Assembly (NCBI GenBank): GCA_026986655.1
Contig: JALSOD010000190.1
Coordinates: forward strand, 1-35,467
Source of the DNA: a candidate division WOR-3 bacterium
GTDB taxonomy: Bacteria; Hydrothermota; Hydrothermia; B15-G9; WFZT01
Reading direction: 5' to 3'
DNA length: 35,467 bases
Shown: positions 1 through 35,467 of the stretch, piece after piece
How positions within the stretch are numbered: the first letter of the stretch is position 1
Layout of the letters: every line of letters starts with the position of its first letter
Made by a program: the position numbers and the translations under genes
The notes under the pieces: model-generated
What the model saw: the letters and a program-made list of their open reading frames with translations, nothing else
Databases searched by the model: none
Told to the model about the DNA's origin: nothing

Positions 1-1261
1 TGGCTTTTGGGTTGTTTTCTGCACATAGAACACTAAGGTTAGGCAATAATTCATATAGCATCTTTAAGTGATGACCGCAACCCACATCAAGGGCTTGAAT
101 TTTTTCATCTCCAAAGTGCTTTCTGATGATATAAGCAATAAACAATGCCTGCCGAGCATAACCGGGGTGAAATAGTTCAAAAGCGTTGTATAAACCGACG
201 TTAATCCTCTCTTCGAATGACGTTTTAGGCTTGTAAAATACCTTTACGTCCTTTTCGTATAGTTCAAGGATTATCTTAGGTATTGTGGGATGTCCATGGA
301 TTAGGAGTGCTTCCGATGCCAAGACACTTAGCAAGAATGATGAGCTACTTGTTAAATTTTGTAAATACTTAAACTCCTCTTCAGATAATCTTTGCTTATT
401 AGAAAGTTTAAGAATTTTTACCGCTTCATGGAATTTCTCGTCATTTAAGCTAACTAAATCAAAACTCCTAAAAACTCCCGGAAAGATATTGAATAGATAT
501 ATTAACACTCTGTGATTATCTTCAATTAGGTAGGGTTTTAGGTTTTTTACTTTAAGCGAAGAAAGAATATCTTTTAGTTTTCTTAGATCATCTTTCGTAT
601 ATTCTCCATGAAGTTCGATTCTAAACACCGGGATGCCTAAAAGACATTCTTCACTTAGCCTGCTCAACAAAGATTTTAAGCCATCCCATTCAACATTGTC
701 GTCTGGAAACGGCCTAACGTATTGACTATAAGGATCCTCAAGCGATGGATATTTTATTGTAATTATTGCCGTTGCTCCTTCATCCATAGCCATGTATATG
801 TGGGGCACATCAGCTCTGAATTCCATCTCTTCTCCAGCTTTTAAGAGCTTAGGAGATGATATCGAACCCACTAACATGCTACCATTCACTACGAGAATCT
901 TCTCGATCACTCCTTTTTGATGGGGATTCGCCCTTCTGACACTTCTCGGATTTAAAATCATCTTGTAAACTTCAATTTTCGGCTCACCCTCCGATCGTTC
1001 GATAAGCCGAACGGTTATTCCAGACTCATCAACCTCCTTAAATTCTTCTGGAAGAAGATCTCCGAATGGAACATTAAGGGCATCTGCTATTGCCCATAAT
1101 GTAGATATTGTAGGATTTGCATCCCCAGATTCTATCGCAGATAGCGTTGATTTTGAAATTCCAGCAATTTCAGCAAGACCTGACAATGTAATTCCTCTTT
1201 CCCTTCTTAATTTGGATATCCTCCTTCCAACAGCTACTAATAGAGTATCCTTTTTATCCAC
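1..1261 (-). CDS. XRE-type HTH + cupin-like domain fused to a class I SAM-methyltransferase-like region (C-terminus runs off the window)
   Basis: Manual reverse translation gives an unbroken 420-codon frame from GTG 1261-1259 (GGTGA about 7 nt upstream) to position 1. It reads VDKKDTLLVAVGRRISKLRRERGITLSGLAEIAGISKSTLSAIESGDANPTISTLWAIADAL (HTH_XRE-like), then a beta-rich cupin-like stretch, then ...IQALDVGCGHH (SAM motif I-like). It is absent from the ORF track because it has no stop inside the window. Confidence 0.7.
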   Translation of the reverse strand, partial: MDKKDTLLVAVGRRISKLRRERGITLSGLAEIAGISKSTLSAIESGDANPTISTLWAIADALNVPFGDLLPEEFKEVDESGITVRLIERSEGEPKIEVYKMILNPRSVRRANPHQKGVIEKILVVNGSMLVGSISSPKLLKAGEEMEFRADVPHIYMAMDEGATAIITIKYPSLEDPYSQYVRPFPDDNVEWDGLKSLLSRLSEECLLGIPVFRIELHGEYTKDDLRKLKDILSSLKVKNLKPYLIEDNHRVLIYLFNIFPGVFRSFDLVSLNDEKFHEAVKILKLSNKQRLSEEEFKYLQNLTSSSSFLLSVLASEALLIHGHPTIPKIILELYEKDVKVFYKPKTSFEERINVGLYNAFELFHPGYARQALFIAYIIRKHFGDEKIQALDVGCGHHLKMLYELLPNLSVLCAENNPKA

Positions 1262-1503
1262 TATATTCACCTCACTTTATTGTGTTGTTCGTTATACAGA
1301 ACAAAAGGGTATATATGGTTTGCTGTAACGGGCGGGCATGTCTATTGTCTTACCACCTCTACATTAACACTCAGCAAAACCCCTAAAGCAATCAAACAGC
1401 AGTCATAACAAAGAAGTAGGATGTTGAATATATTTCCGTAATTTATAGATCTTTCATAACTTTGAGAGTTGAGCAATCGTTACAAAGCAACTTTTACCTA
1501 TTT

Positions 1504-1718
1504 TTACGGATTAGGTCTGTGTAGTCCTTTTAGTCTTTTTGTAGCCTGATGGAATTCTTCAATAAGGTAATAAGCTTCGATTCCATACTTTTTGGCATTA
1601 TTTGCCATAACCTTGTCGTTCGTTACCAAGTTAGCTTTGCTGTTGCTATAGAGTAAGAGTCTACAGCTCTACAATGAGTTTTGATCGCGACATCTATAGC
1701 GATGCTGTGAAGATCTCC
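1504..1718 (-). pseudogene. Truncated, frameshifted PIN-domain (VapC-like) remnant
   Basis: One frame reads ...NLVTNDKVMANNAKKYGIEAYYLIEEFHQATKRLKGLHRPNP*, a typical PIN C-terminus (xVTNDxxx), with its stop at 1504-1506. A different frame upstream reads DLHSIAIDVAIKTHCRAVDSYSIATAKLTW*. There is no N-terminal half; it abuts the stop of the 1719..2099 gene. Confidence 0.35.
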
Positions 1719-2099
1719 CTACTCTCTTCCACCACTTTTCAAGTCCAACTGCAAAAGTTCACGCTTCTCCTTTTCGATTTCTCTAAGCCTTCTGGAAATT
1801 TCCTTAGCCCTCTTAACGTTTCGGAACTCCTTAGGAACTTCTTTTCCCAAGTACTTCCACTTAGTCTTACCGCCTTCTTTCCAGACCAAGTAGTAATAGG
1901 GACCGTGAGGACACCTTCTACAACCTTCTTTTCCGCACTTAACGTATTTGACGACAATACTTCCATTTGGATAACCGCCAAGCTCTTCGAGTTCTTTCAA
2001 CAATTTTCTCTCCTCTTCTTCAAGCTCTTTCAACCTTCTTTTCCGTTCTTCAATCTCTTCTAACGCCCTTCTCAACTTCTTCTCTATGTTTTCTAACAT
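1719..2099 (-). CDS. Small coiled-coil + Zn-ribbon-like protein (KCGKxGCxxCPHGPYYY motif), paralog of 27249..27632
   Basis: 126-aa ORF. KELEEEERKLLKELEELGGYPNGSIVVKYVKCGKEGCRRCPHGPYYYLVWKEGGKTKWKYLGK is near-identical in pattern to the 27249..27632 product. A TATA-like TATTTAC (2121-2127) lies about 25 nt upstream of the ATG, so the transcript may be leaderless. Confidence 0.75.
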   Translation of the reverse strand: MLENIEKKLRRALEEIEERKRRLKELEEEERKLLKELEELGGYPNGSIVVKYVKCGKEGCRRCPHGPYYYLVWKEGGKTKWKYLGKEVPKEFRNVKRAKEISRRLREIEKEKRELLQLDLKSGGRE

Positions 2100-2102
2100 G
2101 AT

Positions 2103-2145
2103 CTTACCTAACCGATAACGTATTTACCACTTGCGGTTTGGTAAG
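2103..2145. repeat. Palindromic element copy 1a: CTTACCTAAC-N23-GTTTGGTAAG (right arm 1 mismatch)
   Basis: Read directly: left arm 2103-2112, right arm 2136-2145. The spacer contains AACGTATTTACCA (TATA-like). It sits in the divergent intergenic region between 1719..2099(-) and 2260..3300(+). Confidence 0.7.
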
Positions 2146-2148
2146 AGT

Positions 2149-2191
2149 CTTACCTAACCTCGACAGTAAAATCGTCTATAAGTTTGGTAAG
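2149..2191. repeat. Palindromic element copy 1b: CTTACCTAAC-N23-GTTTGGTAAG
   Basis: Left arm 2149-2158, right arm 2182-2191. It is tandem to copy 1a, separated by 3 nt. Confidence 0.6.
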
Positions 2192-2259
2192 ATCAACTCG
2201 AATAAAACAAACCTCAAAATCTTAAATAATATCCCGACGAATCCAATTGAGGGATAAAC

Positions 2260-3300
2260 ATGGATATAGTTTTTCACGACAGGGAGAAGGAGATCGAAGA
2301 GATAACGAGAATTCTAAAGAGTAGACCCGATTTAATCACGTTCGTCTATGGGCCGATAAATTCTGGGAAGTCGAGTTTGATGGATGAAGTGGTAAGGAGG
2401 TTACCGGAAAATTTCGTAACGTTTTTCATAGATTTGAGGGCGCACGTAGTTACGAACGTCGAAGAGTTTTACGATGTTCTTTTCAGCTACGAGGTAGGGT
2501 TGAAGAGAAAGATAACCAAGTTTAGCGACGTTATATCTTCTCTGGTATCTTCTGCAGTTAGAGTTTATTCGGGATTTCCTTTACCGGAGAGCCTGATTAG
2601 CAAAGTTCTGACGAAAGATAAACCTAAAAACGCATTCACCTACATCTTCAACGTCTTACAGGAACTTAAATCCAAAGGCAAAAGTCCCGTTATAATACTG
2701 GATGAACTTCAAGTCATAGGCGACCTAAAAATCGACGGACCGCTTATCTACGAACTCTTCAACTTCTTCGTAACCATCTCAAAACGCTACCACCTCGCCC
2801 ACGTCTTCGCTATCACTTCCGACTCACTCTTCATCGAGAAAGTTCACTCCGAAGCGATGCTCCACGGGAGATGCGATTACCTCTTAGTGGATGACTTCGA
2901 CTACGATACCACCAAAGAATTTCTGCAAAAATACGGATTTAGCCGGGAAGAGATCGAGTTAGCTTGGGAATACTTAGGCGGAAAACCGGTTTACTTGGTA
3001 GGAGCTATCAAGAACAAAGACAGGTTGAGAGAGTTTTGTGAGAACGTGCTAAAGGTAAGGTTCAGCCAGATTTTAGACACGATTTACGGAATTGAGGGTA
3101 AATTGTTCGAAGATGTTCTGAGCTACTTTAGAGAGATTTCGGAGAAAGAATCAGTGAGATATAGGAAGATCGACGAAGCTCTCAGGTTCTGCGTTAGGAA
3201 CAACATCCTGTTCTTGGATCCGGTAGAAAGAATCGTTAAGCCTCAGTCCCGCACAGACCTCCTCGCTATCAGAAAAGTCCTAAGCGAGATCCGTGATTAG
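2260..3300 (+). CDS. Archaeal AAA+ ATPase (Arch-ATPase family-like)
   Basis: 346-aa ORF with Walker A VYGPINSGKSSL and Walker B VIILDELQ. The N-terminus FHDREKEIEEI is typical of the archaeal ATPase family. GAGGG lies upstream of the ATG. Confidence 0.8.
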   Translation: MDIVFHDREKEIEEITRILKSRPDLITFVYGPINSGKSSLMDEVVRRLPENFVTFFIDLRAHVVTNVEEFYDVLFSYEVGLKRKITKFSDVISSLVSSAVRVYSGFPLPESLISKVLTKDKPKNAFTYIFNVLQELKSKGKSPVIILDELQVIGDLKIDGPLIYELFNFFVTISKRYHLAHVFAITSDSLFIEKVHSEAMLHGRCDYLLVDDFDYDTTKEFLQKYGFSREEIELAWEYLGGKPVYLVGAIKNKDRLREFCENVLKVRFSQILDTIYGIEGKLFEDVLSYFREISEKESVRYRKIDEALRFCVRNNILFLDPVERIVKPQSRTDLLAIRKVLSEIRD

Positions 3301-3356
3301 ATTAGGAGTGGAAATTACTTAGAGCAGGGCGAAACCGATTGATTTACCAGAGTTCA

Positions 3357-4178
3357 TTAAATCACTCGTAAACTGAAGTCGAGCCATTTTGAGGAGTGGG
3401 TTATGTATCCTGACGATATCACGTCCACACCAGTTTTAGCGTAACACTCGACGTTATCAGGGGTAATTCCGCCTGAGGCCTCTAATAGCACGCGATCTCT
3501 TAAACTTCTTTTTTCGAGCTCTCTTACGGCGGATTCCACCTCCTCGACGCTCATGTTATCAAACATTATTATGTCGACATTCATCTCTGCAACTTTAACA
3601 GCTTCATCCACAGTTTTAACTTCTACTTCAACTTTCTTGGTGAAAGATGTTTTTGCAAACTCGATGGCCTTCTCCAATCCGAAAATTCTGATGAGATTAC
3701 GCTTTACTATGACGCAGTCTCCGAGGGAATATCTGTGCGGATCGCCTCCACCGATCTCTATCGCCATCTTTTCGAACAGCCTAAAGCCCGGAGTTGTTTT
3801 CCTCGTTCCGGCTATTATCACGTTCGGATTAACCCTCCTTGCCTTCTCCACCATCTTTGCGACTGTGGTCGCTATCCCACTCATCCTCATTAGTATGTTT
3901 AAAGCCGTTCTCTCAACCTCGAATATCTCTTTGGCGTTGCCATCAACACGAATAACCACATCTCCTCTCCTCACTTTACTTCCATCCTCAACTTCAGCCA
4001 CGGCATCAACGCCTACGAGATCGAAGAGAATCCTTAACACTTCAACTCCTGCAACAACCCCCTCATCCTTCGAAACTATCTCCGCCCTAATTGCTTTGTC
4101 CGGAATTCTCAAAGCATTTCCCGTTGCGAGATCCTCTTCAAGATATTCGAGCAGTTTCTTCCTTATAATCGCTTTCAA
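3357..4178 (-). CDS. nadC: Nicotinate-nucleotide pyrophosphorylase (quinolinate phosphoribosyltransferase)
   Basis: 273 aa with the GTRKTTPGFR motif and a TIM-barrel-like C-terminal half. It overlaps the upstream nadX stop by 4 nt. It is the last gene of the nadA-nadX-nadC operon. Confidence 0.9.
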   Translation of the reverse strand: MKAIIRKKLLEYLEEDLATGNALRIPDKAIRAEIVSKDEGVVAGVEVLRILFDLVGVDAVAEVEDGSKVRRGDVVIRVDGNAKEIFEVERTALNILMRMSGIATTVAKMVEKARRVNPNVIIAGTRKTTPGFRLFEKMAIEIGGGDPHRYSLGDCVIVKRNLIRIFGLEKAIEFAKTSFTKKVEVEVKTVDEAVKVAEMNVDIIMFDNMSVEEVESAVRELEKRSLRDRVLLEASGGITPDNVECYAKTGVDVISSGYITHSSKWLDFSLRVI

Positions 4179-4927
4179 GTCCCTATCACCACCACTCCTT
4201 CCAAATCCTTAAGCAACCTCACAGCCGAAAGCGCAGCCAAAAGACTCGTCCTATCGTTCATCTTCACATTCTTAGTGATCGTCACAATTTCTCCGAAATC
4301 CCCCCTCACCCTAATCTCGTGAACATTTTTCTCCACATCGGGATCGGCGATTATCTTCACCCTAGTTCTCTCATATCCGACTCCGGCCAAGCTCAGAGTT
4401 GCCGCGATGTTCACGTTCTGGGGGAACAACCTTATGGCATCTTTTGCACTGCCCTCAAATAAGATCGTCGGCTTTTCTGTTCTCAATCCGAAGGCCTTTG
4501 GGTTCTTCCTTGTTATGAGCTCCACTTCCGCAATCATATCGGATACGGCCTTAACGCCATCTATCCCCACGATAGCTCCAGACGGAATGTATACCCTTTT
4601 GCCGTTTCTTCTCGCAACTCTCTCAAGCTTCTTTAGGAACTTTTCATCCAATGCACCAACGCTCAACACCATTAAATCCTTTCCCGACTCAAGTATCCTT
4701 TCCCCATAATCCCTCACAGCCTTTTGTGATGCAGCCTCAACGACCAAGTCCATTTCCAAAGATACGAATTCCTCAAAGCTTTTAGCAACCTTGGGCTTGA
4801 ATTTGAGCTCTTCGGCAAGCCTCACTGCCTTATCCCTAACCACATCGAACAATGCAACGACTCTTCCATCCATCACCTTGGCTATGAACGATCCTATTGC
4901 CCCGCAACCTATTATTCCAATCTTCAT
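4175..4927 (-). CDS. nadX: L-aspartate dehydrogenase (NadX type)
   Basis: 250 aa with an N-terminal Rossmann motif IGIIGCGAIG. The central VEAASQKAVRDYGERIL and C-terminal NVNIAATLSLAG...HEIRVRGDFGE resemble the Archaeoglobus/Thermotoga aspartate dehydrogenases as I recall them. It has 4-nt overlaps with both neighbours. Confidence 0.85.
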   Translation of the reverse strand: MKIGIIGCGAIGSFIAKVMDGRVVALFDVVRDKAVRLAEELKFKPKVAKSFEEFVSLEMDLVVEAASQKAVRDYGERILESGKDLMVLSVGALDEKFLKKLERVARRNGKRVYIPSGAIVGIDGVKAVSDMIAEVELITRKNPKAFGLRTEKPTILFEGSAKDAIRLFPQNVNIAATLSLAGVGYERTRVKIIADPDVEKNVHEIRVRGDFGEIVTITKNVKMNDRTSLLAALSAVRLLKDLEGVVVIGT

Positions 4928-5832
4928 GACCTTCCACCCCTCGAAATCTCCATCATTCGCTCTATAGCTCTCTTAGCCTTTCTCGCCACATCACTCGGAA
5001 CTTCTACTACATTTCTCTCCTCCCTCAAAGCCCTTAAAACATCCCTAAGCGTGTTCATCTTCATCTCTCTGCATATCACGCATTTCAAAGGATCTACTCG
5101 ATAACCTTCCGCCTTAAGCCTCTCTATCAGCCCGATCTCAGTTCCTATTACCGCACTTCCATGCTTTCTGACGAACTCCACCATCTGGCTCGTGGAACCA
5201 ATGTAATCCGACAACAGCTGAACTTCGGGGTTGCATTCAGGATGAACTATTATTGGAACTCCCTTAGCCTTAGCCCTAATAACATCCGATCTATCGAATT
5301 GGACGTGGACGTAGCAATGCCCACCCTCGGGAACGGGAATAACTCTCTTTTTAGTCTTCCATTCCGCAAACCAAGCCAAATTCCTATCCGGCCCAAGCAA
5401 AACTTCGTCGGAATTAAGCGATTTCACAACTCTAACAACGTTTGCGGAGGTGCAACATATATCCGCTTCCGCCTTAACTTCCGCATAAGTGTTGACGTAG
5501 GCTACAAATGGTAACCCATTTTCCTTCGCCTTATCGACCATTTCAGCATTGAGCTGCGATGCCATAGGACACTTAGCTTCCACTGGAATCAGAACAGTCT
5601 TCTCTGGATTCAAAATGGCTGCCGTTTCCGCCATGAAATCCACTCCGCAAAATATTATAACATCCGCATCCGTCTTCGATGCCATTACGGACAACTCCAA
5701 ACTATCGCCTACGAAATCCGCTATCTTCTGAATTTCCAAACGTTGATAGCTGTGCGCCAGTATAACTGCATTCTTCTCCTTCTTTAGTCTAATTATCTCC
5801 TTCACTAAATTCGAACACATGTTCGCGAACAC
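4924..5832 (-). CDS. nadA: Quinolinate synthase
   Basis: 302 aa. AVILAHSYQ, FCGVDFMAETA and HPECNPEV are characteristic NadA blocks. It is the first gene of the operon. The true start may be the internal Met (MCSNL...). Confidence 0.9.
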   Translation of the reverse strand: MFANMCSNLVKEIIRLKKEKNAVILAHSYQRLEIQKIADFVGDSLELSVMASKTDADVIIFCGVDFMAETAAILNPEKTVLIPVEAKCPMASQLNAEMVDKAKENGLPFVAYVNTYAEVKAEADICCTSANVVRVVKSLNSDEVLLGPDRNLAWFAEWKTKKRVIPVPEGGHCYVHVQFDRSDVIRAKAKGVPIIVHPECNPEVQLLSDYIGSTSQMVEFVRKHGSAVIGTEIGLIERLKAEGYRVDPLKCVICREMKMNTLRDVLRALREERNVVEVPSDVARKAKRAIERMMEISRGGRS

Positions 5833-5982
5833 GTGTTCGGTTAAGCCTTATAAGGTTAACGGTAGTTCCGAATGATCGTATGACGGTTCTGCAGATTCTC
5901 CACCATTTACAACCTTTGTAAACTTTCCTTACCCATACCGGCAAAGCTTTGTCTAATTTCCTTTTGACGTAACTCCGATCCA

Positions 5983-6339
5983 CTACGAAATTAATCCTGA
6001 TGGAAAGCAGAAATAGAGCGAATTCGTCGCCGATATTCCTGGATTTCGACACGCTTTACCCTTCTCGTAAGGACAAAACCTGCAAACGTCGTCAGCACTT
6101 TCAACAACTCCAACCTGCCTCTTCTTCAGGACCCTAAACATGTTCTTAACAAAACTCCGATTGTGCCCCTCTTCTGTTCTGGCTATCTGCTACTTCCATA
6201 AACAGTAAACGTTTCCTTCAATCTTGTCGAAAGTATTTCCTCCCCTGAAAATTGAATATTCGTAAGTCGGTACCTCTTTCTCGTAATTCTCGTAACAACC
6301 AAATGTCATGCAGTTTAAACAGAAGTTAGCTTTGATCAT
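5983..6339 (-). pseudogene. Cys-rich DUF1284-like gene interrupted by an in-frame TAG and decayed at the 3' end
   Basis: From ATG 6339-6337 the frame reads MIKANFCLNCMTFGCYENYEKEVPTYEYSIFRGGNTFDKIEGNVYCLWK*. The stop is codon 50 at 6192-6190. The same frame continues QIARTEEGHNRSFVKNMFRVLKKRQVGVVESADDVCRFCPYEKGKAC. The downstream part changes frame again. Confidence 0.4.
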
Positions 6340-6378
6340 AGCAACTTAATAGGATGAGCAGTAAAGAGGTGTTAGAAA

Positions 6379-6686
6379 ATGGAGACGTTTGTTTATGTAA
6401 TGGATGAGTATATCCCAACCGATCTGACTAAGAAAGAGGTTTTAGAAGCCTTTAAAGAGACAAGCTGAAACCTTTTGAATTCGTAAGAGATATCGTTGAG
6501 GATAAAGGTGTCGAAGGGATAAGCGATATAACATTCTACAATGCCTATTTTAAGCGTGATGAGTTTTTAATCGAATACTTAGTTGATTTTAGTGCAGGTA
6601 CAATTGCCGTTAAAGTCATAGGTTCCAGCGATCCGAGAAGAATGCTCGTAGAGTACTATAGATATATCCAGCAAACTAAAGCTTAA
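6379..6686 (+). pseudogene. Small hypothetical gene split by a frameshift
   Basis: ATG 6379 gives METFVYVMDEYIPTDLTKKEVLEAFKETS* with TGA at 6466-6468. A different frame then continues from 6468: KPFEFVRDIVEDKGVEGISDITFYNAYFKRDEFLIEYLVDFSAGTIAVKVIGSSDPRRMLVEYYRYIQQTKA* (stop 6684-6686). Confidence 0.35.
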
Positions 6687-6984
6687 TCCATCTGATCTTA
6701 TCTTCACCCTTTATCTTCTTGAAATACTCAATCTCTTCTCTCATTCCCTCCGTAATCTCATCTCCAAAAACCCAAAGTTCATCACAAAATTCGAGCAATT
6801 TCTTGTTCATATCTAAAGCTTTTCTTCGATCTTCTGGATTGTAATCATCCATGAACTGGCTAAAGTAGACGTGAGGAGCTATTGGAATATAGCCCATATC
6901 AACGAGCATCCTACAATACTTCTTTGCCTTCTCGATGTTCTCTTGCTTTCCTTGAAAAGGAGAGCAGACAAATACAATCTTCAT
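6676..6984 (-). CDS. Nucleoside 2-deoxyribosyltransferase-like small protein (DUF4406-like)
   Basis: 102 aa. The pattern VFVCSPFQG...A..Y......G.IPIAPH..F......ED...AL......L..CDELWVFG..ITEGM..EI matches the Rossmann-like deoxyribosyltransferase-like fold families as I recall them. Confidence 0.5.
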   Translation of the reverse strand: MKIVFVCSPFQGKQENIEKAKKYCRMLVDMGYIPIAPHVYFSQFMDDYNPEDRRKALDMNKKLLEFCDELWVFGDEITEGMREEIEYFKKIKGEDKIRWIKL

Positions 6985-7039
6985 CGTTGTTTTCTAATTG
7001 GGATTAAATATATAACGTATGCTTTACGAGTGGATATTA

Positions 7040-7300
7040 ATGGAAGAGATATTAGTTAAAGTTCCTAAGGATTTGGTTAGGATTCTGAAAGTGAGAGATG
7101 AGGACGTTCCGAAACTCGTCAGGCTCTACTTAGCTATTGAGCTTTATAGGGAAGGAAAGGTCAGCTTAGGAAAAGCCGCTGAGATAGCTGGAGTTAGCAA
7201 GTGGGAAATGATGGAAATCCTAGCATCCAAGAATATTCCGATACAGTACAGCGTAGATGATTTAGAGAAGGACATAAAGACATTGGAAGAGATATTATGA
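7040..7300 (+). CDS. UPF0175-family antitoxin-like protein (pair 1)
   Basis: MEEILVKVPKDLVRIL...LAIELYREGKVSLGKAAEIAGVSKWEMMEIL matches the two paralogs at 8724..8993 and 9934..10239. Its stop overlaps the start of the next gene by 4 nt. The ORF track starts at 7019; I prefer the Met at 7040 by alignment with the paralogs. Confidence 0.8.
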   Translation: MEEILVKVPKDLVRILKVRDEDVPKLVRLYLAIELYREGKVSLGKAAEIAGVSKWEMMEILASKNIPIQYSVDDLEKDIKTLEEIL

Positions 7301-7794
7301 TCGTAGTTTCAAATTCTAGTCCTCTAATTGCATTAGCTAAGATCGGGAAATTGTATATTCTAAGAGAACTCTTTAAAGAGATTATAATTCCGAAAGCTGT
7401 TTGGAATGAGGTTGTTGTTAAAGGCAAAGGAAAGCCAGGAGCTGAAGAGGTAGAAAAAGCGGAGTGGATTAAAGTCAGAGAAGTTAAGGATAGGCTTAGC
7501 GTTGAAGTTCTAAAGGGGGAAATAGAGATTGGAGAGGCAGAGGCAATAATTCTAGCAAAAGAGCTTAATGCTGATTTACTCATAATGGATGAGAAGATAC
7601 CAAGGATTATTGCCGAATCCATTGGCTTGAGAGTTATTGGTTCTCTTGCAATTCTCTATATTGCTAAGAAAAGAGGATTGATCAAGGAAGATTTCGACGA
7701 AATCGTTAAAGAATTGAGAGCTAGGGGCATTAGATTCAGCGATGACGTAATTAATAGACTAAAGCAAAAGTGGAAGAATAAAAACCTATTCTAA
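7297..7794 (+). CDS. DUF3368-type PIN-like nuclease toxin (pair 1)
   Basis: 165 aa. The N-terminus VVSNSSPLIALAKIGKLYILRELF plus GEAEAIILAKELNADLLIMDE is shared with 8276..8740 and 9446..9937. Confidence 0.8.
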   Translation: MIVVSNSSPLIALAKIGKLYILRELFKEIIIPKAVWNEVVVKGKGKPGAEEVEKAEWIKVREVKDRLSVEVLKGEIEIGEAEAIILAKELNADLLIMDEKIPRIIAESIGLRVIGSLAILYIAKKRGLIKEDFDEIVKELRARGIRFSDDVINRLKQKWKNKNLF

Positions 7795-8279
7795 CTTTTG
7801 CACCACCTAACTTCTGTATTATCTGACACGACAACAAAAACTGAAGGATCAGTTTCCAAAACTTCATAAAGAACTGGAAGATCAGTTGATAACCCTTTTA
7901 CGGCAACAATTTCTCCAACAGATAGTACTCTACCCTTTAAAATGAGCTTTATTAAATCTTCCTTCGTTCTTGCAATTATTCTCGGAATCCACGTATGCTT
8001 TGAGAGCTCCTCTCCTGCTAAGACTACCCTTTTAGCTATTGCAGGCTCAAATTTATCAACTTCAACGTAATCACCAATCTCTATGCCAGCATTCTTCGCT
8101 GTGACTTCGTCAAGTCAAATAACCCTCTTATCCCCTCTCTTAGTCCAGACCTTTGTAGCAGTTTTCATCTTCCCTGAAATAAGCACATATTCCCCGGGTT
8201 GAATTCCTATATTCTTGCTAATCCTAACAATACCTCTATATTTCTCCACCTCTTTGAGAATTGCTGTCTTCAGCTTCAT
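7791..8279 (-). pseudogene. Stand-alone CDC48/VAT N-terminal-domain-like protein with an in-frame TGA
   Basis: ATG 8279-8277 forms ATGA with the stop of the upstream PIN gene. The frame reads MKLKTAILKEVEKYRGIVRISKNIGIQPGEYVLISGKMKTATKVWTKRGDKRVI*, with TGA as codon 55 (8117-8115). The same frame continues LDEVTAKNAGIEIGDYVEVDKFEPAIAKRVVLAG... to TAG at 7793-7791. Confidence 0.5.
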
Positions 8280-8740
8280 AATAATCTTCTAAGGGTATCT
8301 TTATCGATTCTTATTCCAGCCTTCACTAATTTTTCAATTTCAGTGTTCAGATCTTTAATTAAACCGAGTTTATATGCTTTCAGTAATATACCTAAGGTTC
8401 CAACGATCTTAATACCCCTTCTTTCGGCTATCTTTCTTCCTTTTCTTTCATCAATTATTAATGGTAATTTAAGTTTTTCAGCTAACATTATAGCTTCAGC
8501 CTCTCCTCTTCCCAAAATTAGCTCCAATTCAGGGCTTATTTGAGCTGTTTCCACCTTAATCCAGCCATTATTTACACCTTCCTCCACCTCTTTGCTACCG
8601 GCCCTTCCAGCTCCAACTACCACAACCTCACGATAAACGGATTTAGGAATGTATACAAGCTTAAATAAATCCTTGAGTAGGTTAAATCTGTCTATTTTGG
8701 CGAGTAAAATTAGTGGTGATGAGTTAGATACTGTCGACAT
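8276..8740 (-). CDS. DUF3368-type PIN-like nuclease toxin (pair 2)
   Basis: 154 aa: STVSNSSPLILLAKIDRFNLLKDLF...GEAEAIMLAEKLKLPLIIDE. It overlaps its antitoxin gene. Confidence 0.8.
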   Translation of the reverse strand: MSTVSNSSPLILLAKIDRFNLLKDLFKLVYIPKSVYREVVVVGAGRAGSKEVEEGVNNGWIKVETAQISPELELILGRGEAEAIMLAEKLKLPLIIDERKGRKIAERRGIKIVGTLGILLKAYKLGLIKDLNTEIEKLVKAGIRIDKDTLRRLL

Positions 8741-8993
8741 TTTCGATCTCTTTTTTGATCTCCTCTTCCGAGTATTCTAATATGGGAATACCTCTTCTGT
8801 TTAATTCATCGATAAAATCAGCTATAGGTATCTCAGCTAACTTCGAAGCTTGCTCAAGTGTTAAATAACCCTTGCTAAACAGTTCTACCGCAAGTAGAAG
8901 CTTAATATTTCTATCTAACCTCCTATCGACTTTATAGAACTCTAAGACATCGTATATTTCCTTGGGAATTCTAATTCGAACAGTCTTCTCCAT
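8724..8993 (-). CDS. UPF0175-family antitoxin-like protein (pair 2)
   Basis: 89 aa: LAVELFSKGYLTLEQASKLAEIPIADFIDEL. It lies upstream of and overlaps the PIN gene. Confidence 0.8.
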   Translation of the reverse strand: MEKTVRIRIPKEIYDVLEFYKVDRRLDRNIKLLLAVELFSKGYLTLEQASKLAEIPIADFIDELNRRGIPILEYSEEEIKKEIENVDSI

Positions 8994-9022
8994 ATTACTT
9001 CCTCCTCAAAAAGTTTATTTAA

Positions 9023-9436
9023 CTATTCCTTAACATACTGCCCCCCAACCGGAATAAACCTCTTCGGCTTTATCGGCTTGTCGTATTTCTTAATATCTTC
9101 GAGCTCTATGACAAGCCACTTTTTCTTACCCTCACCTCTTCGACTCCACCTACTCTGAGATTTAACGTATTCTCTAAGCTCCTCTCTCGTCAGAAATACT
9201 CTATCACCATAAATTTCAAAGACCTTCATAGGATCGTCGATCAGCTTGATTTCCTTTATCTTAGCTTCCCCCACAAATCCTTGATCTTCTCTCGATTGGT
9301 AAAACACGAACTTCATCCCGGGCTTTAGCTCCTTAAAGCATGTAGCAGGCTTGACGAATACATCTTTACCCTCTTTAAAGAACCTATCCACGAACCGTTT
9401 TGGAATTGGGAATGCTACGCCTACAATCTTTGCCAT
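9023..9436 (-). CDS. PUA-like/ASCH-fold small protein (archaeal DUF365-like)
   Basis: 137 aa, 9 nt downstream of the pair-3 PIN gene. The beta-rich core KPGMKFVFYQSREDQGFVGEAKIKEIKLID plus the C-terminal KPKRFIPVGGQYV resembles ASCH/PUA-like folds. The fold call is tentative. Confidence 0.45.
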   Translation of the reverse strand: MAKIVGVAFPIPKRFVDRFFKEGKDVFVKPATCFKELKPGMKFVFYQSREDQGFVGEAKIKEIKLIDDPMKVFEIYGDRVFLTREELREYVKSQSRWSRRGEGKKKWLVIELEDIKKYDKPIKPKRFIPVGGQYVKE

Positions 9437-9445
9437 GAAATCACC

Positions 9446-9937
9446 TCACAAACTTTCTATAACCTTTCTCGCCTTCTCATACACATCAACACTTAACCAC
9501 ATAACGTTTGCAAGCTTTTCTAAATCTTTCAATCCATCCTCTTTTGAAATTAATCCTAACCTAACCGCTTTAATGATTAGACCTACCGAACCTACGACTT
9601 CTAAGCCTAAGCCCAAAGCGAATTTTCTAGCATCTGAATCGTCTAATAGCACTGGAACGTTCAAGGATTTAGCAAGCAGGATTGCACAAGCTTCACCACG
9701 ATGTATTCCTACTTTCTCCGCCAACTGGTCCGCATTAGTAGGATCATCCATGACTTTTATCCAATCGACCGAATCGATCAAGAAAGCATCAGGTTTTCCC
9801 TTTTCCTTTCCCTTATCAATCACTTCCTCCTTAACGGTCTTAGGTATCACAATTTCGTTGAAGATATCCTTGAGCAGATTTAGCCTTCCGATCTTGGCTA
9901 AATGAATCAACGGCCCAGCGTTGCTAACTGCTGTCAT
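9446..9937 (-). CDS. DUF3368-type PIN-like nuclease toxin (pair 3)
   Basis: 163 aa: TAVSNAGPLIHLAKIGRLNLLKDIF...GEACAILLAKSLNVPVLLDD. It has a 4-nt overlap with its antitoxin. Confidence 0.8.
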   Translation of the reverse strand: MTAVSNAGPLIHLAKIGRLNLLKDIFNEIVIPKTVKEEVIDKGKEKGKPDAFLIDSVDWIKVMDDPTNADQLAEKVGIHRGEACAILLAKSLNVPVLLDDSDARKFALGLGLEVVGSVGLIIKAVRLGLISKEDGLKDLEKLANVMWLSVDVYEKARKVIESL

Positions 9938-10239
9938 TCCAAAGCCCAGCCTATATCAACTTCAAGATCTTCCAAATCGTATCTGAACGGTATGTTCCTC
10001 TTCCTTAGCTCTTCCAAGGCTTCCCTATATGTTATCCCAGATATCTCAGCCGCTTTCCACAGCGAAACCTCCCCTTCCCTGTACAACTCTAATGCCTTCT
10101 TGATCTTGTATTCCCTGAGCGATTCCGCTATAAGCTTACGAATAAGCGTTCCCTTGTCTATCCCCTCCTCTCTGCTTAACTTTTCGATCTCTTCAACCAT
10201 CTCCTTCGGCAATCTGACCGATGTCGTTACCATCTTCAC
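9934..10239 (-). CDS. UPF0175-family antitoxin-like protein (pair 3)
   Basis: 101 aa: KALELYREGEVSLWKAAEISGITYREALEEL. Confidence 0.8.
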   Translation of the reverse strand: MKMVTTSVRLPKEMVEEIEKLSREEGIDKGTLIRKLIAESLREYKIKKALELYREGEVSLWKAAEISGITYREALEELRKRNIPFRYDLEDLEVDIGWALE

Positions 10240-10555
10240 AATTACATCTTAATACAAAGTATACTTAAGCTTTTGGTTTGAAAACAGCAGAATCTGTTTA
10301 CGGATTACCAAAAATGCAGTCCGGACTTACAGAAAAATCCTACACTTAGCAATGTTAACATCGTGTATGAAATTCTGCCAGAATCCTCAGCTCCAAACTT
10401 AAAAGGACATTTGAGATTGTATTTTTGAGGATGTGTTATTAGGAGGAAGAGGAATTAATGAAAATACCGCAGAAAATCTTTACTACTCGAAAGACTTCAG
10501 AAACGCCCATAGCGAAAAGATAATTCCGAATATCACCATATTACCAATGTTTTTC

Positions 10556-11665
10556 TCATACCTGTCTGAGGTATGCCAACACAATCAGGTCATTGCCATT
10601 TTGTTTTATTTCTATTTTTTCAGTGTTTTCGAAATTTGAACAGAGCTCATTTTCAAGCATGAGCTTAATCGCCCTAGCCATTGAATAAATGACGATTTCG
10701 TCGTCTTCATAGCATTTAGCGAATTTGGGGAAAGGTATTTCGACAACATAATAATTCTCTTTATCGGTTTTTTGGCTTATCTCAAGCAGTTTGACAACTT
10801 CCTCACTCAACTTTTCAGTATCTAATTGAGCTGAAGGATTGATTAGTTTTGCAATACCACGTTTCTCGAGCTTTAATTTTCTTTTGTTTTTAGAGTTCAA
10901 AATTTTCAGCTGGTAGATATTTGCAGTTTTTCTGTTCCAGAATCTCAGCCAACTGTCCAGTGTCATCACTGGGAGTTCTTGATCCAAAATGTAGAGCTTT
11001 CCATTAATTTCAATACCTGCTGCAACATGTCGTGGGATTGAAATGAAGCAAATCTGGCTGTTGGGGATTAAATTATAGAGTGAAACAGCTGTAAGTTTTG
11101 CATAGTCTCTACATATAGCTAATCTGTACTTGAGGATTTTATCGACTTGGAGAGTTATGTTGAATGTATCTTGCAATTTAAAGCCTGGTATTCTCGATTT
11201 TAGAGCAGAATACTTTAAAACTAGATAGCCGATGAGAGCTAAAATAGCTCCAAAAACTAGTGAAAGGCCTGCAAGTTGAGCTACTGGATAAAATTTCTGG
11301 GCCTGTAAGGGATTAACCGAAAATATCCACAATGTGAAGATTAAAATCGTTGCAATTAATGTTGTGGCGTACGAAAGCATTAAAGTAAAATTTACTACTC
11401 CCATTAAGAATAAAATAAAAATTAAAATATATTTTATATCATTATTACTTAATGGAAGAAGATATATTGAAATAGCTAGTAAGAAATACAAAATCAACGA
11501 ATAATGCATTCTATCCACCCAAAAAGTAATGTTCCTGTTCTGCCATTCTAGCAAATTGACTAAAGTTTCCTTTTCTGATTTTCTTTTGAGCTTTTTTGAT
11601 AGTTCTATTATTTTCGGGTCTTTTAGTTCATCTAAATTCGGTAAAAATTGCTTTTTACCCCCCAA
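10556..11665 (-). CDS. Multi-pass membrane protein with a transglutaminase-like Cys-His-Asp core; N-terminus probably disrupted at a G6 run
   Basis: 369 aa from a TTG start. It has 4-5 hydrophobic helices, then AICRDYAKLTAVSLYNL (Cys), PRHVAAGIEINGKLYILD (His...Asp). A 28-codon ORF (11741..11655) with a good AGGAG site ends inside the G6 run (11658-11663) one frame off. Confidence 0.6.
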   Translation of the reverse strand: MGGKKQFLPNLDELKDPKIIELSKKLKRKSEKETLVNLLEWQNRNITFWVDRMHYSLILYFLLAISIYLLPLSNNDIKYILIFILFLMGVVNFTLMLSYATTLIATILIFTLWIFSVNPLQAQKFYPVAQLAGLSLVFGAILALIGYLVLKYSALKSRIPGFKLQDTFNITLQVDKILKYRLAICRDYAKLTAVSLYNLIPNSQICFISIPRHVAAGIEINGKLYILDQELPVMTLDSWLRFWNRKTANIYQLKILNSKNKRKLKLEKRGIAKLINPSAQLDTEKLSEEVVKLLEISQKTDKENYYVVEIPFPKFAKCYEDDEIVIYSMARAIKLMLENELCSNFENTEKIEIKQNGNDLIVLAYLRQV

Positions 11666-11956
11666 AATAACGTGTTATGAGATCAATTACTAAGAGCAGT
11701 GGATCTTCCTTAAATTCGCTTAGGATATTGGACATCATCATCAACTTTCCACTCCTTCAACCACTTACAAATTTTTACTTTTTTATTTTTTCAATCGATG
11801 TGTCGGAAATAACTTTCCTGGAATAGCATTATAAAATTGGAATTTAAGGAAATTCTTGAATTTAGAGACATTCTCTGATTTCTATCGATCCGCGAATAAC
11901 GTCCTACCAGAATCTCGTAAATAGCTATAACTCAAAAGAATAAACTGAATTTTGAC

Positions 11957-14900
11957 TTAGATATTTTTACTTGCTTTTCTCAGCCTATAGACATAATATG
12001 GCCTATATTCAATCTCAAAATCTAATTTATTCACTGGATCGTTAATTATTTCAAGGGTGGTCCTTGTTCGATCGAGAGCGTACCTAACAACGTAAAGGTA
12101 ATACGTTTTACCGTAGAATTTTGCAGCTTTAAACTCATTCTCGGTAAGAGTAATTTTTTCAGGCTCATTCTTGAACGATTTTACTTCGATTCTTCTTTTT
12201 TCGCCAGTGATTGGATCAAAGCTTTCGATATCATATCCTCTTCCCTCAGCTGAAACATCTTTGGGTATCCTTCCCTCTTTTTCTTCCCACTTTAATACAA
12301 ACTCCATACCAGCAAGCTCAACATCCCTCTTCTTTTTCCATAACTCGGGATCAAATTCCTCGATGATATCAGTGATTTTACTCAGAATAGCCCTGTCCTT
12401 GGTACTCTCGGCAACACCTATAAGCAAATCACTTACATTCTCTGGCTTCAAAACCCAAAACTCAGCTATAGGTTCCGAAAGCTTCTCAATTACTCTTAAA
12501 GTTCTTGCGTATTCTCTTTTCTTCTGTTCTTCAATCTCTTTTAGTCTAATCTTTGCTACACTTTCATCAAAGTAACGCTTGTAGTAGTCTTCTCCCATTT
12601 TAAGAGCTTCTAAAGCTCTCTTTACCCTCTGCATTAGATACTGCCTTTGCTCGCTCTTTAATCTCTCGATGTATTCCTTGTTAGAAATTTCAAGCTTTTT
12701 GGGGCTTAATCTTTTGAAAATCTCTTTTTCGATATCTTCGGTAAGAACAAGAGGCTCAAGAGTCTGCAAAAAGCTATAAGGTTTGACTTCACCGTTAAAG
12801 ATAACTACTGGAATTTCAAAGAAAGGATTGCCAAAATTATCAAAGAGTTTTAAGATTCTTACTTCACCGTAGCCTTCGGTATCTCCCGTGAAGATTGCTT
12901 TTCCTCTCTTACACATACCAATGTATAGGGCTTTTCTGATCACAGGATTGTCAAGCTTAAGATCCCTTTTGCTGAGAGTGTTTTCATATTTCAGGTCGAG
13001 AATTTCAGCTCTTGTAGGCTTCCTTTCCAGAAGTATACTATCGATATCAATCTCATCGCTTTGTATCTCGAAGAATACAAAATCATCATAGAAGTTTCCA
13101 CTTCCGAGTCCAGCCTCGCGGAAATAAAAGAGATATTTTCGGATATCCTCTTCCGTTATTAACTCAATCACACCCTTATCTTCAAAAAGTTTCTCAGCCC
13201 TTACGTGTCTCTTCGCAGCCTCAGCCTTTTCTAAAACAAGTCTGATTTTTTCAAGAATTGGCTTTCCTCTTTCAAACTTCTCTTTTACACCTTCAGCCGC
13301 CTTTTCAACTTCATCCCTAACGTAAGCCTTTCGAATCTCATCTTCAATATCCTTCTCGGAGATTATCGTTCCTATTATCTCAACGCTACCAATATCGAAA
13401 TCTCTTTCAATCGTTCTTATTTTCTCGATAACTACCTCTAAAACCCTTTTTTCAACTTTAAAAACGGGTAACATACTATAGATAAATATATTGTTTTTCT
13501 GTCCGTAACGGTAGACTCTACCTACCCTCTGAATGTACACAACCGGATTCCATGGTATTTCGTAATGAATTATAACGTTAGCCGCCTGTAGATTAAGACT
13601 TTCACCTGCAGCATCTGTAGCAACCAATATTTTAGCTCGATTCCATAGCTCTGCAACAGCATTCTTCTTTTCTTCATGACTCATTCCACCGTGAATTATC
13701 ACGACATTTTCGGGACCATAAACATCTTCAAGGACTTTCTTAAGGCTAAAGAGTGTTGCAAGAAATTGCGTGAAAATTATTATCTTGTATCCCCTTTGTA
13801 GTGGTTCCATAATTATCTGCAAAAGCTTCTTAGTCTTGCTATCTCTTCCCCTTTCAAGTAATTTCTCTCCAAGCTCTATTAATTCCTGTAGAATTTTCTT
13901 TTCCGTTTCAATAAGCTCTCTCTTTTCTGGAGGAACGTATTCCAAAATTTTGTTTCTCAGTTCTTCAACTTTTGCATCATCTCCTTCTTCTTCAGCCTGA
14001 TTGATTTGTGTTAAGAGTTCATCAAGGTTGTAAGTTTCTGCGGTTCCTTCGATAAGTCGCTTTAGTCTTCTTTTTAGAGCGGCAACACCTGCGGCGATAC
14101 TCGATGAAACCGTTCTTCCAATAATTGTAGCAACAAGTCCAATACCCCTATTATTCTCTTGTTCAGCAAGCTTGTAGTAATTCCTAATGTAATCCTCAAC
14201 TCTCCAGTAAAATTCTTTCTCTTTTTTATCTGGTTCTATTTCAAACGTTTGAGTTATAACCGCCTGAGGAAATATCTTCTTTCCTTCAAGATCGACAGCA
14301 TCTCTCTTCTTTCGCCTAAAAGTATAATTTCTAACGAACTCCTCCCAGTTAGTCTCATCAACGTTCCTGTTTATCAGACTAAGTCTATAAATGAAGTTCT
14401 CCTCCTTGCCATCGTGAGGGGTAGCTGTTAATGCAAGCATATGCCTCGTCCTATCCCTTAAAACTTGAATAAGCTGGGCTCTTCTGTTTTCGGGTGTAGC
14501 TCTGTGAAGTTCATCAACGACAACTATATCCCATCTATACTGCCCTTCTTCAATTCTGGATAACCATCTTTCACTCTTTAGCGTATCCATTGAGGCTATC
14601 AACCATTTCTGCTTAAGCGGATCTTTTCCTTCATTAAGGACTTCCTTTAAAAGTGAGAATTTCACTCCAAATTTGCTTTCCAGTTCGTCCTGCCACTGAT
14701 ACTGGACAGTCGGAGGTGTAACTATTAGAATTCTCGTATTTTCATTTCGCAGAATCATCTCCTTAATGAATAACCCGGCGAGTATGGTCTTACCTAATCC
14801 CGTTTCGTATGCTATTAACACTCTTACGGGCATTCCGCTATCTGCTAAATCAAGGAGGTTGAGAAAGTCTTCAAGCTGATATGGTAGGAGATTAATCTTT

Positions 14901-14989
14901 GATGCAGCAAGAACGCTGATAGGATCGTAAATATACTTTGTGTAGAGGTAGTATGAATCGCATGCAACTCTAAAGAGGGGATATAGCAT
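11957..14989 (-). CDS. SNF2-family (SF2) helicase/translocase with a C-terminal DUF3883-like PD-(D/E)xK nuclease-fold domain
   Basis: 1010 aa. Helicase motifs: LLPYQLEDF (Q/Ia-like), ETGLGKT (I), VVVDELHRA (II), LTATPH (III), ILVATDAAGESLNLQ (V), QRVGRVYRYGQ (VI). C-terminus: ELAGMEFVLKWEEKEGRIPKDVSAEGRGYDIESFDPITGEKRRIEVKSFKN...LTENEF..A.....YYLYVV (DUF3883-like). Confidence 0.85.
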   Translation of the reverse strand: MLYPLFRVACDSYYLYTKYIYDPISVLAASKINLLPYQLEDFLNLLDLADSGMPVRVLIAYETGLGKTILAGLFIKEMILRNENTRILIVTPPTVQYQWQDELESKFGVKFSLLKEVLNEGKDPLKQKWLIASMDTLKSERWLSRIEEGQYRWDIVVVDELHRATPENRRAQLIQVLRDRTRHMLALTATPHDGKEENFIYRLSLINRNVDETNWEEFVRNYTFRRKKRDAVDLEGKKIFPQAVITQTFEIEPDKKEKEFYWRVEDYIRNYYKLAEQENNRGIGLVATIIGRTVSSSIAAGVAALKRRLKRLIEGTAETYNLDELLTQINQAEEEGDDAKVEELRNKILEYVPPEKRELIETEKKILQELIELGEKLLERGRDSKTKKLLQIIMEPLQRGYKIIIFTQFLATLFSLKKVLEDVYGPENVVIIHGGMSHEEKKNAVAELWNRAKILVATDAAGESLNLQAANVIIHYEIPWNPVVYIQRVGRVYRYGQKNNIFIYSMLPVFKVEKRVLEVVIEKIRTIERDFDIGSVEIIGTIISEKDIEDEIRKAYVRDEVEKAAEGVKEKFERGKPILEKIRLVLEKAEAAKRHVRAEKLFEDKGVIELITEEDIRKYLFYFREAGLGSGNFYDDFVFFEIQSDEIDIDSILLERKPTRAEILDLKYENTLSKRDLKLDNPVIRKALYIGMCKRGKAIFTGDTEGYGEVRILKLFDNFGNPFFEIPVVIFNGEVKPYSFLQTLEPLVLTEDIEKEIFKRLSPKKLEISNKEYIERLKSEQRQYLMQRVKRALEALKMGEDYYKRYFDESVAKIRLKEIEEQKKREYARTLRVIEKLSEPIAEFWVLKPENVSDLLIGVAESTKDRAILSKITDIIEEFDPELWKKKRDVELAGMEFVLKWEEKEGRIPKDVSAEGRGYDIESFDPITGEKRRIEVKSFKNEPEKITLTENEFKAAKFYGKTYYLYVVRYALDRTRTTLEIINDPVNKLDFEIEYRPYYVYRLRKASKNI

Positions 14990-14993
14990 GATC

Positions 14994-15470
14994 TCACCCT
15001 ATAAAGATGTCTCCAAACTTTTCCTGAAAAGCTTTAAGAATGAAATTGAATTCATGAGACTCAAGTACTCCTAAACCGTAGCCATCGATGTAATCTTGAA
15101 TCTTTACGAACTTCTTAACTACTGGCTCTCTTGAAAAGATCATAGCTGAAAAGGAAACTCGCCAAGGAAAGAGTACTCTTTTTGATTTAAGCTCAATATC
15201 CCAAATTGGAGTTTGATCATCAAAAAATCTCTCTTTTATGACTCCTATGGCATGAATTTCTCCCGTTTTCGCAATTTGAAAAACTGCAACATCAAAAGGT
15301 TTTATTTGATTATATTTCCTTAAGAAATTTCTCCAGTTCTTATTCAGCTTATCTTTTAGTTTCTCTCGTTCCTCACTGACATAATCTGGATCGAAGAACC
15401 CCCACAGCAAGTGCCTACATCCAGTTTCAATGTTTTCAAGGCTATGAGAGCTGAAGATCCAGTAAGTCAT
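14994..15470 (-). CDS. EVE/PUA-like small protein (divergent paralog of 22412..22858)
   Basis: 158 aa. MTYWIF...LLWGF, IKPFDVAVFQ, GEIHAIGVIKERF and LFPWRV align by eye with MAYWLC...[27 protein letters not shown] and TFPWRV of the other ORF. Its ATG overlaps the methyltransferase stop (ATGA). Its stop is 4 nt from the helicase ATG. Confidence 0.5.
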   Translation of the reverse strand: MTYWIFSSHSLENIETGCRHLLWGFFDPDYVSEEREKLKDKLNKNWRNFLRKYNQIKPFDVAVFQIAKTGEIHAIGVIKERFFDDQTPIWDIELKSKRVLFPWRVSFSAMIFSREPVVKKFVKIQDYIDGYGLGVLESHEFNFILKAFQEKFGDIFIG

Positions 15471-18085
15471 TTAACACCCCACCTTTCCAATCCAATCGTC
15501 TCTATATGCTTTAATATCTCTGCAGCTTTCTTTGCTTCTCTGTCGTTCTGTCTTTTTGGATCTTGTCTAATCTTTGCGAGAGCTTTAAGGACACCGATTA
15601 TGGCTTTCCTTGAATACGGACACTCGCTCACGACTTTATCAAATCCCTTTAGCCCTTCGATGTCATAAGCCCTTAGGGCTCTGTGAACGTAATCGATTAG
15701 GCTACTGCCCTTTATAGCATCATAGCCAGCAACTTCAAGGTTAAGATCTCCTCTGTAGTAATCTTGGAGGATAACGACTTTCCTACCCTTCTTCTTTTCT
15801 ACCTTAATGATTCTGCTCTTTTCAAGGTCTTTTTCGTTCAATCCAAGGCTTTTAATGAACTGGTTGGCTGTGTCGTAGTCCATCGTATCCATACCGTTAA
15901 GACGGGAGTAAACGTAGAACGTCGTAACAGGATCGGCTTCCTCTCCGATCGTCTTTCTTGTTATGTATTTTGCCATTATCGTTTGAGCGATTTCAATCGC
16001 ACTCTTAGCAGTTATCTTACCTGAATAACTCTTAATTTCCGCGTAGTTCGTGAGAACTTCTAAAGCAACTCCCATTGCAGCGACGAGAAGATCGGAACCC
16101 TTAAGTCCGTATTTTTCTAACATCTCCGCTCTTTCGTAGATTCTCCGCTCAATTTCTGGCATTATATCCTCAAGAAAGCCTACTTTGTTTTCCTTTCTCT
16201 TTCTTGCTGAAATTATTAGGCTATGGTATATGGACTTCTTTCCTCTTGCAACTGAACTCTCGCTATGTTCAGTATGAATTGGGAAAGTTGCGGTAATGTT
16301 AAAGCCAGACAGTCTTAAAGCTTCAAGAACAAAATACCAAGCTTCGGGGTTTTTATGAGCAAAGAATAAGACGAGAATTCCATCATCGTCAAGGAGGTTG
16401 TATATGTTCTGCATTGTTTTTATAAAGAGCTTGTTGAAGAACTCTTTGTCTCTGTCTCCTCCAACGTCGAGTTCTTCCTTTGTTTCTACTCTGTCGTTCT
16501 TGAAGAATCTGGACTCTTTTTCAAAGAGATGTCCGATTATACGCTTGTGCCAAATGTAGAAAACCTCACTGACCTCTCCATACGGAATATCGTCGTAGTA
16601 GGGAGGATCAGTAACTATAACTCTAAACGTCTTCTGAGGTTTCCATGAAGCAGTGGACTCGTTTATGATCTGAATATTGCTGTTTGTGTTGGAAAGTTTC
16701 TCAATTGAATATTTTAAAGCGTCAAGAATGTCGTTTATATTGTTTACAAAAGTGCCAGATGATTTTACAAATGGGTTTACTTCAATGTGATTCCACATCA
16801 TTGCAATTCCTCTTTGAGAGAAAACGTGATTTACAACTTCGTATGATGCTTCCCAACTTGCTGCTCTTGAATTAAAGCGTAGATTTTTTGTTATGATAGA
16901 CGCAAGATATACACCTATTGCCTTTGCATACTCTTCATCTTTCTTAGCTATTTCATTAACAATCTTTCTCGCTTTTTCAGCATATTTTATCATCAGGAGT
17001 AACTGTCTTGGATTGAAGAGCTGATACCATTTTGGCAGATATAAATATATCCACATAGCTCTATTATTCTCTGGGATATTTCCATCGGGAATCAATCCCT
17101 CACGATAAAACCTGAACCAGTTCTTCTTTAACTCTTTCTCAGCTTCTTTAAAAGCTTTTAAATCCTCATCAGAAGGAATATCGTATTCTTTACCACCTCT
17201 ATTGCCAGAAAGTAAAACAACAGCAAGCAATTTCTCTTTCTCATTCTCTCTTATCTGCTTCACAATCTCTTCATTGGGTATGTGCGCTCCACATTTCAAG
17301 CAAACTCCATTTCCCCTTGAGACGTTTCCTTCTGGAGCCTTACCTTCTTTAATCTCAAGCTTCAGCTCGTTACCTTCAATCTTATAGGCAAGATACAGGT
17401 TCTTGCCACTTTTAGTCTTAGCAAGTTGCCACGAACCAACCAAAGGCGTTTCAAATCCACACTGTGGACATTTAACAACCCAAGCATAGATGTATGCTGC
17501 TACATCCTTTCCATTATGTTTTGGATAGAATTTGCCAAGATCTTCTTTAAGTTCGTTGAAGATTTGATTTGCATACTTCTTAACATCGTAGTAAAGTTTC
17601 ATTCCATATTTCTTTGGATATTCAAGAGTAGCCTTCAAAATTAGGTAAGCAACAGGATTGTAATCGACTGCAACGACGTTACATCCAAGCCTTAAAGCTT
17701 CAAAAGGAATCGAGCCTCCACCAGCAAATGGATCGAGAATCGTTGGAATTTCTCCCCACGTTTTGATTATTGCATCTCTCAAGTATTCAGCGGGAGGATC
17801 TTGAGTATGTGCTCTTGGACCCTCGTCTATATTTCTTGGGATTCTTAAGATATGTAGCAAACTTGTTTTCAAGTTTCCATTATCCATAAACGACTTCGGG
17901 ATGTTATCTTTAGAAAGCAGAGCACCCAATACTGCGGCTCTTGCGGTTATTAAGGGTTTTCTCGCCCACCAGTAGTGTAATTCGAAAATGGGTGGTTTAG
18001 CGTTTCCAAGCTTCTCCTTTCTTGCCTCCTCACTTATTTCCTCAGTTGGGATAAACTCTTCAATTAGTAACCTTTTCATAAGCAT
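15467..18085 (-). CDS. DUF1156-type Zn-ribbon DNA methyltransferase (N6-A or N4-C class, DPPY catalytic motif)
   Basis: 872 aa. N-terminal LHYWWARKP (DUF1156 signature), DPFAGGGSIPFEALRLG (SAM motif I), CPQCG...CLKCG (Zn ribbon) and VTDPPYYDDIPY (motif IV). The start may be the third codon (ATG 18079), which is better spaced from the GGTGA that overlaps the vapC stop. Confidence 0.85.
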   Translation of the reverse strand: MLMKRLLIEEFIPTEEISEEARKEKLGNAKPPIFELHYWWARKPLITARAAVLGALLSKDNIPKSFMDNGNLKTSLLHILRIPRNIDEGPRAHTQDPPAEYLRDAIIKTWGEIPTILDPFAGGGSIPFEALRLGCNVVAVDYNPVAYLILKATLEYPKKYGMKLYYDVKKYANQIFNELKEDLGKFYPKHNGKDVAAYIYAWVVKCPQCGFETPLVGSWQLAKTKSGKNLYLAYKIEGNELKLEIKEGKAPEGNVSRGNGVCLKCGAHIPNEEIVKQIRENEKEKLLAVVLLSGNRGGKEYDIPSDEDLKAFKEAEKELKKNWFRFYREGLIPDGNIPENNRAMWIYLYLPKWYQLFNPRQLLLMIKYAEKARKIVNEIAKKDEEYAKAIGVYLASIITKNLRFNSRAASWEASYEVVNHVFSQRGIAMMWNHIEVNPFVKSSGTFVNNINDILDALKYSIEKLSNTNSNIQIINESTASWKPQKTFRVIVTDPPYYDDIPYGEVSEVFYIWHKRIIGHLFEKESRFFKNDRVETKEELDVGGDRDKEFFNKLFIKTMQNIYNLLDDDGILVLFFAHKNPEAWYFVLEALRLSGFNITATFPIHTEHSESSVARGKKSIYHSLIISARKRKENKVGFLEDIMPEIERRIYERAEMLEKYGLKGSDLLVAAMGVALEVLTNYAEIKSYSGKITAKSAIEIAQTIMAKYITRKTIGEEADPVTTFYVYSRLNGMDTMDYDTANQFIKSLGLNEKDLEKSRIIKVEKKKGRKVVILQDYYRGDLNLEVAGYDAIKGSSLIDYVHRALRAYDIEGLKGFDKVVSECPYSRKAIIGVLKALAKIRQDPKRQNDREAKKAAEILKHIETIGLERWGVK

Positions 18086-18478
18086 TCACCTTATCCAGAG
18101 TATATCTGGATAGACTCCTTCAAATTCTCTATCACCCGTAACTATAATTCCTTTCTTATCGATAGCTGTTGCAACGACGAAGGCATCCGCATAAGATAAG
18201 CTATACATAGCTTTAATCCTTCCGGCAGTCAAAGCTAAGCTTTCGTTAACTTCTACAAACTGAATGGGTAATCTTTTTACAATTGCTACCGCTTCATTGG
18301 CCTTTGCAGTCCCAAATTCTCTTGCAACGATGTAGTAAACCTCCCCAAGATTGACGTAGTTCATGAACAGTTTTATTTCACCCTTTTCAGCCTTATCAAT
18401 AAGTTCTTCGATCTTATCTGCTCCTTCCTCATTACCGAGATATGCAAGAACGGCAAAGCTATCTAAGACGTAATTCAT
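18086..18478 (-). CDS. vapC: PIN-domain toxin VapC
   Basis: 130 aa: MNYVLDSFAVLAYL (first acidic residue), ...YADAFVVATAI...IVTGDREF. It overlaps vapB by 4 nt. Its stop is directly adjacent to the methyltransferase ATG. Confidence 0.85.
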   Translation of the reverse strand: MNYVLDSFAVLAYLGNEEGADKIEELIDKAEKGEIKLFMNYVNLGEVYYIVAREFGTAKANEAVAIVKRLPIQFVEVNESLALTAGRIKAMYSLSYADAFVVATAIDKKGIIVTGDREFEGVYPDILWIR

Positions 18479-18705
18479 CTTTTCATCTCCCTCTCTTTCT
18501 CCTCCTTCTTATACTCAGCCATTATCTCGTCAAGCTTCCTCTTAAACTTCAGAAAGCCTCTTCCCTTGGTCTTAGGAACGGGAACTATGACAATCTCACC
18601 CCCAAAATCTAAAATCTCCACTTCGCTCCCAGCTTCAATTCCATACTTCCTCCTCAACTCCGCCGGCAAGACTATCTGCCCTTTAGTCGATATCTTAACA
18701 GGCAT
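18475..18705 (-). CDS. vapB: AbrB/SpoVT-type antitoxin VapB
   Basis: 76 aa: MPVKISTKGQIVLPAELRRKYGIEAGSEVEI is a swapped-hairpin AbrB/MazE-like motif. Confidence 0.85.
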   Translation of the reverse strand: MPVKISTKGQIVLPAELRRKYGIEAGSEVEILDFGGEIVIVPVPKTKGRGFLKFKRKLDEIMAEYKKEEKEREMKR

Positions 18706-18802
18706 ACAATCACCGTATAATGTTCTACCAACTTAGATATATGTTTTACCATACTGCCAATTCTCTTACACATGTCTAGGCTTTAAAATAATGAAATGAT
18801 GA

Positions 18803-19174
18803 TTATATAAGCCCATACAGCACTCTAAAGGCATAAGCTCCCTTCGAATTAGAAGAGAGCTTCCAAGCCCAGAAAAACACCTCCTCAGGCGGTAAATTAA
18901 GGATAACATCAATGAGTTTATACCTTTGCTCAGCCCTCTTCATCGAATTGAGAACTTTAAAAGCAACGTAAATTCTCATGGCTTTCTCGACATCATCTGT
19001 CTTATTTTCCATTTTCAGCTTTTTCATTAAACTCTTTATCGCCTCTTTTCTCCAAGACGTTGCTGAAGCTATTTTCATCCTGTATCCTCTATCTTTGTTC
19101 TGGAAATTCTCGTACATGGTTATATACTTCCCAGTTTCAACGATTTCGTAGATGGTATTCCTAAACGCAAGCAT
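18803..19174 (-). CDS. Hypothetical 123-aa helical protein, translationally coupled to the DUF499 gene
   Basis: The ATG at 19174-19172 directly follows the DUF499 stop (19177-19175, reading TAAATG). I recognise no motif. The C-terminus is [30 protein letters not shown]. Confidence 0.6.
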
Positions 19175-22100
19175 TTACGTCACCCTAAACCACTTCTGCG
19201 ATTTCGTCGTTGCAAGTTGCTCAACAAATAGCTTAAAGTCTTCATCGATCTTAACAGGATTTTCAAGCTCTAATTCAAATGTATATTCAGGATTCTCATC
19301 AAGGCTTGCAATTTTCTGTAAGATTTCATCCACAACTCCAACCTTAGCAAGTTCAACCTCACACTTAAAGGTTGTAACATTCTTTCCTTCAACTTCGACC
19401 TTAATAGTTCCTGAAAGGTTTAAGAATGGAACTGCACCGCTTATACTCAGCGAATCTTCCTTTAAGTTATCCGATCCCTTACCAGAAACTTTGATAAGAG
19501 TAACACTCCTACCACTGAAGTCCTCGAATTTCTCAAGAATATCATCTGAAGAAACTAAAGTCTCTTTAGGTTTAGGTGGCTGTGGAGAAGGTGTAACTAC
19601 TGGAGGCTTAACTCTTCTAAGCTTATCTTTGATTTCGTCAGCGTATTCCCTCCTGAAGATGTATGTTACTTCACCTTCACTTCCGAAAGCGTCTAAGACT
19701 GCTTTAGCTTCATCATTCTCCAATTCTACTCCACTTTCAAGCTTCTGTATCGACGAAATATCCCCAGCAAATAACTCAAGTTTATCTGATCGCTTTGCAG
19801 CATCAATTATATCCTTTCTGCTATACTCTAGGAGCTGTGAATCTATCTTTGAAAATTCCTCGTAATTCTTATCTCCGAGAACCTTAATAATTTTCTCAGC
19901 TATTAAATCAGCTCTCTTCTTCTTCGCAACTTCTAGAAGTTTTTCTGCAAAATCTTTTTTAAGGATGTAATCTGAACTTCTAACCTCAGCTACCTCAACA
20001 CCCATTTTGAGGTTCTTGAGAATTTCATCACTTTTTTCAAGATCGACTTCCTCAGGTTCACAGATTTCTCCTCTGAAAATGGCGATATCTCCAGTTTTAA
20101 CCAACTCTTTCAAGCTTGCTTTTAGAAGCTTTGCTGGGATGAATGGATAGCTCGTTGAATTTGCAGTAGTTTGGATAAGATCTGAGAACTTCACGTAATC
20201 CTTTTCAAGACCCATCACTCCTTCAACGTAGTCTATACTTGCGGTGCTTATGACCTTACCATACTTCTTTTCAAGATCTTCAAATATCCTCTCTGAGTAT
20301 TTTGCCTTATCATCATAGGTAATAGGTGAAATTGGCTTCACTTCTTGATCATTTTTCTTGTAAAATCCTGCATAAGAGTATAAGTTTATCAGCTTTTGTG
20401 CTGCTTTTGCATAGATTTTCTTCTGAATATCTCTAAGCTCCTTTATGAACTCCTTGTCTTTTGACCTTTCCTTCTTCAACTTCTCGCATGCAATCAATTC
20501 TTTAACTGTATCCCTAAACGAAGGTATCTCCGATGGTATTGGAAACAGCAAAATGACTGAATTTCTGTTTGGCGTGGTTATAGAAAGCATTTGTGAGAAT
20601 ATCCTACTGTAAACTTCCCTTCTTACAACATCTTCAGACACACTCTCATACTCCTTAGTGCTCTTTATTGCCCTATAATAGTTAAAAACATCTTCGTAAT
20701 CTATTACAAAAATGTTCAACCTGTTTGGATCGGTATTATCCTTCTTTATCTCCTTATCAAAGATATTAACGGCTATAGTCTCTGTAGATGGGATTATCTT
20801 AGAAATAAACTCTTTTTGGAGATGTAGCTTAACTTCCTCATCTTTAACATCTCTGGCAGCTATCCTGACTAAAGCTCTTGGATTTACTTCAGTCTTGAAG
20901 AAGTATCTATCCGTTCCTTCAGCTCTGAAAAGATGCGTAGTAATCTCATCATATAACCTCTCAAGATATGCGTCTATCGTTGATGGATCGAGATTAGCAT
21001 CGCCAAGCGCTCTAAACACCATTCTACCATTTGCTCCTCGCTTTGTTTCGTCTGGGAAGAGGGAGTAGAGGTAAACCGTAGTTGCGATCCTTACGAAGTT
21101 ACCGAATCTAATCTTACCACCATCAGCCTGCTGGGCGTGGGCCGTTCCTTCACTTGTAGCTATATCGGTTTGGACGACTTGATCGAGCTTCTTTCCAAAT
21201 ATTTCAGCCGTAAGCTTGCTTCTAAGTTCGGAATCAGATAGATCAACCTCACCAGCAGAAATGAAGAGACTTGTTTCTGGTAACTCATCAACATGCCTCA
21301 ATAGGTTCACTATAACTCTCGCCATTATCTTAAGAATTCCTCTCGTTCTCTGGAAGTTCTCATATGTGCCAATTCTACCAAAGAATATCTCTTCAATAAG
21401 TTCAGGATGGAAGGGATAACACTCGGCAAGTCTTTCTTCTCTATAAGCGTCGGCAACCCCGAGCTTGGCAACGTAAAGCTCATGGAGAGCTTTGGCAACC
21501 TTCCTGGCGAAGTTCTCATCAATGTGCTTTATGAATCTTTTCTTCAGAATTCTTATTATATCCTCCTTTGAAACTGGTTCTATCCTTATTGCTCCTCTTT
21601 CAGCTATTGCAGTGATATCTCTCAAAATTTGAGCCTCTTTTTGATAAGCTTCACTTTCTGGTATTGTAAGCACGACAATAGAAGTTTTTGTAGCCTCTGT
21701 AGCAACAAAGAGTGAGTGTATAAAACCCTTGTTTTGGGCAATCCTGCCGTTACCTTCTTTTTCGCCCATAATCTTAGAGAAGTAAACTACGAGTTCATCA
21801 AGGAGGAAAATAACAGGCTTACCGATTCTTCTTATAGCGTTTTCAATTTCTTTAGCGGTAGGAGGTAAAGTTTTTGAAGTTATAGAAACATCTCCTAATT
21901 CCTTCCCAATAACGTTCCAGAGGTTTGTTTCAGGATCAACGTTATGTCCGTCTATTGCAACTATCTTTACTTCAGGGATTGTTTCAAGTCCAAGTTCTTT
22001 AAGAATCTGTCTAATCTCCTGACTATTCAAAGCTACATCTCTATTCTTGAATACATGGTAGAGCATGACAAGAGTATGAGTTTTACCGCCTCCAAAGGTT

Positions 22101-22402
22101 GTATCAAGAATTATTGCATAGGATTCGTCTGAGATGGATGCCACTCGTGACAGGACTCTCATTAGTATGGTCTTCATGTAATCCGAAAAGTGCGTCTTTT
22201 TGAAGAATTGGACAGGATCAAGATAGATAGGATGAGCGTTTCCGCTGAGAAAGTTTGAGAATTCTACTTCAAAGATCGCTTCATTTATGCTTGCATGAGG
22301 GTTCGATGCAATTCTAACTAATTCATCGTCGAAAACGACTTTACCTTCCTTTATTGCATTCTTAAGAGATAAAGACTCAAAGTTGTAGACAGTCATAGTC
22401 AC
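19175..22402 (-). CDS. DUF499-family P-loop ATPase (large, about 1075 aa)
   Basis: LDTTFGGGKTHTL (the FGGGKTH P-loop typical of DUF499) and VIFLLDELVVY (Walker B-like). The likely start is ATG 22396 (GGAGGGTG upstream) rather than the GTG at 22402. Confidence 0.8.
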   Translation of the reverse strand: MTMTVYNFESLSLKNAIKEGKVVFDDELVRIASNPHASINEAIFEVEFSNFLSGNAHPIYLDPVQFFKKTHFSDYMKTILMRVLSRVASISDESYAIILDTTFGGGKTHTLVMLYHVFKNRDVALNSQEIRQILKELGLETIPEVKIVAIDGHNVDPETNLWNVIGKELGDVSITSKTLPPTAKEIENAIRRIGKPVIFLLDELVVYFSKIMGEKEGNGRIAQNKGFIHSLFVATEATKTSIVVLTIPESEAYQKEAQILRDITAIAERGAIRIEPVSKEDIIRILKKRFIKHIDENFARKVAKALHELYVAKLGVADAYREERLAECYPFHPELIEEIFFGRIGTYENFQRTRGILKIMARVIVNLLRHVDELPETSLFISAGEVDLSDSELRSKLTAEIFGKKLDQVVQTDIATSEGTAHAQQADGGKIRFGNFVRIATTVYLYSLFPDETKRGANGRMVFRALGDANLDPSTIDAYLERLYDEITTHLFRAEGTDRYFFKTEVNPRALVRIAARDVKDEEVKLHLQKEFISKIIPSTETIAVNIFDKEIKKDNTDPNRLNIFVIDYEDVFNYYRAIKSTKEYESVSEDVVRREVYSRIFSQMLSITTPNRNSVILLFPIPSEIPSFRDTVKELIACEKLKKERSKDKEFIKELRDIQKKIYAKAAQKLINLYSYAGFYKKNDQEVKPISPITYDDKAKYSERIFEDLEKKYGKVISTASIDYVEGVMGLEKDYVKFSDLIQTTANSTSYPFIPAKLLKASLKELVKTGDIAIFRGEICEPEEVDLEKSDEILKNLKMGVEVAEVRSSDYILKKDFAEKLLEVAKKKRADLIAEKIIKVLGDKNYEEFSKIDSQLLEYSRKDIIDAAKRSDKLELFAGDISSIQKLESGVELENDEAKAVLDAFGSEGEVTYIFRREYADEIKDKLRRVKPPVVTPSPQPPKPKETLVSSDDILEKFEDFSGRSVTLIKVSGKGSDNLKEDSLSISGAVPFLNLSGTIKVEVEGKNVTTFKCEVELAKVGVVDEILQKIASLDENPEYTFELELENPVKIDEDFKLFVEQLATTKSQKWFRVT

Positions 22403-22411
22403 CCTCCATAA

Positions 22412-22858
22412 TTATGACTCAGCTTCTCTTAAAATTAATTCATAATCTTCTTCCGGGATTTCCCGCATAGCCTTTCCCATTAGATGACCACTCCATCTCT
22501 TTTTGTTTGTAATGAATTTGAGCTTCGGAATTAAGGGCTTGAACTCCACGGGTTTGTCGAATATCTTAACAGGCTTAATCTTAACCCTCCAAGGGAAAGT
22601 TTCGTTAGTTTTCATACCCTTAGAACTGAAAATCCTCGTAGAATCCTTAAACGGCTCGGAAACGACTTCGTAAATTCCAACGATCCTCGACTCTTTAACT
22701 TCATCACCAACCTTCTCCTGCTTGAGATAGATCATAAGCTTATCTCCGGGCTTAACCTTAGCGATCGTATTCTTATGCCTCTCCGGAACTCCCCATACAT
22801 TTCGCTCCTTTATCACCTTCCAGTTTGCTTCGTTCGTAATGCAGAGCCAGTAAGCCAT
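22412..22858 (-). CDS. EVE (PUA-like) domain protein
   Basis: [30 protein letters not shown]...[13 protein letters not shown]...[12 protein letters not shown]...[13 protein letters not shown] prefer the start at 22858 because GAGGTGA lies 4 nt upstream; the ORF track starts at 22873. It ends 9 nt before the DUF499 gene. Confidence 0.6.
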
Positions 22859-22876
22859 TAAATCACCTCTCAATCT

Positions 22877-23197
22877 TTATAGCCTCATAGCCTCAGTAAA
22901 CTTCTTAGCGTAATATTCAGAAATAGCATTATCAAGCTCGATAAACTTCTGAACGATTGGATTGTTCTTATTTAGCTTATACATCTTTGCTCTTCCAACT
23001 CTTCTTGTCTCCACAACTATTCCAAGATCCTCTAACGTTTTCCAGATCTTAAGTAAGGTAGTTCTACTAATTCCAGCACCTCTCGCTATCTCCGTTTTGG
23101 AGTAATCGAAAGCCTCGTTATCGATTAAGAAGTCGATTACCCTGATTATCGGATTATCCCTCCCCAAGAACTTCAGGAATATCGTCTCTTCCTCCAT
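22877..23197 (-). CDS. Winged-helix transcriptional regulator (first gene of the defence operon)
   Basis: MEEETIFLKFLGRDNPIIRVIDFLIDNEAFDYSKTEIARGAGISRTTLLKIWKTLEDLGIVVETRRVGRAKMYKLN is an HTH plus wing. The Met at 23197 has GGTGAGAGG upstream. The longer track ORF (to 23335) would overlap the divergent gene. Confidence 0.7.
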   Translation of the reverse strand: MEEETIFLKFLGRDNPIIRVIDFLIDNEAFDYSKTEIARGAGISRTTLLKIWKTLEDLGIVVETRRVGRAKMYKLNKNNPIVQKFIELDNAISEYYAKKFTEAMRL

Positions 23198-23288
23198 CCT
23201 CTCACCTATGGTATTATGGCATATATTGCCATTTTCTGTCACTGTATGACACAAATGTTTAAATCTCTTTTCATCAACGTTCATCAGG

Positions 23289-23558
23289 ATGAACAATGAA
23301 GAACTCCGCAACATTCTGAAAGCTACAATTCTCAAGAAGCTTAAGAGGAGAGGAAAATGGGGACACGCTCATACAAGCTTCGATAAACTAACTTCCGGAA
23401 TTCCAAAGCATTTACGTGGATTGGCTAAAGAAGTTGCCGAGGAATTGATTAAAGAAGGTTTACTAATCGCTAAGCCTACCTCCTACGGTTTGGAGATATC
23501 GTTAAATCCGAGAAGAAAGGCCGAGATCGATGAGATCATTGAGAAATACTTGAAATGA
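23289..23558 (+). CDS. Hypothetical small basic protein (possible winged-helix-like)
   Basis: 89-aa ORF, divergent from the operon regulator. I recognise no diagnostic motif. Confidence 0.55.
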   Translation: MNNEELRNILKATILKKLKRRGKWGHAHTSFDKLTSGIPKHLRGLAKEVAEELIKEGLLIAKPTSYGLEISLNPRRKAEIDEIIEKYLK

Positions 23559-23601
23559 GCACCTAACAGATGGTGATGGTAAAACCAACACGTTAGGTAA
23601 G
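23558..23601. repeat. Palindromic element copy 2 (left arm degenerate: AGCACCTAAC-N24-GTTAGGTAAG)
   Basis: The right arm at 23592-23601 is perfect. The left arm matches 7/10 at the exact 24-nt spacing. It lies between the 89-aa gene's stop and the DUF1922 gene. Confidence 0.45.
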
Positions 23602-23632
23602 AAAGAAGATAAATATATTTTAATCTGGAATA

Positions 23633-23845
23633 TTGGTTGTGAGATACGCTGTAGTTGAATGTCCGATTTGCAGGAAATATCTTGCAATAGATTCAAAGAT
23701 GGGTTTCAGAAAGTGTCCTTATTGCGGTTACGTGAACAAGCTCAACGTTTCGAGAGTTATAAAGAAGTTTAAGAGTCCAAGAGAGGCTTCAGAGTTAGTA
23801 AGAATTCTAAATGAGAGAAATGATGACTTCAAGCCGATGAGATAA
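23633..23845 (+). CDS. Zn-ribbon protein (DUF1922-like)
   Basis: 70 aa from a TTG start, with CPICR...CPYCG (CxxC-x16-CxxC), followed by a basic/helical tail. Confidence 0.65.
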   Translation: MVVRYAVVECPICRKYLAIDSKMGFRKCPYCGYVNKLNVSRVIKKFKSPREASELVRILNERNDDFKPMR

Positions 23846-23851
23846 TCGAAT

Positions 23852-23876
23852 GGGGACGGGTGGGCGGGTGGGTGGG
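23852..23876 (+). other. Six-tract G-run (potential G-quadruplex motif): GGGGACGGGTGGGCGGGTGGGTGGG
   Basis: Read directly. G-tracts sit at 23852-55, 58-60, 62-64, 66-68, 70-72 and 74-76, with 1-2-nt loops. It starts 7 nt after the DUF1922 stop codon. Confidence 0.6.
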
Positions 23877-23894
23877 CGATAAACGATCTTCGGA

Positions 23895-23957
23895 GGGGAA
23901 GGTTGGAGAGACGGCCCAAAACGGTGTCACGTCGAACTCCAAACCCCAACCTTCCCC
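23895..23957 (+). ncRNA. GC-rich hairpin with a perfect 12-bp stem; candidate structured RNA, strand uncertain
   Basis: GGGGAAGGTTGG (23895-23906) is the exact reverse complement of CCAACCTTCCCC (23946-23957), with a 39-nt interior. It is a local GC island in an otherwise AT-rich genome. No credible CDS lies here. Confidence 0.25.
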
Positions 23958-23984
23958 GAAAGGAGTTTGTTCGAAATTTTATAA

Positions 23985-24025
23985 ACGTTTTGAAAAAAGA
24001 AAAAATCTGGGACTACTCGTCCCAG
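23985..24025 (-). terminator. Hairpin + oligo-T terminator candidate for the SWIM-like gene
   Basis: CTGGGAC-TACTC-GTCCCAG (24007-24025) spans the TAG stop (24015-24013). On the minus strand it is followed by ATTTTTTCTTTTTTCAAA. Confidence 0.4.
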
Positions 24026-24390
24026 AACAGCTTGGGGTTCTTCACTATTAGGAGGGGTTTTTCTTCCTCATCCTGCTTGCCGTTATCGTTGTTGCTTCTT
24101 ACGGTTGGCTTCTTTACAATCTCGACTTCTACCGCCATGTCCACTCCATCTACGAACCATCTCAGAGCTTCGTAAACCGCTTGGATGTGCTTGCATGCAT
24201 AGTACGGCTCGTCGATGTGCTTTAAGAAGTCGGGGCAGTTGCTCTGGAATCTGGAACCGTTGTACGCTACGACATATTGACTCGGCTTTCCGTTCGTGCT
24301 GTTCAGGCTCAGCACGGCGTATTTGTTCTCTCCGACCTTTGCCACAACCATCCCGTATCTCCTTTCCGAAACTCCGGCTTCGGGGGACAT
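24013..24390 (-). CDS. SWIM zinc-finger-like small protein
   Basis: 125 aa. SNCPDFLKHIDEPYYACKHIQAV resembles the SWIM CxC-x(n)-CxH signature, but the first Cys is not conserved. The C-terminal tail is acidic. Confidence 0.55.
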   Translation of the reverse strand: MSPEAGVSERRYGMVVAKVGENKYAVLSLNSTNGKPSQYVVAYNGSRFQSNCPDFLKHIDEPYYACKHIQAVYEALRWFVDGVDMAVEVEIVKKPTVRSNNDNGKQDEEEKPLLIVKNPKLFWDE

Positions 24391-24738
24391 AATGATCGAA
24401 AGGTCGAAGAACGAGCCAAAATTGTTTTAGCTGAAAGCTGTAAAATGTCCTTTTTTCTTTTTAAAGAAAGCTCGCCCCGATACCCGGGTTGGTTCTAAAA
24501 ACGAGTAAGTCAAAAACAGGCAATGCTCATCCTTACGTCGGTCGAGCTTTCTAATTTGATTTCTTTTGGAAAATCGCTTTCAGCGCGCTCGGAGAGCAAA
24601 ACATTTTTGTGCCTCGTTCTTCGCTCCCAGAGATGCCGAGAAACGGAGTTCGAAAGGAGATAACAAATATTAAGGCATAGAGGAGAGAGCGTCAGATAAG
24701 CACGATGAAAGCTTGGAAGTCATTTAGCGTTACGGGTT

Positions 24739-24782
24739 CTTACCTAACAGCCCGATGATTACTTAAGCACTTGTTAGGTAAG
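24739..24782. repeat. Palindromic element copy 3 (perfect CTTACCTAAC-N24-GTTAGGTAAG)
   Basis: Arms at 24739-24748 and 24773-24782. It lies in a 467-bp ORF-free region. Confidence 0.75.
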
Positions 24783-24857
24783 AGCAAGCGGTGAAGAATA
24801 GGAAAAAGCGGATCCCGGTATCGCGAGTTTAGGGTTTGTTTGAGCATTGCAGGTTTA

Positions 24858-25142
24858 TCAAACACTCCACTTAAAGAGAGATACGCAGACGTTAATTGCT
24901 ATACAGAGCAACCCTATGACGAACAGAGCAATCGGAATTATTTGGGATTTAGTGTCTCTGTATAAATAATAACAGAAAGCAATGATTGATATCTTAGGGA
25001 GAATTATCCCCAACTCACCGTAGCCGGCGACGAACAGATTGACAACAGGGTTTAACTCCACGCAACCACTTCTTAAATTCATAATCGTTGTAACCGTATC
25101 CCCAATTCCGTAGAAAAGTATCGCAAGGATCCAGAGCCTCAC
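24858..25142 (-). CDS. Small 3-4 TM membrane protein (DUF5658-like)
   Basis: 94 aa: YGIGDTVTT...ELNP. It overlaps the upstream gene's stop by 4 nt. Confidence 0.6.
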   Translation of the reverse strand: MRLWILAILFYGIGDTVTTIMNLRSGCVELNPVVNLFVAGYGELGIILPKISIIAFCYYLYRDTKSQIIPIALFVIGLLCIAINVCVSLFKWSV

Positions 25143-26008
25143 AGATCCCTAACCTCTCTGAATAACATCGACCTGAAGAAGTACAGGACTATCAGGACGG
25201 AGAGAATGGAGGCGTGTTCGTATCCAGAACGAAGGGCTAAGACTATTATCGTTCCAATAACTCCGATTAAGAACAATGGAAAGAGAGTTACGCTCTCTTT
25301 TGGCAGCTTAAACCTCTCGTTCTCGAAGTTCCAATCTTGCCAGAATTCTACAAGCTTCTTATTCTTCAAAGCTTTCCTTTCGTTCTTAACTCCACAATAC
25401 AAAGCTGAGATTTTACCGAGCTTCATCAGCTCATCCAAAAATACCAAAACCTGTTTCGAGGAGTTTTCAAAGTGATTCACAGCCAGCTTAACTCTAAATT
25501 CAGCCTCCTTCAAGGCTCGGAACTTCTCGACGTTGGTTTTCAAGCCTTTCTCGTCGACTCCTGCAACTATCAAAAGAGCTTTCAGGATGTAGCTTGCGGT
25601 AGGATAATCGACGTAGACAAACGCATCGTCCATTTTCTTCTTTAGCTCGTCGGCTTCGTAGATCCTGAACGATCTTTCACCTTCGTTTTCCCTATTCTCC
25701 TCTTTCTTCTCTTCTCCCTTCTTACCTAACGTATCGGTTTTATCGCTAGCATCTGTTAGGTAAGATTTTTCCAGAGTGATATTGAGGCCGTTCAGGGCGT
25801 AGAGGATGTTCCTACCTTTGTCGGTTAGACGAACTTTTCCAACCCTCCATTCGATTAGATCGAGCTGTTTTAGATGTTCTAACCGTCTGTAGAACGTAGC
25901 CCTTGACATTCCGTTACCGTTAAAGTGTTCGTGATAAACTTCGTGAGGATTGACGTATTCTTCTCCAAAGCTTTTAAGGATCCTTAGCGATTTCTCATCG
26001 AGCTTCAT
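25139..26008 (-). CDS. wHTH regulator-like protein with an acidic/basic linker and a C-terminal two-helix membrane anchor
   Basis: 289 aa. MSRATFYRRLEHLKQLDLIEWRVGKVRLTDKG is an HTH plus wing. The C-terminus LFPLFLIGVIGTIIVLAL...ILSVLIVLYFF looks transmembrane. The CDS contains palindromic element copy 4. Confidence 0.65.
   Translation of the reverse strand: MKLDEKSLRILKSFGEEYVNPHEVYHEHFNGNGMSRATFYRRLEHLKQLDLIEWRVGKVRLTDKGRNILYALNGLNITLEKSYLTDASDKTDTLGKKGEEKKEENRENEGERSFRIYEADELKKKMDDAFVYVDYPTASYILKALLIVAGVDEKGLKTNVEKFRALKEAEFRVKLAVNHFENSSKQVLVFLDELMKLGKISALYCGVKNERKALKNKKLVEFWQDWNFENERFKLPKESVTLFPLFLIGVIGTIIVLALRSGYEHASILSVLIVLYFFRSMLFREVRDL
25721..25764. repeat. Palindromic element copy 4 (perfect), inside the CDS 25139..26008
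   Basis: Arms at 25721-25730 and 25755-25764. It encodes SYLTDASDKTDTLGKK in the linker of the wHTH-TM protein. Confidence 0.75.
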
Positions 26009-26837
26009 AGAACCACACCTTAATTCTTACATTTTCTTCGTAATCGTTTTTTAATTTTCTGTAAAGATCAAATCCCGTTCCCGTGAAATCGTGATAGCTT
26101 TCGTTTACGGAATAGCCGATGATAATCCTGTGCTTCCACATCGATCTTTTAAGACTTTTCACTTTGGTAGTAACGACATCCAGATTCCTGTCTGCATCTT
26201 CAACGTCCAGAATCTTCAGATCCAAAATCTGAGATTTCGAGATCTTCTTAAATCTGCCGTCTTGGACGATTCCTATGTTGTTTTTGCCGTCGGTCCATAC
26301 GACTTTCGCATGGCTCAGTCGGTATATCGCTCCGTTCTCAAAATATGAAAGTGAGATCGCTACACCGTTCTCAGTCGATAATCTGAACGCCTTTTCCAGT
26401 TCCGTTACAGGTTCGACGTAGCTTATCTCTACAGAGGCTAACAGGATTATACCCAACACGAAGAATTCAGCTGAAGATCCCGTCCTAAGTCTCCACGATG
26501 GTGGCGTTAAATAGTACACTGTTTCTATCGGATAAAGCAGCTTAACTCCAGAATATGTCATCATGTCTCCGAGAAGATGGCTGAAGTATGCAATTAATCC
26601 AACTATCCAGAGGCTTAGATCTATGAAAATAAGTGGGTAGGTAGCGATTAAGGCAGAGTAAAGGGTGTGGGTGTAAGTTCTGTGCTTAAGCCCTATCAGG
26701 TAATCGAAGTCCGGTAGAACTGCAAATAAAGAAGCTACAACCCAAGCCAAATGCGAAGTTAGCAGGCTTGTCAGAAAGGCTATCTCCGCTATCTTTACCA
26801 TTAATATCGCTAAGGCTACGTGAGTTATCCACTTCAC
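25995..26837 (-). CDS. Membrane-bound metal-dependent hydrolase (DUF457/YdjM-like) with a C-terminal soluble extension
   Basis: 280 aa: MKWITHVALA..., PDFDYLIGLKHRTYTHTL, HLLGDMMTYSGVKLLYP. Confidence 0.7.
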   Translation of the reverse strand: MKWITHVALAILMVKIAEIAFLTSLLTSHLAWVVASLFAVLPDFDYLIGLKHRTYTHTLYSALIATYPLIFIDLSLWIVGLIAYFSHLLGDMMTYSGVKLLYPIETVYYLTPPSWRLRTGSSAEFFVLGIILLASVEISYVEPVTELEKAFRLSTENGVAISLSYFENGAIYRLSHAKVVWTDGKNNIGIVQDGRFKKISKSQILDLKILDVEDADRNLDVVTTKVKSLKRSMWKHRIIIGYSVNESYHDFTGTGFDLYRKLKNDYEENVRIKVWFYEAR

Positions 26838-26855
26838 TCTACCACTCTCGGTTAA

Positions 26856-27173
26856 TCAATAACCTAAACGCTTTCTCCTCTCCTCTAATATCTCATCCAA
26901 CCCGGACAGCAGTTTTCTTATTTCCTTCTCCCTTTCCTTAGCTTTGATTTCTTCGATTTCCCATTGCAATCTTCGAATCTCGTTCCTGAGATCTTCGATT
27001 TTATCATCGATCTCTTCAGCTAGAATCTGTTTTATGGCTTTCAGAGTGTTGTAGTAATCGTATGCGGTCGCTAAACTCACTCCAAATTGCTCTGCTATCT
27101 CCACCGGACTTCTAGGATTCGCTTTTGCTATCTCTATCAGCCTCCTCAGAGCCTTGCTTCTTACACCTTTCAT
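26856..27173 (-). CDS. HTH + coiled-coil small DNA-binding protein
   Basis: 105 aa: SPVEIAEQFGVSLATAYDYYNTLK (HTH), followed by heptad-like EIRRLQWEIEEIKAKEREKEIRKLL. Confidence 0.6.
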   Translation of the reverse strand: MKGVRSKALRRLIEIAKANPRSPVEIAEQFGVSLATAYDYYNTLKAIKQILAEEIDDKIEDLRNEIRRLQWEIEEIKAKEREKEIRKLLSGLDEILEERRKRLGY

Positions 27174-27248
27174 ATTCTCACATTGTGAGAATTCCCCTAA
27201 ATACTTTTCTCATATTGTGAGAAAAATTATAGCGAAATCCTTGCAGCT

Positions 27249-27632
27249 TCAGCTCAGGTCGATCTTCTCAAGCTTCCTCTTCTCCTTATGGATCTGTCTA
27301 AGTCTTTCTAAGATTGCTTTAGCCTTCTCCCTCTTCTCGGCCTTCATAGCATCGATCGCCTTTCCCAAATACTTCCACCTAACCTTTCCTCCCTCCCTGT
27401 AAACGATGTAATAATAGGGACCGTGTGGACACTTCCTACATCCATCCTTCCCGCATTTTACGTATTTAGCTACGATACTACCTTTCGGAAGTCCAAGACT
27501 TGATAACTCGTCCAAAAGCTTCCTCTCCTCTTCTTCCAGCTCCTTGAGCCTCTGCTTTCTCTTTTCGATCTCTTCGAGCTTCCACCTCAGCTCCTCTTCA
27601 ATCTCTTCGATCTTACCTAACTTCCTCGCCAT
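27249..27632 (-). CDS. Small coiled-coil + Zn-ribbon-like protein, paralog of 1719..2099
   Basis: 127 aa: KELEEEERKLLDELSSLGLPKGSIVAKYVKCGKDGCRKCPHGPYYYIVYREGGKVRWKYLGK. Codons 5-7 (LGK) are encoded by an arm of the palindromic element. Confidence 0.75.
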   Translation of the reverse strand: MARKLGKIEEIEEELRWKLEEIEKRKQRLKELEEEERKLLDELSSLGLPKGSIVAKYVKCGKDGCRKCPHGPYYYIVYREGGKVRWKYLGKAIDAMKAEKREKAKAILERLRQIHKEKRKLEKIDLS

Positions 27633-27655
27633 GTTAACACCTCTTGTTAGGTAAG
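27612..27655. repeat. Palindromic element copy 5 (perfect), spanning the start codon of 27249..27632
   Basis: Arms at 27612-27621 (inside the CDS) and 27646-27655 (5' leader). The 24-nt spacer contains the ATG (27632-27630). Confidence 0.75.
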
Positions 27656-27660
27656 ATGAT

Positions 27661-27704
27661 CTTACCTAACAGCTTAACGTATTTAACCCTTTCCGTTAGG
27701 TAAG
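27661..27704. promoter_or_regulatory. Palindromic element copy 6 (perfect), arms bracketing a TATA-like box
   Basis: Arms at 27661-27670 and 27695-27704. The spacer AGCTTAACGTATTTAACCCTTTCC contains TATTTAA (27680-27686), about 50 nt upstream of the 27632 ATG. Confidence 0.55.
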
Positions 27705-27753
27705 ATTTTAAACAAAGCAATAACTTTTTAAAGGGTAAAAGGAAAGGAATGCT

Positions 27754-27909
27754 GTGATTGAAAAACTTAAGGGTATATTTAATTTCTTCCGCTTCAAAGA
27801 TGAAAATGAAGCAATAATAGTTGGGCTTGCAGGGAGTGAAGAAATTTTTGGAGAGGCAATAGATGTTATTTTAAAAAGAAATAAGGAAAAAATAAAGCAA
27901 AATCATTAA
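27754..27909 (+). CDS. Possible 51-aa small ORF
   Basis: GTG 27754 is preceded by GGAAAGG. It reads VIEKLKGIFNFFRFKDENEAIIVGLAGSEEIFGEAIDVILKRNKEKIKQNH*. It occupies the position that the ATPase gene holds in module copy 1. Confidence 0.3.
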   Translation: MIEKLKGIFNFFRFKDENEAIIVGLAGSEEIFGEAIDVILKRNKEKIKQNH

Positions 27910-28078
27910 TCGATCCCTTTTGTAAAAGCCCTCTCAGCGGATTCTTGAGCTTTTCAAATTTCCCTTTTCCAACCCTCCTTCAGAATCTCCTGCTCAATCA
28001 AGCAACTTTTCTTACTCCCTCAGAAGCTCGATTCTGATTCAATCTCACTCTAAAGCGGATTTCTTCAACCTCTTTTAT

Positions 28079-28122
28079 CTTACCTAACAACCTAACGTAC
28101 TTAACCTTTTCTGTTAGGTAAG
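28079..28122. repeat. Palindromic element copy 7 (perfect), with the conserved spacer AACGTACTTAACC
   Basis: Arms at 28079-28088 and 28113-28122. The minus-strand sequence next to it translates as LGKIKEVEEIRFRVRLNQNRASEGVRKVA*, a decayed N-terminus of another Zn-ribbon/coiled-coil paralog. Confidence 0.75.
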
Positions 28123-28177
28123 ACAACTCTGAGATAGTTCGAAGGTTTATTATATACGGTGATCTAACATCAAAACA

Positions 28178-28375
28178 ATGATAGACAACGTAACCTTAAT
28201 CAAAGACTTGAAAGAGTTAAGAGAGAAAATTCAAGAAGACTTAGAAAGACTAGATTCTATCATCGAGACGTTAGAAATAATGGCTGACGAAGATTTGATG
28301 AAATCAATTAAGAAGGGCTTAGAAGATATTGAGAAGGGCGATGTCGTCGATTTTGAAGACCTTCTGAAAGATTAA
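28178..28375 (+). CDS. Small acidic helical antitoxin-like protein (archaeal RelB-like)
   Basis: 65 aa, helical and acidic (DLKELREKIQEDLERLDSIIETLEIMADEDLMKSIKKGLEDIEKGD). A TATA-like TTTATTATATA lies about 27 nt upstream, so the transcript may be leaderless. Confidence 0.5.
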   Translation: MIDNVTLIKDLKELREKIQEDLERLDSIIETLEIMADEDLMKSIKKGLEDIEKGDVVDFEDLLKD

Positions 28376-28629
28376 TAAACCTCTTTTCTGTGACCTATCG
28401 AAACAAGCCAAATTATCTTGTTATTCTCGTCAACTTTGTAAATGATTCGGTATTTCCCAACTCTCAATGATCTCAATCCGGCCAAATCGTAAGATAACGG
28501 TTTACCAGCATATGGATTTTCCTTTAACTTTTCCAAAGATTTCAGAATACGCTCCTTTAGAGGTCCATCTTTCTTAGTTAGATCCTTAAACCTTTTCTTG
28601 AATTCTTTCGATGGTTTAATAGTCCACAT
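28372..28629 (-). CDS. relE: RelE/ParE-family toxin
   Basis: 85 aa: LRVGKYRIIYKVDENNKIIWLVSIGHRKEVY is a classic RelE/ParE C-terminal block. An AT-rich TATA-like region lies upstream. Confidence 0.8.
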   Translation of the reverse strand: MWTIKPSKEFKKRFKDLTKKDGPLKERILKSLEKLKENPYAGKPLSYDLAGLRSLRVGKYRIIYKVDENNKIIWLVSIGHRKEVY

Positions 28630-28920
28630 GACGTATTTATGAAGTATCCAAAAATTGATAAAACTTTCAAAAAATTTATTAAAATTTAAATATTATATGC
28701 TCATAACTAGTCTGAGAATGATTGAAGAACAACTCACTAGTCTTAGATATCTTTACGTTTCGGTCACCGTACACCAGAAACTGAATACCTTTTCGGCGGT
28801 AACGTTGATAAGCTTTGTGGAGGTAATGTTTGTAGGGTATGATAAAAACTTTCTTTAAGGAAGGTAATTTGAAATAGGATCCGTCCGACCAGCTGTGAAG
28901 AAGAATACGGTACTGACTTT

Positions 28921-29217
28921 TTAAACATCAAACATGAACATAGATAATAAAAGTGAAAGCAAAGACATTACCACAGCCAACATTATTTTTCTGTAAATTT
29001 TAAGCCCCTTTGTGAATTCGTCAGCGTAGCTAGAAACGGATGAAACAAGCTCGATGTGCTTCATTATATTCTCAGATAAGGCCAATTCTGCCTTCGTAAA
29101 ACTGTTTATCATCTCGTTCCAATTCCTGTATACTTCCCCATATCTATCTAACCTCTGATCGAAGCGATCTAACAGTATTCTGAGATCCCTAAGACTATCG
29201 TTAATTTGAGTTAGCAA
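28921..29217 (-). CDS. Hypothetical tail-anchored membrane protein
   Basis: 98 aa from a TTG start. The N-terminal part is helical and there is a single C-terminal TM (IMLAVVMSLLSLLLSMFMF). Confidence 0.4.
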   Translation of the reverse strand: MLTQINDSLRDLRILLDRFDQRLDRYGEVYRNWNEMINSFTKAELALSENIMKHIELVSSVSSYADEFTKGLKIYRKIMLAVVMSLLSLLLSMFMFDV

Positions 29218-29324
29218 AAGATTACTTTAAATCTTCTAGCCTTTGAAAATTTCATTAGCGAAACGACTTTTCCCAAATACTTACCTTTAGTTTTACTACC
29301 TTCCTTGTAGCTCTAAAAGCACAT

Positions 29325-29424
29325 CTAATAGCTTTTCTCTTTCTCTTCAAGCTCCTTTAACTTTTTCTTCCTTTTTTCAACCTCTTCAAGTGTCTTCCCC
29401 CACTCTAACACGCTCTTACCTAAC
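29325..29424 (-). pseudogene. Truncated remnant of a third/fourth Zn-ribbon/coiled-coil paralog
   Basis: The reverse strand reads LGKSVLEWGKTLEEVEKRKKKLKELEEKEKSY*. It parallels the N-termini of 27249..27632 and 1719..2099 and then stops. There is no Zn-ribbon part. Confidence 0.5.
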
Positions 29425-29470
29425 CTCTTGCCTATTTACCACTTACGGTTTGGTAAGAATCTTACCTAAT
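29415..29470. repeat. Palindromic element copy 8 (CTTACCTAAC-N23-GTTTGGTAAG) plus an adjacent half-site CTTACCTAAT
   Basis: Arms at 29415-29424 and 29448-29457; half-site at 29461-29470. It is colinear with 2103-2160. Confidence 0.65.
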
Positions 29471-29550
29471 CTTGACAATAAGATTGTAAGTTTAGCAACT
29501 CTCAAAAGAAGAATCCTTAGTCTTAAATAATATCCCGACGAAGGATGAAC

Positions 29551-29601
29551 ATGGAAATAATTTTCCACGACAGGGAGAATGAGATCGATGAAATCCCGTA
29601 A
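29551..29601 (+). pseudogene. 16-codon stub of an Arch-ATPase paralog
   Basis: MEIIFHDRENEIDEIP* compares with MDIVFHDREKEIEEITRIL at 2260. The upstream CTTAAATAATATCCCGACGAA is shared with 2220-2240. Confidence 0.6.
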
Positions 29602-29831
29602 AACTAACCTTCCCGACTGACTATATAAAGTCTAAGGCAATCTGTTCTTAATGAACATAATCTTATCATCTCCCTAGATCTTCTTGAAGTATTCGATCAT
29701 AAACTCCTCAGGAAATGGGTTAAATAGTTAATATACTTTCGCTTCTTCTAGGATTTCTCTAACCGATTCCACGAATTCTTTGAAATCTCTTGTAAGGTCG
29801 AGACATAGTGGTATGGTTTTAACCGGTAGTT

Positions 29832-29951
29832 TTATCTCTCCACTAGCGGTATCAAGGCTAAAGCGAGGTTTTCTCCAAGATCCGTTAGCTGGTAGTATAC
29901 TTTTGGTGGCTTTTCTGGCTTAACAATCCTAGTTATAGCCTTATAACTTCG
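29832..29951 (-). pseudogene. HxlR/MarR-like winged-helix C-terminal fragment
   Basis: The reverse frame reads RSYKAITRIVKPEKPPKVYYQLTDLGENLALALIPLVER*, resembling the wing plus C-helix of HxlR-type regulators (PPxVxYxLTxxG). It has no start and is out of frame with the adjacent 88-aa ORF. Confidence 0.3.
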
Positions 29952-30199
29952 TCACTTTCGTAAGCCTTTCTTCCTGGCTTTATCTCCGTGAGTAGAGCTA
30001 ACTTTGCTTCTTGGCCTGCGGAAACCCATTGTGGCTCAACTGCACCAGTTCTAATCCAAACGGATTCGTAAGGTGGTTGGACGAAGTAGCCTTCTCTAAC
30101 GAGCTTGTAGAATTCTTCGTCTGGAATCTTATCTTTCACATCTTCGAATCTTATTGCAGACCCAGGTGGTATATCGAGTATAGCATCCACATTAACCAC
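29933..30199 (-). CDS. Hypothetical 88-aa protein
   Basis: ORF only. I recognise no motif. It may be part of a decayed regulator gene together with the 29832..29951 fragment. Confidence 0.35.
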   Translation of the reverse strand: MVNVDAILDIPPGSAIRFEDVKDKIPDEEFYKLVREGYFVQPPYESVWIRTGAVEPQWVSAGQEAKLALLTEIKPGRKAYESDEVIRL

Positions 30200-30260
30200 C
30201 TCGCGCGGAAAACGGTGAGTAGGAAAAATTTATAGGAGTGGGTTTCAAAATGGTGGTGGT

Positions 30261-30503
30261 ATGGATAAGGTAGTGGTACGGGTAGATAGAAAGGGAAGAC
30301 TTGTCATTCCGAAAAAGCTGAGAGAGAAGTTGGACGTTCGTGATTACGTTGAAGTAAGCGTTGAGGGAGACAAGATAGTCATAAAGCCTATTAAATCCGT
30401 TGCCGACGAATTCTTCGGAGTTTTTAAGGTTGAGAGGTGGCCCAAGGATTTGGACGAGTTTCTAGCTAAAGAGGTGACGGAAGGATGGTTAAGAGATATG
30501 TAG
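30261..30503 (+). CDS. vapB: AbrB/SpoVT-type antitoxin VapB
   Basis: 80 aa: VRVDRKGRLVIPKKLREKLDVRDYVEVSVEGDKIVIKP. Confidence 0.8.
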   Translation: MDKVVVRVDRKGRLVIPKKLREKLDVRDYVEVSVEGDKIVIKPIKSVADEFFGVFKVERWPKDLDEFLAKEVTEGWLRDM

Positions 30504-30898
30504 ACGTCAACGTATTCGTTTACTGGCTTTGCGGTCATCCTGAGTTTGGCGGGAAAGCCAAGAAGTGGGTCGAAAAGATCGAAAAGGAAAGAAATTTTGT
30601 AACTTCAACACTAACCCTTTACGAGACTATCGTAATCGTTGCTGGATTGACGAATAACAGTTTAAAGGACGAAAACTTCGTTAAGACTGTCATCGACTCT
30701 TTTGAGAGTTTGAAGAGTTTAAAGATCGAACCGCTCGTCAAAGAAGATTTTGCAAACGGGGTAGAAATTATGAACAATTTTGGATTAGATTTCGAAGATT
30801 CGTTGCACTTAGCGGTAGCTCTGAGGAAAAACGTAGATGAAATCGTTTCAAACGATACCGACTTCGATAAGGCTAAGGTAAAGAGAGTTTTTAGTTAA
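30485..30898 (+). CDS. vapC: PIN-domain toxin VapC
   Basis: 137 aa: YVDVNVFVYWL (first Asp), LYETIVIV, DSLHLAVAL, IVSNDTDFD. It overlaps vapB by 19 nt. Confidence 0.8.
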   Translation: MVKRYVDVNVFVYWLCGHPEFGGKAKKWVEKIEKERNFVTSTLTLYETIVIVAGLTNNSLKDENFVKTVIDSFESLKSLKIEPLVKEDFANGVEIMNNFGLDFEDSLHLAVALRKNVDEIVSNDTDFDKAKVKRVFS

Positions 30899-31163
30899 TT
30901 AACTCATCGTCTTCGGAGAGTATGTCTTCGACGTCGAACGACTCTTCAATGAATTCTGGTATATTTAGTTCGTCTTTGAGCGCTTCTTTGACTTTCTCCG
31001 CCAATTCTTCGTAGTGTTCAACTTTCGTGTGGTAGATATCTCTGACGATTTCGTTTTCTGGATTGAACTCCTTAATTCTCTTTAGCAGATACTTTAGTGC
31101 TTCGTATTGCCAAAGGACATAGTCTTCCTTAGAGATTCTGTTTATTGCTTTGACTCTTATCAC
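30891..31163 (-). CDS. Hypothetical acidic-tailed small protein (start uncertain)
   Basis: The C-terminal roughly 90 aa of the track ORF look protein-like (KEDYVLWQYEALKYLLKRIKEFNPENEIVRDIYHTKVEHYEELAEKVKEAL...DILSEDDELIN). The N-terminal part of the track ORF is the S/L-rich antisense of the wHTH gene. GTG 31163 is a possible start. Confidence 0.35.
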   Translation of the reverse strand: MIRVKAINRISKEDYVLWQYEALKYLLKRIKEFNPENEIVRDIYHTKVEHYEELAEKVKEALKDELNIPEFIEESFDVEDILSEDDELIN

Positions 31164-31215
31164 TTCATATATTTCGCAAATCTTTAATAGTTGGTTGTTT
31201 CTATCGACACGTAGT

Positions 31216-31470
31216 ATGCAGATATTGAATGTTCTTTTATCATACAAAGTTTTAAAGGTTTTGAGGGAGCTATCGCTGAAACCTAAGACGAAGGAAGAGT
31301 TAAGAGAAAGTGTAAGCACATCAGTTTCGTCGCTTCTACAGATCCTTGATAAGATGATTGAGTTAGGGTTAATAGAGAGAGAAGACGACACGTTTAGGAT
31401 TACACCTAAGGGTAAGTTTATTCTGCTAATTCAAGAGACTGTAAGGAAGTATGAGAAATTAAATTTTTAG
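31216..31470 (+). CDS. Winged-helix DNA-binding module (N-terminal part of a DUF1724-type regulator, apparently split)
   Basis: MQILNVLLSYKVLKVLRELSLKPKTKEELRESVSTSVSSLLQILDKMIELGLIEREDDTFRITPKG. I chose the internal Met at 31216. Confidence 0.6.
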   Translation: MQILNVLLSYKVLKVLRELSLKPKTKEELRESVSTSVSSLLQILDKMIELGLIEREDDTFRITPKGKFILLIQETVRKYEKLNF

Positions 31471-31481
31471 AGAAATTAGAA

Positions 31482-32024
31482 TTGAACGAGTACGACCTCG
31501 AAGACTTGCCGAATTACCTCGTTGCGAGGTTTTACGAGCTTAGTGAGGTGAGAGTGGTCGAGAGAGACGAGGACGTATTCACGCCACACGAGGAGTTCAT
31601 AGAAAATCTGACGAAATCTGAAGAGATATACGGGTATGCGTCGGTTTTCTTTCCGGAATACGTTGAAACGTTTCTGAGATTTGCTGAAGAGGACAAAAAG
31701 ATCGAAATAGTCGTTAACGGGAGAGTATTTAGTCGAATAGTTAGAGAATATAGGAGTGAGCTTGAGAAAGGGATATGCAAGAGAAACGTGAGTTTTTACG
31801 TTTCGAAAAGAGATTTTAGGTTTTCTTTCGTCGTTACCGACAAATTCTTCTCAATATCGTTTTACAGGAGGAACGGTTTCTTCGATTACAAGAGAGATTT
31901 CGTTTGCTTCAGCGAAGATTGTCTGCGGTGGGGTAGGGATCTGTTCAACTACGTTAAGGATAACTCCGTAAGAGTAGACAGAGTAAAGCTGAAAGAGTTG
32001 GTTCGGAGTCTACGATTATCCTAG
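31482..32024 (+). CDS. DUF1724-like domain protein (C-terminal part of an archaeal wHTH regulator)
   Basis: 180 aa from a TTG start, 11 nt after the wHTH stop and in a different frame. Size and position match the C-terminal domain normally fused to the wHTH in this regulator family. Confidence 0.5.
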   Translation: MNEYDLEDLPNYLVARFYELSEVRVVERDEDVFTPHEEFIENLTKSEEIYGYASVFFPEYVETFLRFAEEDKKIEIVVNGRVFSRIVREYRSELEKGICKRNVSFYVSKRDFRFSFVVTDKFFSISFYRRNGFFDYKRDFVCFSEDCLRWGRDLFNYVKDNSVRVDRVKLKELVRSLRLS

Positions 32025-32651
32025 CTTTCCTCTCATCGATTAAGATTGCTATCTGTGTCAAGACGAAACTCGAAATTAAGACTGGATGAAAGTGAAATAA
32101 CGCCATCATATGTGCCACCATGTTCAGAAAACTCAAAAACACCTTGAAGTATTTTCCGAGAAGTTTCGGAAGGGTGAGTATTTCGTCTCTATCTATGTCC
32201 TTCAGGTCGAAAATTGCGGAGTTTACGAACAGTTTAAGGAAGTAGAAGGAAAATATTGGAAAATCGAACGTTTCGAGGGATAAGGTTATCGACAAACTCC
32301 ACGAAAGTCCTATGACCACATTTTTAACACCGCAACCGGCTTTTAACCTAAACCTTCTCCCCTTAAATTTTAAGCCGTAAGAGTAGAGGAAACCTACGGC
32401 GATTAGAAGTAAAGGAACTATCAAGATACCTCTTACTGCGTAAGCAATTAAGCCGAAGAAGTAAAAAGGATTGAGTGGTAAGTTTTTCCACCGTAGTCCT
32501 CTATTCTGTCAAAGCTGTAAATGCTAAGCGTTAGAAAGAACGCTCCTATTAGTAAAATCGGATCTGGACTTAGAGATAAAAGAATGTACGCGACGTACAA
32601 CCTCATAGCTCCAGAAACGGCAGTTGGTATCGATACAATTACGTTTCTCAT
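31954..32651 (-). pseudogene. UbiA-family prenyltransferase, frameshifted at an A5 run
   Basis: The two track ORFs (32448..32651 and 31954..32424) join if the frame shifts at GGTGGAAAAACTT (T5 on the plus strand, 32483-32487): ...YSFDRIEDYGG | KNLPLNPFYFFGLIAYAVRGILIVPLLLIAVGFLYSYGLKFKG. A second Asp-rich motif, DLKDIDRDEILTLPKLLG, is present. Confidence 0.55.
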
Positions 32652-32691
32652 CTCTCAAATACTTTAATCCATCTTATTGATCTAAATTTCT

Positions 32692-32790
32692 CGACTAAAT
32701 TCTTTAGTTACCATCTAAAAATTTAAGATGCCTACTAAAAATTTAGTTGCCAACTAAATCCTTCAAATGCCGACTAAAATTTTCATTTAA
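32692..32790 (+). repeat. Five tandem ~20-bp direct repeats (core CNNCTAAA-W-rich-TGC)
   Basis: Units: cgaCTAAAttctttagttac, catCTAAAaatttaagatgc, ctaCTAAAaatttagttgc, caaCTAAAtccttcaaatgc, cgaCTAAAattttcatttaa. The CTAAA cores sit at 32695, 32715, 32735, 32754 and 32774. Confidence 0.7.
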
Positions 32791-32848
32791 CGATAAAATA
32801 AAAATTAAATAATTGCTATGTGTAGGTTAAGTTGGTGGTGAAGGAAGT

Positions 32849-33352
32849 ATGCTAAGAAAGTTGTTAGAAGTGCTATTGGTTTTGGTGATGTTGGGAAGCG
32901 TAGTTAGTCCAGCGATGGCAGCAACTGAAAAGATAGACAAAAATACAAGAAAAATAAATATGAGAACAGAAATTTTTAGAGAATTGGATAATTTAAAAGC
33001 AAAGCTTGGGATGCACAACATATTTAAAATAGAAGTGGTGAAAAAATTCAGTAAAAAAGAAGATGTTGAGAAGATTGTTACAAACATCGTCAAGACTAAG
33101 CTTGACAATATAGGGTTAAATAAAAAAGATAAAATTAAAATAATAAAAACTATACAGAATTATCTTAAGTCAAAAAAGCTTAAGTCACCAGTAATTGCGA
33201 AAATTAAATGGCTCCCAGAAGGAGAAGAATCAATTGCCGTATTTGACAACGGTAAAATAGTATTTGACTCCTATACGTGGTTCTATGGAACTAAATTTGT
33301 TGCAAAGAAAAATACAAAGTCCTATGGCAACCAAATCCGTTCACTGGTCTGA
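32849..33352 (+). CDS. Secreted Lys-rich protein (Sec-type signal peptide)
   Basis: MLRKLLEVLLVLVMLGSVVSPAMA|ATEK... GGTGGTGAAGGAAG lies upstream of the ATG. The signal peptide is paralogous to that of 34389..35204 at the nucleotide level (shared GGAAGCGTAGTTAGTCCA). Confidence 0.7.
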   Translation: MLRKLLEVLLVLVMLGSVVSPAMAATEKIDKNTRKINMRTEIFRELDNLKAKLGMHNIFKIEVVKKFSKKEDVEKIVTNIVKTKLDNIGLNKKDKIKIIKTIQNYLKSKKLKSPVIAKIKWLPEGEESIAVFDNGKIVFDSYTWFYGTKFVAKKNTKSYGNQIRSLV

Positions 33353-34064
33353 TCATATGCCTCTCCACAAAGTAGTTGATATTTATAACATCTATGGAGT
33401 AAAGATAGCCACTTGGACATACTATGTTGACATTCTTACCGAGATATCCCCATCAAGTCAAATAGAACTTAGTGGAACTGGCTACATAGATGGGTCAGTA
33501 AAAGTGAAGATATCGACAGAGGGTTTCACCATAAATAAACCAGCTGTATTAATTGGGGATGGAGCATCAAGCGGTTACGCCTTTAACACATACGAATATG
33601 TTATAAAAGTAAAAATTACTACGCCAAATCAAGATTTAACGGACATAAATAAATACGACCACTTTGCAGCTGGAACAGGTTCAAGAATTGATGCCAATAA
33701 TGGAGAGGATTCGGCAAGCGTGTCCATAGGTGTTAGTTTGGGGCCGTTTAGTGTTACTAACACTCCAAATAATAACTTTGTGAAAGCGGAGGCTGGGGAT
33801 ACTTACGGTAGATATATAAAGATCATAAACAAATACAACCCATGGCATTTAACACATTTAGGTAACGATGTTGGAGTATATTTTGATGGTGGTGAAATGG
33901 GTTACAGCTTAAAATTTAGGGTAGGAGATAGCCTAAATCCAAGTTTAGGGACGGTCGATGTAACATATAAGATAAATTATATTGCAGTGCTTGGGGCTGT
34001 AGAATTCCACAGCGTAGCCTCTCCAGATACATATACAGCACATTTAGAGTTCATGAGAGGTTGA
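33264..34064 (+). CDS. Beta-rich hypothetical protein; start unclear, possibly the frameshifted continuation of 32849..33352
   Basis: Long ORF in the +1 frame that overlaps the previous ORF by 89 nt. None of the candidate Mets (33324, 33357) has an SD-like site. An A5 run at 33308-33312 lies in the overlap. Confidence 0.55.
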   Translation: MTPIRGSMELNLLQRKIQSPMATKSVHWSDHMPLHKVVDIYNIYGVKIATWTYYVDILTEISPSSQIELSGTGYIDGSVKVKISTEGFTINKPAVLIGDGASSGYAFNTYEYVIKVKITTPNQDLTDINKYDHFAAGTGSRIDANNGEDSASVSIGVSLGPFSVTNTPNNNFVKAEAGDTYGRYIKIINKYNPWHLTHLGNDVGVYFDGGEMGYSLKFRVGDSLNPSLGTVDVTYKINYIAVLGAVEFHSVASPDTYTAHLEFMRG

Positions 34065-34069
34065 GAAAT

Positions 34070-34402
34070 ATGATCAAATATCCAAAAATGGTCGTGTACT
34101 CTATAATTTTTTTGAATATCGTTATATTTTTGACGTCTATATTATATATTCCAAAACTCTTTAAATTTTCTATCTTATTTTCGTTATCTTCTATAGCTTT
34201 TATGTGTTTATACTTCAATGATAAAAAATTATTAGAAATATTAATTATTTTTATTATAATAATATTATTCGAATTTTTCTTGATAGATATTTTTCCGATA
34301 ATATCTGTTGGTATAGTTATATCTGTCATCGTATTTCCAATATTTTGTGGAGTGTTATGTCTTAAGAAAATCATGTCCGGTGACTGTAATGAAACGGGTT
34401 AG
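34070..34402 (+). CDS. Small 3-TM membrane protein in a very AT-rich segment
   Basis: MIKYPKMVVYSIIFLNIVIFLTSILYI...FSILFSLSSIAFMCLYF...LIIFIIIILFEFFLIDIFPIISVGIVISVIVFPIFCGVL. It starts 6 nt after the previous stop and overlaps the next gene's start. Confidence 0.5.
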   Translation: MIKYPKMVVYSIIFLNIVIFLTSILYIPKLFKFSILFSLSSIAFMCLYFNDKKLLEILIIFIIIILFEFFLIDIFPIISVGIVISVIVFPIFCGVLCLKKIMSGDCNETG

Positions 34403-35204
34403 GTTGTTGGTAGGAGTGTTGTTGGTTTTATTAATGCTCGGAAGCGTAGTTAGTCCAACGTTAGCTGTGAATGTCGAACAAAAGACTCCAGCATGTCCAA
34501 GTTGCTCAGAAGCTGTAACTGGAAAGTCAAAGATTGTAGTAATTGAAGCTAAAGGAATAGAGAGAAATACAATTCTTGCTAAGGCTTTGAAAAGTGAAGA
34601 TATGAGGAAAATTATGGACGAACTTACCAAGAAAGGTTACACTCTTAACCTATCGAGTGCCAAGATTGGTAAAATTATCACACAAAATCGCATAGCTGAG
34701 GTTGCGGTAATACCGATGAAGTCGAAGCAAGGGGAAGTTAGGTTGATCTATGTCTCAGTGAATGGAACTGTAAAAGTAAGAGCTGTTGAGGCTATTGAGA
34801 AAAGCGATCCAAAGCAAATTATAGTTTACCGCATAGAGAACGGAAAAATTGAAAGCTATGCCTTGCAAATTAAAGGAGAAGGATGTACAGAGACTTGCGG
34901 ACTTATCTGTGGGATGTCAAGCGCAACCATATGTTTAATTTTGTGCGCAGTCGTTGCAGATAATCCGGCGTGTGATATCGGATGCTCAATTGTTATGGGT
35001 GGCATTTGCGGTGCTGTGTGTGACCAGTGGTGCACAGGAAACATTAATCCATGTGATGCTGGGTGTGGAGCATTTTGTTCGGGAATGTGCGCAGGAGTAT
35101 GTATTGGTATAACTAAGTGGCTAGGAGTGCCAGAGCTCACGTACTTCTGCGAGAAATACGCGTGTTCTCCAGCTTGTACTGGAGTCTGTGAGGTAATATG
35201 TTGA
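34389..35204 (+). CDS. Secreted precursor-like protein with a C-terminal 106-aa Cys/Gly-rich hydrophobic domain (20 Cys, 13 CxxxC intervals)
   Basis: MKRVRLLVGVLLVLLMLGSVVSPTLA|VNVEQ... is a signal peptide; the Met at 34389 is preferred over the track start at 34347. The C-terminus (34884-35201) reads CTETCGLICGMSSATICLILCAVVADNPACDIGCSIVMGGICGAVCDQWCTGNINPCDAGCGAFCSGMCAGVCIGITKWLGVPELTYFCEKYACSPACTGVCEVIC. Confidence 0.75.
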   Translation: MKRVRLLVGVLLVLLMLGSVVSPTLAVNVEQKTPACPSCSEAVTGKSKIVVIEAKGIERNTILAKALKSEDMRKIMDELTKKGYTLNLSSAKIGKIITQNRIAEVAVIPMKSKQGEVRLIYVSVNGTVKVRAVEAIEKSDPKQIIVYRIENGKIESYALQIKGEGCTETCGLICGMSSATICLILCAVVADNPACDIGCSIVMGGICGAVCDQWCTGNINPCDAGCGAFCSGMCAGVCIGITKWLGVPELTYFCEKYACSPACTGVCEVIC

Positions 35205-35467
35205 GCAAAAAGGATTTTTTAATTTTTCTTTTAAATTTTGGGGCAGGTTTGGCCGTGCTGATGGTAGCATTTCACTACTTTCTGTCTTTACCGGTTGAGA
35301 GTAGTTTCGTTGCGGCTTTGATCTTGTCTTTAGTTCTTGACGTTGCGTACATTCTAAACAAGAAAGTTAGGCGGATAAGGAGAGGGGACAAGGTAGTTTT
35401 AGTTATGCTAACATTGGTTTGTCTGGTTTACGGAACTCTTGCAATCCACCACATTTTCGTTCTATCA
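35198..35467 (+). CDS. Membrane protein (partial, runs off the window), translationally coupled to the Cys-rich gene
   Basis: ATG 35198 overlaps the TGA at 35202-35204. It reads MLSKKDFLIFLLNFGAGLAVLMVAFHYFLSLPVESSFVAALILSLVLDVAYILNKKVRRIRRGDKVVLVMLTLVCLVYGTLAIHHIFVLS..., 90 codons open to the window end. Confidence 0.6.
   Translation, partial: MLSKKDFLIFLLNFGAGLAVLMVAFHYFLSLPVESSFVAALILSLVLDVAYILNKKVRRIRRGDKVVLVMLTLVCLVYGTLAIHHIFVLS

Follow-up and report, generated by a model that had tools for sequence, protein, structure and literature searches.

A 44-bp palindrome recurs in the 35,467-nucleotide stretch of DNA analysed here (the window), which raises the question of whether it is a mobile repeat or a binding site and, if the latter, which protein reads it. 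The first-pass annotation had described five perfect copies, several near-perfect ones and a degenerate one, and each was found where that annotation placed it. The perfect form, CTTACCTAAC-N24-GTTAGGTAAG, occurs five times, with an expectation of 0 (none in any of 100 dinucleotide-preserving shuffles), alongside three near-perfect copies and a degenerate one. Matches to the 10-mer arm with at most one mismatch number 22, compared with 2.4 expected and a shuffle maximum of 8; 18 of the 22 belong to pairs that had already been named. We conclude that the palindrome is a real repeated element.

Paired boxes in the window

The copies (unstranded) are as follows.

2103..2145: paired boxes CTTACCTAAC-N23-GTTTGGTAAG, predicted core promoter-operator of DUF6788 gene 1
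2149..2191: second pair of boxes, separated by 3 nt from that at 2103..2145
23558..23601: degenerate copy; left arm AGCACCTAAC matching at 7/10 positions (3 mismatches), then 24 nt to a perfect right arm
24739..24782: perfect orphan copy, spacer without a TATA-like box
25721..25764: perfect intragenic copy, in the linker-coding part of the wHTH-membrane gene (25139..26008)
27612..27655: perfect copy covering the Shine-Dalgarno sequence and ATG (27630-27632) of DUF6788 gene 2 (27249..27632)
27661..27704: perfect copy, predicted core promoter-operator of DUF6788 gene 2, with TTAAATA in the spacer (minus strand)
28079..28122: perfect copy, putative promoter of a decayed DUF6788 gene
29415..29470: near-perfect copy plus half-site, decayed duplicate of the 2103-2191 tandem

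All three near-perfect pairs (2103-2145, 2149-2191 and 29415-29457) have the right arm GTTTGGTAAG and a 23-nt spacer, and the half-site at 29461-29470 lies beside the last of them. The arms are longer than first read, at 11 bp (TCTTACCWAAC/GTTWGGTAAGA), and all 27 promoter copies share the flanking T and A. Conservation is confined to these arms and the spacers of different copies are unrelated, so the element behaves like a protein-binding site rather than a repeat family, as had been proposed. The arms do bracket a TATA-like box in promoter copies, but this applies to only 4 of the ~9 copies in the window, the rest being intragenic, start-codon-spanning or orphan; the contexts assigned to those copies by the first-pass annotation were also borne out.

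The genes concerned are these.

1719..2099, minus strand: DUF6788 gene 1, 126 aa (PF20586, 58.1 bits; cut-off 27.2)
2260..3300, plus strand: ATPase_2 (PF01637) with an MJ1010-like C-terminal domain, divergent neighbour of DUF6788 gene 1
24858..27173, minus strand: downstream operon genes, encoding a 105-aa HTH/coiled-coil protein, a YdjM-family membrane protein, a 289-aa wHTH-membrane protein and DUF5658
27249..27632, minus strand: DUF6788 gene 2, 127 aa (PF20586, 41.4 bits), first in its operon
29220..29414, minus strand: decayed DUF6788 gene (tblastn match 29220-29435, E 1e-9; six-frame HMM E 0.005)
29551..29595, plus strand: ATPase_2 N-terminal remnant MEIIFHDRENEIDEI, completing a decayed copy of the 1719-3300 module

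Judged by their Pfam matches, the proteins first described as "Zn-ribbon/coiled-coil" are members of DUF6788, an uncharacterised family of small zinc-ribbon proteins. The product of gene 1 (AF2 model, pLDDT 80) has an N-terminal helix, a Zn-ribbon with a beta-hairpin (C55, C60, C63, H65 and HGPYYY...KWKYLGK) and a C-terminal helix. Its putative promoter pair has a TATA-like TAAATA on the minus strand of the spacer, and the proximal arm stops 3 nt short of the ATG at 2099. The adjoining pair at 2149..2191 sits between the divergent DUF6788 and ATPase_2 genes, with the ATPase_2 ATG 69 nt downstream; ATPase_2 is possibly co-regulated via these tandem boxes, an arrangement also present in L057. 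For gene 2, which heads an operon conserved in seven loci, the start-codon copy, which lies 5 nt from the promoter pair at 27661..27704, is a predicted second operator.

The intragenic copy encodes SYLT...LGK, and the homologous wHTH-membrane gene in L060 has a box copy at the matching position. The degenerate copy at 23558..23601 is a remnant paralogous to it (82% over 49 nt). The orphan copy lies in a 467-bp ORF-free gap (24391-24857), 76 nt past the 3' end of the DUF6788 operon. At 28079..28122, the spacer is 89% like that of 27661-27704, and the decayed DUF6788 gene has left remnants at 27905-28093, including a weak one at 28061-28093. The pseudogene at 29220-29435 contains stop codons and an internal deletion that has taken the Zn-ribbon. 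The window thus holds two intact and two decayed gene-plus-promoter modules, and duplication of one segment, an explanation that had been considered for all copies, accounts for part of the copy number and not for the remaining copies. The region is generally rich in decayed genes and toxin-antitoxin modules.

Association of the boxes with DUF6788 genes across genomes

A motif search of 596 Gb of genomes matched the box pattern at 53 loci. Archaea account for 47 of these (Halobacteria, Archaeoglobaceae, Bathyarchaeia and Thermococci). All bacterial matches except L033 (5 of 6) were fully self-complementary hairpins of a chance-like kind. We conclude that the box site is real and specific to Archaea. 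Starting from the motif, a DUF6788 gene began 0-17 nt from an arm in 14 of the 47 archaeal loci and was absent from the 8-kb locus in 33; the bathyarchaeial copies lie on another small ORF. Some copies adjoin housekeeping genes, such as the GlyRS gene in L016 and L071.

Starting from the protein, paired boxes were directly upstream of every close archaeal homologue for which upstream DNA was present (L057-L064, L066, L067, L069-L071, L073 and L125, and plasmids L129 and L134). Boxes on a DUF6788 promoter were found in Halobacteria, haloarchaeal plasmids and Archaeoglobi, as well as in two haloviruses, phiH and PhiCh1. An inverted repeat CTTA...TAAG preceded 41 of 74 DUF6788 genes versus 66 of 1480 control windows. 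On this comparative evidence, we conclude that the element is a predicted promoter-operator of DUF6788 genes, a conserved pair of boxes around the promoter.

Promoter anatomy

A TATA-like AT-rich box in a spacer of 22-26 nt (modal length 24 nt among promoter sites) is conserved from Halobacteria to Archaeoglobi. The proximal box ends ~3 nt before the ATG (the gap is exactly 3 nt at 13 of the 27 sites). Judged by position, the boxes cover roughly -4 to -14 (proximal) and -38 to -48 (distal). The proximal box of phiH (L127, 4730-4739) contains the annotated start of transcript T8, at 4734, and the ATG follows at 4742; T8 is described as constitutive, and regulation is therefore not evident in phiH. 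Because spacers vary from 22 to 26 nt, the separation of about three helical turns that had been taken as fixed is not a fixed geometry; the corresponding shifts in helical phase exceed 100 degrees and would be awkward for a rigid dimer. The accompanying suggestion of a repressor that occludes TBP/TFB may hold as far as repression goes; from where it lies, the proximal arm would be more likely to interfere with polymerase recruitment or melting of the DNA than with TBP.

Box variants and the DUF6788 hairpin

Diverged DUF6788 homologues have variant boxes (CTTATCAAAC, CTTATGTAAC, CTTACGCAAC and CTTACCCTAT). The CTTATCAAAC box occurs in phiH and PhiCh1 (three copies in the latter, one with the arm-3 nt-ATG layout), CTTATGTAAC in Haloquadratum PL100, L131, L133 and the metagenomic L101, and CTTACCCTAT in L076, L081 and L087; L132 has CTTGTACAAC, and L106 and L107 have CTTAC[GA]CAAC. 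Residues of the beta-hairpin fall into groups by box class (KWKY/DWEY, RY[FY]R...S[EV]Y, V[VA]H...CY and LVW...RERY). The exception is L033 (Chloroflexales), which has CTTACCTAAC boxes yet a different hairpin. Box variants track the hairpin residues with that one exception.

Proposed autoregulation and alternative explanations

We consider it probable that DUF6788 binds each box, in the manner of the Sulfolobus ucm-binding protein UBP, and negatively autoregulates its own promoter. Each 11-bp arm would be recognised by a single molecule of the adjacently encoded DUF6788 protein, and two inverted boxes 22-26 nt apart would flank the TATA box of a leaderless or short-leader promoter. Occupancy of the proximal box would hinder recruitment of RNA polymerase or promoter opening; we infer that binding, presumably by one monomer per box, represses the promoter and would hold DUF6788 at a steady, homeostatic level. 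The tandem second site and the start-codon, intragenic and orphan copies would be auxiliary sites for the same protein, serving cooperativity, co-regulation of neighbours such as ATPase_2, or an architectural role; these non-promoter sites would be auxiliary or replicon-related. Of the binders first put forward, the Zn-ribbon/coiled-coil paralogues are favoured by linkage, by co-variation of box and hairpin and by the similarity of their hairpin to that of UBP, and the two HTH proteins are not.

The same boxes and a UBP-like binder could instead serve primarily in replicon biology, as landmarks of a centromere-like or origin-linked kind on plasmids, proviruses and islands, similar to ucm in Sulfolobus origins, with promoter overlap secondary. 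Halobacteria have a module of the form boxes-orc1/cdc6-origin-boxes-DUF6788 (Orc1/Cdc6 by Pfam and annotation), in which inverted ORB-type repeats border ~200-nt gaps and box pairs edge both ORB clusters (L006, L012, L041 and L049); in L129, box pairs lie on either side of the orc gene. The DUF6788 gene of phiH and PhiCh1 is in the plasmid-maintenance region (parA, repR, repH), with box pairs upstream of the parA operon and beside repH/imm; at least 11 of the 40 plasmid matches listed are within 6 kb of record ends; and UBP itself works at origins and contacts MCM (PMC12141716). However, orc1/cdc6 is absent from the window, as are ORB-like repeats, RepH and ParA from the surroundings of its boxes, and no initiator was found within 3.5 kb at several plasmid loci. 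Across all taxa, the most invariant feature is position on DUF6788's own promoter rather than an origin, and the copies beside housekeeping genes also speak against a replicon role, which we regard as unlikely. It is less likely still that the boxes are bound by a different factor, whether a neighbouring HTH protein (the 105-aa DUF7342-like or the 289-aa wHTH-membrane product) or some conserved protein of the host, with DUF6788 no more than the gene under control. HTH genes share the operon with DUF6788 in the window, in L052 the boxes separate DUF6788 from a divergently oriented, full DUF7342 gene, and many box pairs have no nearby DUF6788 gene; boxes are near-identical between Halobacteria and Archaeoglobi while DUF6788 is only ~30-35% identical, which could suggest a more conserved reader. 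But no HTH family is steadily adjacent across taxa, and the two HTH candidates are not conserved beside the site outside this operon type: in L059 and L060 YdjM directly follows DUF6788, and haloarchaeal and viral loci lack these genes. The 105-aa gene, whose product has a weak DUF7342 match, has different palindromes of its own just upstream (TTCTCACATTGTGAGAA twice, 27172-27226), and both the co-variation and the resemblance to a proven DNA-binding hairpin point to DUF6788.

Three further readings were considered. Recombination sites (for a tyrosine recombinase, or attC-like) with DUF6788 as accessory or directionality factor are very unlikely. Read directly, ACCTAAC and GTTAGGT in the arms agree with RYYYAAC and GTTRRRY, the core sites of integrons, box pairs lie on both sides of some genes (L067 and L125), and tyrosine recombinase genes adjoin DUF6788 in phiH, PhiCh1, ChaoS9 and Haloquadratum PL100. 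Against this, neither a Pfam scan of window proteins nor the Pfam list for the overlapping contig L054 contained an integrase; the spacers lack self-complementarity and with it the inner L'/L'' stem of attC, and their 22-26 nt far exceed the 6-8 nt typical of core sites for tyrosine recombinases. In any hairpin, the common T/A asymmetry leaves a mismatch with no compensating change, and fixed placement on a TATA box and ATG is characteristic of promoters. Action as a hairpin of RNA or single-stranded DNA, whether as a terminator or as a translational or stability element, is highly improbable: every copy is able to form a stem of 10-12 bp (z about -3.2 to -4.6), and the loop at 27612-27655 would hold the Shine-Dalgarno sequence and AUG, but such folding is a trivial consequence of inverted arms. 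At promoter copies, the predicted start, like the mapped phiH start, is at or after the proximal arm, so the hairpin would not be transcribed as a unit; CTTACCAAAC/GTTAGGTAAG variants disrupt the stem without compensation, and Rfam gave no match to the element. A MITE-like miniature mobile palindrome, raised in the first-pass annotation, is hardly credible. Several copies do lie within 6 kb, some of them intragenic or orphan, in surroundings rich in decayed genes and toxin-antitoxin modules. However, unrelated spacers with only the arms conserved indicate that no single mobile sequence gave rise to the copies, the element is just 44 bp with no conserved flank past T...A, distant archaeal classes have boxes at an identical promoter position, and copies with like spacers are explained by gene-plus-promoter duplication.

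Comparison with Sulfolobus UBP

DUF6788 appears to be distantly related to UBP, the recently described Sulfolobus protein that binds ucm and replication origins; in the literature searched, DUF6788 was tied neither to the boxes nor to UBP. UBP (9EFD/9EFE/9EFF) was the best PDB match of DUF6788 profiles (E 0.002 and 0.05), and UBP fragment 44-85 scored 22-24 bits against DUF6788 HMMs, with the best of 2000 shuffles at <=10 bits. The similarity spans ~30-40 residues with modest E-values, and the haloarchaeal DUF6788 profile alone did not match UBP. Foldseek ranked UBP first for the beta-domain model, non-significantly (E 0.45, TM 0.4), and fourth for the full model. UBP lacks a Zn-ribbon (PMC12141716).

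UBP requires K63, K67 and K69 to bind DNA and contacts phosphates through Y57 and Y72 (PMC12141716); in our reading of the profile alignment, these five residues align with K74, K78, K80, Y68 and Y83 of the window protein. UBP binds an 11-12-bp site as a monomer with its beta-hairpins in the major groove (PMC12141716), which fits one DUF6788 protein per 10-11-bp arm. The ucm site ATTATACAAA fits the DUF6788 box pattern TTA-NNN-AA, as do ATTATACAAAAG and ATTATACAAACT, and the ucm core TTATACAA recurs unchanged within the box CTTATACAAC of L112, L115, L120 and L122.

Paired boxes and DUF6788 modules in the window

The first-pass annotation had described a dispersed 44-bp palindrome, and this was borne out. 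A search of the window for two inverted 10- to 11-bp arms (boxes), with CTTACCTAAC-N22-26-GTTAGGTAAG as the pattern, returned five perfect pairs, all with a 24-nt spacer, versus none in 100 dinucleotide-preserving shuffles. With up to one mismatch allowed, the box 10-mer occurs 22 times in the window (2.4 expected), and 18 of these near-exact copies fall in pairs that the annotation had named. Many of the pairs accompany intact or decayed genes for DUF6788 proteins (Pfam PF20586), which in the window are Zn-ribbon/coiled-coil proteins of 126 and 127 aa.

Box pairs and DUF6788 modules of the window
1719-2099, minus strand: DUF6788-1 (module A, intact), divergent from an ATPase_2 gene
2103-2145 and 2149-2191: near-perfect tandem pairs between these two genes (right arm GTTTGGTAAG, 23-nt spacer)
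23558-23601: degenerate pair, presence verified; a remnant paralogous to the pair at 25721-25764
24739-24782: perfect pair; orphan, after the module B operon
25721-25764: perfect pair inside the wHTH-membrane gene of module B
27249-27632, minus strand: DUF6788-2 (module B, intact), with genes for an HTH protein, a YdjM-family protein, the wHTH-membrane protein and DUF5658 on its 3′ side
27612-27655: perfect pair over the Shine-Dalgarno sequence and ATG of DUF6788-2
27661-27704: perfect pair at the promoter of DUF6788-2
28079-28122: perfect pair adjoining DUF6788 gene remnants (module B′, decayed)
29220-29414: DUF6788 pseudogene (module A′, decayed duplicate)
29415-29457: near-perfect pair of module A′ (right arm GTTTGGTAAG, 23-nt spacer)
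29461-29470: half-site of module A′
29551-29595: ATPase_2 remnant of module A′

The module B operon is kept in seven loci. Descent from one duplicated segment, a reading that the annotation had weighed, accounts for the four TATA-containing copies and fails for the others. Since the arms are perfect while the spacers are unrelated, selection appears to act on the arms alone.

Genomic context

The window is a complete 35,467-bp contig from a metagenome-assembled genome (MAG). Its nearest relatives are contigs of Archaeoglobaceae MAGs, which suggests that it is part of the chromosome of an Archaeoglobaceae-like archaeon. Toxin-antitoxin genes are present, together with the following.

Other genes of the window
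3357-5832: nadA, an aspartate dehydrogenase gene and nadC
11957-22402, minus strand: Hma-type helicase-methylase-ATPase defence system
11957-14989, minus strand: SNF2/ResIII helicase with a NOV_C domain, part of the Hma-type system
15467-18085, minus strand: DUF1156 methyltransferase, matching HmaB
19175-22402, minus strand: DUF499 ATPase, matching HmaC
22412-22873: EVE-domain gene

PIN-MazE genes are interspersed within the Hma-type system. PADLOC gave no match for DUF6788 as a defence-system member, and the window contains no tRNA genes, which leaves a tRNA integration site without support. The stretch at 23850-23960, poor in ORFs and without an Rfam match, contains a G-rich tract (GGGGACGGGTGGGCGGGTGGGTGGGCG) and, after it, a perfect inverted repeat of 12 bp (GGGGAAGGTTGG ... 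CCAACCTTCCCC) whose arms are 38 nt apart. A ParE-family toxin gene (28372-28629, minus strand) and a 65-aa ORF (28178-28375, plus strand) are convergent, the ORF lying 56 nt from the box pair at 28079-28122; ParE homologues also occur upstream of DUF6788 in L060, L061 and L069 (L-numbers denote loci retrieved from other genomes, plasmids and viruses). A separate palindrome occurs twice at 27172-27226 (TTCTCACATTGTGAGAA and TTCTCATATTGTGAGAA, 32 nt apart), directly upstream of the gene for a 105-aa HTH/coiled-coil protein (26856-27173); the two copies are probably the operator of that protein itself.

Linkage of the boxes to DUF6788 genes

Both window proteins belong to PF20586 (58.1 and 41.4 bits; cutoff, 27.2), the match covering positions 2 to 99 of the 103-position model. 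The domain is present in all 39 closest database homologues, those on plasmids being annotated "DUF6788 family protein," and the family comprises 1,513 representative clusters (50% identity) at an E value of ≤1e-3. A literature search returned no mention of DUF6788 and nothing relevant for the box sequences.

We scanned one genome per GTDB species (596 Gb) for box pairs and identified 53 loci, 47 of them archaeal (many in Halobacteria, including plasmids, and others in Archaeoglobaceae, Bathyarchaeia and Thermococci); by our own estimate, random sequence of this size would yield ~15 chance matches. Five of the six bacterial matches are fully self-complementary hairpins, and DUF6788 is encoded only at the sixth, in Chloroflexales (L033). 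Among the 47 archaeal loci, 14 have the start of a DUF6788 gene 0 to 17 nt from an arm. The reverse test, which started from the protein, found boxes directly upstream of the gene in every close archaeal homologue with upstream DNA (metagenomes, a viral contig and plasmids: L057-L064, L066, L067, L069-L071, L073, L125, L129 and L134). More broadly, a CTTA...TAAG inverted repeat lies upstream of 41 of 74 DUF6788 genes, compared with 66 of 1,480 control windows. No other gene family is consistently beside the boxes across the taxa compared. The HTH proteins, also put forward by the annotation as binders, are unlikely candidates: they are not consistently adjacent across taxa, and the 105-aa gene has different palindromes upstream.

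Several box pairs have other neighbors. In three Bathyarchaeia loci (L026, L047 and L048), conserved spacers hold a Shine-Dalgarno sequence and ATG, and the proximal arm supplies the residues ...VLGK of an ORF (~66 aa) other than DUF6788; LGK is likewise arm-encoded in two window genes (ARKLGK in 27249-27632 and TLGKK in 25139-26008). A TBP paralogue gene is divergent from a box pair in a Halorussus contig (L011, 5816-6094) and a Haloarcula plasmid (L031, 2152-2685). In a Halobacteriales MAG (L001, CAZFMN010000097.1), box pairs at 424-468 and 7462-7506 abut the terminal repeat of two CRISPR arrays (37-nt repeat starting GTTGCAACGCCCC). Each pair belongs to a 129-nt segment (386-514 and 7424-7552) with the same sequence at the two arrays, so the pairs look like part of a CRISPR leader. 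A near-identical spacer is found at the end of another contig (L035), and a CRISPR array lies 0.5 kb from the DUF6788 gene in L083.

Promoter anatomy

We aligned 27 distinct promoter copies in gene orientation. Their layout is T-CTTACCWAAC, a spacer with an AT-rich, TATA-like box, GTTWGGTAAG-A, 2 to 4 nt, and ATG; some Archaeoglobi have a short leader with a GGTG Shine-Dalgarno sequence instead of the 2 to 4 nt. The flanking T and A are invariant. Spacers are mostly 24 nt long (n = 16), with fewer of 25 nt (n = 6), 23 nt (n = 4) and 22 nt (n = 1), and the gap between arm and ATG is exactly 3 nt in 13 sites. By position, the distal arm is just upstream of the expected BRE, and the proximal arm is between the TATA box and the start site. 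The AT-rich box lies 23 to 24 nt from the end of the proximal arm in 12 of the 27 sites and 28 to 31 nt from it in 11. As the mark of an archaeal core promoter with an overlapping operator, we took a TATA-like box ~24 to 27 nt before the transcription start and an operator overlapping the TATA-to-start region; this is the arrangement predicted at the aligned copies.

Virus phiH (L127) provides independent support for this layout. Its T8 transcript start, annotated at 4734 from published mapping, falls within the proximal arm (4730-4739) of a CTTATCAAAC-N26-GTTTGACAAG pair, ahead of an ATG at 4742. T8 is constitutive, which is compatible with homeostatic autoregulation, yet is not evidence for it.

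Similarity of DUF6788 to UBP

UBP (SiRe_1573/Saci_0847) is a Sulfolobus protein that binds ucm, a motif in replication origins, and contacts MCM (Dhanaraju et al., Nat Commun 2025, PMC12141716; PDB 9EFD, 9EFE, 9EFF). With a DUF6788 profile as the query, the best match in the whole PDB was UBP (9EFD/9EFE/9EFF; E = 0.002), which was also the top match of a second, independent profile (E = 0.05); a haloarchaeal DUF6788 profile alone did not match UBP. Conversely, UBP residues 44 to 85 scored 22 to 24 bits against DUF6788 HMMs, and the best of 2,000 shuffles scored ≤10 bits. The similarity spans only ~30 to 40 residues, corresponding to the UBP "stirrup" hairpin: the DUF6788 hairpin HGPYYYLVWKEGGKTKWKYLGK aligns with the UBP DNA-binding hairpin IGKYWYKLEKIGGKLKWIYLGK. 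UBP was not found by a word-indexed protein search (with a duplicated 29-aa fragment and with a 42-aa fragment), by tblastn against PLSDB or in a scan of IMG/VR; hence, homology to UBP rests on the PDB profile matches and the shuffle test.

In UBP, K63, K67 and K69 are required for binding, K63 contacts bases, and Y57 and Y72 contact phosphates (PMC12141716). In our reading of the alignment, these five residues (K63, K67, K69, Y57 and Y72) correspond to K74, K78, K80, Y68 and Y83 of the window protein; within DUF6788, Y68 is invariant and Y83 nearly so. We also compared AF2 models with the PDB using Foldseek, bearing in mind that UBP has a five-stranded sheet and forms a strand-swapped dimer in the free state. 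The beta-domain model (pLDDT, 73) ranked 9eff_A, 9efe_A and 9eff_B first to third, at E values that are not significant (0.45 to 1.1; TM, 0.36 to 0.42). For the full model (pLDDT, 80), UBP ranked fourth, again not significantly (E = 0.5), behind prefoldin-like top matches.

The binding sites are also alike. UBP binds an 11- to 12-bp site as a monomer, with beta-hairpins in the major groove (PMC12141716). The ucm sequences ATTATACAAAAG and ATTATACAAACT match the TTA-NNN-AA pattern of the boxes, and the ucm core TTATACAA recurs verbatim within CTTATACAAC, the box of L112, L115, L120 and L122. The shared pattern and the TTATACAA core in one box class provide indirect support for DUF6788 as a putative binder of a ucm-like site of the ATTATACAAA type.

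In diverged homologues, the box geometry is kept, and the inner box bases and the hairpin change together, with L033 (CCTAAC boxes but a different hairpin) the sole exception.

Box sequences and DUF6788 hairpin residues
CTTACCWAAC: window, Archaeoglobi and many Halobacteria; hairpin KWKY / DWEY
CTTATCAAAC: PhiCh1 (three copies) and phiH (two copies); hairpin DWEY / NWEY
CTTATGTAAC: Haloquadratum PL100 (two copies), L131, L133 and metagenomic L101; hairpin RY[FY]R ... S[EV]Y
CTTGTACAAC: L132; hairpin YKYRAYR ... RREY
CTTAC[GA]CAAC and CTTA[GT]ACAAC: L106, L107, L112 group; hairpin V[VA]H ... CY
CTTACCCTAT: L076, L081 and L087; hairpin LVW ... RERY

Boxes in origins, plasmids and viruses

In Halobacteria, the DUF6788 gene is typically divergent from an orc1/cdc6 gene. 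The intervening 0.6 to 0.9 kb has inverted ORB-type repeats (e.g., CTCCACTGTTTCCGGAGCT) flanking ~200 nt, and a second ORB cluster lies beyond the 3′ end of the orc gene. Four such loci (L006, L012, L041 and L049), which are classical Orc1/Cdc6 origin architectures, have box pairs at or in both clusters; a plasmid (L129) has the same gene order, with box pairs on both sides of the orc gene. In the viruses phiH, PhiCh1 and ChaoS9, the DUF6788 gene, "uncharacterized" in the genome papers, shares a region for lysogeny and plasmid maintenance with int2, parA, repR and repH, where further box pairs precede the parA operon and adjoin repH/imm. A tyrosine recombinase gene adjoins the DUF6788 gene in phiH, PhiCh1 (L128), ChaoS9 and PL100 of Haloquadratum walsbyi C23 (L130), with a box pair between the two in PL100.

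Discussion

Linkage, co-variation and resemblance to UBP all back the Zn-ribbon paralogues as the binders, as the first-pass annotation had suggested, and comparative evidence likewise backs its idea of an operator; the details of TBP/TFB occlusion found no support. In the best-supported reading, one DUF6788 molecule would bind each arm, the two arms bracketing the TATA box of DUF6788's own promoter. Occupancy of the proximal arm (approximately −4 to −14) may hinder polymerase recruitment or promoter opening. The outcome would be negative autoregulation, to which tandem second sites would add cooperativity. The variable spacer (22 to 26 nt) argues for independent or flexibly linked monomers over a rigid dimer. 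The full-length AF2 model has a helix/beta-domain/helix order reminiscent of prefoldin beta, and the modeled helices could mediate oligomerization; haloarchaeal DUF6788 proteins have no C-terminal helix.

Like the boxes, integron attC sites, REPs and MITEs are imperfect palindromes that occur dispersed and combine conserved ends with a variable center. A miniature mobile palindrome was the annotation's alternative. MITEs have a conserved interior, terminal inverted repeats and target-site duplications, but the interiors of independent box copies are unrelated, and the only shared flank is the palindromic T...A. The conserved promoter position of the boxes, kept across classes of Archaea, contradicts this alternative further. 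An attC or other recombination site is suggested, by eye, by the fit of the arms to the integron core sites RYYYAAC/GTTRRRY. In an attC site, however, R″/R′ core sites enclose an inner L″/L′ stem with extrahelical bases, and an IntI integrase is encoded nearby; the box spacers are not self-complementary and so leave no inner stem, the spacing is wrong, and there is no integrase among the window proteins scanned against Pfam. Thus, unlike attC sites, REPs and MITEs, the boxes have no inner stem, integrase, target-site duplication or conserved interior, and their position is fixed on promoters. A hairpin in RNA or single-stranded DNA would be at odds with the start site at the proximal arm and with the T/A asymmetry, which would leave uncompensated mismatches. 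The favorable hairpin energies are a trivial consequence of the arms, and Rfam gave no match at gathering thresholds anywhere in the window.

A role of the boxes and DUF6788 in replication or segregation would be a rival or an additional function. Adjacency to haloarchaeal Orc1/Cdc6 origins with ORB repeats speaks for it, paralleling the location of ucm in Sulfolobus origins, but the window itself has no ORB-like repeats, initiator gene or origin features near the boxes, and its ATPase_2 resembles Orc1/Cdc6 only far below threshold. Because the window shows no origin features, we treat this role as a rival or addition to autoregulation.

What is new is a predicted UBP-like Zn-ribbon protein whose own promoter carries paired inverted boxes and whose distribution is far wider than that of UBP. 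In 2025, UBP/ucm was described as having arisen recently in Sulfolobales and Desulfurococcales, the groups to which UBP was said to be limited, and the authors raised the question of whether analogous proteins act at origins in other lineages (PMC12141716). DUF6788 occurs in Archaeoglobi, Halobacteria, haloviruses and Bacteria, an indication that UBP/ucm is one member of a far broader family. We tentatively propose that DUF6788 is the counterpart of UBP outside Crenarchaeota, a family of Zn-ribbon/beta-hairpin DNA binders of Archaea and Bacteria whose boxes serve as their own operators and as origin or partition landmarks on archaeal plasmids, phiH, PhiCh1 and genomic islands; as a whole, this proposal is plausible but more doubtful than not. 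Belonging to it, and sharing its doubt, is the possibility that a few hairpin residues re-program DUF6788 specificity.

A family without an assigned function, present in the best-studied haloarchaeal viruses and in dozens of haloarchaeal plasmids, can now be assigned a candidate cognate site, together with a promoter layout that is conserved and, by analogy with UBP, a plausible structural mechanism; haloarchaeal replicons have related boxes inside Orc1/Cdc6 origins. Natural variation in box and hairpin already offers a series of specificities from which a beta-hairpin DNA-recognition code could be read. The boxes may also be useful as annotation markers of promoters, origins and mobile-element boundaries in archaeal genomes.

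Comparison with known systems

Operators overlapping the core promoter are bound by the archaeal repressors MDR1, LrpA and Phr and by the viral repressors SvtR and phiH/PhiCh1 RepR, which have HTH, wHTH or ribbon-helix-helix folds and closely spaced half-sites. The boxes share with such systems a palindromic operator at the TATA box or start of the regulator's own gene, and a probable block of polymerase recruitment that would give autoregulation. They differ in that the half-sites are ~34 bp apart, center to center, on either side of the TATA box and in that the proposed reader is a Zn-ribbon/beta-hairpin protein.

Plasmid partition offers a second comparison. ParG, omega and AspA of pNOB8 are small centromere-binding and autoregulatory proteins whose repeated or palindromic sites upstream of par operons double as operators. 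The box pair upstream of the parA operon in phiH and PhiCh1 is similar. In contrast, DUF6788 has no fold relationship to these proteins and is encoded outside the par operon, and the window has no ParA.

The closest comparison is with UBP. Both proteins are small (~110 to 127 aa), both have actual or predicted sites of ~10 to 12 bp that fit TTA-NNN-AA, and both ucm and the boxes occur many times per replicon. DUF6788 has a Cys/His Zn-ribbon before the hairpin (conserved Cys/Cys/Cys/His ligands), whereas UBP is reported to lack zinc (PMC12141716). Archaeoglobi DUF6788 proteins have long N- and C-terminal helices, whereas UBP dimerizes via a C-terminal strand swap. The boxes are inverted pairs 22 to 26 nt apart on the protein's own promoter, and ucm is a single site in the origin unwinding element. 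UBP is an essential chromosomal protein, whereas DUF6788 is encoded on plasmids, viruses and variable islands in Euryarchaeota, Bathyarchaeia and Bacteria. Because of its zinc ligands and wider taxonomic range, DUF6788 is at most a sister family of UBP and not its orthologue. We conclude that DUF6788 is a predicted UBP-like, sequence-specific beta-hairpin DNA binder with a Zn-ribbon.

Follow-up and report, generated by a model that had tools for sequence, protein, structure and literature searches.

A probable archaeal-type Hma defense system with a four-gene core and lineage-specific passengers

Introduction

Is a tightly packed minus-strand gene cluster at positions 11957-23197 a new kind of defense system or a known one, and which of its genes work together? 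The cluster lies in a 35,467-nucleotide stretch of DNA (hereafter, the window), where a sequence-only reading had described it as a restriction-modification (R-M)-like operon whose composite architecture was not known to be described and whose core had no known mechanistic characterization. The latter statement is out of date: Hma has been a named system since 2021 (Payne et al., 2021; PADLOC), and Halomonas HmaA, tested against phage T4, protects E. coli by itself and requires its nickase PD-(D/E)xK domain to do so (PMC11232893; Liu et al., 2024). The architecture also has published precedents. The same archaeal operon, combining a COG1743 methyltransferase, a DUF499 protein, a SWI2/SNF2-nuclease and a standalone EVE protein, was reported together with its predicted logic by Bell, Wolf and Koonin (2020; PMC7641849); toxin-antitoxin and other defense genes embedded inside Hma were reported in 2024, with embedded genes in 62.7% of Hma systems (Payne et al., 2024); and PIN and other nucleases inside DUF499-centred BREX-related loci have been catalogued, along with a model of these BR systems (Rakesh and Krishnan, 2026).

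Results and Discussion

ORF calling and translation showed that the cluster is real and holds nine co-directional minus-strand genes, not the ten previously counted. The junctions reported earlier all agree with the ORF coordinates: gaps of 18, 9, 0 (TAAATG) and 97 nt, followed by a 4-nt vapB/vapC overlap, a 0-nt junction, a 4-nt ATGA overlap and a 4-nt gap. The motifs quoted with them are likewise present in the translations (FGGGKTH; HYWWARKP; FAGGGS; DPPYYDD; CPQC...CLKC), including those of the helicase (GLGKT/DELH/TATP/QRVGRVYRYGQ; GYDIES...IEVKS). The gene order recurs on independent contigs, and purifying selection acts on each of the seven genes that a 90%-identical relative has in common with the locus (dN/dS 0.04-0.13), indicating that the arrangement is not due to chance.

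Homology searches against Pfam and PADLOC, a check proposed in the sequence-only reading, assigned the three large genes to the PADLOC Hma defense models HmaA (9.3e-86), HmaB (1e-75) and HmaC (2.8e-58). Together with the Pfam domains, these matches bear out the suggestion that the three form a recognized R-M-like module, and the domains named at the time (SNF2, Helicase_C and NOV_C/DUF3883; DUF1156 methyltransferase; EVE; PIN; MazE/AbrB) were found by the same searches. The hma genes all lie on one strand with at most three genes between them, matching the Hma search criteria of Payne et al. (2024). Hma is also known as a DUF499-centred BREX-related system, and this locus exemplifies it well without being a system of a new type. 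Taken jointly with the working proposed below, we consider it very likely that the locus is an intact archaeal-type Hma system, composed of a four-gene core (hmaC-DUF7680-hmaB-hmaA) and lineage-specific passengers.

The hmaA gene (11957-14989) encodes a SNF2-family translocase (residues ~30-600) with a C-terminal PD-(D/E)xK nuclease (NOV_C/DUF3883; residues 891-975), as indicated by Pfam matches to Helicase_C (5e-25), NOV_C (2.4e-18), ResIII (1e-16) and SNF2-rel_dom (2e-14); its nearest solved relatives are RapA and SsoRad54-like SNF2 proteins. The product lacks ~76 N-terminal residues of the PADLOC HmaA model, and domain searches detected no N-terminal TUDOR or HKD domain in it, for which there would be no room since the helicase domain starts at residue ~32. 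HmaB (15467-18085) is predicted to be a DUF1156 DNA methyltransferase acting on N6-adenine (Pfam DUF1156 4e-15; PADLOC MTase_II 1.6e-86), in which a target-recognition insert bearing a Zn-ribbon separates motif I (FAGGGS) from motif IV (DPPY). Among 21 homologues, DPFAGGG, DPPY and the Zn-ribbon cysteines C206/C209/C262/C265 are invariant.

The hmaC gene (19175-22402) opens with a GTG at 22402 but starts at the ATG at 22396 in gene calls made on identical contigs, giving a product of 1073-1075 aa. Judged by its sequence, HmaC is a DUF499-type STAND/ORC-Cdc6-like AAA+ ATPase, with a Walker A (FGGGKTH), a Walker B (LLDE) and a C-terminal region of ~400 aa. The DUF499 label given to it earlier holds in PADLOC, where the DUF499 model (2.8e-39) is matched in addition to HmaC, but not in Pfam, where neither DUF499 nor any other family was matched at E<=0.01. 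Its match to NCBIfam DUF499_antiphage (8.7e-45, 153 bits) is far under the 1200-bit cutoff of that equivalog model, and a structure search found no relative among solved structures.

Directly downstream, and coupled to hmaC by the 0-nt TAAATG junction, lies a 123-aa ORF (18803-19174) previously set down as unknown. Sequence comparison places it as a divergent member of the catalogued Pfam family DUF7680: the protein itself scores 16.2 bits (E 0.012) against a cutoff of 24 bits, while 22 of 34 representatives of its family match the Pfam model (best 1e-11) and the family aligns with 41 bona fide DUF7680 proteins (hhalign, 95.4%, E 1.7e-8). A DUF7680 gene is found directly 3' of HmaC in 52/60 surveyed loci, across both helicase architectures, which argues for a fourth core gene; it behaves as the conserved fourth gene of this Hma clade. 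Pyrococcus sp. NA2 and a Sinorhizobium plasmid carry the four-gene operon in minimal form, and dN/dS against the 90%-identical relative is 0.05. The AF2 model of the 123-aa protein (4 strands and 5 helices, pLDDT 72.6) has no fold match in the PDB, so that its role can only be guessed. The DUF7680 identity and near-constancy of this ORF beside HmaC are new here.

Two putative readers accompany the core. The standalone 148-aa EVE protein (ORF 22412-22873, ATG at 22858; Pfam EVE 1.2e-27, NCBIfam PRK00809 3.6e-66) is predicted to be a modified-base reader. EVE genes also occur near related Hma loci (L010, L027, L078, L092, L093 and A. fulgidus) at varying positions: in close relatives, EVE lies upstream in either orientation (co-directional or divergent) or else 2.5-3 kb downstream. 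The second reader is encoded by a 158-aa ORF (14994-15470) without a Pfam or PADLOC match. Its earlier designation as EVE-like is supported by alignment with the EVE protein of the same locus (hhalign 91.8% probability, E 7e-7) and by Foldseek, whose best matches to the AF2 model (pLDDT 86) are the EVE proteins PH1033 (2hd9/1wmm) and MJECL36 (2p5d), followed by YTH domains of m6A readers. The protein is a predicted modified-base reader of EVE/YTH-like (PUA) fold. Its gene shares 4 nt with hmaB at the stop of the latter, is separated from hmaA by 4 nt, and has a dN/dS of 0.13 against the 90%-identical relative.

We found 112 homologues of this EVE-like protein and scanned the neighborhoods of 83 loci (80 from a metagenome scan, plus L095-L097). 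The family lies mostly between hsdS and hsdR of Type I restriction systems, with hsdR immediately downstream in 27/83 loci and an hsdM-X-hsdS order in 6/83; in the window's own lineage it lies between hmaB and hmaA. The slot between hsdS and hsdR is equivalent to the one ahead of HmaA. Both the predicted fold and the Type I slot of the family are new findings. The gene is absent from relatives whose methyltransferase is 75-78% identical; since EVE also moves among relatives, neither reader appears to be obligatory.

The embedded toxin-antitoxin pair noted earlier was recovered as a PIN-type toxin, VapC (18086-18478, 130 aa; Pfam PIN 1.7e-18), and an AbrB/MazE-fold antitoxin, VapB (18475-18705, 76 aa; Pfam MazE_antitoxin 5e-13), whose genes overlap by 4 nt. 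Both are kept in the 90%-identical relative L092 (dN/dS 0.04 for vapC and 0.06 for vapB). In relatives, the gap between the DUF7680 gene and hmaB holds other cargo: L093 and a cyanobacterial plasmid have an unrelated PIN pair there, A. fulgidus and L095 have ParE pairs, and L092 has a radical-SAM block. VapBC occupies a recurrent slot into which other lineages have independently taken unrelated toxin-antitoxin pairs, a finding that is also new here. The 97-nt spacer upstream of vapB (18706-18802) contains A/T-rich TATA-like boxes (TTTAAA and ATATAT, both palindromic) and a GGTGA before the ATG, and is possibly the pair's own promoter. Toxin-antitoxin genes are abundant in the window flanks too.

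Compared with described Hma systems (Payne et al., 2021; Liu et al., 2024), the locus likewise encodes all three defining proteins on one strand, shares the SNF2, Helicase_C and NOV_C architecture of the tested Halomonas HmaA, and carries genes between its hma genes, like most Hma systems. It differs in its C-(DUF7680)-B-A order with a small conserved gene absent from the three-gene definition, in its host, taken to be a thermophile-type archaeon of Archaeoglobi affinity, and in its cargo (VapBC and an EVE-like reader, versus Septu or ABC-ATPase cassettes). The archaeal system of Bell, Wolf and Koonin (2020) shares the four protein types including standalone EVE, which is drawn there downstream of the helicase, as in the close relatives A. 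fulgidus and L093; in the present locus, by contrast, a co-directional EVE lies upstream, methyltransferase and helicase are separated by a second, divergent EVE-like gene, and DUF7680 and VapBC fall outside that description. BR systems of Types 1 and 2 (Rakesh and Krishnan, 2026) have the same core of DUF499 ATPase, DUF1156 N6-methyltransferase and Swi2-Snf2 helicase-nuclease, but the locus mixes their hallmarks: it has the C-terminal PD-(D/E)xK nuclease of Type 1 and, as in Type 2, a standalone small alpha+beta gene (4 strands and 5 helices) and a helicase that lacks an N-terminal TUDOR, yet no Type 2 HKD. The small gene is called DUF3780 in that paper, whereas locus-type proteins match Pfam DUF7680 and not DUF3780.

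Type I R-M systems with an embedded EVE-like gene also pair a methyltransferase with an ATP-driven translocase-nuclease, and place the same 150-aa family directly upstream of the latter; unlike them, the locus lacks an HsdS specificity subunit as well as homologues of HsdR and HsdM, and has instead a motor of SNF2 type, an ORC-like ATPase and DUF7680. Homology of all three Hma proteins to Type 3 BREX components (BrxC, PglXI, BrxHII) has been argued (PMC12839542). In PADLOC, HmaA matches the BrxHI|BrxHII helicase models (2e-81), with weak matches of HmaC to BrxC (1.7e-4) and HmaB to PglX|PglXI (2.7e-8), whereas PglZ, BrxA, BrxB and BrxL were not detected among the nine products. The locus also differs from Type 3 BREX in the fusion of a nuclease to the helicase.

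In the working that we propose, HmaB would methylate adenine in a short motif of host DNA as a self mark, as suggested by its DPPY/FxGxG motifs and the analogy with BREX PglX. The HmaC ATPase and the DUF7680 protein would form a DNA-scanning and licensing complex for the detection of unmarked or foreign DNA, while the SNF2 motor of HmaA would move on DNA and its PD-(D/E)xK domain nick or cut it, as shown for the bacterial homologue. EVE and the EVE-like protein would add modified-base recognition; since the family of the latter normally precedes hsdR in Type I systems and its gene precedes hmaA here, its most likely partner is the translocase-nuclease, which it would either guide to hypermodified viral DNA or tune on methylated DNA. 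VapBC would be a separate cassette, probably with its own promoter, that serves for addiction and/or as a backup by abortive infection.

It is quite possible, if short of probable, that VapBC, EVE-like, EVE and wHTH are independent elements, selfish or stand-alone, that landed in a permissive hotspot without working with Hma, and that only the four-gene core is a functional unit. Payne et al. (2024) treat embedded genes as separate defense systems, and such independence fits the unrelated cargo in the same slot of relatives (PIN pairs, opposite-strand ParE, radical-SAM genes), the minimal operon that has none of these genes, the varying position and orientation of EVE, and the toxin-antitoxin-rich flanks. 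However, the EVE-like gene is coupled translationally to both of its neighbors, EVE and Hma are found together repeatedly across archaea (PMC7641849), and in at least 27 Type I operons the EVE-like family holds the equivalent slot before the translocase-nuclease, which favors a working partnership over random insertion.

A methylation-based self/non-self mechanism for archaeal Hma is what we infer, conditionally, because HmaB overexpression, in the only such experiment so far, left T4 sensitivity unchanged and some hmaA genes lack hmaB (14.7%) or hmaC (19.3%) nearby. Along with the full T4 protection given by HmaA alone in E. coli, these observations would also suit HmaA as a lone sensor-effector nickase, acting for example on viral replication intermediates like Nhi or Hna, with HmaB and HmaC in regulatory or other roles. 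We regard this as rather unlikely: HmaB retains every catalytic methyltransferase motif and the Zn-ribbon insert under purifying selection, the trio is found together across 26 phyla, parallel to BrxC/PglXI/BrxHII of Type 3 BREX, and T4 DNA is hypermodified, so that the T4 test says little on ordinary methyl protection. A housekeeping or chromatin role without defense (SNF2 remodeling, ORC-like replication control, epigenetic methylation) is suggested by the ORC/Cdc6-like HmaC (PMC7641849) and by RapA and chromatin remodelers as nearest solved relatives of HmaA, but is highly improbable given the experimentally demonstrated anti-phage activity of Halomonas HmaA, a patchy distribution that fits horizontal transfer, copies on plasmids and beside toxin-antitoxin and other defense genes, and the decay of the locus in A. 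fulgidus, unexpected for an essential function.

Among the parts of the proposed Hma system, the first gene has the weakest link to it. This ORF (22877-23335, with a probable ATG at 23197 giving 106 aa) was read earlier as a wHTH regulator; the protein is of winged-helix type, but its HTH matches are all weak (Pfam HTH E 3e-4 to 7e-3; PADLOC PDC-M05A 1.8e-5 and Csa3 1.3e-4; NCBIfam ArsR/BirA-type 5e-4), and no homologue was detected in the 89 related loci scanned (L001-L089). The protein is a possible regulator of the system and may act on transcription. The divergent intergenic region between this gene and a plus-strand 89-aa ORF (23198-23288) is a candidate promoter/operator, containing TTTAAA and ATATAT boxes and, 19-35 nt upstream of the wHTH ATG, the palindrome ATGGCA-N5-TGCCAT, whose 6-nt arms can occur by chance. 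An unrelated HTH gene occupies the equivalent position in the Hma locus of the cyanobacterial plasmid.

An intact locus of the Hma family

ORF calling and translation of the window yielded nine closely packed ORFs on the minus strand at 11957-23197, not the ten counted in the sequence-only reading. In transcription order they encode a wHTH protein, an EVE protein, the DUF499-type ATPase HmaC, a 123-aa protein, VapB, VapC, the DUF1156 methyltransferase HmaB, a 158-aa protein and the SNF2 helicase-nuclease HmaA. The gene junctions described in that reading proved exact throughout (18, 9, 0, 97, -4, 0, -4 and 4 nt), and every protein motif it quoted is present in the translations. Gene callers on identical contigs give an HmaC of 1073 aa, which makes the ATG at 22396 a more likely start than the GTG at 22402. 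For the wHTH gene the most likely start is the ATG at 23197, preceded by GGTGAGAGG. The locus was found in identical form on two independent metagenome contigs, and its nearest named relatives are from Archaeoglobus and Archaeoglobaceae. A comparison with L092, a relative of 90% identity, gave dN/dS values of 0.086 (hmaC), 0.051 (123-aa ORF), 0.057 (vapB), 0.044 (vapC), 0.064 (hmaB), 0.127 (158-aa ORF) and 0.065 (hmaA), and all seven are therefore kept as coding genes. With all ORFs intact and dN/dS at 0.04-0.13, a cluster of pseudogenes was ruled out; the locus is real, intact and correctly dissected.

The three large products were assigned by profile searches. HmaA matched the PADLOC HmaA model (9.3e-86); its Pfam domains are SNF2-rel_dom, ResIII and Helicase_C, with NOV_C (DUF3883-type PD-(D/E)xK) at the C terminus. 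HmaB matched PADLOC HmaB (9.8e-76 and 9e-75) and Pfam DUF1156 (4.4e-15) and carries methyltransferase motifs, of which FxGxG and DPPY are invariant among homologues. HmaC matched PADLOC HmaC (2.8e-58) and DUF499 (2.8e-39) as well as NCBIfam DUF499_antiphage (8.7e-45; 153 bits, under the 1200-bit equivalog cutoff of that model). Since a Pfam scan of HmaC gave no match at E<=0.01, Pfam DUF499 included, its link to DUF499 is taken from PADLOC and NCBIfam; a sequence search of HmaC against the PDB returned nothing useful. All three proteins of the PADLOC Hma definition are thus present, namely HmaA (SNF2/DEAD-box helicase), HmaB (DUF1156) and HmaC (AAA+ ATPase). In line with the Hma criteria of Payne et al. 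(2024), the hma genes lie on one strand, once each, with no more than three embedded genes between neighbours: the 123-aa ORF, vapB and vapC between hmaC and hmaB, and the 158-aa ORF between hmaB and hmaA, all on the minus strand.

HmaA additionally matches the BrxHII, DrmD, DpdE and ZorD models, but via the common SNF2 core only. Among the nine products, the PADLOC matches to BrxHI/BrxHII, DrmD and DrmA are at helicase level only, the BrxC match is weak, and neither PglZ (BREX) nor DrmB (DISARM) was found. DISARM, BREX and Zorya were ruled out, as the matches are confined to the shared SNF2 helicase, and Type I R-M was ruled out by a Pfam scan that found no HsdM_N/N6_Mtase, Methylase_S or HSDR_N in the nine products.

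Hma was named in 2021, with 1,638 instances in 26 phyla, and Hma/BR systems occur in about 3,600 taxa, ~400 archaea among them. Rakesh and Krishnan (2026) renamed them "DUF499-centred BREX-related systems" (BR systems), defined Types 1-3, and catalogued nucleases, PIN proteins among them, in the role of backup effectors. Earlier, Bell, Wolf and Koonin (2020; PMC7641849) had described an archaeal standalone EVE protein partnered with an operon of a COG1743 methyltransferase, DUF499 and a SWI2/SNF2-nuclease, and had also proposed how that operon works. "Embedded" genes were reported in 62.7% of Hma systems and led to new defence systems, PIN- and RelE-containing ones included (Payne et al., 2024). 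Because of this body of work, two statements of novelty made from the sequence do not hold: that no mechanistic characterization was known, as anti-T4 work on Halomonas HmaA has been published, and that the composite architecture had not been seen described, given the archaeal EVE operon of 2020, the embedded genes of 2024 and the BR catalogue of 2026. The locus belongs to a named, partly characterized family (Hma), its "decorations" are of kinds reported before, and it adds no new kind of system; the leads that it offers are a probable fourth core gene, a family of readers that also occurs in Type I systems, and a recurrent insertion slot.

DUF7680, a probable fourth core gene

The 123-aa ORF (18803-19174) has 14 close homologues, every one from Archaeoglobi-like sources (AF_2341 among them), and 33 clusters were found when 1.84 billion representative proteins were scanned in full with HMMER. 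DUF7680 (PF24728) was matched by 22 of 34 family representatives in a Pfam scan (best 1e-11), and all 41 bacterial and other-lineage members (41/41) are strong DUF7680 matches. The window protein itself scores 16.2 bits against this model (E 0.012), below the gathering threshold of 24 bits. An hhalign comparison of the Archaeoglobi subfamily with 41 true DUF7680 members gave 95.4% (E 1.7e-8), running through a common EE-x2-[FY]W-x-[WS]K helix. Judged by these profiles, the window protein is best called a divergent relative of DUF7680. Proteins of this family are labelled "hypothetical protein" by PGAP; an NCBIfam scan of them found nothing, and the searched literature yielded no mention of DUF7680.

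Via the methyltransferase, 80 genome loci were retrieved. A search profile built from database sequences only found 59 DUF7680-family ORFs in them (67 after iteration), and DUF7680 is present in 52 of 60 loci that carry both hmaC and hmaB, lying <=450 nt from the 3' end of hmaC in 45 of those 52. A minimal operon hmaC-DUF7680-hmaB-hmaA is found in Pyrococcus sp. NA2 and also on a Sinorhizobium plasmid. DUF7680 is a near-universal partner of the ATPase, and a three-gene reconstitution would omit it; in the best-supported view it is a fourth core gene, extending the published R-M-like model by one gene.

In the AF2 model of the 123-aa protein (pLDDT 72.6), four strands precede five helices, and no function was read from this fold because Foldseek gave no PDB match better than E 0.9. 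Rakesh and Krishnan (2026) describe a "Type-2-specific DUF3780" as a standalone small alpha+beta protein, likewise of four strands and then five helices (supplementary examples NJI20145.1 and AFT74738.1). A scan of 75 DUF7680 family members gave no match to DUF3780. Since the topology is shared and the HKD-helicase loci of our survey carry DUF7680, DUF7680 and DUF3780 probably represent one component, DUF3780 being compared by description only. In many HKD-type bacterial loci (the Anaerolineae-type L033, L036, L050, L051, L071 and L073), the ORF after hmaC spans ~330 aa from stop to stop and has the DUF7680 domain as its C-terminal half, which suggests an N-terminal extension of DUF7680 or a fusion to it.

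Position relative to the BR types

As in Type-1 BR systems, the window HmaA ends in a PD-(D/E)xK domain (NOV_C 2.4e-18, residues 891-975, GYDIES...IEVKS). It differs from them in that a domain search found no N-terminal TUDOR: the ResIII/SNF2 domain starts at about residue 32, positions 1-76 of the PADLOC HmaA model are unmatched, and HmaA of archaeal relatives has N-terminal extensions of only ~1-90 residues. The three-gene organization of Type 1 is not kept either, given that DUF7680 is coupled to hmaC here and in 52 of 60 related loci. Unlike Type-2 HmaA, the window protein has neither a PLDc match (HKD nuclease) nor an N-terminal extension; PLDc_2 is present in the bacterial relatives L033, L045 and L072. 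The small alpha+beta gene of Type 2 may have its counterpart in the 123-aa ORF, which matches DUF7680 and not DUF3780. In the window clade, a C-terminal REase as in Type 1 is combined with features of Type 2, namely the lack of TUDOR and a small alpha+beta gene that is probably the Type-2 one. The supplementary lists of Rakesh and Krishnan (2026) do not state the class of A. fulgidus.

EVE and EVE-like proteins

The 148-aa protein encoded at 22412-22858 is a clear EVE protein (PF01878, E 1.2e-27, 97 bits against a cutoff of 23 bits). Several Archaeoglobi relatives also have an EVE gene close to the locus, with varying place and orientation. The 158-aa ORF (14994-15470), with 112 homologues including MJ_1369, had been called EVE-like, and this description is supported. 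A comparison with the locus's own EVE protein by hhalign gave 91.8% (E 7e-7, 128 columns), both share the W-x-WG and FPWRV motifs, and the top structural matches of the AF2 model (pLDDT 86) are PH1033 and MJECL36, both EVE proteins, with YTH m6A readers next. It has no Pfam match (EVE PF01878 included) and no PADLOC match, and its profile found nothing useful among PDB sequences; the protein is EVE-like by profile and fold and not an EVE member by the Pfam criterion.

Its neighbourhood was surveyed in 83 loci, of which a metagenome scan supplied 80 and look-ups three. The hsdR gene is directly downstream in 27 of the 83, the order hsdM-X-hsdS occurs in 6, and a further 6 have hsdS upstream but are on truncated contigs, whereas hmaB-X-hmaA was seen in the window's lineage only. 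Hma is not the usual home of this family. As in Type I R-M systems, the EVE-like gene of the window is located just 5' of the translocase-nuclease gene, an equivalent operon position which suggests that its partner is the translocase-nuclease.

A recurrent insertion slot

The vapB and vapC products match MazE_antitoxin (5e-13) and PIN (1.7e-18), and the AbrB/MazE-fold antitoxin gene precedes the PIN gene with a 4-nt overlap, the layout of a VapBC type II toxin-antitoxin pair with a predicted toxin. This pair is common only to the window and L092. In L093 this slot is occupied by an unrelated pair of a 65-aa protein and a PIN protein; A. fulgidus and L095 have opposite-strand ParE-type pairs there, and a cyanobacterial plasmid has another PIN pair that is likewise unrelated. 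The PIN proteins of the slot showed no detectable similarity to one another. The slot between DUF7680 and hmaB is a recurrent insertion site, that is, a defined position with repeated capture of toxin-antitoxin pairs.

On that plasmid (L091:5516-13150; Allocoleopsis franciscana PCC 7113, NC_019742.1), the order HTH regulator, DUF499, DUF7680, small ORF plus PIN, and DUF1156 parallels that of the window, with HTH and PIN genes unrelated to the window's. L092 (L092:3814-8374; JGI Ga0256842_1000029) has a 4.5-kb block inserted between DUF7680 and vapB, made up of two small ORFs on the opposite strand and three genes of the radical-SAM type, and an AAA_21 ATPase cassette after hmaA.

The wHTH protein gave weak HTH matches only, and no homologue was found in 89 related loci (L001-L089). 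A palindrome with 6-nt arms lies upstream of its ATG, and on the plus strand (23289-23845) a divergent 89-aa ORF without a family match precedes the gene for a DUF1922 zinc-ribbon protein of 70 aa.

A working model and its alternatives

The best-supported model is the published R-M-like one with one core gene added. HmaB would mark self DNA, HmaC together with DUF7680 would scan DNA and license restriction, and HmaA would translocate and then nick or cut. The PUA-fold readers could add recognition of modified bases, most plausibly via the translocase-nuclease, and VapBC may be an independently transcribed passenger serving as an addiction or backup module. Experimental support comes from a bacterial homologue and covers nuclease-dependent defence by HmaA only: Halomonas HmaA by itself shields E. 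coli from T4, its nickase domain being required (PMC11232893), and this is the sole demonstration of anti-phage or plasmid defence by Hma. Overexpression of HmaB had no measurable effect in the Halomonas/T4 work. That HmaA acts without methylation-based discrimination is an alternative that we consider unlikely, set beside the invariant methyltransferase motifs of HmaB. A further possibility, to which we lean slightly less than to its opposite, is that the accessory genes are unrelated hitch-hikers; it is compatible with the core model, and both the varied contents of the slot and the association of archaeal EVE proteins with such operons bear on it.

A more speculative extension, which we regard as rather doubtful, is that the three-gene Hma is incomplete, with DUF7680 as an obligate subunit and the EVE/YTH-like protein as a portable reader, making the locus a dual-mode machine that host methylation would block and foreign base modifications would recruit. 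In such a scheme DUF7680, as the obligate fourth subunit, would be synthesized in step with HmaC, the ORC-like ATPase, and could connect HmaC to the methyltransferase or the motor-nuclease in both REase-type and HKD-type systems. Likewise, the 150-aa EVE/YTH-like family may be a "reader subunit" of translocating restriction enzymes common to Type I HsdR and HmaA. The thermophile-derived intact copy and its 90%-identical sister locus are a reasonable source of protein for structural work.

Flanking genes and related loci

A whole-window Rfam scan found no RNA family and ARAGORN no tRNA; an intergenic short tandem array at 32703-32785 (19-20-nt units, ~3-4 copies, 70-78% matches) had no Rfam match. 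The flank downstream of hmaA (8276-11665) is rich in toxin-antitoxin genes; it encodes a transglutaminase-like membrane protein (DUF553), an RHH/UPF0175 antitoxin paired with a PIN/DUF3368 toxin, a DUF365 protein and a second PIN/DUF3368 protein. The A. fulgidus locus is likewise flanked by DUF365 and transglutaminase-like genes. In two A. fulgidus assemblies, that of DSM 4304 (L003:6800-20200; AE000782.1, ~2.089-2.103 Mb) and L004, the Hma orthologue is broken up: DUF499 is split over 2-3 ORFs, the DUF1156 methyltransferase over 4 and the EVE-like gene over 2, with a nearly intact helicase-nuclease and a ParE-type pair in the insertion slot. It looks like a decaying system of which L095 is an intact cousin. 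Finally, three archaeal Hma loci (L006:10398-18417, L007 and L030) have two tandem DUF1156 methyltransferases, the second of which, in L006 and L007, is a 1769-aa fusion with beta-propeller repeats.

Follow-up and report, generated by a model that had tools for sequence, protein, structure and literature searches.

The question raised by this locus is what is done by a small gene wedged between a DNA methylase gene and a helicase-nuclease gene. The window, by which we mean the whole stretch of DNA analysed, comprises 35,467 nucleotides (contig JALSOD010000190.1 of assembly GCA_026986655.1, from a candidate division WOR-3 bacterium). The gene, called X below, lies on the minus strand at 14994..15470, begins with ATG and encodes 158 amino acids; its product is a stand-alone, highly divergent EVE/YTH-like protein of the PUA superfamily, belonging to the MJ1369 family. 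A first-pass annotation, made from the letters of the window, had taken X for an EVE/PUA-like reader of modified bases, coupled in translation to both neighbours, that may tell the nuclease which DNA is modified.

The junctions of X were read from the sequence and are as the first-pass annotation had given them. The ATG of X shares an ATGA with the TGA of the methylase gene (plus-strand 15467-15470 reads 'tcat'), and the TGA of X at 14996-14994 is followed by four nucleotides (GATC) and then by the helicase ATG at 14989. Shine-Dalgarno-like motifs precede both starts: GGTGGGG lies 5-7 nt upstream of the ATGA, and GGGTGA/GGTGA lies upstream of the helicase ATG. The overlap, the 4-nt gap and these motifs are kept in three Hma loci, namely the window, L003 and L005, whose X proteins are 91% (L003) and 65% (L005) identical to that of the window. 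Between the window and L003, dS was 0.32 and dN 0.04 (dN/dS 0.127), with synonymous changes predominating. Since homologues are conserved, the junctions are kept and synonymous differences dominate, X is a real, expressed-looking gene under purifying selection. A spurious or overlapping ORF was ruled out by conservation (112 homologues) and by dN/dS. The arrangement suggests translational coupling, through which X would be produced along with the methylase and helicase-nuclease.

The neighbours of X were identified using Pfam and PADLOC, and are indeed a methyltransferase and a helicase-nuclease. HmaB is a DUF1156/N6_N4 DNA methylase of 872 amino acids with a DPPY motif ('VTDPPYYDD'), encoded on the minus strand at 15467..18085 (Pfam DUF1156, 4e-15, and N6_N4_Mtase; PADLOC HmaB, 1e-75, and MTase_II, 1.6e-86). 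HmaA (11957..14989, minus strand, 1010 amino acids) consists of an SNF2 helicase with a C-terminal NOV_C nuclease (DUF3883, PD-(D/E)XK-type), matched by Pfam Helicase_C, SNF2-rel_dom, ResIII and NOV_C (2.4e-18) and by PADLOC HmaA (9e-86). HmaC, a DUF499 AAA+/ORC-like ATPase of 1075 amino acids, is encoded at 19175..22402 on the minus strand (PADLOC HmaC, 2.8e-58, and DUF499, 2.8e-39; NCBIfam DUF499_antiphage, 8.7e-45, which is below the cut-off of that model). With HmaA, HmaB and HmaC co-located on the minus strand from 11957 to 22402, the locus is an Hma system in the sense of PADLOC. Such a system is also called a Type-1 DUF499-centred BREX-related system, the name given to Hma in a 2026 survey (PMC12839542) that, in the accessible parts of its text, counts three core genes and treats EVE only as an earlier incidental association. 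No PADLOC model matched X, so X is listed there as neither core nor accessory. The locus is flanked by NAD-biosynthesis genes and therefore looks like a chromosomal defence island.

A second small gene of related type precedes HmaC and is, in gene order, the first putative reader module of the locus. It encodes a canonical EVE protein of the UPF0310/MJECL36 type (22412..22858, minus strand, 148 amino acids) and ends 9 nt ahead of the HmaC start. The product matched Pfam EVE (1.1e-27) and NCBIfam PRK00809 (3.6e-66) and is 67% identical to MJECL36 (PDB 2p5d), the sequence of which was taken from the supplement of PMC7641849. Further upstream, at 22877..23335 on the minus strand, a winged-HTH protein with weak HTH Pfam matches is encoded, a possible regulator of the operon; its orthologue in L105 matched HTH_20/HTH_IclR, and L105 has the same HTH-EVE-HmaC order as the window.

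Several other genes of the window deserve mention. Directly after HmaC, a conserved ORF of 123 amino acids (18803..19174, minus strand) belongs to no family; searches of Pfam, NCBIfam and PADLOC gave nothing above threshold, with weak DUF7680/DUF6396 matches only. It is 93% identical in L003 and 77% identical in L005 at an unchanged position, and it may represent a fourth component, so far unrecognised, of these archaeal Hma systems. Inserted between HmaB and the block with HmaC is a VapBC-type pair (18086..18705, minus strand; antitoxin 18475-18705, PIN toxin 18086-18478), recognised by Pfam MazE_antitoxin (AbrB/MazE fold, 5e-13) and PIN (1.7e-18). The same slot holds VapBC plus a radical-SAM gene cassette in L003 (2589-7385) and a ParE-type toxin pair in L005 (3873-4323). 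It seems to be a hot spot at which toxin-antitoxin genes enter the operon. Genes for DUF365 and transglutaminase-like (DUF553/Transglut_core) proteins (window 9023-9436 and 10556-11665, minus strand) recur downstream of the Hma helicase or beside the canonical EVE in three separate loci, the others being L003 (18406-18822) and L106 (3541-3960 and 6434-7456).

Is X then related to the canonical EVE protein, as had been proposed from five blocks aligned by eye? Direct searches gave little. Single-sequence searches of Pfam, PADLOC and PDB (phmmer) with X returned nothing significant, as did a PDB search with the X family profile, and a weak match to NCBIfam PRK00809 (E 0.0029) was the sole pointer to EVE among the direct family searches. 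Pfam EVE (PF01878) did not match X, its gathering score not being reached, and gave sub-threshold matches in 4 of 64 family members (best E 0.0019); Pfam YTH did not match X and was absent from the top family matches of the 64 members. BLASTP of X against the 22412..22858 product aligned the FPWRV block alone (E 0.008). X is, as the first-pass annotation had said, by far the more divergent of the two.

Family profiles were more sensitive. A 64-sequence alignment of the X family was compared using hhalign with a second alignment, of 25 sequences, that represented the window EVE family plus MJECL36. The two aligned end to end over 131 columns with a probability of 94.6% (E 7.2e-8) and about 21% identity at aligned positions; reversed-sequence controls gave probabilities of 0.2-0.3% and E-values of 0.2-0.3. 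All five proposed blocks were aligned, namely (T/A)YW, WG, KP(F/G)D, the I-x-(I/V) strand and FPWRV, which upholds the proposed kinship. In an exhaustive HMMER search of 1.84 billion representatives, the X family profile also reached three carriers of Pfam EVE (P0275, P0281 and P0282), which lay in the significant tail at library-wide E-values of 2e-5 to 3e-4.

The structure of X was predicted with AlphaFold2 from the family alignment, yielding a mean pLDDT of 88.4 and a pTM of 0.83. DSSP assigned E3-8, H11-20, E22-25, H33-55, E61-66, E71-83, E103-112 and E133-136, followed by a C-terminal helix at residues 138-152. This order, b-a-b-a-b-b-b-b plus the C-terminal helix, is the element order described for the EVE domain (b-a-b-a-b-b-b-b; PMC7641849), a variant of the PUA/ASCH core with a six-stranded barrel. 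Foldseek of the model against the PDB gave 48 matches at E <= 1e-3, the listed ones being YTH domains, MJECL36 and the EVE-HNH enzyme VcaM4I. The lowest E-values were those of YTH domains (YTHDF2, 4.6e-5, TM about 0.5) and the top TM-score was that of MJECL36/2p5d (TM 0.61, E 8e-5); VcaM4I (6yex) gave a TM of 0.53. As MJECL36 is 67% identical to the 22412..22858 product, the structure with the best TM-score to X comes from an orthologue of the EVE encoded in this same window. A search of a viral library with X returned ASCH/EVE proteins. YTH and EVE matches were of similar strength, and prokaryotic YTH-like and EVE domains are known to be hard to separate (PMC7641849). The PUA-type fold expected by the first-pass annotation is thus what the model predicts, and the profile and model comparisons together support the placement of X as a divergent PUA-like superfamily protein with EVE and YTH as its nearest kin.

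Conservation within the family is high. In the 64-sequence alignment, 16 positions are invariant (S8, W23, G24, F25, W46, R47, F49, I56, D60, Q65, D85, T87, P102, W103, G130 and G132) and a further 30 are nearly invariant, with about 50% identity across phyla. Tryptophans stand out at the level of motifs: W23 (in WGF) and W103 (in FPWRV) are invariant, and W4, W26 and W90 (the last in DDQTPxW) are nearly so. In the hhalign alignment, W23 and W103 correspond to the WG and FPWR motifs of EVE. The tryptophan after strand 2 and the aromatics before the FPWRV-like strand occupy what we take to be the positions of the cage tryptophans of YTH domains.

Dense conservation might also indicate catalysis, X being an enzyme that, for example, removes or hydrolyses an adenine N6 adduct in the manner of the ASCH protein YqfB. 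An unusually dense group of polar residues that are invariant in X but lacking in canonical EVE (S8, R47, D60, Q65, D85 and T87, with nearly invariant H73) would suit such an activity, and the PUA-like ASCH family does include a hydrolase (PMC12707154). Yet searches of Pfam, NCBIfam and PDB turned up no catalytic motif, and the nearest folds found with Foldseek are binding domains. We regard an enzymatic role as very improbable.

The distribution and genomic contexts of X were then surveyed. Homologues numbered 112 at E <= 1e-3, M. jannaschii MJ1369 among them, and the exhaustive HMMER search of 1.84 billion representatives placed the family in 55 clusters at E <= 1e-3, 30 of them at E <= 1e-10. 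One genome per species from 185,579 species yielded 14 X loci. No fusion of X to a nuclease or NTPase was present among all matches of the exhaustive search, and since all family members have at most 172 amino acids, except one of 246, X is never fused to another domain. The family is small, sparse, patchy, always stand-alone and dominated by archaea. No copies of X were found on IMG/VR viral contigs, and the idea of an anti-restriction protein was dropped on this ground. Literature searches found nothing on MJ1369 and no experimental work on the X family.

For the census of contexts, 103 loci with an X match, from genomes and metagenomes, were reduced to 86 distinct X sequences. Neighbours were classed by BLASTP against a reference panel, and some of those left unclassified were scanned with Pfam. 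Type I R-M operons accounted for 47 distinct loci, Hma/BR systems for four, other N6A methylases (Eco57I/MmeI-like, N6_N4) for three and a neighbouring SF1 helicase for two. Eight loci had no R-M neighbour despite adequate flanks, and in 22 the flank was too short to judge. The Pfam scan added GmrSD Type IV enzymes (L049, L050), Type III R-M (L061), AAA_15/21 ATPases (L012, L047) and further helicases to the neighbours of X. Two bacterially binned contigs carry X in Type I operons, one from a Planctomycetia MAG (L016) and one from a WOR-3 MAG (L018), either through horizontal transfer of the whole operon or through mis-binning.

Most Type I loci are arranged as HsdM-HsdS-X-HsdR(-YgjP), and X is typically spaced -4 to +17 nt from HsdS and HsdR. 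The gene after HsdR in most of these operons encodes a YgjP-like predicted metal hydrolase (PF01863; for example L002 13488-14051, and L015, L016, L021 and many more), the role of which is possibly the control of HsdR. Six Type I loci (L059, L060, L062, L067, L068 and L080) have the order HsdM-X-HsdS-HsdR instead; here X does not adjoin the R gene, and the X proteins form a separate clade in the tree. Placement directly before the effector helicase, which the first-pass annotation had emphasised, therefore holds for the window and is common, but not for these six loci nor for several loci with neither a helicase nor a methylase as neighbour. The stronger proposition, that X always directly precedes the helicase, is refuted by the six loci and by stand-alone copies.

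In a neighbour-joining tree, MJ1369 shares a single clade with the X proteins linked to Hma, while those linked to Type I systems make up a large clade in which other contexts are scattered, from which we infer that the X gene has moved between systems. An unusual combination was seen in L024 (Ca. Methanodesulfokora, 830-7758), where X lies beside a cluster of BrxL-like Lon ATPase, DUF499 ATPase and DUF1156 methylase, a BREX-related variant unlike the window system. On one short contig (L058), an X-family gene (733-1206) overlaps by 4 nt the ORF behind it, which matches the canonical window EVE, so that two EVE-type putative readers stand in tandem. In A. fulgidus (L106, AE000782), X is a frameshifted pseudogene (34-485) directly upstream of the Hma helicase, residues 1-81 and 38-157 being encoded in different frames. 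The helicase gene (490-3506) is also split there, into 943 and 64 amino acids; AF_2356, the canonical EVE, is located 2.5 kb downstream. In L107, from a metagenomic relative, the helicase is intact and the X frameshift is shared. X is dispensable at least in A. fulgidus, since it is frameshifted there while the rest of the locus persists. Taken with L105, the A. fulgidus arrangement means that X plus a canonical EVE around one Hma system is a recurring constellation.

These contexts bear on whether X belongs to restriction at all. X could be a housekeeping PUA-like protein that binds RNA or tRNA, its position in restriction operons being secondary, as by hitch-hiking in defence islands. The X copies of M. 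jannaschii (MJ1369) and L009 do sit among housekeeping genes of translation and metabolism, some members are labelled 'predicted RNA-binding protein' by JGI, and the slow evolution of the family is like that of the housekeeping EVE class of Bell et al. (PMC7641849). However, at least 56 of the 86 distinct loci lie in or beside restriction or defence genes, mostly within operons at gaps of -4 to +17 nt, and the sparse, patchy spread (14 loci in 185,579 species, 55 clusters in 1.84 billion representatives) is unlike that of a core gene. A housekeeping function is accordingly thought unlikely.

A harder question is which mark would be read. In the main rival to the reading preferred below, X would recognise the m6A of its own operon as 'self', restraining or releasing the helicase-nuclease or aiding the methylase on hemimethylated DNA; its binding would not trigger cleavage. 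The operon-partner methylases of X are all of the N6-adenine type (HsdM/N6_Mtase, DUF1156/N6_N4 with DPPY, and Eco57I/MmeI-like), and m6A readers of the YTH class are the structural matches of lowest E-value in Foldseek. X is conserved whatever the specificity of HsdS, as fits a single, sequence-independent ligand, and m6A-triggered cleavage by way of X would make the host a target of its own methylase. On the other hand, Type I enzymes can already tell whether their own sites are methylated, and no trans-acting m6A reader in an R-M system was found in the literature searched. X also occurs alone, or with GmrSD, SF1 helicases or AAA_15/21 ATPases with no methylase nearby, and its TM-score to YTH (about 0.5) is exceeded by that to MJECL36, which is an EVE. 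We consider reading of the self mark possible, with the balance tilted clearly against it. The narrower version, in which X is a free-standing DNA-m6A reader that acts in trans as a self sensor and stops or disarms HsdR or the Hma SNF2-nuclease, is rated as rather doubtful; if true, it would amount to an epigenetic reader layer in prokaryotic restriction, like that of eukaryotic YTH proteins, on DNA.

The most likely role of X is that of an accessory modified-base sensor for an ATP-dependent restriction motor. As we picture it, X would be a stand-alone accessory of ATP-dependent restriction based on N6-adenine methylases, Hma here and classical Type I R-M in most relatives, and translational coupling would yield it alongside the methylase and helicase-nuclease. 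X would bind DNA by flipping a modified base into a pocket lined by W23, W90 and W103 and would pass a signal to the translocating nuclease. The modification read would be one that the cognate methylase does not make, the direction proposed by Bell et al. (2020), and the motor-nuclease would thereby attack modified invader DNA that otherwise escapes a methylation-sensitive system. As for the canonical EVE encoded ahead of HmaC, it would serve as a second reader of another specificity.

A reader of foreign modification is favoured over a partner of one methylase because X is also found beside GmrSD and other methylase-less modules. To our knowledge, the characterised EVE, YTH and SRA modules in restriction all act as positive targeting devices, and this, together with the methylase-less modules that X accompanies, is why the published direction is preferred. 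Several observations count against the proposal. X is unusually conserved for a defence specificity module, its HsdS partners being about 33% identical where X is about 50% identical; it is never fused to a nuclease or NTPase, and some copies lie in housekeeping neighbourhoods; and in A. fulgidus it is frameshifted with the rest of the locus persisting. That X reads a non-cognate modification and so extends ATP-dependent, N6-adenine-methylase-based restriction to modified invader DNA is, taken as a whole, a tentative statement to which we give slightly less than an even chance.

The general association was published in 2020, with stand-alone readers beside this type of system and the essence of the functional reading (PMC7641849), and the value of the present work is for that reason refinement, not discovery. 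The refinements are as follows. X is part of a separate MJ1369-like family that Pfam does not see; this family resides chiefly where HsdS meets HsdR in archaeal Type I systems; and an Hma locus can hold two different EVE-type putative readers, X and a canonical EVE. If the reader role holds, archaeal Type I and Hma/BREX-related R-M systems would routinely carry a detachable modified-base sensor, and a methylation-sensitive system could also handle modified DNA of invaders, or verify the mark that it makes itself. Compact, strongly conserved and lacking a Pfam model, the MJ1369-like family is a tractable one for asking which modification archaeal restriction watches.

X was finally compared with known systems. 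YTH domains (YTHDF2, YTHDC1) gave X its lowest Foldseek E-values, yet the TM-score is about 0.5 and X has no Pfam YTH match. The archaeal McrB-fused YTH-like domain of Thermococcus gammatolerans binds m6A DNA, as cited in PMC7641849 and in PMC12707154. That domain too works in restriction, but it is fused, whereas X is a separate polypeptide and, unlike it, sits in operons that make m6A themselves. VcaM4I has an EVE-type fold like that of the X model, and its reader aims a nuclease at modified DNA; VcaM4I and related EVE-HNH/PUA-nucleases are, however, single-chain nuclease fusions specific for 5mC/5hmC, while X is never fused. MJECL36 (PDB 2p5d), the best match by TM-score, belongs to the family of the window's other EVE. 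X differs from MJECL36-type EVE by an insertion, a long helix at residues 33-55 that carries an invariant NWR motif. The invariant motifs DDQTPxW and DGYG are likewise peculiar to X, and its median pI is 8.6 as against 9.8 for canonical EVE.

The closest published counterpart is the stand-alone EVE of Bell, Wolf and Koonin (2020; PMC7641849). In archaea they described 'a recurrent partnership' of such proteins with the COG1743 methylase, DUF499 and SWI2-SNF2 helicase-nuclease, and found stand-alone EVE and ASCH proteins, mostly archaeal, to be tied closely to Type I R-M. Their prediction was that, through the reader, the nuclease can restrict DNA that is modified, the mark of the methylase being ignored by the reader. 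The type of system and the idea of a modified-base discriminator are the same as for X. RSN72769.1, from Ca. Methanodesulfokores (also the source of L024), clearly belongs to the X family and is included in their EVE set, although the main text does not single out the X family or the HsdS-X-HsdR placement. The EVE gene described by them lies at the end of the operon, whereas X in the window lies between the methylase and the helicase; and the window, unlike their description, has a second, canonical EVE upstream of the ATPase.

Follow-up and report, generated by a model that had tools for sequence, protein, structure and literature searches.

A predicted secreted precursor with a (CxxxC)n tail, related to the halocin C8 precursor through its N-terminal domain, as a candidate pro-archaeocin

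To our knowledge, sequences are available for very few archaeocins, and those that have been characterised all stem from haloarchaea or Sulfolobales. ProC8 from Natrinema sp. [quoted passage not shown] Halocin C8 is lytic, its HalC8 domain is released from the precursor, and it is the only characterised relative of the protein that is described here. In addition, halocin C8 homologues belonging to TIGR04449 have been listed in Archaeoglobus fulgidus DSM 4304 and other Archaeoglobaceae (preprint 10.64898/2026.07.27.741052, Table S2). With this 2026 listing, the remark in a preliminary description of the present DNA that no such precursor was known from a hyperthermophile has become outdated.

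The gene lies in a window (the whole stretch of DNA that was analysed) of 35,467 nucleotides, where a reading frame is open on the forward strand from 34347 or 34389 to 35204. The ATG at 34389, which yields 271 aa and a stop codon, was taken as the start because all homologues start at the equivalent Met and because GGTGA, a motif that also lies ahead of start codons in related loci, is found upstream. A chance open reading frame is ruled out by the conserved homologues and by the conservation of the tail among orthologues. The gene and its parts are the following:

34379 to 34383, plus strand: GGTGA, a ribosome-binding-like motif 5 nt 5' of the ATG, as read from the sequence
34389 to 35204, plus strand: precursor gene with a (CxxxC)n tail, assigned to the halocin C8 precursor superfamily by its open reading frame, 8 close homologues and profile search
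34389 to 34466, plus strand: Sec-type signal peptide, residues 1-26, MKRVRLLVGVLLVLLMLGSVVSPTLA followed by VNV, with predicted cleavage after TLA
34494 to 34505, plus strand: CPSC (CxxC) motif, residues 36-39, in the linker behind the signal peptide
34527 to 34868, plus strand: alpha/beta domain, residues ~47-160, HalI-like and related to Hac8_like_N according to AF2 and hhalign
34884 to 35201, plus strand: Cys-rich hydrophobic tail, residues 166-271, with two predicted hairpins, C166..C186/C195..C215 and C222..C238/C254..C271

Secretion of the precursor is predicted from its N-terminus (MKRVRLLVG...), where the clear signal peptide that had been reported earlier proved to be of the Sec type and where, reading the sequence, a twin-arginine motif and a lipobox are both absent. 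ProC8 also possesses an N-terminal export signal, which is however of the Tat type; RR motifs are present in the haloarchaeal members, and many non-halophilic TIGR04449 members look Sec-type. The signal core LLVLVMLGSVVSP is kept at the DNA level and also heads other, unrelated secreted genes of the lineage, and the same lineage-specific signal peptide is found on P0008 and P0019, two paralogues with canonical tails. The CPSC motif occurs in P0001, in P0005-P0008 and in many distant members; it is not essential, because the orthologues P0002 and P0003 lack it.

The part that follows, which had been described as ordinary alpha/beta sequence, indeed yields a confident fold. In detail, AF2 modelled residues 50-160 from an alignment of 150 sequences as a strand, two helices and a six-stranded antiparallel sheet, with a pLDDT of 90-98. 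An exhaustive profile search retrieved at least 150 cluster representatives at E ≤ 1e-3. Among the 150 best matches of the precursor-family profile, 23 carry TIGR04449 (halocin_C8_dom) and 4 carry NF040679 ("halocin C8 precursor-like"). P0019 and P0024 exceed the curated TIGR04449 cut-off, and the single precursor sequence alone matches P0019 with an E of 2.8e-9 (scaled to a library of 1.84 billion sequences). A search for related loci with the five closest sequences recovered one Archaeoglobales MAG locus.

For the hhalign comparisons of the isolated N-domain, signal peptides and Cys tails were cut off beforehand and intermediate sequences were added. Against the N-domains of TIGR04449-bearing proteins, this gave 99.1% and an E of 6e-19 over 129 columns, and against haloarchaeal precursors 87.8% and an E of 3.3e-6 over 104 columns, the reversed-template controls of the latter comparison giving E values of 0.18 and 0.025. 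Residues 53-155 of the precursor were paired with residues 52-174 of the Haloferax volcanii protein, which is the PF22862 region. According to these alignments, the N-domain of ~115 residues is homologous to HalI/Hac8_like_N at the superfamily level and lies outside the curated model. The two-part, halocin-C8-like layout of the precursor, which had first been put forward as an analogy, is thereby supported as homology in its N-terminal part.

This kinship with the haloarchaeal precursors becomes visible only after removal of signal peptides and tails and with the use of intermediate sequences. Full-length hhalign of 8 family members versus 3 haloarchaeal precursors was weak (4.7% probability), the Pfam PF22862 (Hac8_like_N) HMM did not match the precursor at E ≤ 1, and neither the full-length protein nor its separated tail or N-domain rose above noise when scanned directly against Pfam and NCBIfam. 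Foldseek searches of PDB with two AF2 models, built from alignments of 8 and 150 sequences, found no structure at E ≤ 0.001 (best E 0.15-0.36), and the family profile gave noise only against PDB sequences (E 0.31).

The tail is distinguished by its cysteines. The final 106 residues hold 20 of the 22 Cys of the precursor (hypergeometric P 2e-7), together with 14 Gly, 10 Ile, 10 Ala and 8 Val. The tail cysteines are separated by 19 intervals, of which 13 are exactly CxxxC, just as the preliminary description had counted, and 0 of 100,000 residue shuffles reached this number, the maximum being 9. Moreover, the gaps between the cysteines are arranged in two palindromes, 4,4,8,4/9/4,8,4,4 and 4,4,4,4/16/5,4,4,4, with constant pair sums of 381 and 493 (P~0.014 in shuffles of the gap order). 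An insertion in P0004 places one additional Cys before and one after the loop, leaving the palindrome intact, and the tail of P0110 shows a palindrome of 8 rungs. The palindromic spacing suggests two antiparallel helical hairpins with five rungs each; AF2 predicts 4-5 helices in the tail, with a pLDDT of 55-70.

Small Tim proteins (twin CX3C helix-loop-helix) and plant alpha-hairpinins (antimicrobial peptides of the type CX3C-Xn-CX3C) carry CxxxC on two antiparallel helices. The tail shares with them the mirrored CxxxC spacing that allows inter-helix disulfide rungs, and its predicted bridges and helices match this arrangement as a structural analogy only, sequence homology not being expected. 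The described examples have two rungs per hairpin, whereas five are predicted in each of the two hairpins here.

Between orthologues, tail identity is 83% and 65% versus 62% and 59% in the N-domain; tail identities from global alignments are inflated by Cys matches and were excluded as evidence for tail kinship between paralogues. As regards the proposed likeness to halocin C8, the richness in Cys and an equal hydrophobicity were found (GRAVY 0.96 versus 0.96-1.18 in haloarchaeal HalC8 domains), but the TIGR04449 halocin_C8_dom model, which spans ~69 positions with ~10 conserved Cys, failed: the whole precursor gave no match at E ≤ 1, and the tail by itself gave none at E ≤ 10. By hhalign, the tail matched the HalC8-domain seed weakly (33% probability over 24 columns), and an HMM from three HalC8-domain sequences was too insensitive. 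A two-step link via P0068, P0097 and P0099, a set of intermediates free of sequences of the present precursor type, gave E values of 2.9e-7 and then 3.2e-6 with reversed controls at ~3e-3, in Cys-rich, compositionally biased sequence. By these comparisons the tail is not recognisable as a HalC8 domain, and the two-step link is weak and at most suggestive.

Several other assignments were rejected. An Fe-S or metallothionein module was dismissed on account of the tail motifs and of the residues between the cysteines, which are mostly G, A, I and V: the ferredoxin-type CxxCxxCxxxC(P) and the metallothionein-type CxC/CxxC are absent from the tail, whose intervals are 4, 5, 7, 8, 9 and 16. No metal-binding family in Pfam or NCBIfam matched the precursor. 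A PGF-CTERM or S-layer anchor was rejected because the end, ...CTGVCEVIC, is without a sorting motif or basic tail and shows no family match, and a RiPP precursor (lanthipeptide or sactipeptide) because the 271 aa include a folded domain of 115 residues. LanB/C/M or radical SAM enzymes were found neither among the scanned window genes nor in related loci.

The surroundings of the gene comprise the following features:

31150 to 32024, plus strand: HalR-like regulator (HTH and FilR1_middle-type C-terminal part), split over two reading frames
32849 to 34064, plus strand: two ORFs, one of 167 aa (with the same signal peptide) and one of 246-266 aa
34061 to 34402, plus strand: hydrophobic ORF of 113 aa with three hydrophobic segments and a 14-nt overlap with the precursor start, a possible small membrane protein
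35198 to 35467, plus strand: 5' part (90 codons) of a polytopic membrane protein, cut at the contig end, a putative immunity or export partner

The regulator segment at 31482-32021 matches the MarR-type regulator that adjoins the halocin C8-like gene of Haloferax volcanii (BLASTP E 4e-8), and the regulator of the related locus L001 gave an E of 5e-4 in the halocin-regulator comparison. A HalR-type regulator is also located 5' of the precursor gene in L001 and L003. On an identical contig, the HalR-like regulator is identified by Pfam labels as well. The two ORFs at 32849-34064 are probably the first genes of the precursor transcription unit; they show no family match and no HalI-like domain, and the AT-rich region 5' of them resembles that of L014. 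The small membrane protein that had been proposed upstream of the precursor is present as a hydrophobic ORF, but as a gene it is uncertain because the public gene call at this place is on the minus strand. An Rfam scan of the window and of L003 gave no match, and a sigma-70 and terminator scan stayed at shuffle level, using bacterial models which do not apply to archaea.

Downstream, the ATG at 35198 overlaps the TGA of the precursor at 35202-35204, resulting in an overlap of 7 nt and hence in translational coupling. The coupling had been noted before, together with a small size, which does not hold: full-length homologues are polytopic proteins of 292-330 aa, encoded in coupled position behind the precursor gene in L005, L006 and L012, while 50 nt lie between the two genes in L001. 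The family of these downstream membrane proteins comprises 24 clusters, none of which has a Pfam match. In L014, a membrane protein of this type is located directly behind an ABC ATPase and an FtsX-like permease. The locus and its relatives therefore display the context of halocin-type loci, i.e. a regulator together with downstream membrane or ABC transport genes.

Paralogues of the precursor share signal peptide and N-domain and differ in their Cys-rich tails, each of them being followed by its own membrane-protein gene; for instance, the paralogue at 330-1052 of L005 is paired with a TM protein of 192 aa and the one at 5565-6320 of L003 with a TM protein of 127 aa. At least 14 tail clusters occur on the one N-domain family, and in P0027 the tail of the present precursor recurs behind a different N-terminal region. 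Related loci add a small membrane protein, a LolA-like lipoprotein or an ABC transporter to the polytopic membrane protein. Accessories for thiol oxidation are seen elsewhere in the family: a CPHC thioredoxin-fold lipoprotein adjoins the canonical-tail paralogue P0019, and four family members are fusions with PspE-like rhodanese domains. The precursor loci are variable, and assemblies repeatedly break there, the contigs of this lineage ending within the membrane-protein gene. A constant carrier, at least 14 unrelated clusters of Cys-rich tails, an adjacent membrane-protein gene for each and variable loci with repeated assembly breaks recall polymorphic toxin or bacteriocin-immunity cassettes. 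In contrast to these, the presumed effectors are peptides that are small, hydrophobic and rich in Cys, without enzymatic toxin domains, and the carrier is HalI-like and not an RHS, filamentous or secretion-system-linked module.

The closest comparison remains that with ProC8, which resembles the precursor in size (283 versus 271 aa), in the homologous N-domain and the hydrophobic, Cys-rich C-terminal peptide of equal GRAVY, and in the homologous regulator upstream and the membrane or transport genes downstream. Nevertheless, with its 106 aa and its 20 Cys, which form a (CxxxC)n double palindrome, the tail exceeds HalC8, which has ~70-76 aa and 10 Cys; the inter-domain linker is ~60 residues long in haloarchaea and ~5 here; and the PF22862 and TIGR04449 models match the haloarchaeal precursors and miss the 271-aa precursor. 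The sources also differ, ProC8 coming from a halophile and the present precursor from an uncultured, anaerobic organism which we read as Archaeoglobi-related and which, judging from its relatives, may be hyperthermophilic. WP_148183473.1 from A. fulgidus, compared by its listing alone, belongs to the same precursor superfamily and taxonomic neighbourhood, but it was found by the TIGR04449 tail model, which misses the tail of the present precursor, so that the present subfamily would be absent from surveys of that kind.

We consider it fairly probable that the product of the gene is a pro-archaeocin which belongs to the halocin C8 precursor superfamily, is exported by the Sec route and has a cognate partner for immunity or export. 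The tail would fold into two antiparallel helix-loop-helix hairpins with five inter-helix bridges each, formed by disulfides or by metal-bridged thiols. The rungs predicted for the first hairpin are C166-C215, C170-C211, C174-C207, C182-C199 and C186-C195, and those for the second are C222-C271, C226-C267, C230-C263, C234-C259 and C238-C254. By analogy with ProC8, cleavage near the QIKGEG/C junction would free the tail, a highly stable peptide that would act on the membrane or envelope of related archaea, and the N-domain would chaperone the peptide or neutralise it (immunity). The coupled polytopic membrane protein of ~320 aa might shield the producer or handle the peptide, and the upstream HalR-like regulator might govern the locus. 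The proposed antimicrobial activity, processing and immunity of the precursor are modelled on the halocin system, and the same applies to killing, cleavage and immunity presumed for non-halophilic members in general. Since the inter-domain linker is so much shorter than in haloarchaea, processing may differ or be absent, and the hydrophobic tail helices (KD 2.39 for residues 172-190) could stop transfer and remain in the producer membrane. Archaeoglobi are strict anaerobes, which makes stable extracellular disulfides uncertain.

If the tail did remain in the producer membrane, its Cys-lined helices might form an anchor of 3-4 helices with the N-domain outside, and the protein might join the coupled membrane protein in a non-toxin envelope complex for sensing, adhesion or maintenance. 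We regard this as rather unlikely, even though the TM-like segment at residues 172-190, the 4-5 helices of the AF2 model, the very short linker and an integral membrane protein as downstream partner in several related loci all speak for it, as do the LolA-like lipoproteins, which are typical of envelope machinery and share the module. Genuine HalC8 domains are equally hydrophobic and are released nonetheless, and only one tail helix passes the usual TM threshold. In addition, hypervariable tails on a constant N-domain fit effector diversification and not an anchor, and P0027 has the same tail behind a different N-terminal region.

The Cys ladders might also bind metals, Fe-S-like clusters or persulfide/polysulfide extracellularly for detoxification, storage or redox relay. 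A Cys content of 19% of the tail residues, aligned on helix faces, the PspE-like rhodanese sulfurtransferase domains fused to four members, the CxxC motif behind the signal peptide and the reading of the organism as an Archaeoglobi-related, sulfur-metabolising anaerobe are in line with such a module. However, the tail lacks the ferredoxin-type and metallothionein-type motifs, its inter-Cys residues are hydrophobic where metal-binding proteins are typically polar, and the CxxC is missing in P0002 and P0003. The family furthermore includes halocin precursors of aerobic haloarchaea with a demonstrated antimicrobial role, and oxidative folding of the peptide accounts just as well for the rhodanese and thioredoxin neighbours, so that we give this explanation little credence. 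An equally small chance is left to a secreted but non-lethal Cys-ladder peptide that acts in kin recognition, in signalling or as a structural matrix, with the HalI-like domain as a mere pro-domain for folding or export. Self/non-self recognition would likewise agree with the polymorphism of the tails and with cassettes that are specific to a lineage, and toxicity is known from haloarchaea only; yet it is the classic toxin/immunity signature that every tail variant is accompanied by a membrane-protein gene of its own, and the sole characterised relative is a lytic halocin.

The precursor superfamily itself is already known, Archaeoglobus homologues included; the present protein is most likely a variation on this known type of archaeal antimicrobial, and its 20-Cys (CxxxC)n tail is unclassified. 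As a more tentative extension of the pro-archaeocin reading, which we would hold to be possible but doubtful, the HalI-like domain might serve archaea of anaerobic and thermophilic types, as well as some bacteria, as a general carrier or pro-domain for a large and polymorphic set of Cys-ladder peptides that the curated halocin models overlook. In that case, the (CxxxC)n double hairpin would represent a new class of hyper-stable, ten-bridge peptide toxins that function at high temperature under reducing, sulfidic conditions, with cognate immunity provided by a new family of polytopic membrane proteins.

The (CxxxC)n tail offers a synthesisable peptide of 106 residues with a predicted ladder of ten rungs, plus a candidate immunity gene, which makes antagonism among Archaeoglobi-type anaerobes directly testable. 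Should it be active, the tail peptide would attract interest as a scaffold of extreme heat stability; should it be inactive, the family would still represent a new, confidently folded extracellular domain without a structural relative in PDB. Via the HalI-like domain, the halocin C8 precursor architecture reaches many tail types that TIGR04449 and PF22862 miss, so that archaeal antimicrobial candidates are undercounted in censuses that rely on these two models.

The window is one entire contig of 35,467 bp, and its last two genes are:
34389-35204, + strand, precursor ORF of 271 aa
from 35198, + strand, downstream gene, truncated by the contig end

An alternative GTG start at 34347 would yield a 285-aa product; ATG 34389 is the supported start, since the equivalent Met begins all homologues and GGTGA is found 5 nt upstream. 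The product carries a Sec-type signal peptide (residues 1-26, without RR motif and without lipobox), followed by a CPSC motif at residues 36-39. The preliminary description had reported a Cys-rich CxxxC tail, which our analysis confirmed: 20 of the 22 Cys lie within the last 106 residues (hypergeometric P 2e-7), and 13 of the 19 tail Cys intervals are CxxxC, a number reached by none of 100,000 tail shuffles (maximum 9). The translational coupling proposed at 35198 was likewise found, the downstream start overlapping the precursor stop codon by 7 nt.

Direct searches gave little. Neither the whole protein nor either half matched Pfam or NCBIfam, a PDB sequence search found nothing, and a word-indexed search returned 8 relatives only. 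For residues 50-160 AlphaFold2 predicted a strand, two helices and a six-stranded sheet (pLDDT 80-90 with 8 sequences, 90-98 with 150), and for the tail a helical structure (pLDDT 55-70); Foldseek against the PDB detected no relative for the model from either alignment.

In the species-representative genome collection the sole related locus was L006, in an Archaeoglobales MAG from Guaymas. Elsewhere in the window lies:
3357-5832, - strand, NAD biosynthesis cluster (NadC, aspartate dehydrogenase, NadA)

Its NadA shares 57-62% identity with its best named relatives, the proteins of Archaeoglobaceae, Archaeoglobus neptunius and A. veneficus. Together with the L006 locus these identities indicate that the source is an uncultured Archaeoglobi-related archaeon, presumably a hyperthermophile. 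The earlier statement that no such precursor was known from a hyperthermophile fails at the level of prediction, because Table S2 of a preprint (10.64898/2026.07.27.741052) already includes halocin C8 homologues from Archaeoglobus fulgidus and further Archaeoglobaceae.

With an HMM of the family, an exhaustive search yielded no fewer than 150 cluster representatives at E<=1e-3 (47 at E<=1e-10). Among the 150, 23 contain NCBIfam TIGR04449 (halocin_C8_dom), with P0019 (27 bits) and P0024 (35 bits) both above the curated cut-off of 24, and four have a 'halocin C8 precursor-like' match. Haloarchaeal plasmid halocin C8-like genes were located by tblastn with a HalC8 query sequence, and solely the retrieved, annotated database sequences entered the comparisons; the retrieved proteins match Pfam PF22862 (Hac8_like_N) at E 1e-44 to 1e-51. 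As signal peptides and tails could both produce spurious similarity, they were removed before comparison.

hhalign comparisons of N-domains only, window group of 16 sequences
against the TIGR04449-bearing group: 99.1%, E 6e-19, 129 columns
against its non-halophilic subset: 99.4%, E 3.8e-21, 143 columns
against the haloarchaeal subset: 87.8%, E 3.3e-6, 104 columns
reversed-template controls: E 0.18 and 0.025

In the alignment with the haloarchaeal subset, window residues 53-155 correspond to residues 52-174 of the Hfx. volcanii protein, its PF22862 region. From these matches it is concluded that the N-domain is, at superfamily level, a divergent homologue of HalI/Hac8_like_N. The proposal of a halocin C8-like precursor thus stands for the N-domain, but the tail reaches only 33% over 24 columns in hhalign against the HalC8 domain. 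A two-step chain from the tail to HalC8 via the family members P0068, P0097 and P0099 gave E 2.9e-7 and then 3.2e-6 (reversed controls about 3e-3), which hints that the tail descends from a HalC8-like domain but is not conclusive, because the sequences in the chain are compositionally biased.

The window locus also resembles the halC8 locus in its neighbours. In loci L005, L006 and L012 the precursor gene is coupled to a downstream gene for a polytopic membrane protein of 292-330 aa, and in L001 a gap of 50 nt separates the two; the membrane-protein family comprises 24 clusters with no Pfam match. A membrane protein of about 100 aa and/or a LolA-like lipoprotein often comes next. L014 encodes a near-identical membrane protein immediately after an FtsX-like permease and an ABC ATPase, an arrangement that recalls the ABC genes downstream in the halC8 locus (preprint 10.64898/2026.07.27.741052). 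Upstream, an HTH regulator with a FilR1_middle-type part is homologous (E 4e-8) to the one beside the Hfx. volcanii halocin C8-like gene:
31150-32024, + strand, HalR-like regulator, split over two frames (31150-31470 and 31482-32024)
31954-32651, - strand, UbiA-like prenyltransferase, two ORFs

Both are possibly pseudogenes or assembly errors; L003 has the same arrangement. All contigs with the window gene (the window at 35467, L010, L011) break inside the downstream membrane-protein gene, and those of L012 and L013 are short. The recurrent break suggests that the DNA just beyond it is repetitive or differs between strains.

The (CxxxC)n tail was found only in the window orthologue group, three fragments and P0027 (310 aa), where it stands behind a different N-terminal region. 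The Cys spacing is palindromic (P~0.014 on shuffling the gap order). From C166 to C215 the gaps are 4,4,8,4 and 4,8,4,4 around a central 9, with pair sums all 381, and from C222 to C271 they are 4,4,4,4 and 5,4,4,4 around 16. In P0004 an insertion places an additional Cys to either side of the first loop, and the palindrome persists (4,4,8,4,4 and 4,4,8,4,4 around 9); P0110 has a palindrome of 8 rungs. This pattern argues for a pair of antiparallel helical hairpins, each held by five inter-helix rungs. The tail has a GRAVY of 0.96, against 0.96-1.18 for real HalC8 domains. Among orthologues it is 83% and 65% identical, the N-domain 62% and 59%, and selection thus acts on the tail.

Related loci contain several paralogues that share signal peptide and N-domain but differ in their Cys-rich tails, and behind each stands its own, different gene for a small multi-TM protein; at least 14 tail clusters occur on one N-domain family. 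P0078 and P0100 have an additional domain of about 110 residues after the tail. Remnant or frameshifted HalI-like copies adjoin intact cassettes (L014 7118-7351; L005 1913-2727 and 5102-5371; L006 10092-10732), pointing to turnover at these loci. In L003, a GC-rich stretch (3421-3600) without Rfam match occupies, within an AT-rich locus, the expected precursor-gene site upstream of a membrane-protein gene. A near-identical signal peptide, LLVLVMLGSVVSP, conserved at the DNA level, is common to unrelated secreted genes:
window 32849-32930 and 34389-34470
L003 1479 and 5565
L014 3705
L001 13546

In L003 and L012 about 100 nt upstream are near-identical too, with GTTTAGA/TCTAAAC palindromes and a TATA-like box, suggesting from sequence a common promoter or operator, or inter-cassette gene conversion.

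The window further contains a complete Hma-type defence system (11957-22402, - strand), with small ORFs between its genes:
11957-14989, - strand, HmaA, SNF2 helicase with NOV_C domain
15467-18085, - strand, HmaB, DUF1156 DNA methylase
19175-22402, - strand, HmaC, DUF499 ATPase

Between it and the halocin-like locus are two toxin-antitoxin-like pairs (30261-30898 and 28178-28629). Judged from ORF translations alone, one combines a PIN domain protein with an AbrB/SpoVT-type antitoxin, the other a RelE/ParE-like toxin with a small antitoxin. PIN/RHH pairs also occur inside the L003 and L005 cassette arrays.

Two observations point to thiol oxidation chemistry accompanying the tails. Next to P0019, a canonical halocin_C8_dom paralogue, L020 encodes a lipoprotein (7746-8540) whose C-terminal thioredoxin domain has the DsbA-type active site CPHC; small multi-TM proteins lie on both sides of this lipoprotein. 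In P0100, P0102, P0120 and P0142 a PspE-like rhodanese precedes the HalI-like domain and Cys-rich tail, and may assist thiol oxidation or sulfur transfer from within the protein. That the tail itself is a metal or sulfur-handling module seems improbable to us, and a non-lethal recognition or signalling peptide equally so; a membrane-anchored surface complex, together with the coupled membrane protein, is somewhat less unlikely. We consider it probable that the gene product is a pro-archaeocin exported by the Sec route, a member of the halocin C8 precursor superfamily whose tail is a new variant and whose cognate partner in the membrane serves immunity or export. By analogy with the precursor ProC8 as summarised in the preprint (10.64898/2026.07.27.741052), the tail would adopt a ladder fold, and cleavage, immunity and killing would be expected. 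What is new is the (CxxxC)n tail, with its putative double-hairpin fold, and the combination of a HalI-like carrier domain with many tail types that curated models miss.
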